In this document: positions 1-59,016 of the stretch, one piece after another
How the letters are laid out: each line of letters begins with the position of its first letter
How positions within the stretch are numbered: position 1 is the stretch's first letter
Assembly: GCA_036229005.1 (NCBI GenBank)
Contig: JAZAMN010000069.1
Location: 1 to 59,016 of the forward strand
Direction: 5' to 3'
DNA: 59,016 bases
Origin: Myxococcota bacterium
GTDB taxonomy: Bacteria > Myxococcota_A > UBA796 > CAJQPC01
Notes under the pieces: model-generated
What the model was told of the DNA's origin: nothing
What the model saw: only the letters and a program-made list of their open reading frames with translations
The model's database searches: none
Made by a program: the position numbers and the translations under genes

Positions 1-1
1 C

Positions 2-163
2 TTCGAGATGGTCATGATCCGCGGTGACGAGGGCTACGTCGTCCTCACCCGCTGCGGCCCCGACGCTGTGCTCAGCGTCCTCACCTCCAAGAAGGCCAAG
101 CTCGGCCTGGTCTTCTTCGACATCAACCGCGCGGCGAAGGAAATCGCCAAGCTGCTGGCTTGA
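2..163 (+). CDS. Roadblock/LC7 (MglB-like) domain protein, 5'-truncated by the window edge
   Basis: Manual translation FEMVMIRGDEGYVVLTRCGPDAVLSVLTSKKAKLGLVFFDINRAAKEIAKLLA* matches the typical roadblock/LC7 C-terminus; not in the ORF track. Confidence 0.8.
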   Translation, partial: FEMVMIRGDEGYVVLTRCGPDAVLSVLTSKKAKLGLVFFDINRAAKEIAKLLA

Positions 164-174
164 AGGAGCTCCCC

Positions 175-666
175 ATGGAAGACAAGAACACCACCGAGAC
201 CCTGCGCCCCGTCCTGGGCGACTTCTCCAGCATCGTCTGCTTCCGCGCCCTGGTCGTGGGCGTCGAGGAGACCCTGGGCAAGCGCGCCGCGATGGTCGCC
301 CTCCGCTCCGCAGGCCGCAAGCGCGGCTCCAGCCTGGTGCAGTCCCTGGGGCTGTCCGGGAAGGGACCGGCCGAAGGTGCTGAGGGGGCTGCGATCCTCA
401 CCCAGGCCCTCGGTCCCGAGGGCACCAAGCTGTGCATCGTCAACGATCTCAAGATCCTGGAGGACGGCGAGGTCTACGAGGTCTACCTCAGCGACACCAT
501 CTGCAGCGCCGACGAGCCCCAGGGCTCCGACCGCGAGCTGAGCTTCACCTATGGGGCCATCCACGGCGCCATCGAGGAGTTCTACGACATCAAGCTGCGC
601 GGCAAGCAGGTCGGCAGCATCCTGCGCGGCCAGGACTACGACATCGTCCGCTTCGTCAAGCGTTGA
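175..666 (+). CDS. V4R-domain (hydrocarbon-binding-like) protein, copy 1
   Basis: LRPxLGDFSSIVCF..GRKRG..ALGPEGTKLC..DTICSA..FTYGAIHGAIE; AGGAG RBS before ATG 175; follows a roadblock gene. Confidence 0.7.
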   Translation: MEDKNTTETLRPVLGDFSSIVCFRALVVGVEETLGKRAAMVALRSAGRKRGSSLVQSLGLSGKGPAEGAEGAAILTQALGPEGTKLCIVNDLKILEDGEVYEVYLSDTICSADEPQGSDRELSFTYGAIHGAIEEFYDIKLRGKQVGSILRGQDYDIVRFVKR

Positions 667-674
667 TCCTACAA

Positions 675-702
675 GGTCCCCTCCAGGTCACTGGAGGGGG
701 CC
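675..702 (+). other. GC-rich stem-loop between the V4R copies
   Basis: CCCCTCCAG (678-686), GTCA loop, CTGGAGGGG (691-699); no U-tract. Confidence 0.5.
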
Positions 703-720
703 ACCACATTGAAGGCAAGC

Positions 721-1197
721 ATGAGCGAGTCCATCCGTCCCCAGCTCGGGGACTTCTCCAGCATCGTGTGTTTTCGAGCAGTGGTCACCGGCGTCGAGGA
801 GGCCCTGGGCAAGCGCGCCGCGATGGTCGCCCTTCGCTCCGCAGGCCGCAAGCGCGGCTCCAGCCTGGTGCAGTCCCTGGGGCTGTCCGGGAAGGGACCG
901 GCTGAGGGTGCTGAGGGGGCTGCGATCCTCACCCAGGCCCTCGGTCCCGAGGGCACCCGGCTCTGCATCGTCAACGAGCTCAAGATCCTGGAGGACGGCG
1001 AGGTCTACGAGGTCTACCTCAGCGACACCATCTGCAGCGCCGACGAGCCCCAGGGCTCCGACCGCGAGCTGAGCTTCACCTATGGAGCCGTCCACGGCGC
1101 CATCGAGGAGTTCTACGGCGTCAAGCTGCGCGGCAAGCAGGTCGGCAGCGTCCTGCGCGGCCAGGACCACGACATCGTGCGCTTCGTCAAGCGCTGA
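721..1197 (+). CDS. V4R-domain protein, copy 2 (near-identical tandem paralog)
   Basis: Protein nearly identical to 175..666 with long identical DNA stretches. Confidence 0.7.
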   Translation: MSESIRPQLGDFSSIVCFRAVVTGVEEALGKRAAMVALRSAGRKRGSSLVQSLGLSGKGPAEGAEGAAILTQALGPEGTRLCIVNELKILEDGEVYEVYLSDTICSADEPQGSDRELSFTYGAVHGAIEEFYGVKLRGKQVGSVLRGQDHDIVRFVKR

Positions 1198-1332
1198 GGT
1201 CGAGCCAGAAGGCCTCCTGGAACCAGCGCCACCGTCTCTCCGTGCGCCTGCTGTACTGCGGGCGTACGGAGATCCTGTCTTGGCCTCAATCCTCCCCATC
1301 ACTATGATGGGCAGGCACCGAAGGGACCACGA

Positions 1333-2103
1333 ATGGGTCAATCATACGCTCGCCGCCCCACACAGTCGGGCCACGACCACGCCCACGAGTCGGAGGCCGA
1401 GCACGCCGCGCACGACGCCGACCACCTGCACGCGACGCCCTCGCTCGAGCAGGGCACAGGTCGCGGCCGGGAGGTCGACCACACCACCGGTGCGGAGATT
1501 GACGCCTTCATCCAGCAGGATGAGTTCTTCAACTACTACATCCGGTCCAGCTTCGACGGCCAGGGCAACGGCGCGGACGGGCACGTCAACATCCTGTCCC
1601 ACGAGCAGTACCAGGCCCGCTGGGTGCAGTACGCCATGGCGCGCATCAACCCCAACACCAGCGCCCGCTTCACCGAGGCCGAGGCGCTGGCCTACGGGAC
1701 CAACGCCTTCGTGGATGGGACGCAGATCTTCATCCACCAGGGGCGAGGAGAACCTGCGACCGCCATCCACGAGTCCATGCACCTCTTCACCGACGGGTCC
1801 TACCTGCGGGAGATGGGCTTCAACATCAACGAGGGCACCACGGAGTTCTTCACCCGCCTGCTCTGCTCGCGGATCGGCGTCCGCCGAGGCCGTGGCTTCT
1901 ACGCCGACCAGTTCCGGGTCATGGAAGAGGTGGTGGAAGCCCTCCCCCAGGGCCACAACGTGCTGGCCTCCGCCTACTTCGACGGCAACATCAGCCGCCT
2001 GCGGGAGGCCATGAACGAGGGCGAGGGCAACGAGCAGCGCTACGAGCAGTGGAAGGCGGCCATGCAGGCCGGCAACTTCCGCTCCGCTCGGGCCCTGTTC
2101 TGA
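1333..2103 (+). CDS. Hypothetical zinc metallopeptidase-like protein with His-rich N-terminus
   Basis: TAIHESMHLF (HExxH) followed by NEGTTE, a gluzincin-like arrangement. Confidence 0.55.
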   Translation: MGQSYARRPTQSGHDHAHESEAEHAAHDADHLHATPSLEQGTGRGREVDHTTGAEIDAFIQQDEFFNYYIRSSFDGQGNGADGHVNILSHEQYQARWVQYAMARINPNTSARFTEAEALAYGTNAFVDGTQIFIHQGRGEPATAIHESMHLFTDGSYLREMGFNINEGTTEFFTRLLCSRIGVRRGRGFYADQFRVMEEVVEALPQGHNVLASAYFDGNISRLREAMNEGEGNEQRYEQWKAAMQAGNFRSARALF

Positions 2104-2705
2104 TGCCCGATACCCATGACCTCGCGGCGCTCGCCGCCCCCCTCCTGGCGCTCTTTCCGGCCTCGACCCAGGCTGACGCGCGGCCCCTGATCCACGAGTT
2201 CCTGCGCCTGGAGCTGCAGGGAGAGGCCAGCCACGCCAAGCCGGCCCGCCTGCGGGACATCGTGGTCGGCGATCTCCGCGATGCACTGCTCGGTGCGCCC
2301 GAGTCGGAGCGCCTGCAGACCCTCCGCGCCGAGCGAGACCACGCCCAGCAGCAGCACATCGCCCGCGAGGCGGTGGCGATGTCTGTGGCCCGCTACCTGA
2401 TCGCCCACCCCAGCGCCGATCCGGGCGGCTGGCTGAGCGAGCGCGCCCAGTTCTGGCAGGCGCAGGGCGAGGGCGCCATCGCGCTGGAGGCCACCGAGCT
2501 GCTCAACCAGCTCGAGACCTACGCTGCCCACCTGCAGGTCCTGGACCCTGAGCGGGCCGAGGGCAGCAAAGGCAACCTGCACGCCGCCCGCATGGCCCTG
2601 CAGTCCGCGCGCTCCGGCAGCTTCCAGAGCGCGTGGGGTCCCCTGGCCGACTTCCTGCGGGCCGTTGGCGCGGACTTCCAGGTGCTCGAGGTCCGCTTCT
2701 CCTGA
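2103..2705 (+). CDS. Hypothetical protein coupled to the upstream peptidase-like gene
   Basis: TGATG stop/start overlap at 2101-2105; no recognised motif. Confidence 0.6.
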   Translation: MPDTHDLAALAAPLLALFPASTQADARPLIHEFLRLELQGEASHAKPARLRDIVVGDLRDALLGAPESERLQTLRAERDHAQQQHIAREAVAMSVARYLIAHPSADPGGWLSERAQFWQAQGEGAIALEATELLNQLETYAAHLQVLDPERAEGSKGNLHAARMALQSARSGSFQSAWGPLADFLRAVGADFQVLEVRFS

Positions 2706-2774
2706 GGCGGCCCGTCCGGTGGTGACAGGGGATCGGCCTGTTACCCGCCATCCAGCCCCCCTGCTGGAGACTGG

Positions 2775-4223
2775 ATGCCCTTTGACGAGCGCTTGGACCG
2801 AATCGCACAACCCGCAGCCGACGCCATCACGTCGGTGGTGTTCTACAAAGTCCACGCGTTCGGGGCCGACTGGCCGCTGGTCGTGGTGTGGCTGGTCGCC
2901 GGCGCGGCCTTCTTCACCCTGGCCTTTCTGGGCATCAATCTCTGGGGGCTGCCCCTGGGCCTGCGGGTCACGGCCGGGCAGTTCGACGAGCCGGACGCCC
3001 CCGGCGAGATCACCCACTTCCAGGCCCTGACCACGGCCCTCTCGGGCACCGTGGGGATCGGCAACATCGGCGGCGTGGCGGTGGCCATCGCGGCCGGCGG
3101 GCCCGGCGTGGTGTTCTGGATGGTCCTGGCCGGCGTGCTGGGCATGGCCACCAAGTTCGTGGAGTGCACCCTGGGCGTGCGCTACCGCGAGCACCTGCCC
3201 GACGGGAGCGTCTCCGGTGGCCCCATGCACTACCTGGAGAAGGGCCTGGCCGAGCTGGGCGTCCCCAGGCTGGGCAAGGCCATCGGTGGCTTCTACGCCC
3301 TGGGCATCGTGATCGGCTGCCTGGGCATCGGCAACATGTTCCAGGCCAACCAGGCCGCGGTGCAGCTCCAGGCCATCACCGGCGGCCCGCAGGGGGCGCT
3401 GGCTGGCTACGGCTGGGTGGTGGGGCTGGTCCTGGCGGTCATCGTGGGGGCCGTGATCCTGGGCGGCGTGAAGACCATCGCCAAGGTCACCGACAAGCTC
3501 GTGCCCGTGATGGGCACCACCTACATCCTGGCGGCGCTGGCCCTGGTGCTCAGCCAGCACGAAGTCATCCAGCCTGTCCTCGTTCGCATCTGGACTGAAG
3601 CCTTCACGCCCGAGGGGATCGCAGGTGGAGGCGTTGGGGTCATGATCATCGGCTTCCAACGAGCCGTCTTCTCCAACGAAGCCGGCATCGGCTCCGCCTC
3701 CATCGCCCACTCCGCGGTCAAGACCAACCACCCCGCGACCGAGGGCCTGGTCGCGCTCATGGGCCCCTTCTTCGACACGGTGATCGTGTGCACCCTGACC
3801 GCCCTGGTCATCCTGACCACCGCCGAGTCGGTGCCCGGGTTCATGGACACCGACCTGGAGGGCGTGGCGATGACCTCCCAGGCCTTCGCCCAGACGGCCC
3901 CCAGCGCGCCCTACCCCATCGCGGTCGTGGCGCTGCTCTTTGCGGTGTCCACCATGATCGCGTGGGCCTACTACGGGCTCAAGGGCTGGACCTACCTGGT
4001 CGGCGAGGGCAAACGCGCCCAGCAGATCTACAGCGCGGTGTTCTGCCTGTTCATCGTGGTCGGGGCGGCCATCAAGCTGGACGCGGTGCTGGAGATCTCC
4101 GACGCGCTGGTGTTCCTGCTGTGCGTCCCCAATGTCCTCGGGCTCATCCTGCTGACCCCGACGGTATGGCGCGAACTCCGCAGCTTTCTGGCGGTGGTCC
4201 GAGAAGCCCGTTCCACTCGTTGA
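2775..4223 (+). CDS. Alanine/glycine:cation symporter (AGCS family)
   Basis: HFQALTTALSGTVGIGNIGGVA, GGPG..FWM, GGPMHY, FSNEAGIGSASIAHS motifs; many TM segments. Confidence 0.92.
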   Translation: MPFDERLDRIAQPAADAITSVVFYKVHAFGADWPLVVVWLVAGAAFFTLAFLGINLWGLPLGLRVTAGQFDEPDAPGEITHFQALTTALSGTVGIGNIGGVAVAIAAGGPGVVFWMVLAGVLGMATKFVECTLGVRYREHLPDGSVSGGPMHYLEKGLAELGVPRLGKAIGGFYALGIVIGCLGIGNMFQANQAAVQLQAITGGPQGALAGYGWVVGLVLAVIVGAVILGGVKTIAKVTDKLVPVMGTTYILAALALVLSQHEVIQPVLVRIWTEAFTPEGIAGGGVGVMIIGFQRAVFSNEAGIGSASIAHSAVKTNHPATEGLVALMGPFFDTVIVCTLTALVILTTAESVPGFMDTDLEGVAMTSQAFAQTAPSAPYPIAVVALLFAVSTMIAWAYYGLKGWTYLVGEGKRAQQIYSAVFCLFIVVGAAIKLDAVLEISDALVFLLCVPNVLGLILLTPTVWRELRSFLAVVREARSTR

Positions 4224-4233
4224 GCCCCTCTCC

Positions 4234-4277
4234 TTGATACTCCCCCCGAGTATCCATATACTCCCCCGGAGTATCCA
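4234..4277 (+). promoter_or_regulatory. Sigma70-type promoter overlapped by two FrmR/RcnR-type operators
   Basis: TTGATA (4234-4239), 17 bp, TATACT (4257-4262); palindromes GATACTCCCCCCGAGTATC (4236-4254) and ATACTCCCCCGGAGTAT (4258-4274). Confidence 0.85.
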
Positions 4278-4279
4278 CC

Positions 4280-5691
<1,412 letters not shown>

Positions 5692-5699
5692 GGTCGGCC

Positions 5700-6530
5700 A
5701 TGGAGCGCATCGAGTCCAAGGCCTGCTTCGGCGGGCGCCAGGAGGTCTGGAGGCACGACTCCAAGGTCCTGGGCGTGCCCATGAACTTCGCGGTCTACCT
5801 GCCCCCGCAGGTGGCCGACGGTCCCCGGCCCGCTCTGTGGTACCTGAGCGGCCTGACCTGCAGCGAGCAGAACGTCATCACCAAGGGCGGCTTCCAGCAG
5901 CACTGCGCGCGCCACGGCATCGTGCTGATATGCCCGGACACCTCCCCCAAGGGTGAGGGCGTGGCCGACGCTGAAGGCTGGGATCTGGGCCAGGCGGCCA
6001 GCTTCTACCTGAACGCCACCCAGGCCCCCTGGAAGGCCCACTACCAGATGGAGACCTACCTGACCCAGGAGCTGCCCGCGCTGATCGCCGAGCACTTCCC
6101 GGTCAGCGGCAAGCAGGGCATCACCGGCCACTCGATGGGCGGCCACGGCGCGCTGGTGCTGGGTCTGCGGGAGCCGGGGAGGTTCAGCTCGATCTCGGCC
6201 TTCTCACCCATCGTCAATCCGTCTGGGGTTCCGTGGGGTCAGAAGGCCTTCTCGGCCTACCTGGGCGCAGACGAGGACACCTGGGCGCAGTGGGACGCCA
6301 CCCGCCTGCTGGACGGGGTCTCCGAGCGGCAGCCCATCCTGATCGATCAGGGCCAGGCCGACAGCTTCCTGGGTCCCCAGCTCCAGCCGGAGGTCTTCCA
6401 GGCCGCCTGCGAGCGCCTGGGTCACCCCCTGACCCTGCGCATGCAGCCCGGCTACGACCACAGCTACTACTTCGTGAGCACCTTCGCGGGTGACCACGTG
6501 GACTGGCACGCCAAGGCGCTGCTGGGCTGA
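5700..6530 (+). CDS. fghA: S-formylglutathione hydrolase
   Basis: LSGLTC, GHSMGGHGAL, GYDHSYYF motifs; operon with frmA. Confidence 0.95.
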   Translation: MERIESKACFGGRQEVWRHDSKVLGVPMNFAVYLPPQVADGPRPALWYLSGLTCSEQNVITKGGFQQHCARHGIVLICPDTSPKGEGVADAEGWDLGQAASFYLNATQAPWKAHYQMETYLTQELPALIAEHFPVSGKQGITGHSMGGHGALVLGLREPGRFSSISAFSPIVNPSGVPWGQKAFSAYLGADEDTWAQWDATRLLDGVSERQPILIDQGQADSFLGPQLQPEVFQAACERLGHPLTLRMQPGYDHSYYFVSTFAGDHVDWHAKALLG

Positions 6531-6572
6531 GGGTCCCCGAGAGGGTTCCCGAGAGGGTCCCCGGGAGGGTCC
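6529..6572. repeat. 12-bp tandem repeat (about 3.7 copies) between convergent genes
   Basis: GAGGGTCCCCGA GAGGGTTCCCGA GAGGGTCCCCGG GAGGGTCC. Confidence 0.8.
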
Positions 6573-7168
6573 TACTCGGGGAAGAAGCGCGCGGTCTGTG
6601 CTGCAGGCCGCGCGCGCACCCTCTGGTACCAGGCGGCCCCCAGCTCCGGGTCCAGGTACCCCAGGGAGCGCCCCAGGCGCACGCTGTAGGCCAGGAAGAT
6701 GTCGGCCAGCGAGAACTCCCCCAGCAGGTAGCCCTGCTCGGGTGCCTTGGCGGCCAGCGCCCGGATGCGCCGCTTGACCATGCGGCCCTGGATGGCCTCA
6801 ACCTCGGGGGGAAGCAGGCCGATCTTCGAGACGGAGGCGTCGACCAGCCTGACCTCGCAGGTCTCCGATGTGGCTGAGATCCACCAGAGATACTCCAGCC
6901 TCTGGGGGTGACCCACGGGGCGCGTCAGGGCCGATCCGTGCTCCTCTGCGAGCCACTGACAGATGGCCGTGGACTCCCCCAGGGTCTGCCCGCGGTACTC
7001 GACGCAGGGGACGGCGCCCAGGGGGTTGAGGCTCAGGTAGGGCTCCTGGCGCTGCTCGGGGAAGCGCAGGCGCCGCTCGATGACGGGGATGCCGAGCTCG
7101 GCGCAGGTCCAGCGCACCTTGCCGGAGCGGTCGTTGTCGCCGAAGGCGTGGAGGGTCAGGGTGTCCAT
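6572..7168 (-). CDS. Glutathione S-transferase family protein
   Basis: LNPLGAVPC, ESTAICQWLAE, YLLGEFSLADI; TATACT 7 bp before the ATG. Confidence 0.88.
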   Translation of the reverse strand: MDTLTLHAFGDNDRSGKVRWTCAELGIPVIERRLRFPEQRQEPYLSLNPLGAVPCVEYRGQTLGESTAICQWLAEEHGSALTRPVGHPQRLEYLWWISATSETCEVRLVDASVSKIGLLPPEVEAIQGRMVKRRIRALAAKAPEQGYLLGEFSLADIFLAYSVRLGRSLGYLDPELGAAWYQRVRARPAAQTARFFPE

Positions 7169-7189
7169 GGGCCGGAGTATAGGGCGGGC

Positions 7190-9241
7190 CTACTTGCGCG
7201 TGAGCACCGTCACCCCGCTCCAGCCGGCGGGCAGGCCGTCGCGCAAAAGGGCGGCGCAGCGCCCCAGGTAGAGCTGGGTCACGGGGTCGCTGGGGTCCTG
7301 GGCGGCGCAGCTCTGGAAGGCGCGCTGGGCCTGGGCGAGGGCCCCGGACTGGTAGGCGGCGACGCCGGCGCGGAAGGCCTCCAGGGTGCAAAGGCGGGCC
7401 TGGCGGGCGGGCTCGGGGAGGGCGTCGAGCACCTCGTAGATGCGCACGGGCTCGGACTTTCCCTTGGCGACCACGCGGTCCAGCTCGCGCAGGCTCAGGG
7501 CCTCGGGGCGGCGAAGCTGCTGGAAGGTCTGCTCGCCGATGAGCAGGGTGGTGCCGTACATCTTGGTCATGCCCTCGATGCGCGCGGCCTCGTTCACGGC
7601 GTCCCCGATCACGCCGTCGGCCAGGCGATCCGCGCCGCCGATGGTGCCCAGCATGAGCTCGCCGGAGTTCAGGCCGAAGCCCACCTCCAGGGGGGTGTCC
7701 ACCTGGGCGTTGAAGCCCTGGAGCGCGGCCACCATCTCCACCGCGGCGTGCACCGCGTCGTCGGCCTCTCCGGGGAAGAGGGCCAGGATGGCGTCCCCCA
7801 GGACCTGGTTGATGAAGCCGCCGTGGGCCTGGATCGCGGGCTCCATGTGCAGCAGGTAGCGGTTGATGAAGGGGAAGGCCTGGCCGCTGCCCATGCTCTC
7901 CACCAGAGGCGTGAACTGGCGGATGTCGCAGAACAGGATGTGCATCCGGAGCTGGGAGCTGTCGCCGCGTTGAACCTCCACGACGCTCTCGCGGCCCAGC
8001 AGGCCCAGGAACTGCTCGGGCACGAAGCGCAGGATGGCCCGGTTGGTCTCCTCGAGGGTGCGGTTGGCCTCCTGGAGCCCGGCGCTCAGGCGCGCGTTGG
8101 CCAGGAAAGCCTCCGAGAAGCTGCGGAGGAGGACCAGGGCCTCCGAGATGATGAGCACATCGAAGGTCACGCCGATCAGCCGCGCCTGGGTCTGGACCAC
8201 GTCCATGCTGGCGAGGGCATCGTGGACCACCGCCAGCAGCAGCAGCCCCAGGAAGCCCGAGATGAACGCGGCCCCGCGGTTGCCCTGGCGGGCGGCCTGG
8301 ACGGACCACAGCCCGGCCACGAACACGCTGACCGCGACGGTGGCCTGCATGAGCGAGAGGTAGGTGCCCATCCAGGACATGGGCAGCAGCAGCCCGGCCA
8401 CCCCCCAGAGGGCGTTCAGCCCCACCATCAGCGCGGCCAGGGGCCTGCGGAGGGCGGTCTGGGAGATCTCCAGGGCCAGCAGGAGACCAAAGACGCTGCT
8501 GAGTCCGGAGAGGGCGTATTCGGCGCGCAGGCGCAGGATCCAGGGCAGCTCCGGCGCCAGGGTGGCCCACAGATCCGAGGTCCCGCTCAAGAGCTGGTGC
8601 AGCCCGAAGCCGATGGCGACCCCGGAGAACCAGAGCGCCCGGCGGTCGCGCTGCATCCCGAAGAAGAGCAGGAAGGCCAGACCAAAGGCCAGCTTGACGC
8701 CCACAGACAGGGCGTCCCAGACCAGGAGCTGCTGGTGGAGCAGGCTGAGCTGGCGGTCCTGGCCCAGCAGGATGGGCTTGCGGATGCCGGCCGTGCGGTG
8801 CTGGCGGTTGCCCACCTGGAGCAGGATCTCCACCCGCCGGTCGGGCCCGGGCTCGAAGCTGAGCTCCGTGGGGGCGACGCGGTCGACGATCAGCGCCGGG
8901 TCCTCGCTGAGCACCCCCACCGGCTCCGAGAGGGAGACGCCGTCGATCCAGACGCGGTGGGCCGAGGCGACGTTGGGGATGGCCAGCTCATAGCGCCCAT
9001 CCGAAGGAAGCTGCAGGTCCAGGCGGTAGGTCCCCACGCCGCGGATCCCGGGCGCGAGCGCGCTGTCCCCCCACACCCCCGGGACCGGCAGGGTGCCCGC
9101 GTCCTCCCCGAAGTCCTCCCCCGGCGCGAGGAGCCGTCCGGGGACGAAGGACCACGCGCCGTCCAGGCTCACCGGCCCGCTGGTTTCAAGGTCCACCTCG
9201 GAGAGGTCCAGGCGCCCGTCCACGGCCTCGTGGGAGTCCAC
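7190..9241 (-). CDS. Membrane class III adenylate/guanylate cyclase with 7TM-DISM-like sensor (true start probably about 50 bp upstream)
   Basis: SLDGAWSF..LPVPGVW extracellular domain, TM block, LFCDIRQFT, GDAILALF, GDAVNEAARIEGMTK, VAKGKSEPV. Confidence 0.88.
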   Translation of the reverse strand: MDSHEAVDGRLDLSEVDLETSGPVSLDGAWSFVPGRLLAPGEDFGEDAGTLPVPGVWGDSALAPGIRGVGTYRLDLQLPSDGRYELAIPNVASAHRVWIDGVSLSEPVGVLSEDPALIVDRVAPTELSFEPGPDRRVEILLQVGNRQHRTAGIRKPILLGQDRQLSLLHQQLLVWDALSVGVKLAFGLAFLLFFGMQRDRRALWFSGVAIGFGLHQLLSGTSDLWATLAPELPWILRLRAEYALSGLSSVFGLLLALEISQTALRRPLAALMVGLNALWGVAGLLLPMSWMGTYLSLMQATVAVSVFVAGLWSVQAARQGNRGAAFISGFLGLLLLAVVHDALASMDVVQTQARLIGVTFDVLIISEALVLLRSFSEAFLANARLSAGLQEANRTLEETNRAILRFVPEQFLGLLGRESVVEVQRGDSSQLRMHILFCDIRQFTPLVESMGSGQAFPFINRYLLHMEPAIQAHGGFINQVLGDAILALFPGEADDAVHAAVEMVAALQGFNAQVDTPLEVGFGLNSGELMLGTIGGADRLADGVIGDAVNEAARIEGMTKMYGTTLLIGEQTFQQLRRPEALSLRELDRVVAKGKSEPVRIYEVLDALPEPARQARLCTLEAFRAGVAAYQSGALAQAQRAFQSCAAQDPSDPVTQLYLGRCAALLRDGLPAGWSGVTVLTRK

Positions 9242-9293
9242 GGGCGCGCAGGCCAGGAGCAGGAGAAGCAGTTGCAGCAGACAGGCCAGGGGC

Positions 9294-10505
9294 TCACTCC
9301 AGGGTCTCGAAGAGCCCCACCGGACGCCACACCCGGGCAGCCCAGGCGGCCTCGTTGTGCTCCGCCCCGGCCTCGTGCCAGTGCCAGAGCGTCTGCTCCC
9401 AGATCCAGGCGTCCGCGGCCAGCGCGTCGGCCATCTGGCGGGTCACGCAGTAGTTGTCCGCGTCCGGCGCGTCGTCCTGCACCCCGTCCCCGTCGCTGTC
9501 GGTGCAGCCGCCCCCGTCGTGCCCCCCGGAGTCCAGGTAGATCGCCACATCCTGGCCGGCGATCTCGCTGAGCAGCGTTGCCCCGTCCAGCTCCAGGGAG
9601 CCCCAGCCCAGGGTCCCCGAGAGGCTCGCCACGTAGTCCCAGTGCTCCGCTTGGGTCAGGCCGGCGTAGAGGCTGAGCAGCCCGCCCATGGAGCTGCCCA
9701 CCATCCCCCGCTTCTGCGGCGCGCCGTACATCTCTTCAACCCGGGGCACAAGCGAGGTCACCAGGTTGCCCAGCAGCGCGTCCGCGCCCCCGCCCAGCGC
9801 CACCCCGTCCACCGTGTCCGGGTAGGGCCCGTACTCGTCCAGGCGGTCCACCCCCACATTGTCGATGCCCACCACCAGCGTGGTCGACGCCACCGCCTCC
9901 TGCAGGCGCCAGCCCCCGTGCAGCGCGCTGGGGTCGAAGAGGTTCTGCCCGTCGTGGGCGTAGAGGTGGTGGGTGGGCGTCTGGGCGGGCACCCAGATGC
10001 GGATGGTGCGGGCGCGCCCGGCCAGGCTGACGTTGCGCAGCCGCTCCAGGTGACCGCCCGATCCCCGCACGAAGGAGAGCTCGCCGAAGTCGTCGTAGGT
10101 GTAGGCCCGCGCCCAGGGGTCGGCCTGGTAGCTGTCGCCCGAGACGAACTTGTAGCCGCTGCCCTGGGGCACCGGGATGTCGACCACGATCCACGAGAAG
10201 CCCGCGCCGGCCGTCATCTCCAGGGGCTCCCAGGCGGAGGCATCGCCCGCCCAGGACAGCGCCCCGTCGCCCTGCGCCACGAACACCCAGCCGTCGGGTC
10301 CCTGCACCGGCCAGCCCTGACCGTCGGAGATCTGCTGCAGCGTGTCCTCGACGGTGGCCTGACCGTCCAAGAGAGCCTGGAGGGCCTCCCAGTCCGCGGA
10401 GGTGGGGTCGGCGGTGTCCGAGGCCGTGTCCCCCACCTCTCCTGAATCCACGGAGGGTCCGGGGGTGGCGGTGAAGGGGGCGGTGCAGGCGAGGAGCCAG
10501 AGCAT
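9294..10505 (-). CDS. Alpha/beta-hydrolase (putative esterase) lipoprotein
   Basis: LLAC lipobox, YAHDGQNLF, GSSMGG, HNEAAWAAR. Confidence 0.85.
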   Translation of the reverse strand: MLWLLACTAPFTATPGPSVDSGEVGDTASDTADPTSADWEALQALLDGQATVEDTLQQISDGQGWPVQGPDGWVFVAQGDGALSWAGDASAWEPLEMTAGAGFSWIVVDIPVPQGSGYKFVSGDSYQADPWARAYTYDDFGELSFVRGSGGHLERLRNVSLAGRARTIRIWVPAQTPTHHLYAHDGQNLFDPSALHGGWRLQEAVASTTLVVGIDNVGVDRLDEYGPYPDTVDGVALGGGADALLGNLVTSLVPRVEEMYGAPQKRGMVGSSMGGLLSLYAGLTQAEHWDYVASLSGTLGWGSLELDGATLLSEIAGQDVAIYLDSGGHDGGGCTDSDGDGVQDDAPDADNYCVTRQMADALAADAWIWEQTLWHWHEAGAEHNEAAWAARVWRPVGLFETLE

Positions 10506-10549
10506 GGGGACTCCGGGGAGAGGCCCCAGGGTACACGGGGGGCCGGGGC

Positions 10550-13617
<3,068 letters not shown>

Positions 13618-13621
<4 letters not shown>

Positions 13622-14790
13622 TCGGCCGCCCCCTGGAGCTGGGCCTCGGTCCGGAGGGGGGCCCCGTCCGACACGGAGGCCAGGTCCGTGAGCACCACCT
13701 GCGCCCCCGCCTCCAGGCCGCGGATGTAGGCGTAGTCGGCGTCCTGGACCAGCACCTCGACCGTGCGAAGGCGCAGCAGGCCCTCCTCCATCGTCCAGAC
13801 GATGTCCTCCCGGCGCAGCGCCCCGCGGGGCAGTCGGATGACCTCGCTCAGGGTGTTGGCCTGCAGCTCCGCCTGGAGGAAGGCCCCGACGGAAAGCGGT
13901 GGGCCCGGATGCTCCAGGGCCAGCGGGTCCTCCACCGTCACCAACAGACGTGCCAGGCGGGTCTGCTGGTCCAGCGCGCGCACCACGCCGCTCAAGGTGC
14001 CCTGTCGGGTCGCTCCGGCGGGCCAGGCGTTGTCATCCCGCAGGCGCACGCTGGTCTGCTCGGGCAGGTGCTGCAGCAGCCGCGTAGGCAGGGTGAGCTC
14101 GACCCAGAAGCGCTCCACGGCGACCAGTCGGCCCAGGGTGCTGCTCGGGGTGACCAGGGAGCCCACGCCCACCGAGCGCTCCAGGACCAGCGAGCGCGAC
14201 GGCGCCCGGACCCGCGTGCGGGAGAGCTCCAGCTCGGCCTGCTTGAGGTTCGCCCGCGCGGCGTCGACGGTGGCTTGAGCGGCCTGCAGCTGAGGCTCCC
14301 GGAGGACCAGGCGCTCCTGCTCGGCGGAGATCTCCGCGCCGATGTGGTCCCGCTCGATGCGCGCCACGGCCTGGCGCCCCTGCTCCAGCTCCAGATCCGC
14401 CTGCGCCAGGGCCAGCGCGCTCTCGGCCAGCGCCACGGCGTTCGCGGCGTCCACCCGCTCCAGCTCCAGCAGGACCTCGCCGGCCTCCACGACGCTGCCG
14501 GGTACGAACTCCCGACCCAGCGCGGTGATCTGCCCAGAGACCCGCGGCTGCAAGGTCACGTCCTCGGCCGCCAGCACCACCCCAACGGCCGGGATCTGCG
14601 GGGTGTAGTCCCCGACCTCGACCTCGATCACCTCGACCAGCATGGCGGTGCGCTTCACGGCGGCTTCCCGCTCGGGCTCGGGCTCGGTCAGCTTGATGAG
14701 GGCCCCTACCGCTCCGGTGAGCAGCAGCAGGGCGAGGATGCCCAGCCAGGTCTTGGGGGAGGTGCGGCTGGGGGGCGGTCCGTCAGTCAT
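13618..14790 (-). CDS. RND periplasmic adaptor (MFP)
   Basis: [18 protein letters not shown]; stop/start overlaps with both neighbours. Confidence 0.9.
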
Positions 14791-16187
14791 CGGCCCACCT
14801 CCTGGGAGTCGGGGGTGCGTGCGGCCTCTCGCGGAACGGGTCCAGCGAGGGCGAGGTAGAGCTGGATGCGCAGCAGGAGCTGGCGCTCGCGGGCATCGAT
14901 GAGGTCCCGGCGGAGCTGCTGCGCGGTGGTCTGGCCGGTGAGCACGTCCAGGTAGCTGACGTCCAGCCCCCCGGTGTACTGCGCCTGCAGGCCCTCGGCG
15001 GTGCGCTCCGCGAGCAGCACCTGCTGGGTCAGGTTCTCCACGCGCTGGGCTTGCAGGCGGTCCTGGGCCAGCGCGTCCTCGACCTCCTGCAGGGCGACCA
15101 GAAGCGCCTGGCCATAGTCGGCGATGGCAGCGTCCAGCTCCGCGCGGCTGCGGTGGACCTCGGCGCGGCGACTCCGTCCCTCCAGGATGGGCGCGACCAG
15201 GCTGACCCCCAGGGAGGTGAGCCAACCCGTGAGCAGGTCTTCAGGCGTCGACCCCACCGACCCCAGATCCAGACTGAAGCTCAGGCGGGGGAACTGCTCG
15301 GTGATGGCGACGGCCACCTGGGCGTCCGCGGCGAGCAGCGCCTGTTCGGCGGAGAGGACGTCCGGCCGGCGGCGGATCAGCTCCACCGGGATCCCCGCGT
15401 CCGGCAGCGGAGGCAGCGCGGGCAGGGCCTGGATCTCCACCGCGGGGGGCTCGGTCGGTGACCTCCCCAGCAACACCGCGAGCTGATGCTCCAGCAGCTC
15501 CAGGGCCTCCTGCTGGGCGATGCTCTGTTCGGCCGTGCCCACCTCCAGGCGCTCCTGTCGCAGCGCGTCGGCCTCCCGCGCCACGCCGTTGTGGAATCGC
15601 GCGCGGACGATGCGGGTCATGCCGGCGTTGGCCTGCTGCTGCTCCTGGAGCAGGCTGAGCTGGGCCCGCGTGGCGGCGATGGAGACCCAGGTGCGCGCGA
15701 TCTCGCCGCTCAGGGAGAGGGCGGCGGCCTGGGCGTCGGCTTCGGTGCTCTGCCTCTCGTGGTCGGCGACCCGGGTCTCCGCGCGGATCCGCCCCCACAG
15801 GTCCAGCTCGTAGGCCACCCCCACCCCGGCCGACAGCGAGGGCGTCCCCCCTGGGCTCTGGCTGCCCCCCGCGCTCCCGGTGACCGTGGGGAAGAGGGGG
15901 GCGCGGGCCTGGACCACCTGGGCCTGCGCGGCCTCCAGGCGGGAGAAGGCGGCCTGGACGCTGAGGTTGTCGGAGAGCCCCTGCTCCACCAACGCGCTGA
16001 GCTCGGCGCTCTCGAACCCGGACCACCAATCGGCGCCAGCGAGGTGCGTGCCGGCGTCCGAGAAGCGGAGCTCCTCCACGGGGATGGGCGGGCGCAGCTC
16101 GGGGCGATCCAGGGCGGCGTCCTTTCGGCCGCAGCCGCCAAGGAGCAGGACCAGGGCGCTCAGGGATGTCAGGCGTCGGGCGTGCAT
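14787..16187 (-). CDS. Outer-membrane efflux lipoprotein (NodT/TolC family)
   Basis: LGGC lipobox, WWSGF, YELDLWGRIR, LIRRRPDV. Confidence 0.92.
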   Translation of the reverse strand: MHARRLTSLSALVLLLGGCGRKDAALDRPELRPPIPVEELRFSDAGTHLAGADWWSGFESAELSALVEQGLSDNLSVQAAFSRLEAAQAQVVQARAPLFPTVTGSAGGSQSPGGTPSLSAGVGVAYELDLWGRIRAETRVADHERQSTEADAQAAALSLSGEIARTWVSIAATRAQLSLLQEQQQANAGMTRIVRARFHNGVAREADALRQERLEVGTAEQSIAQQEALELLEHQLAVLLGRSPTEPPAVEIQALPALPPLPDAGIPVELIRRRPDVLSAEQALLAADAQVAVAITEQFPRLSFSLDLGSVGSTPEDLLTGWLTSLGVSLVAPILEGRSRRAEVHRSRAELDAAIADYGQALLVALQEVEDALAQDRLQAQRVENLTQQVLLAERTAEGLQAQYTGGLDVSYLDVLTGQTTAQQLRRDLIDARERQLLLRIQLYLALAGPVPREAARTPDSQEVGR

Positions 16188-16290
16188 TGCCCTGGGAGGT
16201 ACCGCCCCGCGGCTGGGTCCTGCGGGGGCGTTTACACTTCTTCAAGTCCCCACCGCCGCCCCGCGGGTTTGATTGAGGACCGGAGGCCCC

Positions 16291-16953
16291 ATGGCGCAGA
16301 TCCTGCTGGTGGAGGACGATCCGCGGAGCGTGGAGCTGCTCCGCGAGCTGCTGGAGGGCAGCGGCCACCAGGTGCGTCCGGCGACCACCCTGCAGGCCGC
16401 CCGCGAGGCCTTCTCCCCCGAGATCGAGCTGGTGGTGCTGGACCTGAACCTGCCCGACGGCGACGGCTTCTCCCTCTGCGTCGAGCTGCGCGCCCGCAGC
16501 GCCGTGCCCATCCTCATCCTCAGCGCCCGCGGCGGCGCCGACGACCGGGTGGACGGCCTGCGCCTCGGGGCCGACGACTTCCTGCCCAAGCCCTACGCCC
16601 CCAGCGAGCTGCTGGCCCGCATCGACGCCATCGGCCGCCGCCGGGAGTGGGCGGTGGGCGGCGCGCCCGTGGTCGTCGGCGACCTGGAGCTGGACCCTGG
16701 GGCCCGGAGCGCGCAGGTCGCCGGGCGGGACCTGGGCCTGACCGAGACCGAGTTCGACGTCCTGCGTGTCCTGGCCGAGCGCGCCGGCCGGGTGGTCACC
16801 CGCGAGCGCCTGTCCCTGCTGGCCCGAGGCGCGGAGTGGGGCGCCTTCGACCGCTCCCTGGACGTCCACGTCTCCCGCATCCGCAAGAAGCTCGGCGACG
16901 ACGCCCGCATCCGTACCTTGCGCGGCGTCGGGTACATGCTGGTGTCGAGGTGA
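16291..16953 (+). CDS. OmpR-family response regulator
   Basis: ILLVEDD, LDLNLPDGDG, GADDFLPKP, DRSLDVHVSRIRKKL, TLRGVGY; GGAGG RBS. Confidence 0.95.
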   Translation: MAQILLVEDDPRSVELLRELLEGSGHQVRPATTLQAAREAFSPEIELVVLDLNLPDGDGFSLCVELRARSAVPILILSARGGADDRVDGLRLGADDFLPKPYAPSELLARIDAIGRRREWAVGGAPVVVGDLELDPGARSAQVAGRDLGLTETEFDVLRVLAERAGRVVTRERLSLLARGAEWGAFDRSLDVHVSRIRKKLGDDARIRTLRGVGYMLVSR

Positions 16954-18191
16954 GCGCCTCCCGCTGGCTCTGGCCCCTGGCCGTGCTGACCCCCGCGCTG
17001 GGCGTGCTGCTCCTGGCGCTGGTCGTCACCCAGGTCTGGTGGATCCGCCAACCCCTCCCCCCCGAGGTCTCGCGCCTGCGCGCCCAGCAGGCCCTCCAAG
17101 CCAGCGCACAGATGCAGGCCGGCGTCCCCCTGCAGGAGGTCGAACGCGCTCTGGGCGTCGATCTGCGCCTGGCGGAAGGCCCCCCCGAAGGCCCCCCCCG
17201 GGTCAGCAGCGACTGGGGCCCTCTGGAGGCGGACTGGCGCCCCCGAGAGCTCCAGGGCCAGACCGTCTGGGAGCGCCCGGGTCCCGAGCACGAGGCCGCC
17301 GCCTGGCTCGGCAGCGCCTGGGTCGTCCTCCACACCGACATCGACACGGAGGGCCTCCCCCTCCTGGCCGCCCTGCTCCTGGCCGCCGCCCCTCTGCTCG
17401 CGGGCACCGCCTGGCTGACCCGCCGCGCCGCCCGCCCCGTGGAGGCCGCCGAGCAGGCCATGGCCCGAATCAGCGCCGGGGACTTGGAGACCCGCCTGGA
17501 CGAGCGCGCTGGTCCCCCCGAGCTCCGCCGCATGGCCCGCGTCGTCAACAGCCTCACCGAGGAGACCCAGCGCCTGGTCCGCGAAGAGCGGGAGCGCATG
17601 GCCGGCCTCTCCCACGAGATGCGCACCCCCCTGACCCGCGCCCGCCTGGAGCTGGAGCTCGCCCGCCGCGCCGGGGCCGCCACCGTCGACCGCATCGAAC
17701 GTCTGGACAGCGAGCTGGTCGCCTTGGACGCCCTCGTCGCCGAGCTCCTGGAGCTGGCCCACCTGGGAAGCGGCCGCCGCAGCCTCCGCGCCGAGCCCGT
17801 AGACCTGCGCAGCCTCATGGAGGCCCTCGTCGAGGAGCTCGGAGAGGAACAGATCTCGGTGCACGGACAGGGGGAGGCCCACGCTGACCCGACCTTGGTG
17901 CGCCGCGCGGTGGGCAACCTCTTGGCGAACGCCCGAATCCACGCCCCCGGGGCCCCCCGCTCCATCCACGTCGATCTTGGCACCGTCGAGGTGCGGGATG
18001 GCGGCCCCGGCATGTCCCCCCAGGCTCTGGAGCAGGCCACCCACCCCTTCTGGCGCGGCGATCCCCAGGCCCCCGGCCACGGCCTCGGGCTGGCCATCGT
18101 CGACGACATCGCCCGCCTCCACGGCGGCCGCCTGGTGCTCACCAGTGAGCAGGGTCTGCGGGCGCGGCTGGAGCTGCCCAAGACGGGGTGA
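16950..18191 (+). CDS. HAMP-domain sensor histidine kinase
   Basis: SHEMRTPL H-box, NLLANA, DGGPG, GHGLGLAIV; GTGA overlap with the regulator. Confidence 0.92.
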   Translation: MSASRWLWPLAVLTPALGVLLLALVVTQVWWIRQPLPPEVSRLRAQQALQASAQMQAGVPLQEVERALGVDLRLAEGPPEGPPRVSSDWGPLEADWRPRELQGQTVWERPGPEHEAAAWLGSAWVVLHTDIDTEGLPLLAALLLAAAPLLAGTAWLTRRAARPVEAAEQAMARISAGDLETRLDERAGPPELRRMARVVNSLTEETQRLVREERERMAGLSHEMRTPLTRARLELELARRAGAATVDRIERLDSELVALDALVAELLELAHLGSGRRSLRAEPVDLRSLMEALVEELGEEQISVHGQGEAHADPTLVRRAVGNLLANARIHAPGAPRSIHVDLGTVEVRDGGPGMSPQALEQATHPFWRGDPQAPGHGLGLAIVDDIARLHGGRLVLTSEQGLRARLELPKTG

Positions 18192-18411
18192 GGGCCCCAG
18201 CTCCGCGGGCTTCCGCCCCGTCGCCCCTTGGTCCCCCCGCCGCGCTCAGGGAGATCCCGCATCCCGGCCCCTCGCAGGCCCTCGGCCAGCAAATCCCCTC
18301 TACACACCGAGGACCCAAAGGTCCCGGAAGTCCCGATGCAATGGGCTCTCTGGGGGCACCGATCGCGGGGGTTCCAGTGGTATCCTCGGCTCCTCAAGCC
18401 ACAGGTGCACA

Positions 18412-20145
18412 ATGGACCCCAACCTCGACGCCCTCAACGCCCGACTCGACGGCATTGAGTCCCGCCTTGATCGCCTCACCTCGCTGATGGAGCGGCAGTT
18501 CTCCGGGGCCGCCCCCCAGGCCGCCACGCAGGTGGCCCAGGACCTCGCCGCCGTCCATGGGCCCGAGGATCTGCAGCGCCGCTTGGCCGACACCCTGCTC
18601 CGCGTGGGCGATCCCGAGGTGCTGGAGTCCCTGACCCGCATCCTGGAGCTGGCCCCCCAGCTCGAGTACGCCGCCTACGGCCTGGCCGCCGGCCCGGACC
18701 TGCTGGAGGAGGGCCTGGAGGTCGCCAACGAGATGGCCGAGGAGCAGGGCCTCCCCGCACACGAGGTGCGACGCCGCGTGATGGCCGGCGCCGAGCTCCT
18801 CAAGGGCTTGAGCTCCCCCGAGCAGATCGCCTCCCTGGGCCGACTGGGCCGCATGGCGCCCTCGCTGGTGCCCGCCGCGGAGGCCGTGGAGTCCGCCGCC
18901 CAGACCCTGGTGGCCTACGAGGGCAGCGCGGCCTTCCAGGCGCGCCTGTCCGAGACCCTGGTGCGCATCGGCGAGCCCGAGGTGCTGGACGCCCTCACCC
19001 GCATCGCCGCCCTGGCGCCCCAGCTCGAGTACGCCGCCTACGGCTTGGCCGCCGGCCCCGAGCTGCTGGAAGAGGGCCTGGAGGTCGCCAACGAGATGGC
19101 CGCCGAGCAGGGCCTGGATCACGCCGAGCTGCAGCGCCGCCTGCGCGCCGGCGCCGCTCTGCTGCAGAAGCTCTCCACCGCCGAGAGCATCGAGTCCATC
19201 GGGCAGCTCGGCGCCCTGGCGCCTTCGCTGGTGCCCGCCGCCCAGGCCGCTGAGAAGGCCGCCACCGAGCTGGAGGCCTACGAGGGCCGCGACGCCTTCC
19301 AGGCGCGCCTGGCCGAGACCCTGGTGCGCATCGGCGAGCCCGAGGTCCTGGAGTCCCTGACCGCCATCGCCTCGATGGCCCCCCGCCTGGAGTACGCGGT
19401 CTACGCCCTGGCCGCCGGCCCGGAGCTGCTGGAGGAGGGCCTGGACCTCATCAAGGAGATGAGCCACGGCGGCCCCTCCATGGACGACCGCCTCAAGGCC
19501 GGCCTGGTCCTGGCGGAGAAGCTCTCCCAGCCGGCAACCTTGCGCGGCCTGCAGTCCGTCGTCGAGGCCACCAACCAGGTCGCCTCCAGCGGCGGCTTCG
19601 GCTTCCTGACCCAGGCCGCCGGCATGGCCGCCACCGGCATGGCCGCCGCCTTCAACGAGGCCGGCATCCAGGACGCCGCGCAGCTCGCGCCCCGCATCGA
19701 CGCCGCGATGGCCCTGATGGTCAAGCTCAGCGACCCCAGCCTGCTGGGCACCATGGAGCGCCTGGTGGACCAGGCCATTGTGGTCGAGCCCAAGCTGCTC
19801 GCTGCGACCAAGGTCCTGGAGACCCTGGATCTGGACGCCCTGGCCCGGGTCACCGAGAAGGCCACCGATCCCCTGGTCGCCGAGGCCCTGGTGGACCTGC
19901 TGGACCTGGCCCCGCTGCTGCGCGGCCCCCTGTCCACGCTGCCCAACCAGCCCCTCACCCTGGAGATGCTCAACCGCATCAACATCGCCTTCAACGAGGC
20001 CGCCCGCAGCGCCAAGCCGGTGGGCGCCTTCGGGGCCCTGGGTGCGATGGGCGACCCCGACGTGCAGCGCTCCGTGGGCGTGGCTCTGGACGTGGCGCGG
20101 CGCCTGGGCGAGTCCCTGGCCCAGCTCCCGGCCGAGGCCAAGTAG
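18412..20145 (+). CDS. Helical repeat protein with C-terminal DUF1641-like segment
   Basis: C-terminus KPVGAFGALGAMGDPDVQRSVGVALDVARRLG; LEYAxYxLAAGPxLLEEGL recurs at 18661, 19024 and 19387 (363-bp period). Confidence 0.6.
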   Translation: MDPNLDALNARLDGIESRLDRLTSLMERQFSGAAPQAATQVAQDLAAVHGPEDLQRRLADTLLRVGDPEVLESLTRILELAPQLEYAAYGLAAGPDLLEEGLEVANEMAEEQGLPAHEVRRRVMAGAELLKGLSSPEQIASLGRLGRMAPSLVPAAEAVESAAQTLVAYEGSAAFQARLSETLVRIGEPEVLDALTRIAALAPQLEYAAYGLAAGPELLEEGLEVANEMAAEQGLDHAELQRRLRAGAALLQKLSTAESIESIGQLGALAPSLVPAAQAAEKAATELEAYEGRDAFQARLAETLVRIGEPEVLESLTAIASMAPRLEYAVYALAAGPELLEEGLDLIKEMSHGGPSMDDRLKAGLVLAEKLSQPATLRGLQSVVEATNQVASSGGFGFLTQAAGMAATGMAAAFNEAGIQDAAQLAPRIDAAMALMVKLSDPSLLGTMERLVDQAIVVEPKLLAATKVLETLDLDALARVTEKATDPLVAEALVDLLDLAPLLRGPLSTLPNQPLTLEMLNRINIAFNEAARSAKPVGAFGALGAMGDPDVQRSVGVALDVARRLGESLAQLPAEAK

Positions 20146-20244
20146 GCCGCGGGGCCCAGCCCCCAGAGCAAGCGAGGCGGGCTCCCGGTCGGGGGCCCGC
20201 CTCGTGCGCTCTGGGGGTGCGCTCATCGCTGAGCGACCAGCGGC

Positions 20245-21075
20245 TCAGTCCAGGGCCGCCTGCCGCGCGCGGATCCAGGCGTACCAGTCCTGCATCCCCT
20301 GCCCGTCCTTGGTGCTGACCTGCAGGATCGGCGCGTCGGGCGCCACCTGGGCCACGCTGTCGCGGGCCTTGTCCAGGTCGAAGTCCAGGTAGGGCAGCAG
20401 GTCCACCTTGGTGAGCAGCACCAGGTCGGCCGTGCGGAACATGTGGGGGTACTTGAGGGGCTTGTCCTCGCCCTCGGTGACCGAGAAGAGCACCACGCGG
20501 GCGTCCTCCCCCAGGTCAAAGAGCGCGGGGCACACCAGGTTGCCCACGTTCTCCACGAACACCACCGACTGGGGGGCCGGCTTGAGGGACTGCAGGCCGG
20601 CCCAGACCATGTCGGCCTCCAGGTGGCAGCCGGTGCCGGTGTTCACCTGGATCACGGGAGCACCGGTGGCCCGGATGCGCGCGGCGTCCGCATCGGTCTC
20701 CTGGTCGCCTTCGATGACCACGCTGGGGCGGTCCAGCTCCTGGAGCGTGCGCACCAGCAGGGTGGTCTTACCGGAGCCCGGCGAGGACATCAGGTTCAGC
20801 GCCAGGGCCTGCCGACCGGAGAGCCACACGCGGTTGCGCTCGGCGAGCTGGTCGTTCTTGCCCAGGATGGCGGCCTCCAGCACCTGGAGGTCCGCGGGGC
20901 CGTGCCCGTGATCGTGCCCATGATCATGGCCGTGGTCGTGCCCATGATCGTGGCCGTGGTCGTGGCCATGATCATGGCTGTGCCCATGATCGTGGTCGTG
21001 GCCCATGGCCTTGGGTCCGCTGCCGTCATTGATGGTGGTGCTCGCGCCGTCGGAGCAGCCGCAGGTGACACACAT
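20245..21075 (-). CDS. hypB: Hydrogenase nickel-insertion GTPase HypB
   Basis: MCVTCGC, GHDH-rich linker, SSPGSGKTT, ENVGNLVCPA, EDKPLKYP. Confidence 0.97.
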   Translation of the reverse strand: MCVTCGCSDGASTTINDGSGPKAMGHDHDHGHSHDHGHDHGHDHGHDHGHDHGHDHGHGPADLQVLEAAILGKNDQLAERNRVWLSGRQALALNLMSSPGSGKTTLLVRTLQELDRPSVVIEGDQETDADAARIRATGAPVIQVNTGTGCHLEADMVWAGLQSLKPAPQSVVFVENVGNLVCPALFDLGEDARVVLFSVTEGEDKPLKYPHMFRTADLVLLTKVDLLPYLDFDLDKARDSVAQVAPDAPILQVSTKDGQGMQDWYAWIRARQAALD

Positions 21076-21078
21076 GAC

Positions 21079-21408
21079 TCAAGTCTCCATGGAGGCGATG
21101 AGGAGCTCCTGGCCGGACACGATGTCCATGCGGGCCTTGCGCTCGCAGGGGCAGCGGGCGACCGGGTGCTCGATGGGGAATTCCTTGTCGCAGCCCTGAC
21201 AGCGGGCCAGGCCCTCGGGCTCCGTGATCTGGAGCTCGGCGCCCTCGACCACGGTGCCCTGGGCGCACACGCCAAAGCAGAACTGGATGGCCTTGACCTC
21301 GACGCCCGAGAGCTTGCCGACGGTGAGCTGCACGGCCTTGACCTTCCGCTCGCCGGCCTTCTCGGCGACGATTCCGACGATGTTCCGGGTGATGGACAGC
21401 TCGTGCAT
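21079..21408 (-). CDS. hypA: Hydrogenase nickel metallochaperone HypA
   Basis: MHELSI start, CxxC and CPC. Confidence 0.95.
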   Translation of the reverse strand: MHELSITRNIVGIVAEKAGERKVKAVQLTVGKLSGVEVKAIQFCFGVCAQGTVVEGAELQITEPEGLARCQGCDKEFPIEHPVARCPCERKARMDIVSGQELLIASMET

Positions 21409-22508
21409 CAGCAGATCCGCGGGAGCTGCTCGCCCACCAGGGCGTCCAGGATGCGCTCGCCGCCAAAGCCGGTGTCGATGGTGACGACCCCCGGAGGGGT
21501 GGGCCGGCAGCGGGCCACAACGCAGGCGTTCCGACCCAGGGGGTGGGCGCGAAGGATCTCCAGGGCCCGGGCGGCGTCGTCCTTGTGCACGGCGGCGACC
21601 AGCTTGCCCTCGTTGGCCAGGTGGACGGGGTCCAGACCCAGGATCTCGCAGAAGCCCTTGACCTCGGGGCGGACGGGCAGGCTGTGGGCGTCGACCACCA
21701 TGCCGACCTCTGCGCCCAGGGCCAGCTCGTTGAGGACGGCCGCGAGGCCGCCGCGGGTCACATCCCGCATGGCGTGCACGTCGATCTCGGCCAGCAGTTC
21801 CTCGACGATGCCACTGAGTGCAGCGCAGTCCGAGGGGATGTCAGCGTCGAGTTGCAGCTCCCCGCGTGCCGTCAGGATCGCAGCCCCGTGGTCCCCCAAA
21901 AAACCGTTGACCAGGATGACGTCGTCCGGACCGATGCGGGGGGTGCGCACGTCCCGACCGGCCGGGATCACGCCGATGCCAGCGGTGTTGATGAACAGGC
22001 CATCAGCGGCGCCGCGCTGCACGACCTTGGTGTCGCCGGTGACGATGTGGACGCCGGCCTCGCGGGCAGCCTGGGCCATGGAGCGCAGGATGCGGCGCAG
22101 GGTCGCGATGGGCAGGCCCTCCTCGATGATCAGGCCGCAGCTCAGATAGAGGGGCTTGGCACCGCCCACCGCCAGATCGTTGACGGTGCCGTTGACCGCG
22201 AGCTTGCCGATGTCCGCGCCGGGGAACTCCAGAGGGTGGACCACGTAGGAGTCGGTGGTGAAGGCAAGCTGCTCGCCCTGGGCGGTGAGGGCCGCCAGGT
22301 CGAAGCGCGCCTGGTCCTCGCGAGCCTGGAGGCCGCCGGTGTCCAGCTCGCCGACGATCAGGTCGTCCAGCAGGTCCTGCATGGCCTTGCCGCCGCCACC
22401 GTGGGCGGAGACGATGACCTCGCCGCGGACGCGACCGCTGCGCCGGCGAAAGCGCTCGATGCGCTGGAAGAGGGGGTGATCAGCGCCCTTGGGATCCTGC
22501 TCGCTCAC
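21408..22508 (-). CDS. hypE: Hydrogenase maturation protein HypE
   Basis: HGGGGK, FTTDSYVV, GTVNDLAV, C-terminal GEQLPRIC. Confidence 0.97.
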   Translation of the reverse strand: MSEQDPKGADHPLFQRIERFRRRSGRVRGEVIVSAHGGGGKAMQDLLDDLIVGELDTGGLQAREDQARFDLAALTAQGEQLAFTTDSYVVHPLEFPGADIGKLAVNGTVNDLAVGGAKPLYLSCGLIIEEGLPIATLRRILRSMAQAAREAGVHIVTGDTKVVQRGAADGLFINTAGIGVIPAGRDVRTPRIGPDDVILVNGFLGDHGAAILTARGELQLDADIPSDCAALSGIVEELLAEIDVHAMRDVTRGGLAAVLNELALGAEVGMVVDAHSLPVRPEVKGFCEILGLDPVHLANEGKLVAAVHKDDAARALEILRAHPLGRNACVVARCRPTPPGVVTIDTGFGGERILDALVGEQLPRIC

Positions 22509-23638
22509 TGACCCACCTTGCTGACCGTCGAGAGGCGGCCGTAGTTGTAGTAGGCCGCGCAGGCCCCTTCGCTGGACACCATGCAGGCCCCGATGGGGGT
22601 CTCCGGGGTGCACGCGGTGCCAAAGACCTTGCACTCCCAGGGCTTGATGCGGCCCTTGAGGACCTCTCCACACTGGCAGGCCTTGGGATCCTCGACCGAC
22701 AGGGCGGGCACCGCGAAGCGCTTCTCGGCGTCGAAGCGGGCGTAGGGTCCGCGGAGCTGCAGGCCGCTCTCCGGGATGCTGCCCAGGCCGCGCCACTCAA
22801 AGTGCTCGCGCAGCTCGAAGACCTCGGCGATGGCGTTCTGGGCCACCGCGTTGCCGTCGTGGCGCACCAGGCGCTTGTACTGGTTCTCCACCTGGGCGCG
22901 ACCATCCAAGAGCTGCTGGAGCACCATCGCCAGGGACTGCAGCACGTCCAGGGGCTCGAAGCCGCTGATCACGATGGGCATGTTGTACTGCTCACCGATG
23001 AACTGGTAGGGCGCCTCGCCGATCACCATGGTGACGTGGCCGGGGCCGATGAAGCCGTCCAGGCGCAGGTCCGGGTCGTCCAGGATCGCCCGCAGGGTGG
23101 GCACGATGGTGATGTGGTTGGAGAAGACGGAGAAGTTCTCCACCCCCTCGGCGTGGGCCTGGAGCACCGTCAGCGCGGAGCTGGGGATGGTGGTCTCGAA
23201 GCCCAGGCCAAAGAACACCACCTGCCGGTCGGGGAGCTGCTTGGCGAGCTCCAGGGCGTCGCTGGGCGAGTAGACCGTGCGGATGTCCGCGCCGCTTGCC
23301 TTGGCCTCCAGCAGGCTGCGCTTGGAGCCGGGCACGCGCAGGGCGTCGCCGAAGGTCGTGAAGGTGACCTCGGGGCGCTCGGCGATGGCCAGGGCGTCGT
23401 CCACGCGGCCCACGGGCAGCACGCACACCGGGCAGCCGGGGCCGTGCACCAGCTCGATGTTCTCGGGGAGCATCTCCTCCAGGCCGAACTTGAAGATGGC
23501 GTGGGTGTGGCCCCCGCAGACCTCCATGATCTTGAGGGGCGCGTCGCGCTGCGCGCCCAGGTCCGCGGCGAGCTGCTTGATGCGCGCGACCACAGCCCGG
23601 CCCGCGACGGGGTCTCGGAACTCGTCGACGTACTTCAC
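22505..23638 (-). CDS. hypD: Hydrogenase maturation protein HypD
   Basis: MEVCGGHTH, GPGCPVC, GFETT, CMVSSEGACAAYY. Confidence 0.97.
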   Translation of the reverse strand: MKYVDEFRDPVAGRAVVARIKQLAADLGAQRDAPLKIMEVCGGHTHAIFKFGLEEMLPENIELVHGPGCPVCVLPVGRVDDALAIAERPEVTFTTFGDALRVPGSKRSLLEAKASGADIRTVYSPSDALELAKQLPDRQVVFFGLGFETTIPSSALTVLQAHAEGVENFSVFSNHITIVPTLRAILDDPDLRLDGFIGPGHVTMVIGEAPYQFIGEQYNMPIVISGFEPLDVLQSLAMVLQQLLDGRAQVENQYKRLVRHDGNAVAQNAIAEVFELREHFEWRGLGSIPESGLQLRGPYARFDAEKRFAVPALSVEDPKACQCGEVLKGRIKPWECKVFGTACTPETPIGACMVSSEGACAAYYNYGRLSTVSKVGQ

Positions 23639-23925
23639 GGGGTGCCTCCCTTGCCGGACTCCGCCATGGCTCTCTGGGCCTCGGCGACCTCGCCCAGCTC
23701 CCGCATGAGCTCCAAGGTACGCTCGGCCTCTTCGGGGTCGATGCGGCTCATCGCGAAGCCCACGTGGACCAGGACCCAGTCCCCCACGCAGTCCTCGACG
23801 GGGTGCTCATCGCTGACGATGCAGGCCAGGTTGGTCACGCGGCGCACGCCGCCGACGTCGACCACGCCGAGCTTCTTGGTGGCGTCGTGGATCTCGACGA
23901 CCTTGCCGGGGATGCCCAGGCACAT
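23635..23925 (-). CDS. hypC: Hydrogenase chaperone HypC
   Basis: MCLGIPG, GDWVLVHVGFAM. Confidence 0.95.
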   Translation of the reverse strand: MCLGIPGKVVEIHDATKKLGVVDVGGVRRVTNLACIVSDEHPVEDCVGDWVLVHVGFAMSRIDPEEAERTLELMRELGEVAEAQRAMAESGKGGTP

Positions 23926-23935
23926 TGGGGGACTC

Positions 23936-26299
23936 CTAGTCGGAAGAGGGAGAGGTTCTGAGGCTGCGGGCGGCGGCCACGGCCGCCTGACCCAAGGGAA
24001 CACAGCCGTCATGGGGAGGCAGCCGCCGATGCAGCAGCACATCCTGGCCCAAGCGAGGTGCGACCAGCTCGAGCAGGGTCTTGTTCTGCCAGACACCGCC
24101 CGAGAGCGCGACGGCCTGGACCTCGGGGTGCTTGCTGCGCAGGTGGCCCACCAGACGCAGGATGGCGTCGGCCAGCGCCACGTGGAAGCGGGCGCTGATC
24201 AGCGACACCGAGGTGCCCGCCCACACATCCCCCAGCAGCGCCGCCCACAGGCCCTTGGGCTCCAGGTAGGGGAGCCCGGCGTCCGGCAGGCGGGGCACCG
24301 AGATGGGGTAGCAGGGCTCGGCCAGCGCGGCGGCCAGGTCCTGGGGATGGATGGCCGCCTCCAGGGCGACTGCGGCCTGGGCCTCGTAGGAGATGGCCTC
24401 CCGGTGCAAGCCCACGGCGGCGGCCACGGCGTCGAAGAGGCGCCCCGTCGAGTGCGCCAGGGGCGCGTTCTTGCCGCCCTCCAGCATGGCGTCCAGCAGG
24501 GAGACCGGGCGCCGCAGCAGGTCCTGCACAGGCTCGGTGTCGCCGTAGTTCAGCTTGAGCTCGGGCCAGCCGTACTCCGCCCGCAGGTGGGCGTAGAGGT
24601 TGCGCCAGGGCTGCCGCGCCGCCGCGTCCCCCCCCAGCAGGGCCACCGGCTTCACGGTGCCGACGCGCTGGTAGTCCTCGTAGCTGCAGATCAGGAACTC
24701 GCCGCCCCACAGGCTGCCGTCCGCGCCCATGCCCAGCCCGTCCAGCGCCACGCCCAGCACCGGCCCGGCGGCCAGGGGCCAGCCGTTCTCCGCCATGCAG
24801 GCGGCGATGTGGGCGTGGTGGTGCTGCACGGCGTGCAGAGGCAGGGCGCGGGCCCGGGCGATGCCGCGGCCGATCTGGGTGCTGCGGTAGCCCTCGTGCA
24901 GGTCCACCGCGACGGCCTGCGGCTTGTGGGAGAGCAGCCCGCTGAGGCGGTCCAGGCAGCCCTGGTAGTCCTCGAAGGCCAGCAGGTCGTCCAGATCGCC
25001 AATGTGCGGCGACAGCGTGGCCCGACCGCCCTCCTGCACCAGGCAGAGCGCGGCCTTCCACTGGGCGCCGGTGGCCAGCAGCGGGGGCGCCTCTTCAAAG
25101 CCAGGGGGGAGCTGCAGGGAGGCCGGCGCGTAGCCTCGGGCCCGCCGCAGCACGCGGGGCGCGTCCGCCATCACCCGCACCACCGAGTCGTCCACCCGGT
25201 TGGCGATGGGCCGGTCGTGCACCAGCGCCCAGTCGGTGATGTCGCGCAGGCGCTCGATGGCCTCGTCGTTGTCGGTGCAGGGCGGCTCCTCGCTGCGGTT
25301 TCCGCTGGTGCACACGATGGGGCGGTGCCGCGTGCGCAGCATCATCAGGCGGTGCAGGGGCGTGGTGGGCAGCATGAAGCCCAGGGTGTCGCTGTCCGGC
25401 GCGATGTTCGCGGGCAGGGACTCCGGGCCGTCGGCGCGCAGCAGCACGATGGGGTTCGCGGGGCTCTGCAGCAGCGTGGCCTCGCTCTCGGACACCGTGC
25501 AATAGCGCCGGATGCACTCCAGATCCGGAGCCATGAGGGCGAATGGCTTGTGGGGCCGCTGCTTGCGGTCCCGCAGACGGGCCACGACCTCCTCCTTCTC
25601 CGCGAGACAGCACAGGTGGAAGCCCCCCAGGCCCTTGATCGCCACGATGTGCCCCTGCATCAGCAGAGTGCCCGCGGCGTCCATGTCGTCCAGCATGGTC
25701 AGGGCGACGTCGGCGTGGGGCCGCCCGTCGGTGCGCAGCAGCCGCGCCTTGGGTCCGCAGGCGTGACAGGCGATCGGCTGGGCGTGGTAGCGCCGGTCCT
25801 GGGGGTCCGCGTACTCCGCGCCGCACTCCTGGCAGAGCGCGAAGCCCGCCATGGTGGTCTGCGGCCGGTCCCAGGGGATGTCGAGCTGGATGCTGTAGCG
25901 GGGCCCGCAGTGCGTGCAGTTGGTCAGGGGGTAGCGGTAGCGCCGCTGGTAGGGGTCCCGGGCCTCGGCCATGCAGGCCGCGCAGGTCGCCGCGTCGGGC
26001 AGCACCTCGGTCTGGGGGGCGCCGGAGAGGGAGGGCTGGATGGTGAACGCACCCTGCAGCTCAACGCCTGGGGTGGGCTGGCGCTCCACGCTGTCCACCC
26101 GGGCCAGCGGCGGCAGCGAGGACATCAGCCCATCGACGAAGTCCTGGCGTTGCTCCTGGGTTCCGCCCAAGGCAATGAGCACGCCCTGGGCGTCGTTGCG
26201 CACCCACCCGGGCAGGCCGCGCTCTTGGGCCAGGCGCGCCACGGTGGGCCGGAAGCCCACGCCCTGGACGGCGCCGCGGACTCGGATCTGCTCAGCCAC
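23936..26299 (-). CDS. hypF: Carbamoyltransferase HypF
   Basis: GAVQGVGFRP acylphosphatase, two Zn fingers, KGLGGFHL, QHHHAH. Confidence 0.96.
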   Translation of the reverse strand: MAEQIRVRGAVQGVGFRPTVARLAQERGLPGWVRNDAQGVLIALGGTQEQRQDFVDGLMSSLPPLARVDSVERQPTPGVELQGAFTIQPSLSGAPQTEVLPDAATCAACMAEARDPYQRRYRYPLTNCTHCGPRYSIQLDIPWDRPQTTMAGFALCQECGAEYADPQDRRYHAQPIACHACGPKARLLRTDGRPHADVALTMLDDMDAAGTLLMQGHIVAIKGLGGFHLCCLAEKEEVVARLRDRKQRPHKPFALMAPDLECIRRYCTVSESEATLLQSPANPIVLLRADGPESLPANIAPDSDTLGFMLPTTPLHRLMMLRTRHRPIVCTSGNRSEEPPCTDNDEAIERLRDITDWALVHDRPIANRVDDSVVRVMADAPRVLRRARGYAPASLQLPPGFEEAPPLLATGAQWKAALCLVQEGGRATLSPHIGDLDDLLAFEDYQGCLDRLSGLLSHKPQAVAVDLHEGYRSTQIGRGIARARALPLHAVQHHHAHIAACMAENGWPLAAGPVLGVALDGLGMGADGSLWGGEFLICSYEDYQRVGTVKPVALLGGDAAARQPWRNLYAHLRAEYGWPELKLNYGDTEPVQDLLRRPVSLLDAMLEGGKNAPLAHSTGRLFDAVAAAVGLHREAISYEAQAAVALEAAIHPQDLAAALAEPCYPISVPRLPDAGLPYLEPKGLWAALLGDVWAGTSVSLISARFHVALADAILRLVGHLRSKHPEVQAVALSGGVWQNKTLLELVAPRLGQDVLLHRRLPPHDGCVPLGQAAVAAARSLRTSPSSD

Positions 26300-27497
26300 C
26301 CAGGCCCCCCTGGCGCGGCCAGAGCAGGATGCGGTGGTTGCCCGTGTCGGCCAGCACGACCATCTCGCCGATGGCCTGGATGCCATAGGGCCAGCAGATG
26401 CTGTCGCGGACCGTGGGGCCCCAGCGGTTGTCGCCCTTGGTCTTGAAGTGGGGCTGCGCGGAGAGCGCGGCGGCGGGGGCCCCGGTCTCCATCCGGGTGA
26501 AGCCCACCAGCCGGGAGTTGGCCGTGTCCCCCACCATCAGCACGCCGTCCTCCGAGGCCGCCACCGCGTAGGGCATGTTCAGGCAGGCAGCGTCAGGCCA
26601 GTACTTGCCCTGGTTGTGGTCCACGCCGCGGGCGTCGGACTGGCCCAGGATGATCTGCGCGGGGGCGCGGGTCTGGTCGGGCAGGCCGTCCCAGATCATC
26701 ACGCGGTTGTTCCCCGCGTCGGTCACCACCAGGCGCCCGTCCAGCACGGCCAGGTCGTGGGGCCAGCGCATGGTGGACAGGTCGGCGTCTCCGCCGCCGT
26801 TGTCCGAGCGGGTGTCCAGGTCGTCCTGCCCCAGCACGAAGTCGGCCGGCTGGCCGTTCTCGGTGGGCAGGGTGCGCCAGACCAGCACGCGGCGGTTGCC
26901 GGTGTCGGCCACGTAGAGCCGGCCCTGGTGCACCAGGATCTGGAAGGGCCAGTGCATGGTGTCCGCGTGGGCCTCGGGCTTGCCGCGGTTGGGGTCCATG
27001 CCGCCAAAGTCCGCCTGCCCCAGCACCAGATCCGCGGGCACGCCGCTGTCGGTCGGGCGCTCGAACCACACCAGCACGCGGTTGTTCCAGCCATCGGCCA
27101 CGGCCAGCCCGCGCGCGCCCCAGGGGGCCACGCCGGTGGGCACGTTCAGGGTGTTCGGGCCCGGCTCACCGCCGGCGTTGCGGCCCTCGGACTCAAAGTC
27201 GGGCTGCCCCAGCACCCAGTCCGGCAGGGTGTCGTCCTGGGTGGGGCGCTGGGCCCAGCCCAGCAGACGGTGGTGTCCGGTGTCGGCCACCCACAGCGGG
27301 CCGTCGGCGTCCAGCAGGCAGGCGCCGCGGGGCCCAAAGAGGGTGTCGCGGCGGGGGGCCACGGGGCCGATCAGGGGGTCGGCGCCGCCCAGGACCACGC
27401 TGGGGCCCTGCGGGGAGAGCAGCGGCGGCGCGGGGGACTCGGGGGCGTCGGGGCCGGCGGCGGGACCGGGCGCGTGGGAGCGGATCTTGGTCTTCAT
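26292..27497 (-). CDS. NHL-repeat protein (hydrogenase accessory)
   Basis: Repeated VADTGNxRV / VLGQxDF units. Confidence 0.85.
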   Translation of the reverse strand: MKTKIRSHAPGPAAGPDAPESPAPPLLSPQGPSVVLGGADPLIGPVAPRRDTLFGPRGACLLDADGPLWVADTGHHRLLGWAQRPTQDDTLPDWVLGQPDFESEGRNAGGEPGPNTLNVPTGVAPWGARGLAVADGWNNRVLVWFERPTDSGVPADLVLGQADFGGMDPNRGKPEAHADTMHWPFQILVHQGRLYVADTGNRRVLVWRTLPTENGQPADFVLGQDDLDTRSDNGGGDADLSTMRWPHDLAVLDGRLVVTDAGNNRVMIWDGLPDQTRAPAQIILGQSDARGVDHNQGKYWPDAACLNMPYAVAASEDGVLMVGDTANSRLVGFTRMETGAPAAALSAQPHFKTKGDNRWGPTVRDSICWPYGIQAIGEMVVLADTGNHRILLWPRQGGLGG

Positions 27498-28351
27498 GGG
27501 ATGAGCTGGATCTGCACGCGGCCGTCCTGGACGCGGACGGGGTAGCGGGGGAGCTGGACCTCGGGCGCGGTGATGCACTCGCCGGTGGCCAGGATGTACT
27601 GGAAGCCGTGGTAGCGGCAGGTCAAGATGCCCTGCGAGAGCTCGCCGGTGTCCAGGGGCATGCCCAGGTGGGTGCAGGCGTTGGGGTAGGCGCGGATCTC
27701 GCTGTCCCCCACCCGCGTGAGCAGCAGCGAGACCTTCTCGAGCTCCACGACCGTGATCTGGCCACCGCGCACCTCGTCCGCGGGCCCAGCGTCGATCCAT
27801 GGCTTGGAGAAGGGTGACTCGGCGGTGTTCCGATTGGCCTCGCTGGCCGCATCAGCCGCGCTCCCCTCGACCACGACCACGCGCTCGATCTCCGGCACGT
27901 GCTCGCAGACCGCCTTCTCGATGCCCAGCTTGACGGTGGCGTCCGTGAAGGCGCAGCCGTTGCAGCCGCCCAGCATGCGGATGCGGATCTCGGGGGGCTC
28001 GACGGCCAGCAGCTCGACGTCGCCGTTGTGGCTGTCCAGCGCGGGGCGCACGGTGTTCAGGGCGGCCTGGACCTGGTCCCAGAGGCGGGGCTTGGGGTCC
28101 CGGATCATGCCGTGGTAGTGCAGCACGCCGCGCACCCAGGGGTCATCCAGGGCCTTGGTGAGGGCCTCCAGACCGCCGGGCTCGGCCTTGACCACGCGGA
28201 TCAGGCGCCGCAGGGCCTCGGCGTTGAGCTCTTCTACCGAGGTGCGCAGGGCCTGCACGGTGGAGCGCTGGTGATCCGCCCAGGCGGCGACGACGCTCTC
28301 CAGGGACTCGAGGTCCCGGGCGCTCTGCTCGAAGGACTTCTCGGAGCTCAC
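27494..28351 (-). CDS. NifU-like plus Rieske-domain protein
   Basis: VRPALDSHNGDVEL..GGCNGC and CTHLG..CRYHG. Confidence 0.88.
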   Translation of the reverse strand: MSSEKSFEQSARDLESLESVVAAWADHQRSTVQALRTSVEELNAEALRRLIRVVKAEPGGLEALTKALDDPWVRGVLHYHGMIRDPKPRLWDQVQAALNTVRPALDSHNGDVELLAVEPPEIRIRMLGGCNGCAFTDATVKLGIEKAVCEHVPEIERVVVVEGSAADAASEANRNTAESPFSKPWIDAGPADEVRGGQITVVELEKVSLLLTRVGDSEIRAYPNACTHLGMPLDTGELSQGILTCRYHGFQYILATGECITAPEVQLPRYPVRVQDGRVQIQLIP

Positions 28352-29334
28352 GAACGCAGCCCCGGTCGGTCGCTGGCCAGCTCCTGGCGCAGGTTGTCGG
28401 CGATGCCGGCCACGGTCTGGGCGCGGTCGGGCAGGCCGAACTGCTGGAAGATGTTTCCGGCCTCGACCAGCAGATCCACGGCCTGTTGCAGCTTGATGGG
28501 GTTGCCCTTGTCCGGGTCCTCCGGGTCGTCGGGCAGGTTCATCAGGGCGTTGGCCTTGTTGGAGATGGTGTTCGCGTACTCCACGGGGGTGTCGTGGGGG
28601 GTGCGCACCTTGAGGGCCTCGTCGTAGGCCTCGACCGCGCGGGCCAGGTTCTCCAGGCGGTGGGCGGTCTTGGTGGACTGCAGCGCGTTGCCCAGGTTGT
28701 TCTGGAGCATGGCGTACTCGCTGGGGTCGTCGATCAGGTTGATGACCTTGAGCGCCTCCTGGAAGGACTGCACGGCCAGGGCCTCGCGCACGCCCTCCTT
28801 CTCGGGGGCCATGCGCATGCTCAGGTAGGCGGTCGCCAGGTTGTTGTGCAGGATGGCGAACTCGCGGGGGAAGCCGGGGGGCTGGAACACCCGCAGGGCC
28901 CGCTGGTAGGCCTTGACGGCGTCAGCCAGCCGGGCCTTTCCGGTGGGGGCCAGGGCCTGGAGGATGAGCCCGTGGACCATCTCGGCCTCGGCGGTCTCCT
29001 CGTCCTCGCCCTTCTCCCGGAGCACCGGCAGGGCGGCGTCCAGGGCGTCTCGCGCGGCGACCATCTCGTCCAGGCCCACTCCGGGCATCCGGCGCAGGGC
29101 GGCGCCCTTTCCAGCCAGGATCCGGGCGTGGCCCAGGGGGAAGTCGGCGGTCAGGCGCTCGGCCTCCTCGTACAGGGCGATGGCCTCCCAGAGCTCCTGG
29201 GGGTCCTTGGGCTGCCGCTGCAGGTCCAGGGCGATCTCGGAGAGGGCGTCGGCCTGCTCCAGGGGGGAGCGGCCCGAAGCGCGAACGCGCTCCATGGCGG
29301 CCTGAATGTGGGCGCGGGGGGGCAGAGAGGGCAT
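28348..29334 (-). CDS. Tetratricopeptide-repeat protein (hydrogenase accessory)
   Basis: Repeated YAMLQNNLGNAL / AVEAYDEALKV helices. Confidence 0.8.
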   Translation of the reverse strand: MPSLPPRAHIQAAMERVRASGRSPLEQADALSEIALDLQRQPKDPQELWEAIALYEEAERLTADFPLGHARILAGKGAALRRMPGVGLDEMVAARDALDAALPVLREKGEDEETAEAEMVHGLILQALAPTGKARLADAVKAYQRALRVFQPPGFPREFAILHNNLATAYLSMRMAPEKEGVREALAVQSFQEALKVINLIDDPSEYAMLQNNLGNALQSTKTAHRLENLARAVEAYDEALKVRTPHDTPVEYANTISNKANALMNLPDDPEDPDKGNPIKLQQAVDLLVEAGNIFQQFGLPDRAQTVAGIADNLRQELASDRPGLRS

Positions 29335-29339
29335 GACGC

Positions 29340-30131
29340 TCAGCTCGGGGTGGGGAAGGTGATGGCCAGGGCCCCCATCTGGGGGTCCCAAGCAGCCTCG
29401 CAGGGGCCCTGGAGGCTCTCGTCCAGGCCCTGGGTGCGCAGGAAGTCCACGATCTCGACAGCGCGGTCTCCCTTGAGGTTGCGCTGCTTGATCAGCACCC
29501 CGCCGGCGGTGCTCAGCACCGGAAGCAGGGCCATGCGACCGTCCATGGGGAGCAGCACGGCGCCCTCCTTGGACTCGAAGAAGTCCGCGTAGACCTGGGC
29601 GGGGATGTGCAGGTTTCCGCGGCGCAGCTCCAGGGTCACGGGGGGAGCCTCATCGTGGCGGTGGAGGGCGAATTGGGCCACCTCCTCCAAGATGCGCTCG
29701 TACACCCGCTGTCCTGCATCCTGGACCGGCGAGGTGATCTCGGTGCCGAGCCCCGTCTGCTGGGCCTCGATCAGCCACACCGTGATGTCCGTGGGGAACT
29801 GCTCCCCGAACATCCGGCGGCCAGCGGCCAGCGCGTGGTCCCAGCGCAGATCGTGCAGGGAGTAGGTGGGCTGGTGGTCCTCGGCGAGCTCCTCGCCAGG
29901 GACCTGGTACAGGGTGCCGGGCTCAGCACCAGTGGTGGCGGCGTCGATGAGGATCAGGCGGGTGCTGCCGCGGGCGGCGAACATCACGTCCAGGCCGCCC
30001 GTGCCGCAATCCAGAGCCTGAACACCAGGCACAGGATGGCGCCGAAGCCGCTCGGCCAATCGCCGGACGACTTCGACGCCGATCCCATCATCCTGTCGGT
30101 TCAGGTTGCCGCAGCCGATGATGCTGAGCAC
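29340..30131 (-). CDS. Hydrogenase maturation protease with C-terminal extension (start approximate)
   Basis: IIGCGNLNRQDDGIG, DCGTGGL, LILIDA, SLHDLRWDHAL. Confidence 0.85.
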   Translation of the reverse strand: MLSIIGCGNLNRQDDGIGVEVVRRLAERLRRHPVPGVQALDCGTGGLDVMFAARGSTRLILIDAATTGAEPGTLYQVPGEELAEDHQPTYSLHDLRWDHALAAGRRMFGEQFPTDITVWLIEAQQTGLGTEITSPVQDAGQRVYERILEEVAQFALHRHDEAPPVTLELRRGNLHIPAQVYADFFESKEGAVLLPMDGRMALLPVLSTAGGVLIKQRNLKGDRAVEIVDFLRTQGLDESLQGPCEAAWDPQMGALAITFPTPS

Positions 30132-30160
30132 GTCTTGTCCCTGTGGGGCGGGTGGCCCGC

Positions 30161-31768
30161 TCAGTTCGTGCGGAACTTCGCGAGCTGCTTGCCGGTCTTC
30201 TTGTCGTAGGCGTGCACGGTGCAGACCAGGCACGAGTCGAAGGAGCGGGCCACGTGGCCGACCTCGACGGGATCGTGCTTGTCCTGGATGGGCGTGCCGA
30301 TCAGCGCTTCCTCGATGGGACCACGGACTCCCTCGGCGTCGCGAGGGCCCACGTTCCAGGTGGTGGGGGCGATGATCTGGTAGTTCTTGATCTTGCCGTC
30401 CTTCACCTCGATCCAGTGGGACAGGGCGCCGCGGGCAGCCTCGGTCGCGCCGAAGCCCTTGCCGTCCTTGACCTCCGGCTTGATGTAGAAGGGCTCGTCC
30501 AGGCGCAGCTCACGCAGGCAGCGCTCGGCCTGACGGTAGAGCTTGACGATCTCGTGGAGGCGCGCGAGCTGGCGCAGGTGCAGGTTGGCCCCGCCCATGG
30601 CCTTGTAGGCGCTCTCGATGAAGCCGTCGGTGTGCTGGTGAGGCAGAGCACCGGGGGAGCCGGCGACGAGCTGACGGGCCAGGGGTCCAGCCTCAGCGCG
30701 GCCGAAGTTGTGGGCGCTGACGGCGGTCGACCAGGTGTACATGCCGCCGAAGTCGTGGTCGTTCTTCTGGACGGGCTCGACGGTGCGGTCGAAGGGATGG
30801 ACGTCCTCGTTGCCCTCCTTGTACCAGGCGTGCTTGGTGTTCTCGCGAACCAGCGCCTGATCCATGGGGATGTGGCGGTTGCCCTTGCCGTCGTAGAGGC
30901 CACCGCGCATGATCACCGCGCCGGCGCGGCTGGCGATGGTGGGCTTGTTGTAGTGGTCCTCGTGGGGGAGGTAGCCCCAGGTCACGAACTGCTCGCAGCC
31001 GCGGCCGTACTTGTCCAGGCCGTAGTCCAGGCCGGCCTTCCAGTAGAGGGCCAGGTCCGAGTTGGCCTGCTTCTCGTTCTCGTTCATCCAGGCCATGAAG
31101 TCGTCGTAGGTCTGGATCTCCTCGTAGCGCTCCAGGGAGCAGCCCAGCCAGAGGGGCTCCAGCCAGTTGCGGCGGAAGTACTCCAGGATGGCCCAGGCGC
31201 GGGTCACGTCCGTCAGGGTGGGCGAGCACATCACGCCGCCGGGCACCATGAAGGAGGAGTGGGGCCACTGGCCGCCCAGCAGGGCGTAGATCTCGACGGG
31301 CTTGCCGGAGATAGTGACGCCGGCCTCGTACGAGGTGCCGGTGAAGGCCTGGAAGCGGCGGGTGACCTCCTCGAAGTACTTGCTGGCCTTGTACTTGGGG
31401 TGCGCCATGTCGATGGCGAAGAGGCCGTAGAAGTAGCGGGGGATGGACTGGATGGTCTCGACCAACTGGCCCAGGTTCCGCGCGATGATGGCATTGCGGG
31501 GCACGGTGGAGCCGTAGGCCACGTCCAGGGCCCAGGAGGCGCAGGTCAGGTGGCTGGCGCCGCAGATGCCGCAGGCGCGGGGGGTCACGACCAGGCCGGC
31601 CTGGGGGTCCTTGCCGCGCAGGATGACCTCGAAGCCGCGGAACATCTCGGCCTGGGTCCAGGCGTTGACGACCTGGCCGTCCTCGATCTCGACGCGGACA
31701 TCCAGGTCGCCTTCGACGCGACCGACGGGAGAGATGTCCAGGGTCTCTCGGTTGTTGTTCTCTTCCAC
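30161..31768 (-). CDS. hupL: [NiFe]-hydrogenase large subunit, group 2a (HupL/HucL-like)
   Basis: GRVEGDLD, RACGICGASH (L1), RSFDSCLVCTVH (L2) plus a cleavable tail. Confidence 0.92.
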   Translation of the reverse strand: MEENNNRETLDISPVGRVEGDLDVRVEIEDGQVVNAWTQAEMFRGFEVILRGKDPQAGLVVTPRACGICGASHLTCASWALDVAYGSTVPRNAIIARNLGQLVETIQSIPRYFYGLFAIDMAHPKYKASKYFEEVTRRFQAFTGTSYEAGVTISGKPVEIYALLGGQWPHSSFMVPGGVMCSPTLTDVTRAWAILEYFRRNWLEPLWLGCSLERYEEIQTYDDFMAWMNENEKQANSDLALYWKAGLDYGLDKYGRGCEQFVTWGYLPHEDHYNKPTIASRAGAVIMRGGLYDGKGNRHIPMDQALVRENTKHAWYKEGNEDVHPFDRTVEPVQKNDHDFGGMYTWSTAVSAHNFGRAEAGPLARQLVAGSPGALPHQHTDGFIESAYKAMGGANLHLRQLARLHEIVKLYRQAERCLRELRLDEPFYIKPEVKDGKGFGATEAARGALSHWIEVKDGKIKNYQIIAPTTWNVGPRDAEGVRGPIEEALIGTPIQDKHDPVEVGHVARSFDSCLVCTVHAYDKKTGKQLAKFRTN

Positions 31769-31831
31769 AGGGAACTCCGAAAAGGGGGGTGTGCCTTTCT
31801 CAGGCGTGATGTCTTGGGAGTGTCCGTCGGA

Positions 31832-32794
31832 TCAGACGACGAACATGTCTTCCTTGGACCAGTCGGGGGCCGCGGACTTGCCGGCGGCGACCACCGTCAG
31901 GTAGCTCCGCTTGGTCATGCCGGGAGGCACCTCGTTGGGCAGGCCCAGGGTGGTCGGCGTCGCGAAGACCGTGCCGGGGGCCAGGTCGTGGTGCGGGAAG
32001 CCGGGCTCGGTGCAGCCGATGCAGGGCATGCCGGCGCGGGTCTTGGAGGACTGCCGGTTCCACAGGATGCGGTTGCAGGGGGAGCGGGTGAAGGGACCGC
32101 GGCAGCCCAGGTCGTAGAACAGGCAGCCGTTGCGCTGGCCGAACTCGGTCGCGGAGACCTTGTAGGCGAAGTGCATGTTCCGGGTGCAGCCGGTCTGGGT
32201 GAAGCTGGTGAAGAAGGTGGCCGGGCGGTTCAGCTCGTCCAGGCTCAGGTCACCGGCGCGGCCGGTCGCCAGGGCCACGAGGATCTGGGTGATCCAGTCG
32301 GGGTGGGCCGGGCAGCCGGGGATGTTGATGACCGGGAGGCCGGCCTTGGACTTGAAGTCGTCGCCCAGGAAGCCACCAGCGGCCTGCCGGTTGAACTGCA
32401 TGCCCGTGGACTCGGAGGGGTTGGGGGGGACCGCGGGGATGCCGCCCCAGGTCGCGCAGTCACCGATGGCGACCACGAAGTCCGCGGCCTCGGCCAGGTC
32501 CTTGACCCAGTCCTTCATGGCGCGGCCCGCGAAGCGGTTCCAGTTGCCCGTGCCATTGGGCGCCTGGATCACGGAGCCCTCGAACACGAAGATGTTCATC
32601 TCCGTCTCGCCGCTCACGCAGCGCTCGCACAGCTCCTTGACCTGCTCGCCGAGCTCCAGCCCCAGGGAGGGGTGCCAGAGCAGGTTGACGCCAAAGTCGG
32701 TGATGAGGTCACAGACACTGGGCTCTTCTGCGTTCAGGAAGGACATGGTGTTTCCAGAACACGCGCCGCCCTGCAGCCAAAGTACGTTTGCCAT
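31832..32794 (-). CDS. hupS: [NiFe]-hydrogenase small subunit, group 2a (HupS/HucS-like), no Tat leader
   Basis: MANVLWLQGGACSGNTMSFLNAEEP, GDCATWGG, PGCPAHPDW, CLFYDLGCRGP, CIGCTEP. Confidence 0.92.
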   Translation of the reverse strand: MANVLWLQGGACSGNTMSFLNAEEPSVCDLITDFGVNLLWHPSLGLELGEQVKELCERCVSGETEMNIFVFEGSVIQAPNGTGNWNRFAGRAMKDWVKDLAEAADFVVAIGDCATWGGIPAVPPNPSESTGMQFNRQAAGGFLGDDFKSKAGLPVINIPGCPAHPDWITQILVALATGRAGDLSLDELNRPATFFTSFTQTGCTRNMHFAYKVSATEFGQRNGCLFYDLGCRGPFTRSPCNRILWNRQSSKTRAGMPCIGCTEPGFPHHDLAPGTVFATPTTLGLPNEVPPGMTKRSYLTVVAAGKSAAPDWSKEDMFVV

Positions 32795-33196
32795 CGGTGT
32801 GGTCTCCGGTTTCCATGGGGATTGCCTCACAGACGACTCTCCCCATCAAGGAGGGGATTCCCCTCATCCAAAGGGGACCAGCGCCCATCCCAAGGCCCAC
32901 AGAAGAGACCGAACGCTCGTTCTTCTCCGAAAACAAGGACCAGGACAGCGGAAGAGCAGTCCCAGCCTTATTGATGAATCGCTTTCACGCACCCCGTCGG
33001 GCTTCTTTGCTACGCTGGCGTATTCGTCCAACACCCCAAAACGCCGAGATCAAAGCCGCTAGCACTCGCGGGGCAAAGGTCTGATAGCAGTTTTCAGTAT
33101 CATATCAAAGTAGAGGGTGGAGGTCGAAAACGAACGACTGTTCGCTTCTCCCTCCCCCACCGCATCACGGCACTCCGAGCGCAGACGCTCGGGTGC

Positions 33197-34801
33197 TCAG
33201 ACCTCGACTACGCTCCGCCGGCGCCACCCCAGCAGCAGCAGCAGCCCCAGGCCCACCAAGCCGCCGCCGGCCGTGGAGCCGAGTCCCTGACACCCGCAGC
33301 TCTGGGGTGGGTTGGACGCTGGCGGGTCGTCGGCGTCCGAGACGGCATCGCTGTCCTGCGGCTCGGGGCCGTCTGGAGACTCGCCGCTGTCCTGGGGCGC
33401 GGTGTCCGCCAGGGTGTCCTCGCCGTCGCAGTCGTTGTCGATCCCATCTCCAGGGATCTCGGTGGCTGAAGGGTGGACCCCAGAGTCGCTGTCATCACAG
33501 TCCCCCTCCTCCTCTGCCCAGCTGCCCTCGGCCGGAGCCTCGCAAGAGAGGACCGCGGGGCCCGAGCCGAAGCCGTCACCGTCGGCATCCGGGTACCAGG
33601 GTTGCTCGCACTTGAGGGTATAGATGTAGACCGCGCCCCCTGGGTCGTCGAAGCGGGCCGCGACGACCAGCTCATGCACGCCGTCCCCGTCGAAGTCGCC
33701 TGAGGGACCGGGCCGCACGCCGAAGTAGCCGCGCTCGGGTTGGGGGTTGTCGATGGTGACCAGGGGTTTGTCCAGGTCGGCGCTGGGGCCCCCCTTGAAG
33801 ACGTGGACCTGTTCCAGCGTGCTGCTGTTGGTCAAGCCCCAGGACACGAGCTCCGGGTGTCCGTCGCCGTCCAGGTCGCCCTGCAGATAGGACGGGGCCT
33901 TTGCCCCTATGGCGGTGCTGTGGCGTGAGCTGGTGAAGCTCCCCGTCCCGGAGCCTTGGTAGAGGGTGAGGCTGCTGCCTTCGAAGTACCAGAAGTCTCC
34001 GAAGCCGTCGTGGTTCAGGTCGCCGGCTTCGCTGTCAAAGAGCTCAAACCAAGCGCTGCCATGCTCGCCGCTGGCCATCTCGTCTCCGGCGGCCAGGCCG
34101 TCGAAGGTGACGATCTCGGCGCCGCCGGTGTCCCCAAGGGCCTCCAGGGTCAGGACCTCCTGGTCGCCATCGCCATCCACGTCCAGGATCCGAGGCCGCT
34201 CCGCGAGGCGCTTCTCGGCCACCAAACGGTAGACCTCTTCCGTCTGGATGCCCTCCGCTGAGCCGGGGAAGACGTAGAGGATCCCGCTCCCGGCCGCAAT
34301 GACATCGCTGTAGCCGTCGCCATCCAGGTCCCCAGCAGCGGGCTCGAAGCCGAAGCCATCTCCCCAAGCCGCGGCGGGGCTGGTGAGCTCGGTGGGGCTG
34401 CTGTTCAGGCCGCTGGCGCTTCCCCAGTACACATAGACCGAGCCGGAGGTTTTGTAGTAGGCGATGGGGGCACCGGCTGCGACGAGCACGTCACCAAAGC
34501 CGTCGCCGTTGATGTCGCCTGCGGCGCGGAGACGGAAGCCATACCAAGGGCGGTCTGCAGGGCTCGTGAACACGGCAGCGGGTGTCGAGGAGAGGCCGGT
34601 CTCGCCGCCAAGGTAGAGCAGGAGCTCCTGATTGATCGTGGAGACCACCAGGTCGTCCCGGCCGTCCCCGTTCACGTCTCCGGGAGAGATTGCATCGAGT
34701 CCGAATGCGCCGGACTCAACCGGGGTCGGGTGTTCCAAGCGCAAGAGCAGCTCGGGTGACCAGGTCGCGGCCATCAAGAGGAGGAGGGTTGAAGGCAACA
34801 T
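33197..34801 (-). CDS. FG-GAP/VCBS repeat surface protein with MopE-like motif and MYXO-CTERM-like anchor
   Basis: GDxNGDGxxD repeats, DCDDSD..PSATEIPGDGIDNDCDG, C-terminal SCGC..TM..WRRRS. Confidence 0.8.
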   Translation of the reverse strand: MLPSTLLLLMAATWSPELLLRLEHPTPVESGAFGLDAISPGDVNGDGRDDLVVSTINQELLLYLGGETGLSSTPAAVFTSPADRPWYGFRLRAAGDINGDGFGDVLVAAGAPIAYYKTSGSVYVYWGSASGLNSSPTELTSPAAAWGDGFGFEPAAGDLDGDGYSDVIAAGSGILYVFPGSAEGIQTEEVYRLVAEKRLAERPRILDVDGDGDQEVLTLEALGDTGGAEIVTFDGLAAGDEMASGEHGSAWFELFDSEAGDLNHDGFGDFWYFEGSSLTLYQGSGTGSFTSSRHSTAIGAKAPSYLQGDLDGDGHPELVSWGLTNSSTLEQVHVFKGGPSADLDKPLVTIDNPQPERGYFGVRPGPSGDFDGDGVHELVVAARFDDPGGAVYIYTLKCEQPWYPDADGDGFGSGPAVLSCEAPAEGSWAEEEGDCDDSDSGVHPSATEIPGDGIDNDCDGEDTLADTAPQDSGESPDGPEPQDSDAVSDADDPPASNPPQSCGCQGLGSTAGGGLVGLGLLLLLGWRRRSVVEV

Positions 34802-34971
34802 TGGGACCCCGTGTCTACTGGTAGGTTACGGGGTGTGGGTGGGTGGTGCAACAATGGGGCCATGGAAGGCGTGGTCCTCTACGCTTCCCTCGATGACAAG
34901 ATCAGAATCGACGGCGGCGAACGGGAACACACGATGACTGGCCCAGCAGAGACACAGACCAGGAGAGCGCC

Positions 34972-36741
34972 ATGATCTTCCTTCTCACGCTCTTCTCATG
35001 CCGAAACAGTCAAGCCCCGACAAACGCCACCGGGCTGGACTCGGACACAGGCACGCCTTGTACACCCATGGACTGGTACCAGGACCTGGACCAAGACGGC
35101 TTTGGGGGCCCAGAGCACACATCTGCCTGCGAGGCGCCCGAAGGGTATATCGCACAGACCGGCGATTGCGATGACAACAACGCCGAGGCCTTTCCCGGTG
35201 CAACCGAGGTCCCATACGACGGTGTTGACCAGGACTGTGACGGTTCCGACCTGCGAGATGCAGACGGCGACGGCGACCCCGTAGAGACAGACTGCGACGA
35301 CGACGACGCCACCCGGGCCAGTACCCACTTCGAGATCTGCAATACGGGTGTGGATGAGGACTGCAACGGGGTGGTGGACGAGGACTGTCAATACTTTGGA
35401 GGTGTGGCCAACGGAGCCCCGGACAAGCAGATCTTCGGTGTTTGGGAGGACGAGTGGTTAGACCGTGCGCTGACCGGAACCCAGGTCTGGGTCTTGGAGG
35501 ACTTCGACGAGGACGGGTTGGCCGACCTTGGCTTTCCGTCGAGAACCTACAGGCAAGACGACTTCCACTTTTTCTCAGGTGCCCAACTACTGGCCGAGGA
35601 TGAGTTGGATATCGATGACGCCTTGTTGTCGCTGAACGCAGACCCTGTAAACCAGGGGTTCACCTATGTTCAGGGCCCTCAGACCATCCTCGTTGACGGG
35701 GAGGCCTATCTGTCACTTGCGACACGCGGCTACCACTACACGGTCTCTGCAGATTCCATCGGCTCAGTCACCAAGGCGCAGGCCGACACCCGTGTTCATG
35801 GGGATGAGTTGTTCGCGTCCACATGGCGTGATCGCGGCGTAGCCGACGACCAGACCTACCTTGTCTTTGAATCCTCTGACCATCTCTATGCCTACCCGCT
35901 GTTCAACACCTCGAGCGACACAAGACCGACTTGGGCCACCATCCAGGACAGCGATTCCGTCGGGTGGCTCTACTCGCTGGACTTGGAGGGCGATGGGAGC
36001 GCAGAGCTCTTTGCTGCCCACAGTACCTATTTTGAAGATGGTAGCCGTGTCGGGAAGATCTCGGCCCTTGTGACGCCGCTGGAGGAGGGGGTCTTCTACG
36101 ACGAAGCCGACCGGGGGAGCGTTCTCATCGACCCTGACCTCGGACTCACAACCGGGTACCACATGGAGCCCGACCCCACACTCCAAGGCGACCTGAACGG
36201 CGACGGCTACGAGGACGTCCTCATGCGCGGCTTTGTCCCCGCCACTGGCGGCCAGTGGCAACCCTACGGAGAGCTGTGGGTCTACCACCAGCAGGGCGCT
36301 TGGGACGCTCCCGACAGCCCCGACCTCCGTTTCGTTCTCCCCGAGATCGAGGACGGAACGGTCCTGAGGGACGGAACCGTACCGATGTCCTTGGGCGACA
36401 TCAACGGCGACGACGAGCTCGACTTGGTGGTCTCCCTGCCCGACCCCGGCCGGGACTCCGCAAACCGGGTGCTGTTGCTCTTGGGCCCCTTTGAAGGCGG
36501 AGTGATCCAGGTGGATGAGGATCCCGACGGCTGGCTGATCGGCCAAGACGCAGCCTACGAGTACGGCAGCGAGCAACACTACGGCTCCCGTCTGGGCCAA
36601 GACCTGGCCTTCCTGCCTGACCTGAACGGAGACGGTTGTGACGAGTTGCTCATCGGCGAACCAGGCTGGGAGAGCAATCCACCGGAAGACCACGGCCCCG
36701 GCGCGGTCAATTTGTTCTGGGGAGCACCGGGGCTTCCTTGA
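34972..36741 (+). CDS. Lipoprotein with MopE-like (DCDD) repeats and FG-GAP repeats
   Basis: LFSC lipobox, DCDDNN..PGATE..DGVDQDCDG, GDLNGDG, DLNGDGCDELLIGEP. Confidence 0.8.
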   Translation: MIFLLTLFSCRNSQAPTNATGLDSDTGTPCTPMDWYQDLDQDGFGGPEHTSACEAPEGYIAQTGDCDDNNAEAFPGATEVPYDGVDQDCDGSDLRDADGDGDPVETDCDDDDATRASTHFEICNTGVDEDCNGVVDEDCQYFGGVANGAPDKQIFGVWEDEWLDRALTGTQVWVLEDFDEDGLADLGFPSRTYRQDDFHFFSGAQLLAEDELDIDDALLSLNADPVNQGFTYVQGPQTILVDGEAYLSLATRGYHYTVSADSIGSVTKAQADTRVHGDELFASTWRDRGVADDQTYLVFESSDHLYAYPLFNTSSDTRPTWATIQDSDSVGWLYSLDLEGDGSAELFAAHSTYFEDGSRVGKISALVTPLEEGVFYDEADRGSVLIDPDLGLTTGYHMEPDPTLQGDLNGDGYEDVLMRGFVPATGGQWQPYGELWVYHQQGAWDAPDSPDLRFVLPEIEDGTVLRDGTVPMSLGDINGDDELDLVVSLPDPGRDSANRVLLLLGPFEGGVIQVDEDPDGWLIGQDAAYEYGSEQHYGSRLGQDLAFLPDLNGDGCDELLIGEPGWESNPPEDHGPGAVNLFWGAPGLP

Positions 36742-36854
36742 CCTTGGTCCACGCGGGGTGACGTGGTGCTTTTCGGAATGGGAAGGCGTTCGGGAGAGCA
36801 TGGGCACCGGTGGGAGGCCATGGGACGGATTCTGGGTACGGGGTAGAAGGCCCC

Positions 36855-37019
36855 ATGCGCTACACCGGCTCCCTCTTTCGGCCTCCCAGTGAGGCACGCA
36901 GCTACATCCTCCAAGCCACCCTCGGCTGCTCCTGGAACAACTGCACCTACTGCTTGGAATCAAATAGTTTCAGCCACTTGAGATATACCTGTACACGCTG
37001 GTTGACCAAGTGTACACGC
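36855..37019 (+). repeat. Junction J1: radical-SAM 5' fragment (33 codons), IHF-like site and paired arm-like repeats
   Basis: MRYTGSLFRPPSEARSYILQATLGCSWNNCTYC at 36855-36953; TGCACCTACTG 36942-36952; TGTACACGC at 36990 and 37011. Confidence 0.85.
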
Positions 37020-37085
37020 TGCGTCCGCAACCGGAGAAGCCCTGGTGCTGGACGCACACGCAGATGAGGGAGAGTTGGTAAGGGC

Positions 37086-38774
37086 TCAAAGGGCTCCGGG
37101 GGCCCCAAGGAACAGGTGCGCCGCCCCTGGCCCAAAGCGGTCCGGGTCTGTCTCGTAGGTTGGGTCTCCGACCAAGAGCTCCTGGCAACCGTCGCCATTG
37201 AGGTCGTCCAGGAAGGCGGCGTGTGCCGCGTACTGGTTCCAGTCCTCGAATCCAACCTGGGCGAGTAGGCCATCGGGCTCGCTCTGGATCTCGATGGTCC
37301 CAGTCCCAAGGGGCCCCAAGGCAAGGGCCAGGCCCGCGAGAGTCTCCTGCTCGACAAACGTCTGGACCAGGTCTGCGTGGCCGTCGCAGTTGATGTCGCC
37401 GAGGTGGAAAGTGCCCAGATTGTAGGCGCCGAAGTGGTCGTCCTGATTCACTACCCGGAGGCCGGGAGCGGTGAGGTCGACCTGGATGGTGTCGATCCAG
37501 ACAAATAGCTCACGTTGGGAGTCGTCTACCCGGACTTCCACAATGAGGTCGGGAAGCCCATCATTGTTGACGTCTTCGGCAAGATCAGGTCGATTGAAGG
37601 CTCGCGTGAGATCGAGGCCCTGACCGAATTCAACTTCGATGGAATCGTGGGCGACCATCACGTCTGATGCATAGCTGGTGTCCACTTCGAAGGGGCCCTG
37701 CCCGTGCCAGAGTCGCTGGGTTCGAAGGTCTGAGGGATCATGGCTTCCTACGAATATCTCGCTGACTCCGTCACCGGTCCAGTCGTCGGTAGCCGACCAA
37801 GCTGGTCTGGTGCCGTCCAGATCGATGGTTGTGAGCTGAAAGGACTCCCCATCCAGAGAGAGGTTTCGAAGCACCAGGCTGCTTCCGTATCCGACACTCG
37901 TAGGAACGGACTCGTCAAGGAGCTCCAGGTGACAGCTTCCGTCACCATACCCAAACAGCCCGTCGCCCCAGTACAGGACCTGGCTCGAGGTGGTCGACAG
38001 GTCGAACACCTCGCAAACGTCGGCCTGGAGTAGCAAGTACTGCGTTCCATCCCTCTCGAACAGAGAGACGAACACCAAGTCCGATAGCCCCGCGGACTCT
38101 TGAGAGCTGCTGACTGCCAACAGCGCCTGATCAAAGTCCGTGACAGGACGAGACAACACATCCCCCCCCGAGAAGAGGTGCACAAAGCGTTCGTCATATG
38201 TATCCCCGGCAACGGCGATGTCTGCCACACCGTCCCCATCGACATCGGGGAGAGAATACACGCCCTGTCCAGCATGGCTCTTGTTCTGCCAGTCATCGAC
38301 CCAGATCCCTTCGATACGGTGATCCGGAGTGCCGCTCGCGATGCCGCCGAAGTACTGACAATCCTCATCCACCACGCCGTCACAGTCCTCGTCCACGCCG
38401 GTGTCGCAGAGCTCAAAGAACAGAGTGGAGCGGAGGGGATCGCTGTCGTCGCAGTCCGTGTCCACAGGGTCGCCGTCCCCGTCACCATCCCGGTTATCCG
38501 CTCCATCACAGTCCTGGTCGACTCCATCCAGGGCGATGTCCGTCGCTCCTGGGTGGACGCTGGGGTCCGTGTCGTCGCAGTCCTCGGCCGTGGTCACGTA
38601 GCCGGGGGTGTCCTGGCACACCGGAACGGCTTCACCGCTGCCCCAGCCGTCGCCATCCTGGTCCGCATAAAGCGTGACCGCTGGGCAGCCGGTATCCTGA
38701 GTGTCAACTGGCCCGTCGGTGTTCGGGTCGGTGCCGTTTCGGCATGCCAGCAGAGCGAGAATGGGAAGGGTCAT
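37086..38774 (-). CDS. Lipoprotein with MopE-like and FG-GAP repeats (paralog of 34972..36741)
   Basis: LLAC lipobox; CxTGVDEDCxGVVDEDCQYFGG shared with 34972..36741. Confidence 0.8.
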   Translation of the reverse strand: MTLPILALLACRNGTDPNTDGPVDTQDTGCPAVTLYADQDGDGWGSGEAVPVCQDTPGYVTTAEDCDDTDPSVHPGATDIALDGVDQDCDGADNRDGDGDGDPVDTDCDDSDPLRSTLFFELCDTGVDEDCDGVVDEDCQYFGGIASGTPDHRIEGIWVDDWQNKSHAGQGVYSLPDVDGDGVADIAVAGDTYDERFVHLFSGGDVLSRPVTDFDQALLAVSSSQESAGLSDLVFVSLFERDGTQYLLLQADVCEVFDLSTTSSQVLYWGDGLFGYGDGSCHLELLDESVPTSVGYGSSLVLRNLSLDGESFQLTTIDLDGTRPAWSATDDWTGDGVSEIFVGSHDPSDLRTQRLWHGQGPFEVDTSYASDVMVAHDSIEVEFGQGLDLTRAFNRPDLAEDVNNDGLPDLIVEVRVDDSQRELFVWIDTIQVDLTAPGLRVVNQDDHFGAYNLGTFHLGDINCDGHADLVQTFVEQETLAGLALALGPLGTGTIEIQSEPDGLLAQVGFEDWNQYAAHAAFLDDLNGDGCQELLVGDPTYETDPDRFGPGAAHLFLGAPGAL

Positions 38775-38813
38775 GGGGAACTACAGAATGTGGCCATCTG
38801 AGGGAGGGGGCGA

Positions 38814-39377
38814 CTACTGATGGAGGAGCCCCCGTAGCTGAGCCACGGAGCGCGGAACCCCATTCCGCTCCAGGATATCCAGCACCTCGTCAAGGGACAT
38901 CGACGGGTTCTTCAGGGCCGCCGCCTGCTCCTGCACGACAAGGAGCACCGCACCGGAAGCAAGGTCGATGAGATCCAGGATGAACGCATCTGGATGAACC
39001 GCCTCAACCCCGTACGGTGCGAGCCTGCTGGCGGGGAAATCCCTGAGATTGTGCGTGACGATGGACTGGGCTCCGCACCGGATCGCGGCTGCCAGAACGT
39101 GACGGTCGTCCGGGTCAGGGAGCTCCAAATCGGCCATGAGCGGCTGGTGCCCCTGGACCATGGCATCGCGGACGGCCAAGTTCATGAGCTCCCGCGTGCG
39201 TGTCAGCTGTTCGGGCCTCAGCTCTGGGCGGTCCTTGATGATGTTCCGGAAGACCTCGTCCAGGATCTCCTCGGTCCACCGAGCACGAAAGAGCCCAGTC
39301 ATGGCGAGGCGCACAAGCAAGTCGCGAAGAGGCGCTGGATACAGCACATTCGCGTCGTAGACGACAGTGAAGGCCAC
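38814..39377 (-). CDS. PIN-domain protein (VapC-like toxin)
   Basis: VVYDANVLYP, LPDPDDRHVLAAAI, IVTHNLRDFP. Confidence 0.9.
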   Translation of the reverse strand: MAFTVVYDANVLYPAPLRDLLVRLAMTGLFRARWTEEILDEVFRNIIKDRPELRPEQLTRTRELMNLAVRDAMVQGHQPLMADLELPDPDDRHVLAAAIRCGAQSIVTHNLRDFPASRLAPYGVEAVHPDAFILDLIDLASGAVLLVVQEQAAALKNPSMSLDEVLDILERNGVPRSVAQLRGLLHQ

Positions 39378-39380
39378 CGC

Positions 39381-39827
39381 TCAGTACCCGAGCCCGAGCT
39401 CCTGGGCCTCCGCCGCCAAGGCGTCCGCCGCCTCCTTGCGACGAGCGTCGTCCAGGCTCTTGTAGGTCACCAGGTCCTGAAGCTGGACCCGTCGATGGGT
39501 GCCCACGCGCCGGAACGGGATCTGCCCCTCGTCCAGCAGCTTGATCAAGAAGGGCCGAGAGACATTCAACAGATCCGCGGCCTGTTGAGTGGTGAGCTCC
39601 GCCTTCACCGGCATGACCGTGACTGCATGCCCGTTGGCCAGGTGAGCCAGCACATTCATCAGCAGCTCAAAGGCCTCGACCGGCACCGTGGCCCGCGCAG
39701 GCTCATCGCCCTGCGCCACAACCTCGACGAGCGTGGGCCGCTGGGTCTTGAGCGCGGTCGAGAAGGCCCGGATGGCCTCGCCAGCCGCGCGCGTGGTCTC
39801 TTCGCTGGGAAGCTCGATGGCGTTCAT
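39381..39827 (-). CDS. Excisionase-family helix-turn-helix DNA-binding protein (PIN partner)
   Basis: ELTTQQAADLLNVSRPFLIKLLDEGQIPFRRVGTHRRV. Confidence 0.9.
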   Translation of the reverse strand: MNAIELPSEETTRAAGEAIRAFSTALKTQRPTLVEVVAQGDEPARATVPVEAFELLMNVLAHLANGHAVTVMPVKAELTTQQAADLLNVSRPFLIKLLDEGQIPFRRVGTHRRVQLQDLVTYKSLDDARRKEAADALAAEAQELGLGY

Positions 39828-39861
39828 GGCGACTCTCCTTGCCGAGAGCGTAGCCACCAAT

Positions 39862-39902
39862 CGGAGCAACCGCAATGACCGAAGCAACTGAAGTGTACAC
39901 GC
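39862..39902. promoter_or_regulatory. 9-bp-period direct repeats upstream of the HTH gene, running into a TGTACACGC motif
   Basis: CGGAGCAAC CGCAATGAC CGAAGCAAC TGAAGTGTA; TGTACACGC at 39894-39902. Confidence 0.5.
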
Positions 39903-39970
39903 GCGCGGGAGGTCCTGGGAGCCGCTGGGAAGGCATGGGCCGAGTTGCTTGGACGGAGTATGAACCGCGC

Positions 39971-40135
39971 ATGCGCTACGTCCCACCCCTCTTTCGGCCT
40001 CCGTCCGAAGCTTCCAGCTACATCCTCCAAGCAACACTGGGATGTTCCTGGTCCAACTGCACCCACTGCTGGGATAGGAGTAATATCAAGTGGTTGTCGC
40101 GTCGCTGTACACCCATTCCGGGGTGGTGTACACGC
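39971..40135 (+). repeat. Junction J2: radical-SAM 5' fragment, consensus IHF site and paired arm-like repeats
   Basis: MRYVPPLFRPPSEASSYILQATLGCSWSNCTHC 39971-40069; TATCAAGTGGTTG 40084-40096; TGTACACCC 40106 and TGTACACGC 40127. Confidence 0.85.
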
Positions 40136-40996
40136 TACTCGGTCGGCGGGGTCGACTGGCCCGCATGGTCGTCCCCCCAAACAGGACAGCTCACCATGCG
40201 GCGTCACGCCACAGTTATGCCAGCCGCCGGCGTCCAGGCTCTCGAAGAGCTCCCCAGACGCGGGCACCTGGCCGAAGTTGACCTGCCCCGCCGCGCCCCA
40301 GCACAGGGCCCCGCCACCCGTCACGCCACAGCTGTGGTAGCTCCCGGCAGTCACGCGGTCCCACGTGGCGTCGATGACCTCGAGCTGCCCTTCGCCGTCT
40401 TAGCCCCAGCACCGGATGGCGCCGCCGTCTTCCACGGCGCAGGCGTGCCGCTGGCCCACATCGACCTGGACGAAGGTCGCGTCCGGAGTGTCGGCGATGT
40501 CGGAGCCGGTCTCGCCCCAGCAGAGCAGGCTCCCGTCGAGGTCCACTCCGCAGGTGAACGACGCCCAACCCGTGCTGATCTGCCGGAAAGCGACATCCGG
40601 CGCATCGGTCCGAGACGACTCGCCCCAGCAGGTGACCACGCCGTCCCTGTCGAGCGCGCACGCGTGGAGCGAGCTGACCTGGACGTCGACGAAGATGCCC
40701 TCGGGGACACCGTCGATCGAGTCTCCCCAGCAGGTCAACGACCCGTCCTGCAGGACCCCGCACGCCGTGCGCGGCCCGATGGAGATGGCCTGGAACGCCT
40801 CTGCTGGCACCTCGAGCTGCCCCCGGTTGTCGTCACCCCAGCACGCTGCCGTGCCGTCCTCTCGGAGCGCGCAGCTGCCGAGGAGAGTTGACGTCACGGA
40901 CACCCAGGGTCCGGTTCTCTCAATCTCCGCGGGGCCCGAGTCGCCGGACTCCTCAGTGGGCGGGACCGTGCACGCGACGAGGGCGAAGAGAATCAC
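40135..40996 (-). pseudogene. RCC1-like repeat lipoprotein with internal stop and late frameshift
   Basis: LVAC lipobox and CA/CG..DG..CWG repeats; in-frame TAA at 40400-40402 with repeats continuing; removing one T near 40180 restores CWGDDHAGQSTPPTE*. Confidence 0.7.
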
Positions 40997-43212
40997 TCCG
41001 CCTCCGAGCGAAGCAGCCGCAGCGCGTTGAACACCACCAGCAGCGACGCGCCCATGTCGGCGGCGATGGCGCCCCACAGCGAGGCGAGCCCGGCGAACGT
41101 GAGGACGACGAAGAGAGCCTTGATGGCCAGGGCGAACACCGTGTTCTGGCGAACGATCGACAGGGTGCGGCGCGAGTGCCGGACGAGCCACGCGAGCTTC
41201 GCCAGATCGTCCGTCATCAGCGCGACGTCCGCGGTCTCGACGGCGACATCGGTGCCGATCGCGCCCATCGCGACACCGATCGCTGATCGAGCAAGCGCGG
41301 GGGCATCGTTCACGCCGTCGCCGATCATCGCCACAGGGCCGTAGGTTCGCTCCAGTTCCTCGACCGCGCTGACCTTGTCCGCCGGGAGCAGCTCGGCGCG
41401 GACGTCGTCGATGCCGACCTCGGCGGCGACCGCTGCGGCGGTCCCGCGGTTGTCGCCCGTGAGCATCGCCACGCGAGCCACGCCCGCGTCGTGCAGCGCC
41501 GCGATGGAGGCCCGCGCCTCGGGCTTGATGGTGTCCGCCAGCGACAGGGTCCCGCAGACGTGGTCGTCGGTGCCGATGGCGACGACGGTCCGTCCGCGAG
41601 CGGACTCGGCCTCCAGCAGAGCGTGCAGCTCGGGGGTCTCTTGGCCTCGCTCCTCGAGCCAGCGGTGGGAACCCAGCCAGTACGCACGGCCATCGACCAC
41701 ACCCCGGGCTCCCTTGCCGGGGACTGCCTCGACGGACGAGGCCCTCAACGACCCTCCGCCCGCGGCCCGGTCCACGACGGCCCGGGCGATGGGGTGCTCG
41801 CTGTCGGCTTCGATGGCCGCGGCGACGGCGAGCAGCCGCTCCGGCGTGTGGTCGTCGAGGGCGTGGATGTCCACCAGCTCGGGCCGGCCGAGCGTCAGCG
41901 TTCCGGTCTTGTCGACGGCCACGACCGCGAGGTGGGCGGGTATCTCGAGGAAGCGCCCACCCTTCACGAGCACACCGTTCCGCGCTGCGGCAGCGAGCCC
42001 GGAGACCACCGCGACGGGGGTTGAGATGACCAGGGCGCAGGGGCAGCCGATGACCAACAGCACCAACGCTCGGTAGAACCAGGTGCCCCAGTCCGCGCCG
42101 AAGGCCAGCGGCGGGACCACGAACACGAGCGCGGCCGCGCCGAAGACCACGGGTGTGTAGATGCGAGCGAAGCGCTCGACCCAGCGCTCGCTCTCGCTGC
42201 GGTCCTTCCTCGCCTCGCCGACCATCGCCACGATGCGTGCGAGGGTGGTGTCGGTGGCCGCAGCGGTGCTGCGTACCTCGAGCACCCCGTTCCCATTGAT
42301 GGTGCCGGCGAAGACCTCGTCGCCGGGTTCCTTGGCGGCCAGCACGCTCTCGCCGGTGATCGGAGCCTGGTCGACCTCCGAGCGCCCGGTCGCGACGAGG
42401 CCGTCGAGGCCGATGCGTTCCCCGGGACGGACGACGAAGCTCGTTCCGACCGCGACCTCGGAAGGTGGCACTTCGCGGGTGGCGTCGCCCTCCTTGACGC
42501 GGACGGTGTCCGGCGCCAGCGACAGCAGGCGCTCGACGGCCTTGCGCGCCCGGCCGACGCTCCAGCTCTCGAGCGCGAGCGAGACCGCGAACAGGAACGC
42601 GACCGTGCCCGCCTCGAACCACTCGCCGATTGCGATGGCCCCGGTCACCGCCAGGGTCATCAGCAGGTTCATGTCGGGCCGGAGCGACCGCAGCGAGAAC
42701 CACGCCTTGGGAAGGACGGGCCAGAGGCCGGCCGCGACGCCCATGCCGTAGGCGACGAGGGCGGGTACAGGCACGGCGTGCTCGGCGCCGCCCATGCCCT
42801 CGTGGCCGATGGCCGCCTCGAGCCCACCCAGGACCGCGTGCAGACCGAACCCGGCCGCGACGCCCATCCCGCTCACCGTCGCGAGGATGCTGGTCCGATT
42901 GCGCTCCCAAACGGACGGGTCGGGCTCGGGGGAGTCGCCTTGCACACGGACGGCGCGCATGCCCGTCCTCCCCACCGCGGAGATCACCGCCTCCATGTCG
43001 ACATTCTCCGGCACCTCCATCACCCCGGACAGGGTGTCGAAGACCAGGGCGTCGGGGTCGACGAGGTCCTTCAGCACCCGCTTGAGCGTCCCGACCTCCT
43101 CGGCGCAGTCCATGCCGTGGACCTTGAGCGCCACCCCAGCTCCTCGGGCGACGGGGTTGGACGCCACCTGCTCCTCGCCACCGCAGCAGTGGTCGTGCTC
43201 ATTATCAGACAT
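40993..43212 (-). CDS. Heavy-metal translocating P1B-type ATPase (CadA/ZntA-like)
   Basis: GMDCAEE, ITGES, IGCPCALVISTP, DKTGTLT, GDGVNDAPAL. Confidence 0.95.
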   Translation of the reverse strand: MSDNEHDHCCGGEEQVASNPVARGAGVALKVHGMDCAEEVGTLKRVLKDLVDPDALVFDTLSGVMEVPENVDMEAVISAVGRTGMRAVRVQGDSPEPDPSVWERNRTSILATVSGMGVAAGFGLHAVLGGLEAAIGHEGMGGAEHAVPVPALVAYGMGVAAGLWPVLPKAWFSLRSLRPDMNLLMTLAVTGAIAIGEWFEAGTVAFLFAVSLALESWSVGRARKAVERLLSLAPDTVRVKEGDATREVPPSEVAVGTSFVVRPGERIGLDGLVATGRSEVDQAPITGESVLAAKEPGDEVFAGTINGNGVLEVRSTAAATDTTLARIVAMVGEARKDRSESERWVERFARIYTPVVFGAAALVFVVPPLAFGADWGTWFYRALVLLVIGCPCALVISTPVAVVSGLAAAARNGVLVKGGRFLEIPAHLAVVAVDKTGTLTLGRPELVDIHALDDHTPERLLAVAAAIEADSEHPIARAVVDRAAGGGSLRASSVEAVPGKGARGVVDGRAYWLGSHRWLEERGQETPELHALLEAESARGRTVVAIGTDDHVCGTLSLADTIKPEARASIAALHDAGVARVAMLTGDNRGTAAAVAAEVGIDDVRAELLPADKVSAVEELERTYGPVAMIGDGVNDAPALARSAIGVAMGAIGTDVAVETADVALMTDDLAKLAWLVRHSRRTLSIVRQNTVFALAIKALFVVLTFAGLASLWGAIAADMGASLLVVFNALRLLRSEAE

Positions 43213-43510
43213 CGTCGGCCTCCTCGGTCGCGTGTTGGACGGCGTCCTCGACGATGCAGCCGACGTGCTCGTCGTGGAGTCGATACACCACGGACCGCCC
43301 CTCGCGGTCGCCTACGACCAGGCGTGCGTTCCGCAGGTGCCGTAGGTGGTGCGAGAGCGCCGACTGCTCGACATCCAGCTCGGCCATCAGGGCCTTGACC
43401 TTGGCGGGGCCCTCTCGATGGAGGCGAAGGAGGACGGCCAGTCGAACCGGGTGGGCCATGCAGCTCAGCAGGTCCACTGCCCGCTCGAGGTCGACGGGGC
43501 GCGTGGTCAC
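43205..43510 (-). CDS. ArsR/SmtB-family metal-sensing repressor
   Basis: AHPVRLAVL, EQSALSHHLRHLR, REGRSVVYRLHDEHV. Confidence 0.9.
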   Translation of the reverse strand: MTTRPVDLERAVDLLSCMAHPVRLAVLLRLHREGPAKVKALMAELDVEQSALSHHLRHLRNARLVVGDREGRSVVYRLHDEHVGCIVEDAVQHATEEADDV

Positions 43511-44184
43511 GGGCGCCTCCCGGTCAACAGGAAGCCGCTGCCCTCCATGTAGGTCTCCTCTTCGACGTCCGCGAGGAGCTCCCGGAGCAGCGCCTTGCCC
43601 TCGGTCCAGCGAGCGCGAAGCCGTTCGTCGTCAAGGTCCTCGGCCGAGTCGACTCCGGAGGCCTCGAGCACCTTGTGCAACAGGGGATTGAGCAGCTTGC
43701 GCACGCCTCGCTTGGGCCGGGTGCTGTGGAAGTCGAGCAGCACCAGCCGCCCGCCGGGTCGGAGGACCGCGACCGCTCGGCGAAGCGCCGCAGGCAGGTC
43801 TTCGACGATGCCCATCGCCCAGGTGCTCACCACGGCGTCGAACGCCCCCTCCACGCCCAACTCGGCAGCGTCCCCTTGGACCAGGCGGACGTTGGTCCAT
43901 CCTGCCTCGGCCACCCGGGTTTGCGCCTTGGTCAGCATGCCGGTGGAGTAGTCGAGGCCGACCACCTCGCCCCGAGGGCCCACGGCGTCGATGAGCAGGG
44001 GCAGGTTTAGGCCGGTGCCGCAGCCGATGTCCAGGACCCGGTCGCCTGGGGACAGCTCCAGCCGGGACACCGTGGTGACGCGGAGCTCTGCGATGCCGGC
44101 GATGGGCTGGCTGAGCCAGCGGTCCCAGAAGTCGTAGGTCCGCGCCAGACGGTCGTAGTTTCGTTGGACGTCATCGAGCTTCAT
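43507..44184 (-). CDS. Class I SAM-dependent methyltransferase
   Basis: VLDIGCGTG, GLDYSTGML, LRPGGRLVLLD. Confidence 0.88.
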   Translation of the reverse strand: MKLDDVQRNYDRLARTYDFWDRWLSQPIAGIAELRVTTVSRLELSPGDRVLDIGCGTGLNLPLLIDAVGPRGEVVGLDYSTGMLTKAQTRVAEAGWTNVRLVQGDAAELGVEGAFDAVVSTWAMGIVEDLPAALRRAVAVLRPGGRLVLLDFHSTRPKRGVRKLLNPLLHKVLEASGVDSAEDLDDERLRARWTEGKALLRELLADVEEETYMEGSGFLLTGRRP

Positions 44185-44798
44185 GCCTTCTCCGCGGAGA
44201 TGAACCCGATGGGCAGGAGCCCCGGGATGAGTTGGCGCTCCCGCAGCCGCAGGTCGTCGCGCTGAACCGCGGCGGCGAGTCCGTCCAGAGAGAGCCGCCG
44301 TTGGCCGGGGAAGCCAGTGAGACCCGAGAGCCACGACAGGACACGGGTCCGAGCGCTGTGGTCGTGCAGGTAGGTCGGGATGATGAGCTTCCCGCCTGGC
44401 CTCAGCACGCCCACGAGCTTGTCGATCCCTGCGTCGAGGTCGGGGAGGAGGTGCAGCACGTTCGCCGCGACGACGGCGTCGAAGCGAGGAGGGCCCTCGA
44501 GTGTGTACAGGTCGAGTTGTCGGGTCTCGACGTTGTCCAGCTCGCCGACCGCGGCGCGGAGCTGCTTGACCATCGCCTCGGCGTAGTCGGTGGCGACGAG
44601 TCGCCCCACGACGGGAGCGATGGCGCGACTGACCAGCCCCGTTCCTGCGGCGAGCTCGAGGACGCAATCGGCGCCCTCGACCTCATCGGCGACCCGCTGC
44701 ACCATCTCGGGCATCGGGCCACCGAACAGCAGCATGAACCCGCCGTAGCGGGAAGCAGAGCGCTCCCAGTAGGACCGCGCTTCCTCAACAGCTGTCAC
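44181..44798 (-). CDS. Class I SAM-dependent methyltransferase
   Basis: [35 protein letters not shown] before GTG 44798. Confidence 0.88.
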   Translation of the reverse strand: MTAVEEARSYWERSASRYGGFMLLFGGPMPEMVQRVADEVEGADCVLELAAGTGLVSRAIAPVVGRLVATDYAEAMVKQLRAAVGELDNVETRQLDLYTLEGPPRFDAVVAANVLHLLPDLDAGIDKLVGVLRPGGKLIIPTYLHDHSARTRVLSWLSGLTGFPGQRRLSLDGLAAAVQRDDLRLRERQLIPGLLPIGFISAEKA

Positions 44799-44817
44799 CG
44801 GTACCTCCGTTGCTAAC

Positions 44818-44853
44818 ACATGATAGCATCATCATATGATGATGTCATCATGT
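44818..44853. promoter_or_regulatory. Long AT-rich palindrome, probable ArsR/SmtB operator
   Basis: ACATGATAGCATCATCAT|ATGATGATGTCATCATGT with a perfect 18-bp core (44827-44844) upstream of the MTase-MTase-arsR-ATPase run. Confidence 0.7.
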
Positions 44854-47800
44854 TTGTGTCAGCATCTCCTCGTTCCGCATCCAGCGGGCGTAGAGCGCGG
44901 GGAGCACCAGCAACGTGAGCAGCGTGCTGGTCACCAATCCGCCGATGACCACCGTCGCCAGCGGCCGCTGGACCTCGGCGCCCGCGCTGGTGGCCATCGC
45001 CATGGGCACGAAGCCGAGCGCAGCGACCAGGGCCGTCATCAGCACCGGTCGGAGGCGTCGTTCCGCACCCTGACGAGCGGCCTCCAGCGCCGAAACGCCG
45101 GGGACGTGCAGGTCGCGGATGCAGGTCACCAGGACCACGCCGTTCATGACCGCGATGCCGAAGAGCGCGATGAAGCCCACCGCCGCCGAGATCGACAGCG
45201 GGAGGCCGCGGGCGAAGAGCGCGACCAGCCCGCCGGTGACCGCCATGGGCACGTTGGCGTAGACCAGCAGCGTGACCCGCGCCGAGCGGAAGTTCGCCTG
45301 CAGCAGAACGAAGATGAGCAGCAGCACCAGCGGCACGAGGACGGCCAGGCGGGCGCTGGCCGCCTGCAGGTTCTCGAAAGACCCGCCCCAGTCCATGACG
45401 ATGCCCGAGGGCACGTCCACGTCCTGCTCGAGCCGCTCCTGGGCCTCGGCGACGAAGCCCGCGACGTCCCGCCCGCGCACGTTCATCTCGATGGTGAGCC
45501 GTCGCTGCGCGTTCTCGCGACCGATCTGGAGCGGGCCCTCGTCCGTGCTCACCGTGGCGACCTGGCCCAGGGGGACCATCGGCCCTCCCGGGCTGCCGAC
45601 CAGGATGGCCTCGATGGCGTCGGGGTCCTGTCGAACCTCCTCCGGGAAGCGGACCTGCAGGCGGAAGCGTCGCTGACCCACGAGCACGTCTCCGGACTCA
45701 CGACCGCCGAGCGCCTCCACGGCGTCGAGCACGTCGCGGGCGTCCATGCCCAGCCGCGAGATGGCCTGCCGGTCGACGTCGACCTGCAGCATCGGCAGGC
45801 CCGCGATCTTCTCGGCCTTGACGTCCTGGGCGCCCTCGATGGAACCCAGCGTGGCCACCATCTGGTCACCGACCCGCTTCAACTCGTCCAGGTCCTCGCC
45901 ATACAGGAAGAGCGCCACGTCCGAGCGCACGCCTTCGATCAGCTCGTTCACCCGCAGCTCGATGGGCTGGGAGAAGGCGAAGTTGACGCCGGGAACCCGG
46001 CTTCGGAGCTCGGCCTCCATCTCCTCGACGAGGCCCGCCTGGTCCTGGGCACGCGTCCACTCATCCTGCGGGTGGAGCATCACGTAGACGTCCGAGAAGT
46101 CCACGCCCATCGGGTCCGTCGCGATCTCGGCCCTTCCCGTCCGGGAGATGACGGTCGTCGCCTCGTCGGGGAAGGCCTCCAGGATCGCGCGCTCGACCTC
46201 GCCGGCCTGGAGAATGGACTCCTCCAGCGACACCGAGGGCGGACGGATGATCTGCAGCGCGATGGAGCCCTCGTCGAGCTTCGGCACGAAGACCGCGCCC
46301 AGCAGCGGGGCGAGGCCCAGGCTGGCCGCGAAGACGACGGCAGCGGTCACTCCGACGCGGTGCGGGTGACGCAGCGCCATGTCCAGCGCGGGCCGGTATA
46401 CGCGATGAGCCAGCCGGACGAGCCAGGTGTCCTTCTCCTCGGCCTGCTTCAGGAACACAGAGGCCAGCACCGGCATCGCCGTCAGGGCCAGGACCAGCGA
46501 GCCCGCCAGCGCGAAGACCACGGTCAACGCCATCGGGCGGAACATCTTCCCCTCGATGCCCGTCAGCGCCAGGATCGGCAGGTAGACGAGCATGATGATG
46601 CCGACCGCGAACGTCACCGGCCGAGCCACCTCGCGGCTGGCCTCGAGGATGGTGCCGTCGTCGACGGTTTCACCTTTGCGTCTTCGCTCCCCGACGACCC
46701 GGACGATGTTCTCGATCATGACGACAGAGCCGTCGACGATGAGCCCGAAGTCGATGGCGCCCAGGCTCATCAGGTTGCCGGAGAGCCCCGCCAGCAGCAT
46801 GCCGATGAAGGCGCACAACATCGACAAGGGGATGGCTACGGCCACGATGAGGCCGCCGCGCACGTTGCCGAGCATCAAGAGCAGCACGGCGATGACGAGC
46901 AGCCCGCCCTCGAGCAGGTTGGTCTCGACCGTGCGGATGGTCCGTTCGACCAGGTCCGTCCGGTTGTAGAAGACGTCGACCTCGACCCCCTCCGGGAGCG
47001 AAGGCTCGATCTCCGTCAGCGAGTCCGCGAGGTCCTCGGAGACGACGCGGGCGTTCTCGCCGAAGCCCATCATGGCGATGCCGATGACGGCTTCGCCGCG
47101 CCCGTCGCGGGTCACCGCACCCTGCCGGATGAGCGGAGCGAAGCGCACCTCGCCCAGGGCCTCGACCGTGATGGGCGTGCCCTCTTCGGTCGTCGCGACG
47201 ACGACGTCCTCGACGTCCTCCAGGCTGCCGAGCAGTGCGGTGCCGCGAACGAGCATCTGCTCCCGACCGCGCTCGAGGTAGCCGCCACCGACGGTGAGGT
47301 TGTTGTGCTCCAGCGCCTCGAAGACGTCCGCGAGGACCAGCCCGTGAGCGGCCAGGCGCGAGGGCCGGACCTCGACCTGGTAGGTGCGGAGCTCGCCGCC
47401 GAAGGCGTTGATCTCGACCACGCCCGGGACCGAGCGCAGCTGGGGCGCGATCTGCCATTCCAGGACGTCGCGCAGGTCCATCAGGCTGTGGTCGGCGCCG
47501 GGGGCGTTGCGCACCTCGAACTGGAAGACCTCTCCCAGGCCGGTGGACGGAGGCCCGATTTCGGGTTCGCCGTAGCCCTCGGGGATGGACTCACGTGCGG
47601 TGCCGAGCCGCTCGGAGACCACCTGGCGAGCCCACCACAGGTCGGTGCCCTCCTCGAAGACCACCGTCACGACGGACAGGCCGAAGCGAGACAACGAGCG
47701 CACCTCCTCGGTGCGGGGAAGGCCGGCCATCGAGGTCTCGACGGGCCAGGTCACGAAGCGCTCGACCTCGAGCGGAGACAACCCGGGCGAGTCGGTGAGG

Positions 47801-47985
47801 ATCTGCACCTGGACGTTCGTGACATCGGGTACGGCGTCGATCGGCAGCTGCTGGGCGGAGCGGAAGCCCAGGGCGGCGACGAGGAAGACGCCGATGAGCA
47901 CCAGCGCCTTGTTGCGCAGGGAGGCAGCGATGATCTTGTCGAGCAGGCTAGGCCCGCGAGGCGAGAGCAGGTCGTCAGTGCGCAT
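44848..47985 (-). CDS. czcA: Heavy-metal efflux RND permease, CzcA/CusA family
   Basis: LPIDAVPDVTNVQVQI, NLMSLGAIDFGLIVDGSVV, GAEVQRPLATVVIGG. Confidence 0.93.
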   Translation of the reverse strand: MRTDDLLSPRGPSLLDKIIAASLRNKALVLIGVFLVAALGFRSAQQLPIDAVPDVTNVQVQILTDSPGLSPLEVERFVTWPVETSMAGLPRTEEVRSLSRFGLSVVTVVFEEGTDLWWARQVVSERLGTARESIPEGYGEPEIGPPSTGLGEVFQFEVRNAPGADHSLMDLRDVLEWQIAPQLRSVPGVVEINAFGGELRTYQVEVRPSRLAAHGLVLADVFEALEHNNLTVGGGYLERGREQMLVRGTALLGSLEDVEDVVVATTEEGTPITVEALGEVRFAPLIRQGAVTRDGRGEAVIGIAMMGFGENARVVSEDLADSLTEIEPSLPEGVEVDVFYNRTDLVERTIRTVETNLLEGGLLVIAVLLLMLGNVRGGLIVAVAIPLSMLCAFIGMLLAGLSGNLMSLGAIDFGLIVDGSVVMIENIVRVVGERRRKGETVDDGTILEASREVARPVTFAVGIIMLVYLPILALTGIEGKMFRPMALTVVFALAGSLVLALTAMPVLASVFLKQAEEKDTWLVRLAHRVYRPALDMALRHPHRVGVTAAVVFAASLGLAPLLGAVFVPKLDEGSIALQIIRPPSVSLEESILQAGEVERAILEAFPDEATTVISRTGRAEIATDPMGVDFSDVYVMLHPQDEWTRAQDQAGLVEEMEAELRSRVPGVNFAFSQPIELRVNELIEGVRSDVALFLYGEDLDELKRVGDQMVATLGSIEGAQDVKAEKIAGLPMLQVDVDRQAISRLGMDARDVLDAVEALGGRESGDVLVGQRRFRLQVRFPEEVRQDPDAIEAILVGSPGGPMVPLGQVATVSTDEGPLQIGRENAQRRLTIEMNVRGRDVAGFVAEAQERLEQDVDVPSGIVMDWGGSFENLQAASARLAVLVPLVLLLIFVLLQANFRSARVTLLVYANVPMAVTGGLVALFARGLPLSISAAVGFIALFGIAVMNGVVLVTCIRDLHVPGVSALEAARQGAERRLRPVLMTALVAALGFVPMAMATSAGAEVQRPLATVVIGGLVTSTLLTLLVLPALYARWMRNEEMLTQT

Positions 47986-49144
47986 GGCCCTCTCCCAGCT
48001 CGCCCTTCTCGAGTTCGCTCTTCAGGGTGAAGGCGCCCTCGGTGACGACGCGCTCGCCCGCCTCGATCCCATCCACCACCAACGCGTGGGTCGCGGTGTT
48101 TCGGGCAACGTGGACCTCGCGGGCCTCGTACCGACCGGGCTCCTCTTCGACGAAGACCACCGCCTCGCCGTCGAGCGTCACGACGGCCTCGACCGGGAGG
48201 ACGACGCCCTCGTCGCCCTGACCGCTCAGCTCGACCACGGCCTGGGCGAACATGTTCGGCTTGAGCGCGTGGTCGGCGTTGTCGACGACGACGCGCACCT
48301 CGACGGTGCGGGCGTCGGGTTCGACCCAGTCGCCGACCTGGTCGACAGTCCCCTCAAAGGCGCGGTCCGGCCAGGCGTCCACGGTGAAGCGGACGGACTG
48401 TCCCTCGGCGACGGCGGCCAGTTGCCGCTCGTACACATCGAGCAGGAGCCAGACCTGGTCCAGATCGCCAATGTGGAAGAGCGCCTGCCCCGGCTCGACA
48501 CGCTGCCCGACCCGGACATCGGTGAAGAGCACCTTGCCTGCCAGCGGGCTGCGGACGGGGATGCGCGAGGGGAAGTGTTCGCCGGCGTGGGGGTCGCCGA
48601 TAGTGGGGTCCACCCCCAAGATGCTCAGTCGTTCCTCGGCGGCCTCCAGTGCGCCGATGGCCTCGGCGTGCTCTGCTTCGGCGTCGAGCACCTGAGAGAT
48701 GGAGGCCACGCCGTCCTCCTCGAGACGCCTCAAGCGCTCCAAGCGGGCGTCCGCTGCGTCGTCCGCCGCCTTTGCCGCTCGGAAGGCGGCGATGGCTTCG
48801 CCGAGCTCGGGGCTCTGGACCGTGCCGAGTCTCTGCCCTCGGGTCACCGAGTCGCCGGGGCGCACCAGGATTGCGTCGACCTGGCCGGGGATCCAGGCGC
48901 TGACCTGGGCCTCTCTACGGGGGTCCAGGGCGATTCGCCCCGGAAGGGAGAGCTCACCCGCGAGCGTCGAGACCGAGGCCTCTGCGATCACCAGGCGAGC
49001 GGCGGCGACCGCCTCGTCGCTGAGCTCGAACACTCGCTCGTCTCCGTGGTCGTCCCCGTGTTCGTCAGCGTGTTCGCCGTGCCCATCGTGGTCGCCGTGG
49101 TCGTCTCCGCCCAAAGCGCAGGCCAATAGGAGAAAGAGCGTCAT
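47975..49144 (-). CDS. czcB: Heavy-metal RND adaptor (CzcB-like), His-rich N-terminus
   Basis: DHGDHDGHGEH tract, VRSPLAG, LKPNMFA, C-terminal GEGHAH. Confidence 0.88.
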   Translation of the reverse strand: MTLFLLLACALGGDDHGDHDGHGEHADEHGDDHGDERVFELSDEAVAAARLVIAEASVSTLAGELSLPGRIALDPRREAQVSAWIPGQVDAILVRPGDSVTRGQRLGTVQSPELGEAIAAFRAAKAADDAADARLERLRRLEEDGVASISQVLDAEAEHAEAIGALEAAEERLSILGVDPTIGDPHAGEHFPSRIPVRSPLAGKVLFTDVRVGQRVEPGQALFHIGDLDQVWLLLDVYERQLAAVAEGQSVRFTVDAWPDRAFEGTVDQVGDWVEPDARTVEVRVVVDNADHALKPNMFAQAVVELSGQGDEGVVLPVEAVVTLDGEAVVFVEEEPGRYEAREVHVARNTATHALVVDGIEAGERVVTEGAFTLKSELEKGELGEGHAH

Positions 49145-50349
49145 CGGGCACCTCCGAGAAGGACCGGGTCTTCGGTCGCCAGCAGCAGGTCCAGACGAGC
49201 GGTCGCGACGTGCCCTTCCAGTTGAACGACCGCGGTCTCGCCGTCGAGAATCTGGGCCTGCAGTAGGACTGTCGAGGTCAGATCGATCTCGCCAGCGAGG
49301 TAGCCAGCCTCCACGCTGGCCAGAGCGGCACGAGCGGCCGCCATCGGGTATTCGCCGACCGCCAGGAGCGCAGACGTCGCGAGTTCGTCGCGCCGGGTGG
49401 CGGTCGTGACCTCCATTGTCGCGACCGCCTGCGTCTCCACGAGGCGAGACTCGGCGACCTGCAGGTCGCCGAGCGCTCCGGCTCGACCTGCCTGGTTGCG
49501 ATCGCGGACTGGCAGCTCCACGGTCAGGGAGGGCCCGACCAGGGTGGCGCCGTCCTGGCTCTCTGCGACCACGCCGACCAACAACGGGGACACCGCGGCG
49601 GCCCGCTGAGCAGCGATCTCGCGCTCGGCTGCCAACAGCGCGGACTGTGCTGCGAGCACGTCACTGCGCTCTCCCGCGTGGGAGGGAGTCGGCGCAATCA
49701 GGGCGAGGTCCAACAGCAGGCTCCGCGACTCGACGGGCCGGGTGACGATCGCGGCAAGGGCGACCAGCGCGTCGGCCTCGCCCTCAAGGGCGTCGAGCAG
49801 ACGGGCGGCGGCCTGGGCCTGGGCCAGCCGAGCGAGGTTGAGGTCCAGGGTGGACGCCTCGCCCTCCTCATGCAGACGAACCACCGCGGCGTGGAGCCGA
49901 GTCGCCAGAGCAAGGCCCTCGTCGGCGACCTGGGACACACGCGTCGCGACCACGGCCTCGGTGTACGCAGTGCGCACCCCGTGCGCGACCTCGAAGCGCG
50001 TGCGATGCAGCATCGCCTCGGCCTCGTCGACACGGGCGGATGCGGCGTGGCGTGCGTGGACACCGGCGCCGGTCGGGGACACGGGCTGGCTGAGTTGGAG
50101 CTCGGCCGGCCCGTCCATCAGAAGCGAGCCGGAGAGCGAGGGGTTGGCGCCGAGGGCCTGGGCCAGCTCGCCCTCGGCGAGCAGCAGGGCCGCTTCGGCG
50201 GCGAGGACATCGGGGTTGGAGGAGAGGGCGGACGCGACGGCGTCATCGGGGACGAGGGGCACGACCGGTTCCCCGGGCTCGGCCCAGGAAGGGGCGGAGA
50301 CCAGGAAGACCAGTACGAGCCCCCAGCCCAAGCGGGTTGGGGAGAGCAT
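49141..50349 (-). CDS. czcC: TolC-family outer-membrane protein (CzcC-like)
   Basis: Signal peptide, ALSSNPDV, LPVRDRNQ; position before czcBA. Confidence 0.78.
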   Translation of the reverse strand: MLSPTRLGWGLVLVFLVSAPSWAEPGEPVVPLVPDDAVASALSSNPDVLAAEAALLLAEGELAQALGANPSLSGSLLMDGPAELQLSQPVSPTGAGVHARHAASARVDEAEAMLHRTRFEVAHGVRTAYTEAVVATRVSQVADEGLALATRLHAAVVRLHEEGEASTLDLNLARLAQAQAAARLLDALEGEADALVALAAIVTRPVESRSLLLDLALIAPTPSHAGERSDVLAAQSALLAAEREIAAQRAAAVSPLLVGVVAESQDGATLVGPSLTVELPVRDRNQAGRAGALGDLQVAESRLVETQAVATMEVTTATRRDELATSALLAVGEYPMAAARAALASVEAGYLAGEIDLTSTVLLQAQILDGETAVVQLEGHVATARLDLLLATEDPVLLGGAR

Positions 50350-50420
50350 TTGAGCGACTCACGACAGGAGGGGCCGAGGCGCGCACGTGTGCGCCTCAGC
50401 GAGGAGCTGCGATGTCGTGG

Positions 50421-50777
50421 TCAGGCGACGGGAGGGCGTGTCGGCGGCGGGATGGCCAAGCTGGTCGGGTCGCCCTGCTCGAAGCTTGACTGGGTCTCGT
50501 CAAACAACAGCCCAATTGGGGGTTCAGGGACCTCCAGCTCATTCAGCAAGGCCTGCATGGAGACATGGCAAGCACACAGGTGCTGCATCGGCGTGCAGCC
50601 GTGCTCGTCCGTGTCGGCGTGCTCGTCCTCAGCGGCCTCGTCGTGTTGCGCGCTGTGGGCGAGGTGGCCATCATGGAGCAAGTGCTCGACGTTCTCCAGC
50701 AGCTCGGTCCACCCGGGGAGGATGGATACACCAACAAGGACCACCAGTAGGCGGCAATTCAGCAGGCGCCGGATCAC
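50421..50777 (-). CDS. Small His/Cys-rich exported protein (CzcI-like position)
   Basis: GGAGG RBS, hydrophobic N-terminus, HDGHLAH..EHGC..HLCACH, C-terminal PPTRPP. Confidence 0.55.
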   Translation of the reverse strand: MIRRLLNCRLLVVLVGVSILPGWTELLENVEHLLHDGHLAHSAQHDEAAEDEHADTDEHGCTPMQHLCACHVSMQALLNELEVPEPPIGLLFDETQSSFEQGDPTSLAIPPPTRPPVA

Positions 50778-50837
50778 GCCTCCAAGATAGCCCCTCGGTT
50801 CGTTTCTTGCTCGAAAAAACGGAGTTACGCTACCCCC

Positions 50838-51002
50838 TTGCGCTACGTCCCGCCACTGTTTCGACCGCCTTCGGAAGCGAGGTCGCTGATCCTTCAATCG
50901 ACCCTTGGCTGTAGCTGGAATCGCTGCACCTACTGACGTAATATCAGTAATTCCAGACTCTTGTGACATCGATGTACACGCACATCGACATTTTGTACAC
51001 GC
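50838..51002 (+). repeat. Junction J3: radical-SAM 5' fragment (TTG start, TGA at last Cys codon) and paired arm-like repeats
   Basis: Manual translation (M)RYVPPLFRPPSEARSLILQSTLGCSWNRCTY* 50838-50936; TGTACACGC at 50973 and 50994; absent from the ORF track. Confidence 0.85.
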
Positions 51003-51005
51003 AGC

Positions 51006-53171
51006 ATGAGGGCGAAACCGCCCACCGAGGAGGTCCTCGTGCGACCTGAGCAGCTCTTCGCCCACCTCAAGGGCATTGGAAGCACGGGCCGCTTCGTCGC
51101 CGCGGGCCACCATGGCGAAGCGCCGCTCATCCAGATCCGAGGCATGGGCACGCTTCCGCTTCCCGTCGTCCCCCTCTTGCTGCCCACCCTCCGTGGGGCA
51201 GGTCGGCCCGCTCCATACGGTCGCGGTCCCGAGACGGTTGTGGACGAAGCCGTGCGCCGCTGCCACCAGCTGGAAGCGGATGAGGTCACCGTTCCCCCGG
51301 ACTTCGCCCCCGTTCTCGCCGAGATCGCGCAAGCAGCCGCGGACCAACTGGGCGTCGTTGGCTCAGTCCAGGCCAACCTCTACAAGCTCCTGGTCTATGG
51401 GCCCGGCGACTTCTTCATCCCGCACAGGGACACCGAGAAGGAGCCAGGGATGTTCGGCACGCTGGTCGTCACCCTGCCGGCCGAGTTCACTGGCGGTGGC
51501 TTGGTGGTTCGGCATGGCGGTGCCTGTGAGCGAGTCGATCTCCAGCCGGGTACCTCTGGCGTGCGGTGGGTCGCCTTCTACGCCGACTGCACCCACGAGG
51601 TCCTTCCCCTCGTCGATGGGGTCCGGGTCGCGTTGGTCTACAACCTCGTCCGCGCCGGGGCTCCGACACACCCCGCAGATGACGGTGCCGTCGTCGACGC
51701 GCTCGCCACAGAGCTCGGGACGTGGACCTCAGAGGGTCCGGTGAAGCTCGCGTGGGCGCTCGAGCATCGCTACTCCGAGGCGGAGCTTGGATGGGACGGG
51801 CTCAAAGGGGCGGACAACGGCCAAGCGCACGCCCTCCGCCGCGCAGCTCAGATAGCAGGGGTCGACGTCCACCTGGCGCTGCTTTCGGTCGACATGGAGT
51901 GGTCTGCTGAGGAGCTCCAGTACCGCTCCCGACGCCGGCGAGGCCGCTGGGGTAGAGGGGACCAATCGATCCATGGGGACGATGTCCCGGATGACATTGC
52001 GCTCTTTGATGCGCTTCGCGACGACCGGCTCCTCGGGTGCTTCATCGCAGCCGACGGAAGCACCAGGGAGCTCACCGGCATCCCCGTCAGAGAGGGCGAG
52101 GTCTGGCCGCAAGGGGTGATCGACGACGAGCCTCCAGACCACGTGAGCTACCACGAAGCCACCGGCAACGAGGGGGCCACGCTGACACAGCTGTACCGCC
52201 GCGCCGTGGTGGTGCTCTGGCCGCGCGGGAGCGAAGACGCACTGCTGATTCAGTGCGGGCTGGAGGCGGTTGCTTCGGCCCTGTCGGGGGTCAGAGATGC
52301 CGCCCGAGTGGAGCGCTTGGTGAGAGCCGTCCTGGACGACATCGCCTACGGCAACCGGGAGGCCGTCCGGCAGCTGCTGGAGGCCCTGGCTGAACACCGC
52401 ATGGCCGCTCTCGGCGTCGAGGTGTTGGAGCGGCGTTCTCGCCTGGACCGCAGCTTGGTGCCTCCGCTCGCCATGCTGCTGGAGAGCCTGGACGAAACGT
52501 CGGCTGCCACTGCAGCGGCCCAGCAGATGGCCCGACTCGGCCCCTGGGACGGAGAGGTCGCGGTCGACCTGCTGGCGGTCGCAGCCCGGCGAGCCACCCT
52601 CCCCTCACTCTGGACCGGACTCGCGGAGACCTTCGCTGCGCGGAGGCCTTGCCACTCGGAGACTGCCGACTCCATGGCCGTGGTCGTGGACGCGGCCTGG
52701 ACTCTGGATCTGGATGTCCTGAAACAGACAGCTCGTAGCCGACTCGGGGACGACGCCCGCTTCGACGACGCTGTAGCCGCTGCCCTGTTGCTGGAGGAGC
52801 AGGGTTGCCTACCCGAGGACTGGCGAGAGGGAGTGGTCACGGACCTCCGCCGAAGGGTGGCCACCCCACCAACCAAGCCAACAGACTTCGTCCGAGACCC
52901 TGTCCAACACTGCGACTGCGAGGACTGTCGAGCCCTGTCGTCCTTCCTCCGCGATCCTTCCGAGGACCGGTGGGTGTATGGCGTGCGCGAGGACCGGCGA
53001 CGTCACCTCAAGGGTGTCGCGAAACGCGAGCGCTTGGACATCACAACCCGTGTTCTGAAGTCCGGCAGGCCCCACAAGCTCGTGTGCACGAAGACCACAG
53101 GCCGGTATGAGCGCGCTGTGGACCGCTTCGCGCGGCATGTGAACGCGCTCGCCCTGCTCGAAGACCCATAA
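51006..53171 (+). CDS. 2OG-Fe(II) oxygenase-domain protein with long helical C-terminus
   Basis: LYKLLVYGPGDFFIPHRDTEK (HxD), CTHEVLP..GVRVALVYNL. Confidence 0.85.
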   Translation: MRAKPPTEEVLVRPEQLFAHLKGIGSTGRFVAAGHHGEAPLIQIRGMGTLPLPVVPLLLPTLRGAGRPAPYGRGPETVVDEAVRRCHQLEADEVTVPPDFAPVLAEIAQAAADQLGVVGSVQANLYKLLVYGPGDFFIPHRDTEKEPGMFGTLVVTLPAEFTGGGLVVRHGGACERVDLQPGTSGVRWVAFYADCTHEVLPLVDGVRVALVYNLVRAGAPTHPADDGAVVDALATELGTWTSEGPVKLAWALEHRYSEAELGWDGLKGADNGQAHALRRAAQIAGVDVHLALLSVDMEWSAEELQYRSRRRRGRWGRGDQSIHGDDVPDDIALFDALRDDRLLGCFIAADGSTRELTGIPVREGEVWPQGVIDDEPPDHVSYHEATGNEGATLTQLYRRAVVVLWPRGSEDALLIQCGLEAVASALSGVRDAARVERLVRAVLDDIAYGNREAVRQLLEALAEHRMAALGVEVLERRSRLDRSLVPPLAMLLESLDETSAATAAAQQMARLGPWDGEVAVDLLAVAARRATLPSLWTGLAETFAARRPCHSETADSMAVVVDAAWTLDLDVLKQTARSRLGDDARFDDAVAAALLLEEQGCLPEDWREGVVTDLRRRVATPPTKPTDFVRDPVQHCDCEDCRALSSFLRDPSEDRWVYGVREDRRRHLKGVAKRERLDITTRVLKSGRPHKLVCTKTTGRYERAVDRFARHVNALALLEDP

Positions 53172-53242
53172 CCCCTGCAGAAAACTCCCCCCTTGGTTGA
53201 CCTTGCTGCTCTACTCTGGCGATCAAGCCCCACGGAGTGACC

Positions 53243-53270
53243 TTGACATCAACCAATGAGCGAGTAAGCT
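53243..53270 (+). promoter_or_regulatory. Sigma70-type promoter for the abiE operon (probably leaderless)
   Basis: TTGACA, 16 bp, TAAGCT, then 7 bp to ATG 53278; no RBS. Confidence 0.55.
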
Positions 53271-53277
53271 CCAACAC

Positions 53278-54111
53278 ATGACCACCCCCTCCTGGGATCT
53301 GCTCCACGAGTACGCCAACGGGCAGTCCGGCTACTTCACCGCTCAGCAAGCCGCCGAGGCGGGCTTCTCTCCGCAGCTCCTGCACAAGCACATCAAGACC
53401 GGCGCTCTTCAGCGTCCCCTCCGAGGGATCTACCGTCTCGGGCGCTTCCCACCTGCGGAGCACGAAGAGCTGGTCGTCCTGTGGCTGTGGTCCGACCGAG
53501 CAGCCGTGTTCTCCCACGAGACCGCACTACAACTCCACGAGCTGTCGGACGCGCTCCCCTCCCGCGCGCACCTCACCCTGCCCAGAGCGACTCCCCGCAG
53601 GCGAAAGCTCCCAGACGGCATGATCGCCCACTACGCCGATCTGCCGCCAGCGGACATCACCTGGAACGGTCCCATCCCGGTCACCGGACCGGCGCGGTCC
53701 GTTCTGGATGTGGCTGCAGCGCACGGCGACGCGAATCTCGTCGCCCAAGCCATCGACCAGGGGATCCGGCGAGGACTCTTCACCATCGAGAAGGTCGCTC
53801 AGGCGGCGAGCTACGTAGCCATGGCACAAGGAGTCGGGACCCTGATTCGCCCACACAACCGTGATTCCTTGGGGGAGAGTTTCTACACCCACGGCCTGAG
53901 CGGTGTGTGCTCCAAGCCGCCGCCGAGCGACTGGCCTACGACGGTCGTAGAGCTCGCCCAGAGTCACGGAGCCACTCTTCGCGTCGCCCAGCTCTACCCC
54001 TCAATGACCATGCAGCTGGAGTTCGCGTGGCCCCTGAAGACTGGCAGTCCCAGTCCACAGACTCTCCGTGAGCTGAGCAAGAGCCTGAAGCGGAGGTTCG
54101 CGTGGCGGTAG
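53278..54111 (+). CDS. abiEi: Type IV TA antitoxin, AbiEi family
   Basis: QSGYFTAQQA, RGIYRL, VFSHETALQLHELSD, IPVTGPARSVLD. Confidence 0.85.
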   Translation: MTTPSWDLLHEYANGQSGYFTAQQAAEAGFSPQLLHKHIKTGALQRPLRGIYRLGRFPPAEHEELVVLWLWSDRAAVFSHETALQLHELSDALPSRAHLTLPRATPRRRKLPDGMIAHYADLPPADITWNGPIPVTGPARSVLDVAAAHGDANLVAQAIDQGIRRGLFTIEKVAQAASYVAMAQGVGTLIRPHNRDSLGESFYTHGLSGVCSKPPPSDWPTTVVELAQSHGATLRVAQLYPSMTMQLEFAWPLKTGSPSPQTLRELSKSLKRRFAWR

Positions 54112-55013
54112 CCAGTCCAGCGGCATTTCGTGCCTCCATGGAGACCCGCCTGAAGAGCGAGGTGGGGCCAGGTCGCGGCGCGGACCTGAACCGGCGTCGC
54201 GTGCTGATGGTGATGGAGCGTTTCCTCGCGCGGCTCACCGCCATCTTCCCAGAGTCCGCTCTGCTCAAAGGTGGTCTGGCGCTTGAGCTCCGACTCGACT
54301 CCGCCAGGACCACAAAGGACGTCGATCTCCGCATCCTCGGCGACCGGAGCGCTCTGCAGTCACAGCTCCGAGCCGTAGAAGCCCATCGCCCAGTCCCCGA
54401 GGACCATCTGGTCTTCTCCATCTCCGAGGACCCGATCCACCCAACGCTCACCGGGGATGGCATCCGGTACGACGGCTACCGCTTCAAGGTGAAGACCACG
54501 CTGGCAGGGAAGCCCTACGCCGCATTCGGCCTGGACATCGCCTTCGGCGACCCGATCCACGGTGACCCGGTGGTCCTGGAAGGCTCGCGCTTCTTCGAGC
54601 GCTACGGCATCCCACCCATCCGCGTCCAGACCTACCCTCCCGCCTCCCATCTGGCCGAGAAGCTGCATGCCTACACCCTTCCCCGGGACAGGGTGAACAC
54701 AAGACTGAAAGACCTCGTGGACATGCCACTCATCGCTCAGGCCCTTGACGGTCACCAGGCGGTGGACCTACGGCAGGCCATCGATCTGACATTCCAGTTC
54801 CGAGGTTCCCATCCTGTCCCGAAGATGCTGCCGCCACCCCCGCGTCAGTGGCTGGGCCCGTATGCGCGGCTCCGCGAAACGGAGCGGCTGCCTTGGCCAG
54901 ACATCGACCAACTACACACAGTTGCCAGCGCACTGTTGAACCCCGTTCTGTCCGGCATCGATGGAATCTGGAGCGCCAGAGAGGAGGCCTGGAATGCCGG
55001 GGGTGATGGCTGA
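54102..55013 (+). CDS. abiEii: Type IV TA toxin, AbiEii/AbiGii nucleotidyltransferase
   Basis: LLKGGLAL, RTTKDVDL, AEKLHA, TRLKDLVD; overlaps abiEi. Confidence 0.9.
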   Translation: MAVASPAAFRASMETRLKSEVGPGRGADLNRRRVLMVMERFLARLTAIFPESALLKGGLALELRLDSARTTKDVDLRILGDRSALQSQLRAVEAHRPVPEDHLVFSISEDPIHPTLTGDGIRYDGYRFKVKTTLAGKPYAAFGLDIAFGDPIHGDPVVLEGSRFFERYGIPPIRVQTYPPASHLAEKLHAYTLPRDRVNTRLKDLVDMPLIAQALDGHQAVDLRQAIDLTFQFRGSHPVPKMLPPPPRQWLGPYARLRETERLPWPDIDQLHTVASALLNPVLSGIDGIWSAREEAWNAGGDG

Positions 55014-55205
55014 ACGCCGCAGGCACAGACCCCGAATGGGCAAAGAAAGTGTACACGCAGATGGCTGCTCGGCCAAGCACACACCGAACTACCCAATCAG
55101 CATAGTCGCCTTCCCACCAATGATATCTACCCAGCAAACCACTCCGCAACCCAGAGTCAATCGGGAGACCATGGGCCAGAATCCCCGCAGAGTTTAGGAG
55201 CCCCC

Positions 55206-55370
55206 ATGCGCTACGTCCCTCCCCTCTTTCGGCCTCCATCCGAGGCTTCCAGCTACATCCTCCAAGCCACCCTCGGCTGCTCCTGGAACAACTGCACCTA
55301 CTGCTGGGACCCGAATAATTTAAACCACTTAGTGCACACTCACACACACCGAACGACCAAGTGTACACGC
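55206..55370 (+). repeat. Junction J4: radical-SAM 5' fragment, IHF-like site and arm-like repeats
   Basis: MRYVPPLFRPPSEASSYILQATLGCSWNNCTYC 55206-55304; degenerate arm 55341-55349, TGTACACGC 55362; extra TGTACACGC upstream at 55050. Confidence 0.85.
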
Positions 55371-55395
55371 TACGTCAGCAACCGAAGAGGTCCTG

Positions 55396-55695
55396 GTGCT
55401 GGACGCACTCGTGGATGACGAAGACTTGGTAGACGCCTCCGGCGGGTACGAGCAGATGGCGGCCTTCCAGTGCGCCCTGTCCGACCTGGACTGGCCCACG
55501 CCGGCCAAGCTCGGGGACATGGACGTGGTCGTCTGCGGAGTGGACTGGGATGGTCAGGCTCTCTCCGGCATGGACGCAGAGGTGAGCTACGACGGTCACG
55601 AGTTCGAGGTCAGCTTTCAGAAGCTCACCTTTCCGGAGGGGAGTTCCCATGCTCGTCACCTCCCTGCCTTTCGGCAGTGGCTGGGGCTGAGCTGA
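55396..55695 (+). CDS. Small acidic protein, possibly CcbP-like calcium-binding family
   Basis: VDASGGYEQMAAFQCALSDL..PTPA resembles the VDAYxxxEQ pattern of that family; GAGG RBS. Confidence 0.45.
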   Translation: MLDALVDDEDLVDASGGYEQMAAFQCALSDLDWPTPAKLGDMDVVVCGVDWDGQALSGMDAEVSYDGHEFEVSFQKLTFPEGSSHARHLPAFRQWLGLS

Positions 55696-55754
55696 ACACC
55701 CTGCCGACTGCATCGGGTGAGGAACACGAGTTCCGTGTGGGTACTCGAGCGCCA

Positions 55755-57272
55755 TCAGGCTGACGTGCCGTCGCCAGATTGGTGAGAACCACCGCCCGGC
55801 TCCATAGCCCTCTGAACGGTGACCCACTGCTCCCACCCCTCCAGGCTCCGGTCGAGTTCCTTCCGCAGCTTGCCCAGCCGCTCCTCGCTCCACCCCGCGA
55901 AGCGGAGGGTCGGCCCTGTGAGGTCCAACTCCACCTCCGTGGACTGTACGGGGGCCTCGCCAGTGTCGCGCCCGTAAACTGTCGCCATGCCGCCCCGGCG
56001 GACACTGTAGCGATCCCACTCCTGGAGGACGTCAACCAGAATTCCCAACGAGGCGATCGGCGCGTCCTCCACTGGGAGCGAGAGGTCCTGTGTCACGACC
56101 TCCGCGTTCTTCCACACCGACTTCATCTGAAGGACGTTGTGGACCGCCGCCGCCCCCGTTCCCCAGAGGACTCCGTGCCACCACCAGTACGGCCCGTAGT
56201 TCATCCCGTCCCGCTCTTCGCGCCAATGGATCGCCGCACGCAGGGGTGCGAGCGCGGGGTCGACTTGTTCTTCATTCAGCAACGCACTCAGCTGGAAGTA
56301 CAGCGTCGAGACGCGAAGCAGGATGAGGCCGCTGGCCACACCGTGGTCGATGACCCGCTGCCCGAACTTTGGCAGCCCTCGCCAGGCCAGCTCTCCGAAG
56401 TTCTCCTGACACAACTCGATGGCCTGCACCATCTGGGGCGAGCCAAACTGCTTGAAGTGGGCACGCCAAAGACCGAAAGCATCCGGGTACTTGTCAGTTG
56501 AGTTGGGGACAGGCCAGCCCCAATCGCGAAGCTCGGCCGACGCCGCGGACCAGCTAGCGGAGGTGTTCCCCAAGTCGGTCAGCCCGGCCGCCAGACTGCC
56601 CAGAGAGCTTCCGTCCAGGGATGGAGGCAGGCCGTCGCCGAAGCGGTCACGGGCTATCTGTCGATGTCGGGCGTTCAAGCCGAATTCGGTCCAGCACCGG
56701 TGCTGGAAGTAGTCGCGCACGACCTGGGCGCCACGGTCGGTCCCACCCGGAAGCACGGTGGTATCGGTGCTCCCCAGGCCCCCTTCGAGCAGGTAGCCCA
56801 CGTCGTGAAGCAGGCTCGCGAACAGCCAGACGGCGTTGAAGCGGTTGTCGACCCGCGCGCGTGGAATGGAGGAAGGAGAGATACCGCTTCGCGTCGCCAA
56901 GGCCTGACGAACGCTGTCATATATCCTTTCGTTGCTCAGGTACAGCGCCCAACCAAGCAAGTAGTTGTTCACGGTGTGCGCTGCGTGGTCGCGCTGCCCA
57001 GTGTAGGCGATGTCCCCTCCACGCTCGCGCCGTAGGACTCCGTGCCTGAAGTGCACGGTATCATCGATGTCCTCGACTTCGAGGAAAGCAGCCGCGAGCT
57101 CCTCGGCCCGAGCCACGCGGACCTCGTCCATAGTCGCCCTGAGGAAGGCGCTCAGCAGCTTGCGCGTACCGTCAGCCCGCTTGTCTGAGAGCTCTCCATA
57201 CAGCGCAGCCCAGAAGCGCTCGGCGCCCGCGCCCTTGGTAAACAGTTCGGACAGGGTGGTGGAAACGGTCAC
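55755..57272 (-). CDS. HD-superfamily phosphohydrolase-like protein
   Basis: DHAAHTVNNYLLG, SLLHDVGY, DHGVASG, VHN, DVLQEWDR; GTG start overlaps the upstream TGA. Confidence 0.7.
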   Translation of the reverse strand: MTVSTTLSELFTKGAGAERFWAALYGELSDKRADGTRKLLSAFLRATMDEVRVARAEELAAAFLEVEDIDDTVHFRHGVLRRERGGDIAYTGQRDHAAHTVNNYLLGWALYLSNERIYDSVRQALATRSGISPSSIPRARVDNRFNAVWLFASLLHDVGYLLEGGLGSTDTTVLPGGTDRGAQVVRDYFQHRCWTEFGLNARHRQIARDRFGDGLPPSLDGSSLGSLAAGLTDLGNTSASWSAASAELRDWGWPVPNSTDKYPDAFGLWRAHFKQFGSPQMVQAIELCQENFGELAWRGLPKFGQRVIDHGVASGLILLRVSTLYFQLSALLNEEQVDPALAPLRAAIHWREERDGMNYGPYWWWHGVLWGTGAAAVHNVLQMKSVWKNAEVVTQDLSLPVEDAPIASLGILVDVLQEWDRYSVRRGGMATVYGRDTGEAPVQSTEVELDLTGPTLRFAGWSEERLGKLRKELDRSLEGWEQWVTVQRAMEPGGGSHQSGDGTSA

Positions 57273-59016
57273 TTTTTCCTCTTGCGAAATGCGGGGGGTG
57301 GGGTCTTCCAGCGGGGGGCGGCGTCGGTGTCGTGCTGCAGCTTGTCTGCCTTTCGACGTACAGCCTCGCACCATCCCTTGTTCTGCTGCTTGATGACGTC
57401 GTGAACAGGAATGCAGACGTCGGCCGTCACGAACAGCTCCGCACCTTCCAGGCCCAGCAGCTTCTTCCCGTGGCCGGCGCGCGGGGTCCATGCGAAGGAA
57501 CCACCGACCTCACCGTGGTTTGTGAGCACCAGATTGGCGTAGTTTTCGTAGGAGCGGGTCCAGGTCATCGCCTGGTATAGCTCCACGTCCGTGTTGAAGG
57601 CGGAGAAGAACATGTGCTGGATGCGGCCTCGCATCAAGGCGTAGGGCAGCGGGTCCAACAGGTCGGAGCAGATGCCGGTGGTGAAGCCGCCCCAGCGAGG
57701 GTGCACGAAGCAGTACCAGGTGCGTCCGGCAGCGACGCGCCACCTGACCGCGTCATCGCTCAATGCCTTGGCCAGGGAGTATTCGACGGGCGCGGGCAGC
57801 GGCTTGCGAATGCGGTAGGAACGGCTGGAGCGCCGACCCAGGTGAAGCACCAGATCCGCCTCGTTCGTAAACCAGCGCTGTGGGGCGCCACAGTAGGCAT
57901 TCGGTCGCTGCAGCTCCACCCAGTACCGTCCGGTCAGGATGGAGTAGCGGTGCTGACGGACGGTGTCCTCTACCAGGCGTTCCACGCCTGGCGGGAGAAC
58001 CACCTCGGGAAGCACGACAAGCTCGGGGCCGCGAGCCGGCTTTCCAGGGACAGCCGGCCACGGCAGGGCTGCAGTCAGGTTCCAAAGCGCGCGCCGCGGG
58101 GCAGGGTGGCGCGGCCAGGACGCGAGGACCGCCTTCATCTCGGGGAAGAAGTCGGTTTGGGCCACCCGGACACGCACCTGGTCGGGCAGCCTCGGGTCCG
58201 CGAGCGGCGGCTCGTCGAGGGGTGTGGTGAGCAAGTTCTGCCCCAAGCCGGTCCGGGTCAAGTCGACCTGGACAATCGCTGCGTCTACGCGACCGGGCTG
58301 GGGAGAATCGGCTGGCGGCCCACCTCCCACCCGCTGATGCAGGAGTGCCCGGTCCATCTCTTCCAAGCGAGGCAGGGGAGCACTCACCGGCCCAGATGAC
58401 AGCGACGTCGACCGAACGTCAGGAACCTGCCGCCAGAAGCGATCCAGTGGACGCTCCGACCCGGTCGATGCGACCAGACCCAGGAGGTGGTGTGCCAGTC
58501 GCACCCGTACCTGAGAGTTCCCGAAGGAAAACTCCGGGTCAGCCAGTGCGAAAAACACTGGGTGCGGTGCGACGTGCGGCCGACCGTTGCGCAGCAGGAC
58601 GCGGCCCTCTACCGGCGTGGGCTCGATGCGCCCTGCGTCCCCTCGGTTCAGCAGATGCAACCGATGGTTCTGGATAGCCTGCGTCGCCTGGTGGCTGAAG
58701 CGCCACTCGACCGGTAACAAATCGCTTGACCAGTCCGAGCTCTCCGCCAGCGCGCGGTCCACCAGCAGAGGCGGGATGCCCAAGGCCGGCGGAAGGGAGC
58801 CCTCGGAGCTATCAACGAGCTGGGTAGGCCAGGCAAGCAGCAGCCGCCCCAGGTCGCCGGGCGCCGGCTTGGCGCGCGCTGGAGGCCCCTCCATTGGCAG
58901 CTGGCGAAGTCCGACCGCCCCGCGCCAGCAGGACGCGAGTTCCGACGTGCGGCCGGGGGGGGGCGCGCCCCCGCGCCCCCCGCCCCCGGGCCCCCCCCCC
59001 CCCCCCCCAAAGTCCA
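57269..59016 (-). CDS. Protein with C-terminal carbon-nitrogen hydrolase (nitrilase) domain, probably 5'-truncated by the edge
   Basis: E-K-C triad in VLPE, RIRK and GICSD; the frame stays open from 58894 to the window end. Confidence 0.65.
   Translation of the reverse strand, partial: DFGGGGGGPGGGGRGGAPPPGRTSELASCWRGAVGLRQLPMEGPPARAKPAPGDLGRLLLAWPTQLVDSSEGSLPPALGIPPLLVDRALAESSDWSSDLLPVEWRFSHQATQAIQNHRLHLLNRGDAGRIEPTPVEGRVLLRNGRPHVAPHPVFFALADPEFSFGNSQVRVRLAHHLLGLVASTGSERPLDRFWRQVPDVRSTSLSSGPVSAPLPRLEEMDRALLHQRVGGGPPADSPQPGRVDAAIVQVDLTRTGLGQNLLTTPLDEPPLADPRLPDQVRVRVAQTDFFPEMKAVLASWPRHPAPRRALWNLTAALPWPAVPGKPARGPELVVLPEVVLPPGVERLVEDTVRQHRYSILTGRYWVELQRPNAYCGAPQRWFTNEADLVLHLGRRSSRSYRIRKPLPAPVEYSLAKALSDDAVRWRVAAGRTWYCFVHPRWGGFTTGICSDLLDPLPYALMRGRIQHMFFSAFNTDVELYQAMTWTRSYENYANLVLTNHGEVGGSFAWTPRAGHGKKLLGLEGAELFVTADVCIPVHDVIKQQNKGWCEAVRRKADKLQHDTDAAPRWKTPPPAFRKRKK

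Follow-up and report, generated by a model that had tools for sequence, protein, structure and literature searches.

Orphaned 5′ ends of a radical-SAM gene as putative att junctions in a tandem array of integrase-free units from a Myxococcota bacterium

Integrons combine an IntI integrase with cassettes that are closed by attC sites (RYYYAAC...GTTRRRY) and are mostly single genes in a common orientation. The locus described here lies in a 59,016-nucleotide stretch of DNA (the window, meaning the whole stretch analysed) from a Myxococcota bacterium, and it resembles integrons in its array of swappable units, its toxin-antitoxin (TA) and defence cargo and its one nearby tyrosine recombinase, while differing from them in its multi-gene units of 3–11 kb in both orientations and its double-stranded, lambda-type att anatomy. 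The exact attC pattern gave no regex match on either strand beyond position 33000. The term ‘integron-like’, used of this locus in an earlier interpretation made from the letters alone (the sequence-only reading), is thus not supported in the strict sense, as neither an IntI match nor an attC-like match was obtained and the units are multi-gene. Judged from its sequence, the system is probably a case of lambda-type tandem accretion with replacement 5′ ends and not an integron.

The accretion of ICESt1 and ICESt3 is said to be the subject of primary papers by Pavlovic (2004) and Bellanger (2011). Tandem accretion of CIMEs and ICEs of the ICESt1/ICESt3 family is reviewed in PMC5704250 and, as far as that account goes, our locus shares with it the tandem units at one gene target, the units that lack integration genes but have putative att ends, and the proposed entry of newcomers at the att site holding the working gene end. 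It departs from what is described there in that insertion falls within a protein gene, in its internal Cys-motif region, and involves a replacement 5′ end of 93 nt, that no conjugation genes were seen in the part examined here, and that one integrase-free end type recurs across genera. At ssrA of Dehalococcoides, as portrayed in PMC3146451, many islands likewise stand in tandem at one single-copy gene, 15 of them without an integration module and proposed to be cis-mobilisable; those islands have a serine recombinase, a tmRNA target and a 20-bp repeat, whereas a tyrosine integrase, arm-like repeats and a protein-coding target are found here.

Staphylococcus phage ASZ22RN, in the description of PMC12323379, is integrated in the 5′ part of the radical-SAM gene yfkA and is predicted to bear an alternative N-terminus, which is the likeness to our elements; it is a single prophage in a CxCxxxC YfkA-family gene cut at nt 30/31, in contrast to the CxxxxCxxC family, the cut near nt 87–93 and the array with integrase-free units seen here. 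The attP sites of elements at tRNA genes and icd bear a replacement piece of their target, as proposed here, and the HE-PICIs described in PMC10111431 share with our locus doubled direct-repeat attP motifs at a fixed distance from the crossover, although their integrase clade, target and motif differ and they are described as carrying no replacement. No description of this radical-SAM target site was found in the literature searched; the site may be listed in TIGER/Islander target tables. We consider the target gene, the integrase clade and the integrase-free end lineage, common to several genera with differing cargo, to be new.

Four orphaned gene starts and the units between them

Four orphaned starts of a radical-SAM gene (J1–J4), each comprising codons 1–31, flank blocks of defence and metal-efflux genes in the window. 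That four same-strand copies would lie at the coordinates listed below, with starts 3116, 10867 and 4368 bp apart, was correctly recognised by the sequence-only reading; the 33-codon peptide it deduced was recovered in four copies, with the correction that J3 has a TTG start codon and a TGA at the position of the last Cys. Similarity does not end after that Cys codon as had been claimed: across relatives, identity to the gene drops past nt 93 (codon 31) and not nt 99. The features are as follows:

33085..36854, no strand given: possible earlier unit or flank, with two FG-GAP/MopE-repeat genes (Pfam), 33197–34801 (−) and 34972–36741 (+)
36855..36947, + strand: J1, orphan 5′ end, codons 1–31; putative crossover core CTGCACC at 36941–36947
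36948..37019, + strand: left end of unit 1, AT-rich spacer with TGTACACGC at 36990 and 37011 (putative arm-type sites)
37086..38774, − strand: unit 1 cargo, FG-GAP/MopE-repeat protein (Pfam)
38814..39851, − strand: unit 1 PIN toxin (38814–39377) and HTH_17 partner (39381–39851), a recurrent right-end module
39894..39970, + strand: right end of unit 1, with one copy of TGTACACGC lying 77 bp upstream of J2 and conserved upstream sequence (integrase-free end lineage)
39971..40063, + strand: J2, orphan 5′ end; putative core 40057–40063
40064..40135, + strand: left end of unit 2, presumed IHF-consensus match at 40084–40096, repeats at 40106 and 40127
40400..50800, − strand: unit 2 cargo, RCC1-repeat protein, P-type ATPase, ArsR regulator, two methyltransferases and an RND/MFP/OEP efflux trio
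50838..50930, + strand: J3, orphan 5′ end with TTG start; putative core 50924–50930, TGA on the element side, strain breakpoint at 50936
50931..51002, + strand: left end of unit 3, with two repeats (50973, 50994)
51006..55013, + strand: unit 3 cargo, 2OG-Fe(II) oxygenase-domain protein, AbiEi and AbiEii (type IV toxin-antitoxin)
55050..55205, + strand: right end of unit 3, TGTACACGC at 55050 and a degenerate copy at 55078
55206..55298, + strand: J4, orphan 5′ end; putative core 55292–55298
55299..55370, + strand: left end of unit 4, with one degenerate copy of the repeat (55341) and one exact copy (55362)
55396..59016, no strand given: unit 4 cargo, truncated where the contig stops; a 99-aa ORF, a 578-aa ORF without assignment and a DRT-type RT-associated nitrilase-like ORF

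When the four peptides were searched by tBLASTn against all 74 contigs of the assembly, as the sequence-only reading had proposed, five loci were returned at E<1e-11, namely J1–J4 and the full gene at C20:39242, the next best match having an E of 0.16. Compared with the intact gene, J1–J4 show 12–18 synonymous and 2–4 non-synonymous differences in 30 codons. Neither tBLASTn nor the left-end profile located a fifth junction or a native 5′ end to the left of J1. A TLGCS-like word is present near 33191.

Each junction has the same order: the 5′ fragment, CTGCACC (codons 29–31), an AT-rich spacer that is IHF-consensus-like at three of the four window junctions, and two TGTACACGC-type repeats 21 bp apart. 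A single repeat also stands upstream of J2 and of J4. The paired repeats, the spacer and these single repeats had escaped the sequence-only reading. The repeats, which flank a short core on either side at fixed distances, are putative Int binding sites; 8 of 13 left ends have them at +43/+64 from the core, and a left-end profile run against the whole genome picks out exactly the four window junctions. The 6.4-Mb genome holds 27 copies of TGTACACGC, eight of them at window junctions. What we take to be the IHF consensus is matched exactly in the left end of unit 2 and with up to two mismatches in 8 of 13 left ends, against a background of 3% that is not corrected for AT content. Units 1 and 3 carry repeats at both ends and unit 2 at its left end only; among the ends tested, the exact repeat is absent upstream of J1, J3, the G011 fragment, the L072 gene, G001-f1/f2, G015-f1 and G018-f1/f2. 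No sigma-70 promoter was found around J2.

Pfam and profile searches revealed no integration or transfer genes in units 1–3, and operons of the units lie on both strands. None of the six PF00589 matches of the genome falls on the window contig (C69), the 20 window proteins scanned include no recombinase or transposase family, as the sequence-only reading had held, and neither the profile of the integrase Int-A (see below) nor a second integrase, Int-B, matched the window. The efflux trio of unit 2 is by inference of the heavy-metal type, and a tRNA-Ser called by ARAGORN at 48271–48339 was rejected as spurious because it lies within the MFP gene of that trio. For the terminal nitrilase-like ORF, no RVT_1 match that could represent its RT partner was obtained in the assembly. 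The PIN/HTH_17 module of unit 1 recurs in G001 with 87% identity over 1117 bp, and an HTH_17 gene occupies the equivalent position in L072. The segment 33085..36854 has a GC content of 0.642, against 0.707 in positions 1–33000, the low-GC zone beginning approximately 3.8 kb left of J1; its right end resembles integrase-free ends (sequence upstream of J1 scores z 8–9 against the J2, J4, G011 and L072 ends), and a left junction was not found.

The intact gene, Int-A and their distribution

The genome contains only one intact radical-SAM gene (C20:39242–40147), encoding 301 aa with a PF04055 match above cut-off (E 6e-11) and a three-Cys motif (C25/C30/C33); no NCBIfam equivalog above cut-off and no PDB relative were found for it. 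Directly upstream, divergent and 115 bp away, lies a tyrosine integrase gene (Int-A), with two TGTACACGC repeats between the two, and the prediction that the genome would hold, outside the window, the gene in intact form as well as a tyrosine integrase was thereby confirmed. GC3 of the gene's first 33 codons is 0.53 versus 0.89, so that these codons look foreign and the 5′ end imported, in line with the earlier proposal that the element carries a replacement 5′ end. Over codons 2–27, GC3 is lower than in the gene body by 0.38–0.46 in the two full genes linked to Int-A and in L072 and is within 0.1 of it in most other genes (28 compared), the gap being small at the occupied sites of G011 (0.10) and G015 (0.08).

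Int-A matches PF00589 above cut-off, and its residues R261, K287, H348, R351, H374 and Y383, which we presume to be the R-K-H-R-H/W-Y catalytic set of tyrosine recombinases, are invariant in 10 of 10 homologues. Some 240 aa precede the catalytic domain and include no Pfam arm-binding match, while NCBIfam returned XerA_Arch as the sole match, far below cut-off, and no IntI. An ORF with a weak HTH_17 match (E 6.7e-6) abuts the 3′ end of Int-A, and the subset of C20 ORFs scanned gave no relaxase or T4SS Pfam match. Since the ends of C69 and C20 do not overlap, linkage of the two contigs is deduced from orientation and low GC only.

Of 154 genomes from the order, 14 have orphan 5′ fragments, and relatives present both empty-looking and occupied sites, as had been anticipated. 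In search of an orthologous empty site within the genus, window positions 28000–37100 matched only repeat-protein and fragment DNA in five genomes. Int-A matches occur in 7 of the 154 genomes: beside an att site in the target gene in this genome (G000), G001 (65% identical) and G036 (37%), the integrase being divergent to the gene in these also; as more distant homologues at another gene in two; and at a position not resolved in the remaining two. G003, G011, G015 and G018 (MAGs 95–100% complete) have Int-A-type left ends but no Int-A match, and their units consequently look stranded. Another integrase clade, distant from that of Int-A, also has this gene as its target, at a point approximately 10 bp further on. 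The exact junction pattern was found at three loci in genome_contigs, none of them additional, and at four in metagenome_contigs, two of which repeat the G001 locus; viral collections yielded three distant Int-A matches (26–34%) and 90 matches to a looser pattern, with the gene fragment in none of these 93 loci.

In two relatives, G011 (8852 bp) and L072 (3013 bp), a single contig holds fragment, integrase-free unit and intact gene. The J2, G011-gene and L072-fragment ends align with each other at z 30–55, whereas none reaches z 4 against Int-A-linked ends. This J2-like end type (the PIN/HTH operon or its promoter, one repeat and a replacement 5′ end) is thus found in G000, G011 and L072 with different cargo, and, having one repeat where Int-A-linked ends have two, it may not be able to excise by itself. 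Captured host promoter may account for part of the likeness among integrase-free ends, the G015-f1 end reaching z 4.5.

How the array may have arisen

We consider it probable that J1–J4 are internal att junctions, that Int-A repeatedly inserted elements at codons 29–31 and that some integrase-free units kept moving with a borrowed Int-A. The attP of an incoming circle would bear, on one side of the core, the repeat(s), a promoter region and codons 1–31 and, on the other, an IHF-like site and two repeats. Crossover at CTGCACC would join the 5′ end brought in by the circle to the 3′ part already in place, which would keep the gene whole, and would leave the previous 5′ end stranded ahead of the new cargo; repeated rounds would produce the order fragment-cargo-fragment-cargo...-int-replacement-gene, with the window units as members that have no integrase and are in some cases eroded. 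As all four fragments would still fuse in frame to the gene, excision of what follows would restore it. Units of the J2 type likely moved on after loss of int, given the recurrence of their end with different cargo in different hosts, with Int-A supplied, in cis or in trans, by an autonomous element nearby. That they are self-standing integrase-free satellite cassettes (a TA pair, att ends and a spare gene start) moved in trans by Int-A is a more tentative proposition, to which we give rather less than even credence.

Comparison of strains had been suggested as a check on whether module boundaries coincide with junctions, and a co-occurring strain indeed has its cassettes swapped exactly at J3: in run X2, a contig of depth 1203 follows the window to 50936 and continues with 50 other letters, positions 55355–55474 and other DNA. 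A further joint in this run leaves at 36954 and lands at 43205 within unit 2, so not every strain difference is att-to-att, and a separate contig starts from 38814. No att-to-att circle joint occurs among the 15 joints listed of 38, which derive from assembled contigs that drop rare forms. A 43.5x ‘goes back’ joint (55701–36844, side 33) was rejected as a circle since att-to-att geometry does not fit it, and a joint at 40074–55360 in run X3 was discounted for its depth of 2.3.

The same site-specific accretion could also have left nothing but dead remnants, as in a classical CIME, each unit having lost its int after autonomous arrival and strain differences being old history. We judge this unlikely. 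It accords with a published three-step decay model (PMC5704250), with the lack of a repeat at most integrase-free right ends, with the absence of Int-A from four genomes that have these ends, and with relics in relatives: a G066 unit contains a 79-aa remnant of Int-B, which indicates that decay happens, and in G001 one unit has an IS remnant and a PIN/HTH module has lost its repeat and fragment. Against it, one integrase-free end, unlike the Int-A-linked ends, accompanies different cargo in G000, G011 and L072, strains that are 97–99% alike differ at J1 and J3, and none of eight complete units whose left ends are of the Int-A type retains a remnant of Int-A. Trans mobilisation and erosion may well both have occurred, and the idea that all units are mobile cassettes in an intact state is not supported in view of unit 2, which lacks an exact right-hand repeat, and of the decayed integrase in a relative's unit.

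It is very improbable that RecA-type recombination between the fragments of about 100 bp and shared TA modules shuffled the blocks after the first insertions, with no further integrase action. Module exchange at the non-att points 38814 and 43205 and the recurrence of cargo genes in different combinations would suit such shuffling, but the homology is short and diverged (fragments are mutually 67–89% alike), and the left ends have diverged from unit to unit while the spacing of their repeats is conserved, which points to selection for integrase binding. Least credible is the view that the array is misassembled or that the fragments are chance duplicates or cysteine peptides expressed on their own. 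Although the reading frames of J1 and J4 each extend to 70 aa, the four read-through products (70, 306, 32 and 70 aa) have unrelated tails, the passages from J2 and J3 into their units are spanned by contigs from public runs, either of which may be the source sample, and the same anatomy is present in other genera.

Implications of the locus

The favoured reading of Int-A-mediated accretion provides (i) a new integration hotspot and an integrase/att pair in an uncultured lineage; (ii) a core of attB and an arm motif, both legible in the sequence, that could be tested or used for site-specific insertion; and (iii) a clean test case of whether integrase-free islands are dead remnants or still-moving passengers. 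Such units would be overlooked by tools that require every island to contain an integrase. Because the hotspot collects defence cargo (Dpd, AbiE, viperin-like and DRT-type nitrilase) and metal-transport genes, analysis of its flanks in more genomes should expose unknown defence genes.

The occurrence of two integrase clades at the same Cys-motif codons suggests that conserved cofactor motifs can serve as integration targets as tRNA genes do. If the satellite proposition is true, two distant integrase clades would compete for these codons, J2-type satellites would make the locus an integron-like reservoir built from lambda-type recombination, and each insertion or excision would also swap the promoter and N-terminus of an iron-sulfur enzyme.

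Orphan 5' ends and cargo of the array

Contig C69 constitutes the entire window and belongs to an assembly of 6.4 Mb in 74 contigs. The four same-strand copies of a radical-SAM 5' end (J1 to J4) claimed in the sequence-only reading were found with the spacings stated there, and this four-copy observation is real and well supported. The description of the cargo also held.

Orphan 5' ends of the window and the cargo following each
36855, + strand, J1; unit 1: FG-GAP protein; PIN/HTH_17
39971, + strand, J2; unit 2: RCC1 protein; P-type ATPase; ArsR; two methyltransferases; RND efflux trio
50838, + strand, J3; unit 3: 2OG-Fe(II) protein; AbiEi/AbiEii
55206, + strand, J4; unit 4: DRT-type nitrilase-like ORF, interrupted by the contig end

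C69 carries none of the genome's six PF00589 matches. A tBLASTn search of the genome yielded only one extra copy, at C20:39242, the next-best match having an E of 0.16. All four fragments are in frame with the gene body and differ from the intact gene in 12-18 synonymous and 2-4 non-synonymous codons of 30. Their read-throughs of 70, 306, 32 and 70 aa end in unrelated tails, and the possibility that they represent a conserved peptide was therefore rejected.

Other features of the window
195-494 and 726-1025: duplication of 531-bp period, 91%
18535-19478 and 26629-27302: internal repeats, three 363-bp units and four ~188-bp units
29340-32830, - strand: small and large subunits of a [NiFe]-hydrogenase with a maturation protease, judged from sequence appearance
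48271-48339: ARAGORN tRNA-Ser call, antisense within the MFP gene
55396-55695: small acidic ORF, its DNA 67% alike to L024:4572-4880, near the site in two genera
55755-57491, - strand: 578-aa ORF, unassigned, containing an HD-like word, next after the nitrilase-like ORF
57269-59014, - strand: DRT-type RT-associated nitrilase-like ORF

The internal repeats, including that of 531-bp period, are probably protein repeats, and the tRNA-Ser call is probably spurious. The nitrilase-like and 578-aa ORFs may form a defence system truncated where the contig ends; the assembly contains no reverse transcriptase. Neither copy of the small acidic ORF has a Pfam match, and the hydrogenase stretch was unmatched among the matches listed in five relatives.

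Junction anatomy, the intact gene and Int-A

Behind each fragment the sequence runs through an AT-rich spacer into a pair of direct repeats of the TGTACACGC type, 21 bp apart, which are putative arm-type sites. The genome contains 27 occurrences of the repeat 9-mer, eight at the window junctions and two between the integrase gene and the intact gene. A profile of the junction sequence after the fragment (left end), made from 13 left ends including the four of the window, matched these four junctions in the genome, with no other match below E 8. In 8 of the 13 the repeats are placed +43 and +64 from nt 93, and the IHF consensus is matched with at most two mismatches in 8/13, versus 3% of random window stretches, the match at J2 being exact.

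Across 15 rows of Int-A-type junctions (type A), two of them near-duplicates from locus L073, the gene consensus is matched with an identity of mostly 0.8-0.9 as far as nt 93; the value falls to 0.5-0.6 at nt 94-96 and is at most 0.3 from nt 99. CTGCACC, common to all four window copies at nt 87-93, is a putative core within which strand exchange would take place; J3 starts with TTG and has a TGA at codon 33 which, given a core at this position, would be element sequence and not damage. At L073:8746-8778, a copy of the second fragment of relative G001 has one additional C in a C run, either an assembly error or a frameshift.

The intact radical-SAM gene predicted to lie elsewhere in the genome is the fifth copy, at C20:39242-40147 (301 aa), whose product has a Radical_SAM domain; no named NCBIfam subfamily scored above cut-off and no PDB relative was found. 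The linked tyrosine integrase, also predicted, is Int-A (444-449 aa), which is divergent to the gene and begins 115 bp upstream of it; its catalytic residues are invariant in 10/10 aligned homologues, out of 12 found. A weak HTH_17 ORF and a VapE-like ATPase are found beyond it, as is a nearly complete cluster of Dpd type (7-deazaguanine DNA modification) at C20:1-27100 (L001, L002), comprising QueC, QueE-like, FolE2-HTH fusion, DpdA, two DpdB-like, DpdJ, DpdE and DpdF genes. As C69 and C20 have the same orientation and the C20 start has the lowest GC among all contig ends, C69 would run on into C20.

GC is 0.634 in C20:1-39241 versus 0.709 downstream. The 5' end of the gene is replacement-like: GC3 is 0.53 in the first 33 codons versus 0.89 in the remainder. 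Comparing codons 2-27 with the gene body in 28 distinct intact genes, the gap was largest in the source genome (0.46), followed by L072 (0.39), G001 (0.38) and G051 (0.32); it was 0.18-0.22 in G021, G008 and G103 and within ~0.14 in the rest. Since the latter include the occupied sites of G011 and G015, the gap supports 5' replacement where it is strong and is not diagnostic.

Units and integrases in related genomes

The first 60 residues of the gene were matched in 87/154 genomes of the order, and orphan 1-35 fragments in 14, the source genome counted, although the G136 fragment, located where a contig ends, may reflect a break in the assembly; none was found outside the order among the matches listed in a sample of 401 genomes from the phylum. 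Int-A was matched in 7/154 genomes (E<=1e-40), and in the contexts of five of these seven (all except G132 and G051) it is divergent to the radical-SAM gene in G000 (the source genome), G001 and G036. Two distant homologues (31-33%) sit directly 3' of a different gene, which we take from its motif to be msrA-like, with TGCAC-type words nearby (L084:8000-8700 in G046; L198:300-1050 in G097); they probably form a sister clade that targets another protein-coding gene.

The analysis covered nine complete units, three of them from the window and one each from G001 (6628 bp), G011 (8852), G015 (7669), G018 (5936), L072 (3013) and G066 (5008), and the Int-A profile matched none. PF00589 had no match on the relevant contigs of G000, G001, G003, G011, G015 and G018, its sensitivity being limited, as a partial integrase in G015 was missed. 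Pfam analysis of 84 proteins, part of 137 filtered ORFs plus ORFs of C20, revealed no more than the remnant of an IS, in the unit of G001. Same-contig examples are provided by G011 and L072, in which the intact gene stands at the end of an integrase-free unit. Cargo reappears in other combinations: the efflux trio and AbiE recur in G011, PIN/HTH in G001, the 2OG protein and HTH_17 in L072, and AbiE in G066. The G015 unit (L027:1422-8650) is a metal-uptake cassette at the radical-SAM site (Fur, TonB-dependent receptor, CobW_C, MerC, ArsP-type permease). Cargo downstream of a G001 junction includes a prokaryotic viperin-like gene (L025:4035-4916; PADLOC pVip, E 8e-86), to which a gene in G003 (L035:957-1811) is similar.

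A second integrase clade, Int-B (25.5% to Int-A over 141 aa), lies just upstream of the radical-SAM gene, co-oriented, in G051, G103, G015 and G021 (loci L032:2242-3486, L078, L013, L008). Orphan fragments of G015, G051, G052, G066 and G103 retain identity to ~nt 103 and lack the repeats; Int-B junctions lie ~10 bp deeper in the gene, often creating a TAG. The G015 array carries both junction types, and a 79-aa Int-B remnant lies inside the G066 unit. Int-B relatives occur in 40/154 genomes, the site having been checked for a minority, and 2 of 12 fetched loci adjoin the radical-SAM gene.

Strain differences and possible movement of integrase-free units

Four public runs from four studies, of 21 listed, were compared with window 36300-56299; either of the two best-matching may be the source sample. 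In run X2, contigs identical to the window (~42x) accompany a second strain 97-99% alike (~1200x), one contig of which tracks unit 2 as far as 50936, the J3 end, continues with 50 other letters, the same length as 55305-55354, then matches 55355-55474 (13 differences) before unrelated DNA. This strain carries a different unit at the J3 junction, and the difference is junction-exact. A second joint departs at 36954, the J1 end, and rejoins at 43205, the letters between being unknown. A contig of run X1 spans J3 into unit 3. No excised circle was present among the listed joints.

The 130 nt before each 5' end were also compared (scored as z). The ends of J2, of the intact gene in G011 and of the L072 fragment align mutually at z 30-55 and have one repeat, at -75 to -78. 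Those of J1, of J4 (similar to J1 alone) and of the G011 fragment are linked to this group at z 8-16. Against the Int-A-linked ends, which have two repeats (-122 and -65), every one of these ends stays below z 4. The likeness of the first three indicates that a single integrase-free end has been joined to differing cargo, in two genera or more. Several points tell against one tidy cassette family: most other upstream ends, including that of unit 2, lack the repeat, the similarity may partly reflect host promoter sequence that was captured, and no Int-A match was found in four genomes with integrase-free ends. In the mechanism proposed here, integrase-free units would ride on Int-A.

No account of this radical-SAM family as a target, or of Int-A or Int-B, was found in the full-text literature searched, a scope outside which the TIGER lists fall. 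Published work describes attP replacement sequences as the rule for intragenic targets (PMC10111431), tandem accretion of CIMEs, units without integration genes (PMC5704250), 15 ssrA islands of Dehalococcoides that lack an integration module (PMC3146451), and a staphylococcal phage integrating at the 5' end of yfkA, a radical-SAM gene, for which an alternative N-terminus is predicted (PMC12323379). The array works like these systems and is not an integron, contrary to its earlier description as integron-like. It is very probably the product of site-specific accretion with replacement ends, and it is reasonably likely that, in addition, some of the integrase-free units continue to move.

Follow-up and report, generated by a model that had tools for sequence, protein, structure and literature searches.

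The DNA analysed here, referred to as the window, is a whole contig (C69) of 59,016 nucleotides from the genome of a Myxococcota bacterium (G000). It hosts four junctions, J1 to J4, that bound a series of units, E1 to E4, with varied cargo (Table 1). Each junction opens with a fragment of a radical SAM gene, 31 codons counted from its start, that breaks off at the CxxxCxxC motif and closes with CTGCACC, which we refer to as the core. The block to the left of the core is coding sequence in all four, the 5′ end of the radical SAM gene. To the right an IHF-like 13-mer begins at +20 from CTGCACC, and the motif TGTACACGC or a variant of it begins at +42 and again at +63. The four 5′ fragments are mutually only 62–89% identical, and the J3 fragment carries a TTG start, Asn-Arg ahead of Cys-Thr and a TGA after the Tyr codon.

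Table 1. Junctions, arm sites, units and cargo genes of the array in the window.
Feature	Position	Strand	Description
J1 5′ fragment	36855..36947	+	31 codons, ending in candidate overlap CTGCACC 36941-36947; 91% aa identity to N-terminus of intact C20 gene
J1 right arm	36948..37019	+	Core-side YACTGMTGGRA-type block; IHF-like 36968-36980; arms 36990 and 37011
Unit E1	36948..40063		3116 bp, GC 0.62; no recombinase
E1 FG-GAP/MopE-repeat gene	37086..38774	-	
E1 PIN gene	38814..39377	-	
E1 HTH_17 gene	39381..39827	-	
Left-arm site of J2	39894..39902	+	-163 from core; at -161/-162 in G011 and L070
J2	39971..40135	+	5′ fragment; CTGCACC 40057-40063; perfect IHF consensus 40084-40096; arms 40106 and 40127
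Unit E2	40064..50930		10867 bp, GC 0.70; no recombinase; no arm site left of J3
E2 genes		-	RCC1-repeat, P-type ATPase, ArsR, two methyltransferases, AcrB/HlyD/OEP efflux set
J3	50838..51002	+	5′ fragment; CTGCACC 50924-50930; IHF-like 50951-50963; arms 50973 and 50994
Unit E3	50931..55298		4368 bp, GC 0.66
E3 2OG-Fe(II) oxygenase gene	51006..53171	+	
E3 AbiEi gene	53278..54111	+	
E3 AbiEii gene	54102..55013	+	
Left-arm site of J4	55050..55058	+	-242 from core; -239 in L068
J4	55206..55370	+	5′ fragment; CTGCACC 55292-55298; IHF-like 55319-55331; degenerate arm 55341, arm 55362
Unit E4 (start)	55299..59016		Cut by contig end
E4 small ORF	55396..55695	+	
E4 578-aa ORF			Without family; next to the defence gene, the two within 55755-59014
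E4 defence gene	57269..59014	-	C-terminal (nitrilase) part of RT-nitrilase-like defence gene; PADLOC E 8e-23

An earlier note, made from the letters of the window alone, had described this arrangement as base-exact: after (T/C)ACTG come 37 bp, a 9-bp motif, 12 bp and a second motif, giving a 21-bp period. This is true to the base at all four junctions. The second motif (arm 2) is exact in four of four, and the first (arm 1) lies where the note had placed it, with one mismatch at J2 and a degenerate form at J4 (CACACACAC, 5/9). The quoted 13-mers are also in place, and they match the IHF consensus, WATCAANNNNTTR, at 7, 9, 6 and 7 of 9 positions from J1 to J4. The spacers do differ, as the note had remarked, with pairwise identities of 41–62% in the 37-mer and 17–67% in the 12-mer against 100% in arm 2. 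The note did not mention that the sequence ahead of the core codes for protein. The weakly inverted flanks that it saw around CTGCACC are not supported: on average 3.9 of 11 positions are complementary, which ranks 11th among 51 choices of centre and length. These flanks do no better than other centres.

The note had also named an observation that would count against its reading, namely that pairs of the arm motif are common genome-wide away from the junctions. Single sites are frequent, with 1321 matches to TGTACACGC at no more than one mismatch in the 6.4-Mb genome. Pairs spaced by 21 bp are found only at J1, J2 and J3 where 0.14 would be expected, therefore the pairing is not due to chance. 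Three other pairs in the genome have spacings of 24–27. A lone TGTACACGC followed by an AT-rich IHF-like stretch occurs away from the array at L090:5166 (G000:C31:182163), and is possibly the end of another element. In nine junctions the right-side arms lie at +42/+63, and arm 2 agrees with its consensus at 79 of 81 bases while the spacers drift. Spacing variants are G018 (+40/+59) and G001 and G003, which have three arms. Left of the core, arm sites are found at -161 to -163, at -239/-242, at -207 and at -153. Averaged over the four window junctions the IHF score is 7.25/9, and over nine ungapped junctions 6.78/9; for both sets it was reached in 0 of 3000 shuffles, allowing the best common offset and both strands. 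IhfA is over its cut-off in this genome, and an IhfB-like gene is under its own. We treat the IHF sites as candidates that match the consensus, and binding of the arms by an integrase is likewise presumed from their sequence.

Lambda-type integrases use a 7-bp overlap plus arm sites, and the earlier note proposed CTGCACC as the crossover. CTGCACC is the sole block common to the five junctions of the genome (the fifth is described below). The length may be 6 or 7 bp, and the core dyad is unsupported. J3 departs from the others at -1 and -2 of the core, with an Asn-Arg that intact genes also show as natural variation, and J2 does so at +1. Junctions in relatives depart from the intact gene directly after CTGCACC. 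Whereas 28 of 28 intact-gene matches have a Tyr codon after Thr, the junctions have CAC (J2, L074), GTG (G001), TTG (G018), GAC (G036), GAT (G014) or TAG (G021) in this position. One G015 junction reads TTGCACC, therefore the overlap may be 6 or 7 bp; the G003 junction reads CTGTACT. Later mutation set aside, natural variation would bracket the overlap to the 6–7 bp of (C)TGCACC. Going by this comparison of junctions, the putative cleavage site would lie in the same letters.

The units themselves resemble small islands with att features at both ends. E1 and E3 have arm sites on both sides, and E2 has a core and fragment, without a left-arm site at J3. An arm site was also searched for to the left of J1, as it was for J3, and none was found. 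Among the ORFs of E1–E3 that were scanned there is no recombination or conjugation family, and neither PF00239 nor a resolvase was found in the genome. As a directionality factor there is one candidate, the E1 gene matching HTH_17/TIGR01764, although its pairing with the PIN gene is that of an antitoxin. This excisionase-family gene is intact beside the left arm at three loci (window 39381-39827; L068:991-1437; L070:5674-6264), and at two of the three no intact PIN partner was seen. The plain reading of HTH_17 is that of an antitoxin, and a directionality factor is a lead. An ARAGORN tRNA-Ser at 48271-48339 was set aside as probably false, lying inside the HlyD gene on the opposite strand. Two further repeats in the window are unrelated to the array, a 300-nt repeat whose copies at 195-494 and 726-1025 are spaced by 531 and share 91% identity, and a coding stretch at 18535-19478 with three tandem repeats of 363 bp.

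By eye, there is no obvious Shine–Dalgarno sequence ahead of the fragments at 36840-36857, 39955-39973 and 55190-55208, and several left arms carry a TA-nnn-like hexamer 6–8 bp ahead of the start codon. The radical SAM mRNA may be leaderless. We considered J1 as the native host end (attL) of the array; this was not established, and the 65 bp upstream of J1 resemble the left arms of the other units. No further junction was found upstream of J1, and comparison at the DNA level gave no synteny with relatives. The stretch at 33100-36850 has a GC content of 0.64 vs 0.71 and carries FG-GAP/MopE genes, one of them 35% identical to the E1 gene and in inverted orientation. This stretch may be an older unit with an eroded left junction.

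The contig ends within E4 and is not joined in the assembly to contig C20, where a fifth copy of the 5′ block runs on as an intact radical SAM gene of 301 aa. The reverse transcriptase part of the E4 defence gene, which could have linked C69 to another contig, is not in the assembly. We infer that E4 continues into C20, i.e. that the array adjoins the intact gene. The tyrosine integrase that the earlier note had predicted as “unseen” is present in the same genome, at G000:C20:37781-39112 (PF00589). It is a protein of 444 aa, encoded divergently from the intact gene, and one of six PF00589 matches in the genome; none of these is on C69. Between the start of the integrase and the radical SAM gene lies an inverted pair of TGTACACGC, one site 207 bp (+) and the other 153 bp (-) to the left of the core. 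The locus is organised likewise in G001, with an integrase that is 65% identical and again an inverted TGTACACGC pair.

All 12 homologs of this integrase that were compared keep the catalytic residues R261, K287, H348, R351, H374 and Y383. The top fold match of its structural model (pLDDT 78, pTM 0.41) is lambda Int (E 6e-9; structures 1z1b and 1z1g), residues 4–398 aligning on lambda Int 8–356 with a Z of 16.6, an rmsd of 15.7 and an identity of 16–18%. Residues 9–67 are predicted to form a beta-sheet plus a helix, and residues 5–72 resemble the arm-binding domains of Tn916, lambda and others (Atlas: PF02920, PF14657, PF09003; 0.94–0.95). Pfam shows no arm-binding family in any of the 12 homologs, and a single-sequence model of the N-terminal 70 residues, with a pLDDT of 66, gave no fold match, which is uninformative either way. 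On the strength of the model the integrase is predicted to be of the lambda (arm-binding) type with an N-terminal arm-type domain. In an NCBIfam scan the protein (P0001) gave only a weak, sub-cut-off match to a XerA-like model and, judged by its integrase, the system is not an integron.

Upstream of the integrase lies a complete-looking defence cluster for 7-deazaguanine DNA modification (Dpd; L002 and L003, G000:C20:181-27108) with queC, a queE-like gene, folE2 and dpdA, B, C, E, F, G, H and J. There is also a BnzB match at C20:34920-36254. A scan of C20 ORFs, which was not exhaustive, contained no relaxase. In the public run X7 a 66-kb contig holds a junction, a unit of about 49 kb that contains the integrase, and the intact gene. 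In run X2 the intact gene has a depth of 1069, with eight loose letters of J1/J4 type ahead of it, and the integrase stretch is nearly uncovered. This hole was not counted as evidence, as a gap in contigs proves nothing.

We searched for the layout in other genomes and in metagenomes. The strict composite pattern is found in 4 of the 154 genomes of the order, all in this family and always at a radical SAM fragment, and a reversed-pattern control gave 0 matches in the 154. The layout thus recurs in three other genomes of the family, and also in the metagenome contigs L068, L070, L071 and L074. Of 13 genome and 9 metagenome pattern matches, the 9 and 4 without a radical SAM fragment were dropped as chance; 4 and 1, respectively, were contigs already known, which we counted once. 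The start of the gene is matched in 40 of 61 related genomes, several more than once, and at the level of the phylum, with a stricter cut-off, in 72 of 251 (five of them more than once). Viral contigs gave 0 matches to the junction pattern and only four distant integrases (26–34%), therefore we see no sign that the units are phages.

Six further junction-bounded units were found, of 6.6 kb (G001), 7.7 kb (G015), 5.9 kb (G018), 8.9 kb (G011), 3.0 kb (L070) and 1.3 kb (L074, with a degenerate left junction). No PF00589 match occurs on their contigs, where four of five genomes were searched, and a non-exhaustive scan of their 43 called ORFs showed no recombinase family. No close ortholog of the integrase was found in the junction-bearing G011, G015 and G018, which are drafts of 95–100% completeness, and none of 152 candidate integrase relatives in metagenome contigs was confirmed. 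Unit halves are shuffled between genomes: the PIN/HTH end of E1, the efflux set of E2 and the oxygenase and AbiE genes of E3 are found recombined in G001, G011, L068, L070 and L071. Strains differ too. A 9417-nt contig of run X2 follows E2 through J3 to 50936, continues with 50 other letters and is J4-like from 55355, so that E3 (4.4 kb) is skipped in exact register. Further right arms with the same IHF-like block are found in runs X2, X7 and X15.

Relatives of the integrase are informative about the motif. In the class, 15 integrase matches come from 11 of 182 genomes, and among them are seven distinct loci, each in a different genome, where the integrase directly follows msrA. Six of the seven have an inverted pair of a related motif before the integrase start (GTAGACAC, GTGGGCAC or GTGGACAC, GTGCAC types); no such pair was seen in G046. 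The motif thus changes along with the clade of the integrase, which is the behaviour expected of an arm site. At these loci (L106, L108-L112, L114) the 3′ end of msrA encodes a two-cysteine motif. The genome studied here has a truncated integrase remnant at msrA, an N-terminal domain and then a stop (L089:3909-4620; G000:C30:71900-72620), still preceded by an inverted motif pair. The radical SAM gene itself hosts a second family of junctions, at L036:1070 (G015:C37), L041:3852 (G051), L043:5006 (G052) and L048:4646 (G032), in which identity to the intact gene runs 10 bp longer, through Tyr-Cys-x, and TGTACACGC arms are absent. This suggests that another recombinase uses a site just downstream in the same gene.

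Taken together, we think it likely that J1–J4 are hybrid att sites, left by repeated integration at one site in the radical SAM CxxxCxxC codons by a tyrosine integrase of predicted lambda type. One arm of an incoming circle would bring a new promoter region together with 31 codons of the gene start, and its other arm would bring the IHF-like site and two arm sites. By crossover in (C)TGCACC the circle would rebuild the radical SAM gene and shift the previous 5′ end outward, therefore the array would grow next to the gene. Recombination between neighbours would shuffle the halves of units, and toxin–antitoxin pairs would slow their loss. The units that lack an integrase would most likely be CIME-like, their own integrase lost or never needed, and they would move with a neighbour or by an integrase in trans. 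CIMEs, as characterized in the relevant part of PMC5704250, are elements that have lost their integration and transfer genes, keep their att sites and accrete in tandem. Continued use and decay of the units are probably both at work. The integrase-less units that directly adjoin the intact gene in G011 and L070 favour continued use.

A different reading of the same units, which we hold to be possible but unlikely, is that they are maintained, minimal integrase-free cassettes whose lambda-type arms still work, which would spread independently among strains and genera and be inserted and removed singly by an integrase in trans at double-stranded sites that depend on IHF and the arms. A number of observations fit it. 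An integrase-free type of left arm, whose only arm site falls at -161 to -163, occurs with 75–82% identity at J2 of the window, in G011, which belongs to another genus, and in L070, with different cargo in each, and longer versions of this one-site arm occur at J4 and L068. Integrase-less units lie directly at the intact gene, as noted above for G011 and L070, arm 2 is kept across nine junctions despite drifting spacers, and strains differ in having or lacking E3, in exact register. However, homologous exchange in the 93-bp repeats could also give differences in exact register. The arms are not uniformly maintained either: J1, J3, the upstream junction of G011 and L071 (where the junction is truncated) have a left arm site that is degenerate or gone, and arm 1 of J4 is degenerate. 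The left arms with one arm site contrast with the inverted pair in the integrase-bearing arm, spacing differs in G018, G001 and G003, and the search for a close integrase ortholog in G011, G015 and G018 gave none. Furthermore, CIMEs of 1.2–13 kb and recombination between tandem elements are already described. In its full form this reading would have a marine bacterial family keep an integron-like array, in which attP-like multi-gene cassettes of 1–11 kb are swapped singly at the iron-sulfur motif of the radical SAM gene by one trans-acting integrase, and we give it only a modest chance. Were it right, a cassette would comprise a replacement gene start, one left arm, an IHF site, two right arms and often a toxin–antitoxin pair, and each insertion would also replace the promoter region and N-terminus of the enzyme.

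Alternatively, TGTACACGC might be the operator of a cargo regulator, e.g. an HTH_17 antitoxin, and the fragments might have been multiplied by homologous recombination, with no integrase involved. In E1 the left-arm site does precede the HTH_17 start by 66 bp, and the left arm has an HTH_17 or AbiE gene beside it in E1, E3, G011, L068 and L070. We nevertheless regard this as very improbable. On the right side too the distance of the motif from the core is fixed, although there is no regulator gene after it, the motif forms an inverted pair at the integrase start, altered in the sister integrases at msrA, and all fragments end at the same codons. That a 100-bp repeat misled assembly or binning and the array is an artefact, as might be feared in a draft of 74 contigs when the gene start lies at contig ends in several relatives, can practically be dismissed, given the low identity among the four fragments, the recurrence of the layout in other genomes, and single public-run contigs that span J1 (X2 36924-38843), J2 (X1 39891-40773; X2 39955-43242) and J3 (X1 49938-51396) and differ at 0–6 positions, where X1 may be the source sample.

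Integration by a lambda-type integrase at the radical SAM gene, our preferred reading, has some practical consequences. Nine to fourteen diverged junctions amount to a natural footprint of the candidate overlap, IHF site and arms of a clade of integrases that is still uncharacterised. With the matching enzyme available, an attP x attB assay can be built directly. The CxxxCxxC codons of the radical SAM gene would be an integration hotspot at which the 5′ end of the gene is replaced, and to which two families of elements apparently resort. Software that expects every island to have an integrase would overlook such units or fuse them. If it is true that the integrase-free units move singly in trans, the array would amount to an integron-like system with the chemistry of the lambda type. 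If they are not individually mobile, this is an unusually long and well-preserved stack of the CIME type.

Tandem arrays with integrase-less members are already documented; the radical SAM CxxxCxxC target is apparently unreported. Our literature search found no tyrosine-integrase islands at this motif, although the target may be listed in the TIGER/Islander database, and the portions available to us of PMC12884075, PMC13739063, PMC5812530 and bioRxiv 10.64898/2026.01.13.699239 hold nothing on this site. The principle that a split target is restored by an island-borne fragment is that of Islander, whose account, in the sections concerned, gives 4 tandems with at least three members in a set of 3919 islands, where only integrase-bearing members entered the count (PMC4383910).

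The closest likeness is with the ICE/IME/CIME arrays of streptococci, in which units free of recombination genes, with att sites and cargo, sit at a coding target and neighbours recombine, so far as the relevant parts of PMC5704250 and PMC7563491 describe them. In S. salivarius, according to the corresponding part of PMC7563491, CIMEs are 1.2–13 kb long and lie in arrays of two or three elements, the most decayed farthest from the target. The array studied here has five junctions and no fewer than four units. In the streptococcal arrays, to go by these same accounts, it is as a rule the unit with the integrase that lies closest to the target. An integrase-bearing unit adjoins the target here as well (C20; the ~49-kb unit in run X7), but in G011 and L070 an integrase-less unit is nearest. 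The target also differs from that of the streptococcal CIME arrays as portrayed there, being the 5′ part of a radical SAM gene whose start the element replaces, and no relaxase or conjugation gene was seen that would point to an ICE or IME parent.

Other islands share single features with the array. Dehalococcoides has multiple tandem islands at one gene, ssrA, and the pertinent part of PMC3146451 reports 15 of them without an integration module. As set out there, these involve a serine recombinase, a tmRNA target and 20-bp repeats, as opposed to a tyrosine integrase, arm and IHF-like sites and a protein gene. The E. coli H47 island (13 kb) has long imperfect direct repeats and no integrase of its own, and is mobilised in trans, in the description that PMC3191183 gives of it. 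That description concerns one island, in which exchange maps to four segments and the recombinase is not identified, whereas we find units in tandem, one candidate overlap and a candidate cognate integrase. Radical SAM genes have been hit before: PMC12924846, in the passages on the subject, has the Streptomyces phages Samy, PhiJoe, PhiOZJ and PhiWTR integrating inside such genes. Samy and PhiJoe are discussed there as using serine integrases, with the target of Samy inactivated, in contrast to the tyrosine integrase and rebuilt frame proposed here.

The likeness to integrons lies in small cargo units, several with toxin–antitoxin pairs, beside one tyrosine recombinase. The differences are that the integrase is not IntI-like by NCBIfam and has a predicted arm-like N-terminal domain, that the sites consist of a gene fragment plus arms where integrons have attC hairpins, and that the units are multi-gene and lie in either orientation. 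With lambda Int and its att sites the system shares a three-domain model, a candidate 7-bp overlap, an IHF-like site between the core and direct-repeat arms, and arms on both sides. It departs from lambda in having no clear inverted core sites, no identified Xis and only one IHF-like site found. The best reading of the array remains that integrative elements accreted in tandem at lambda-type att sites, with members among them that are CIME-like and have no integrase.
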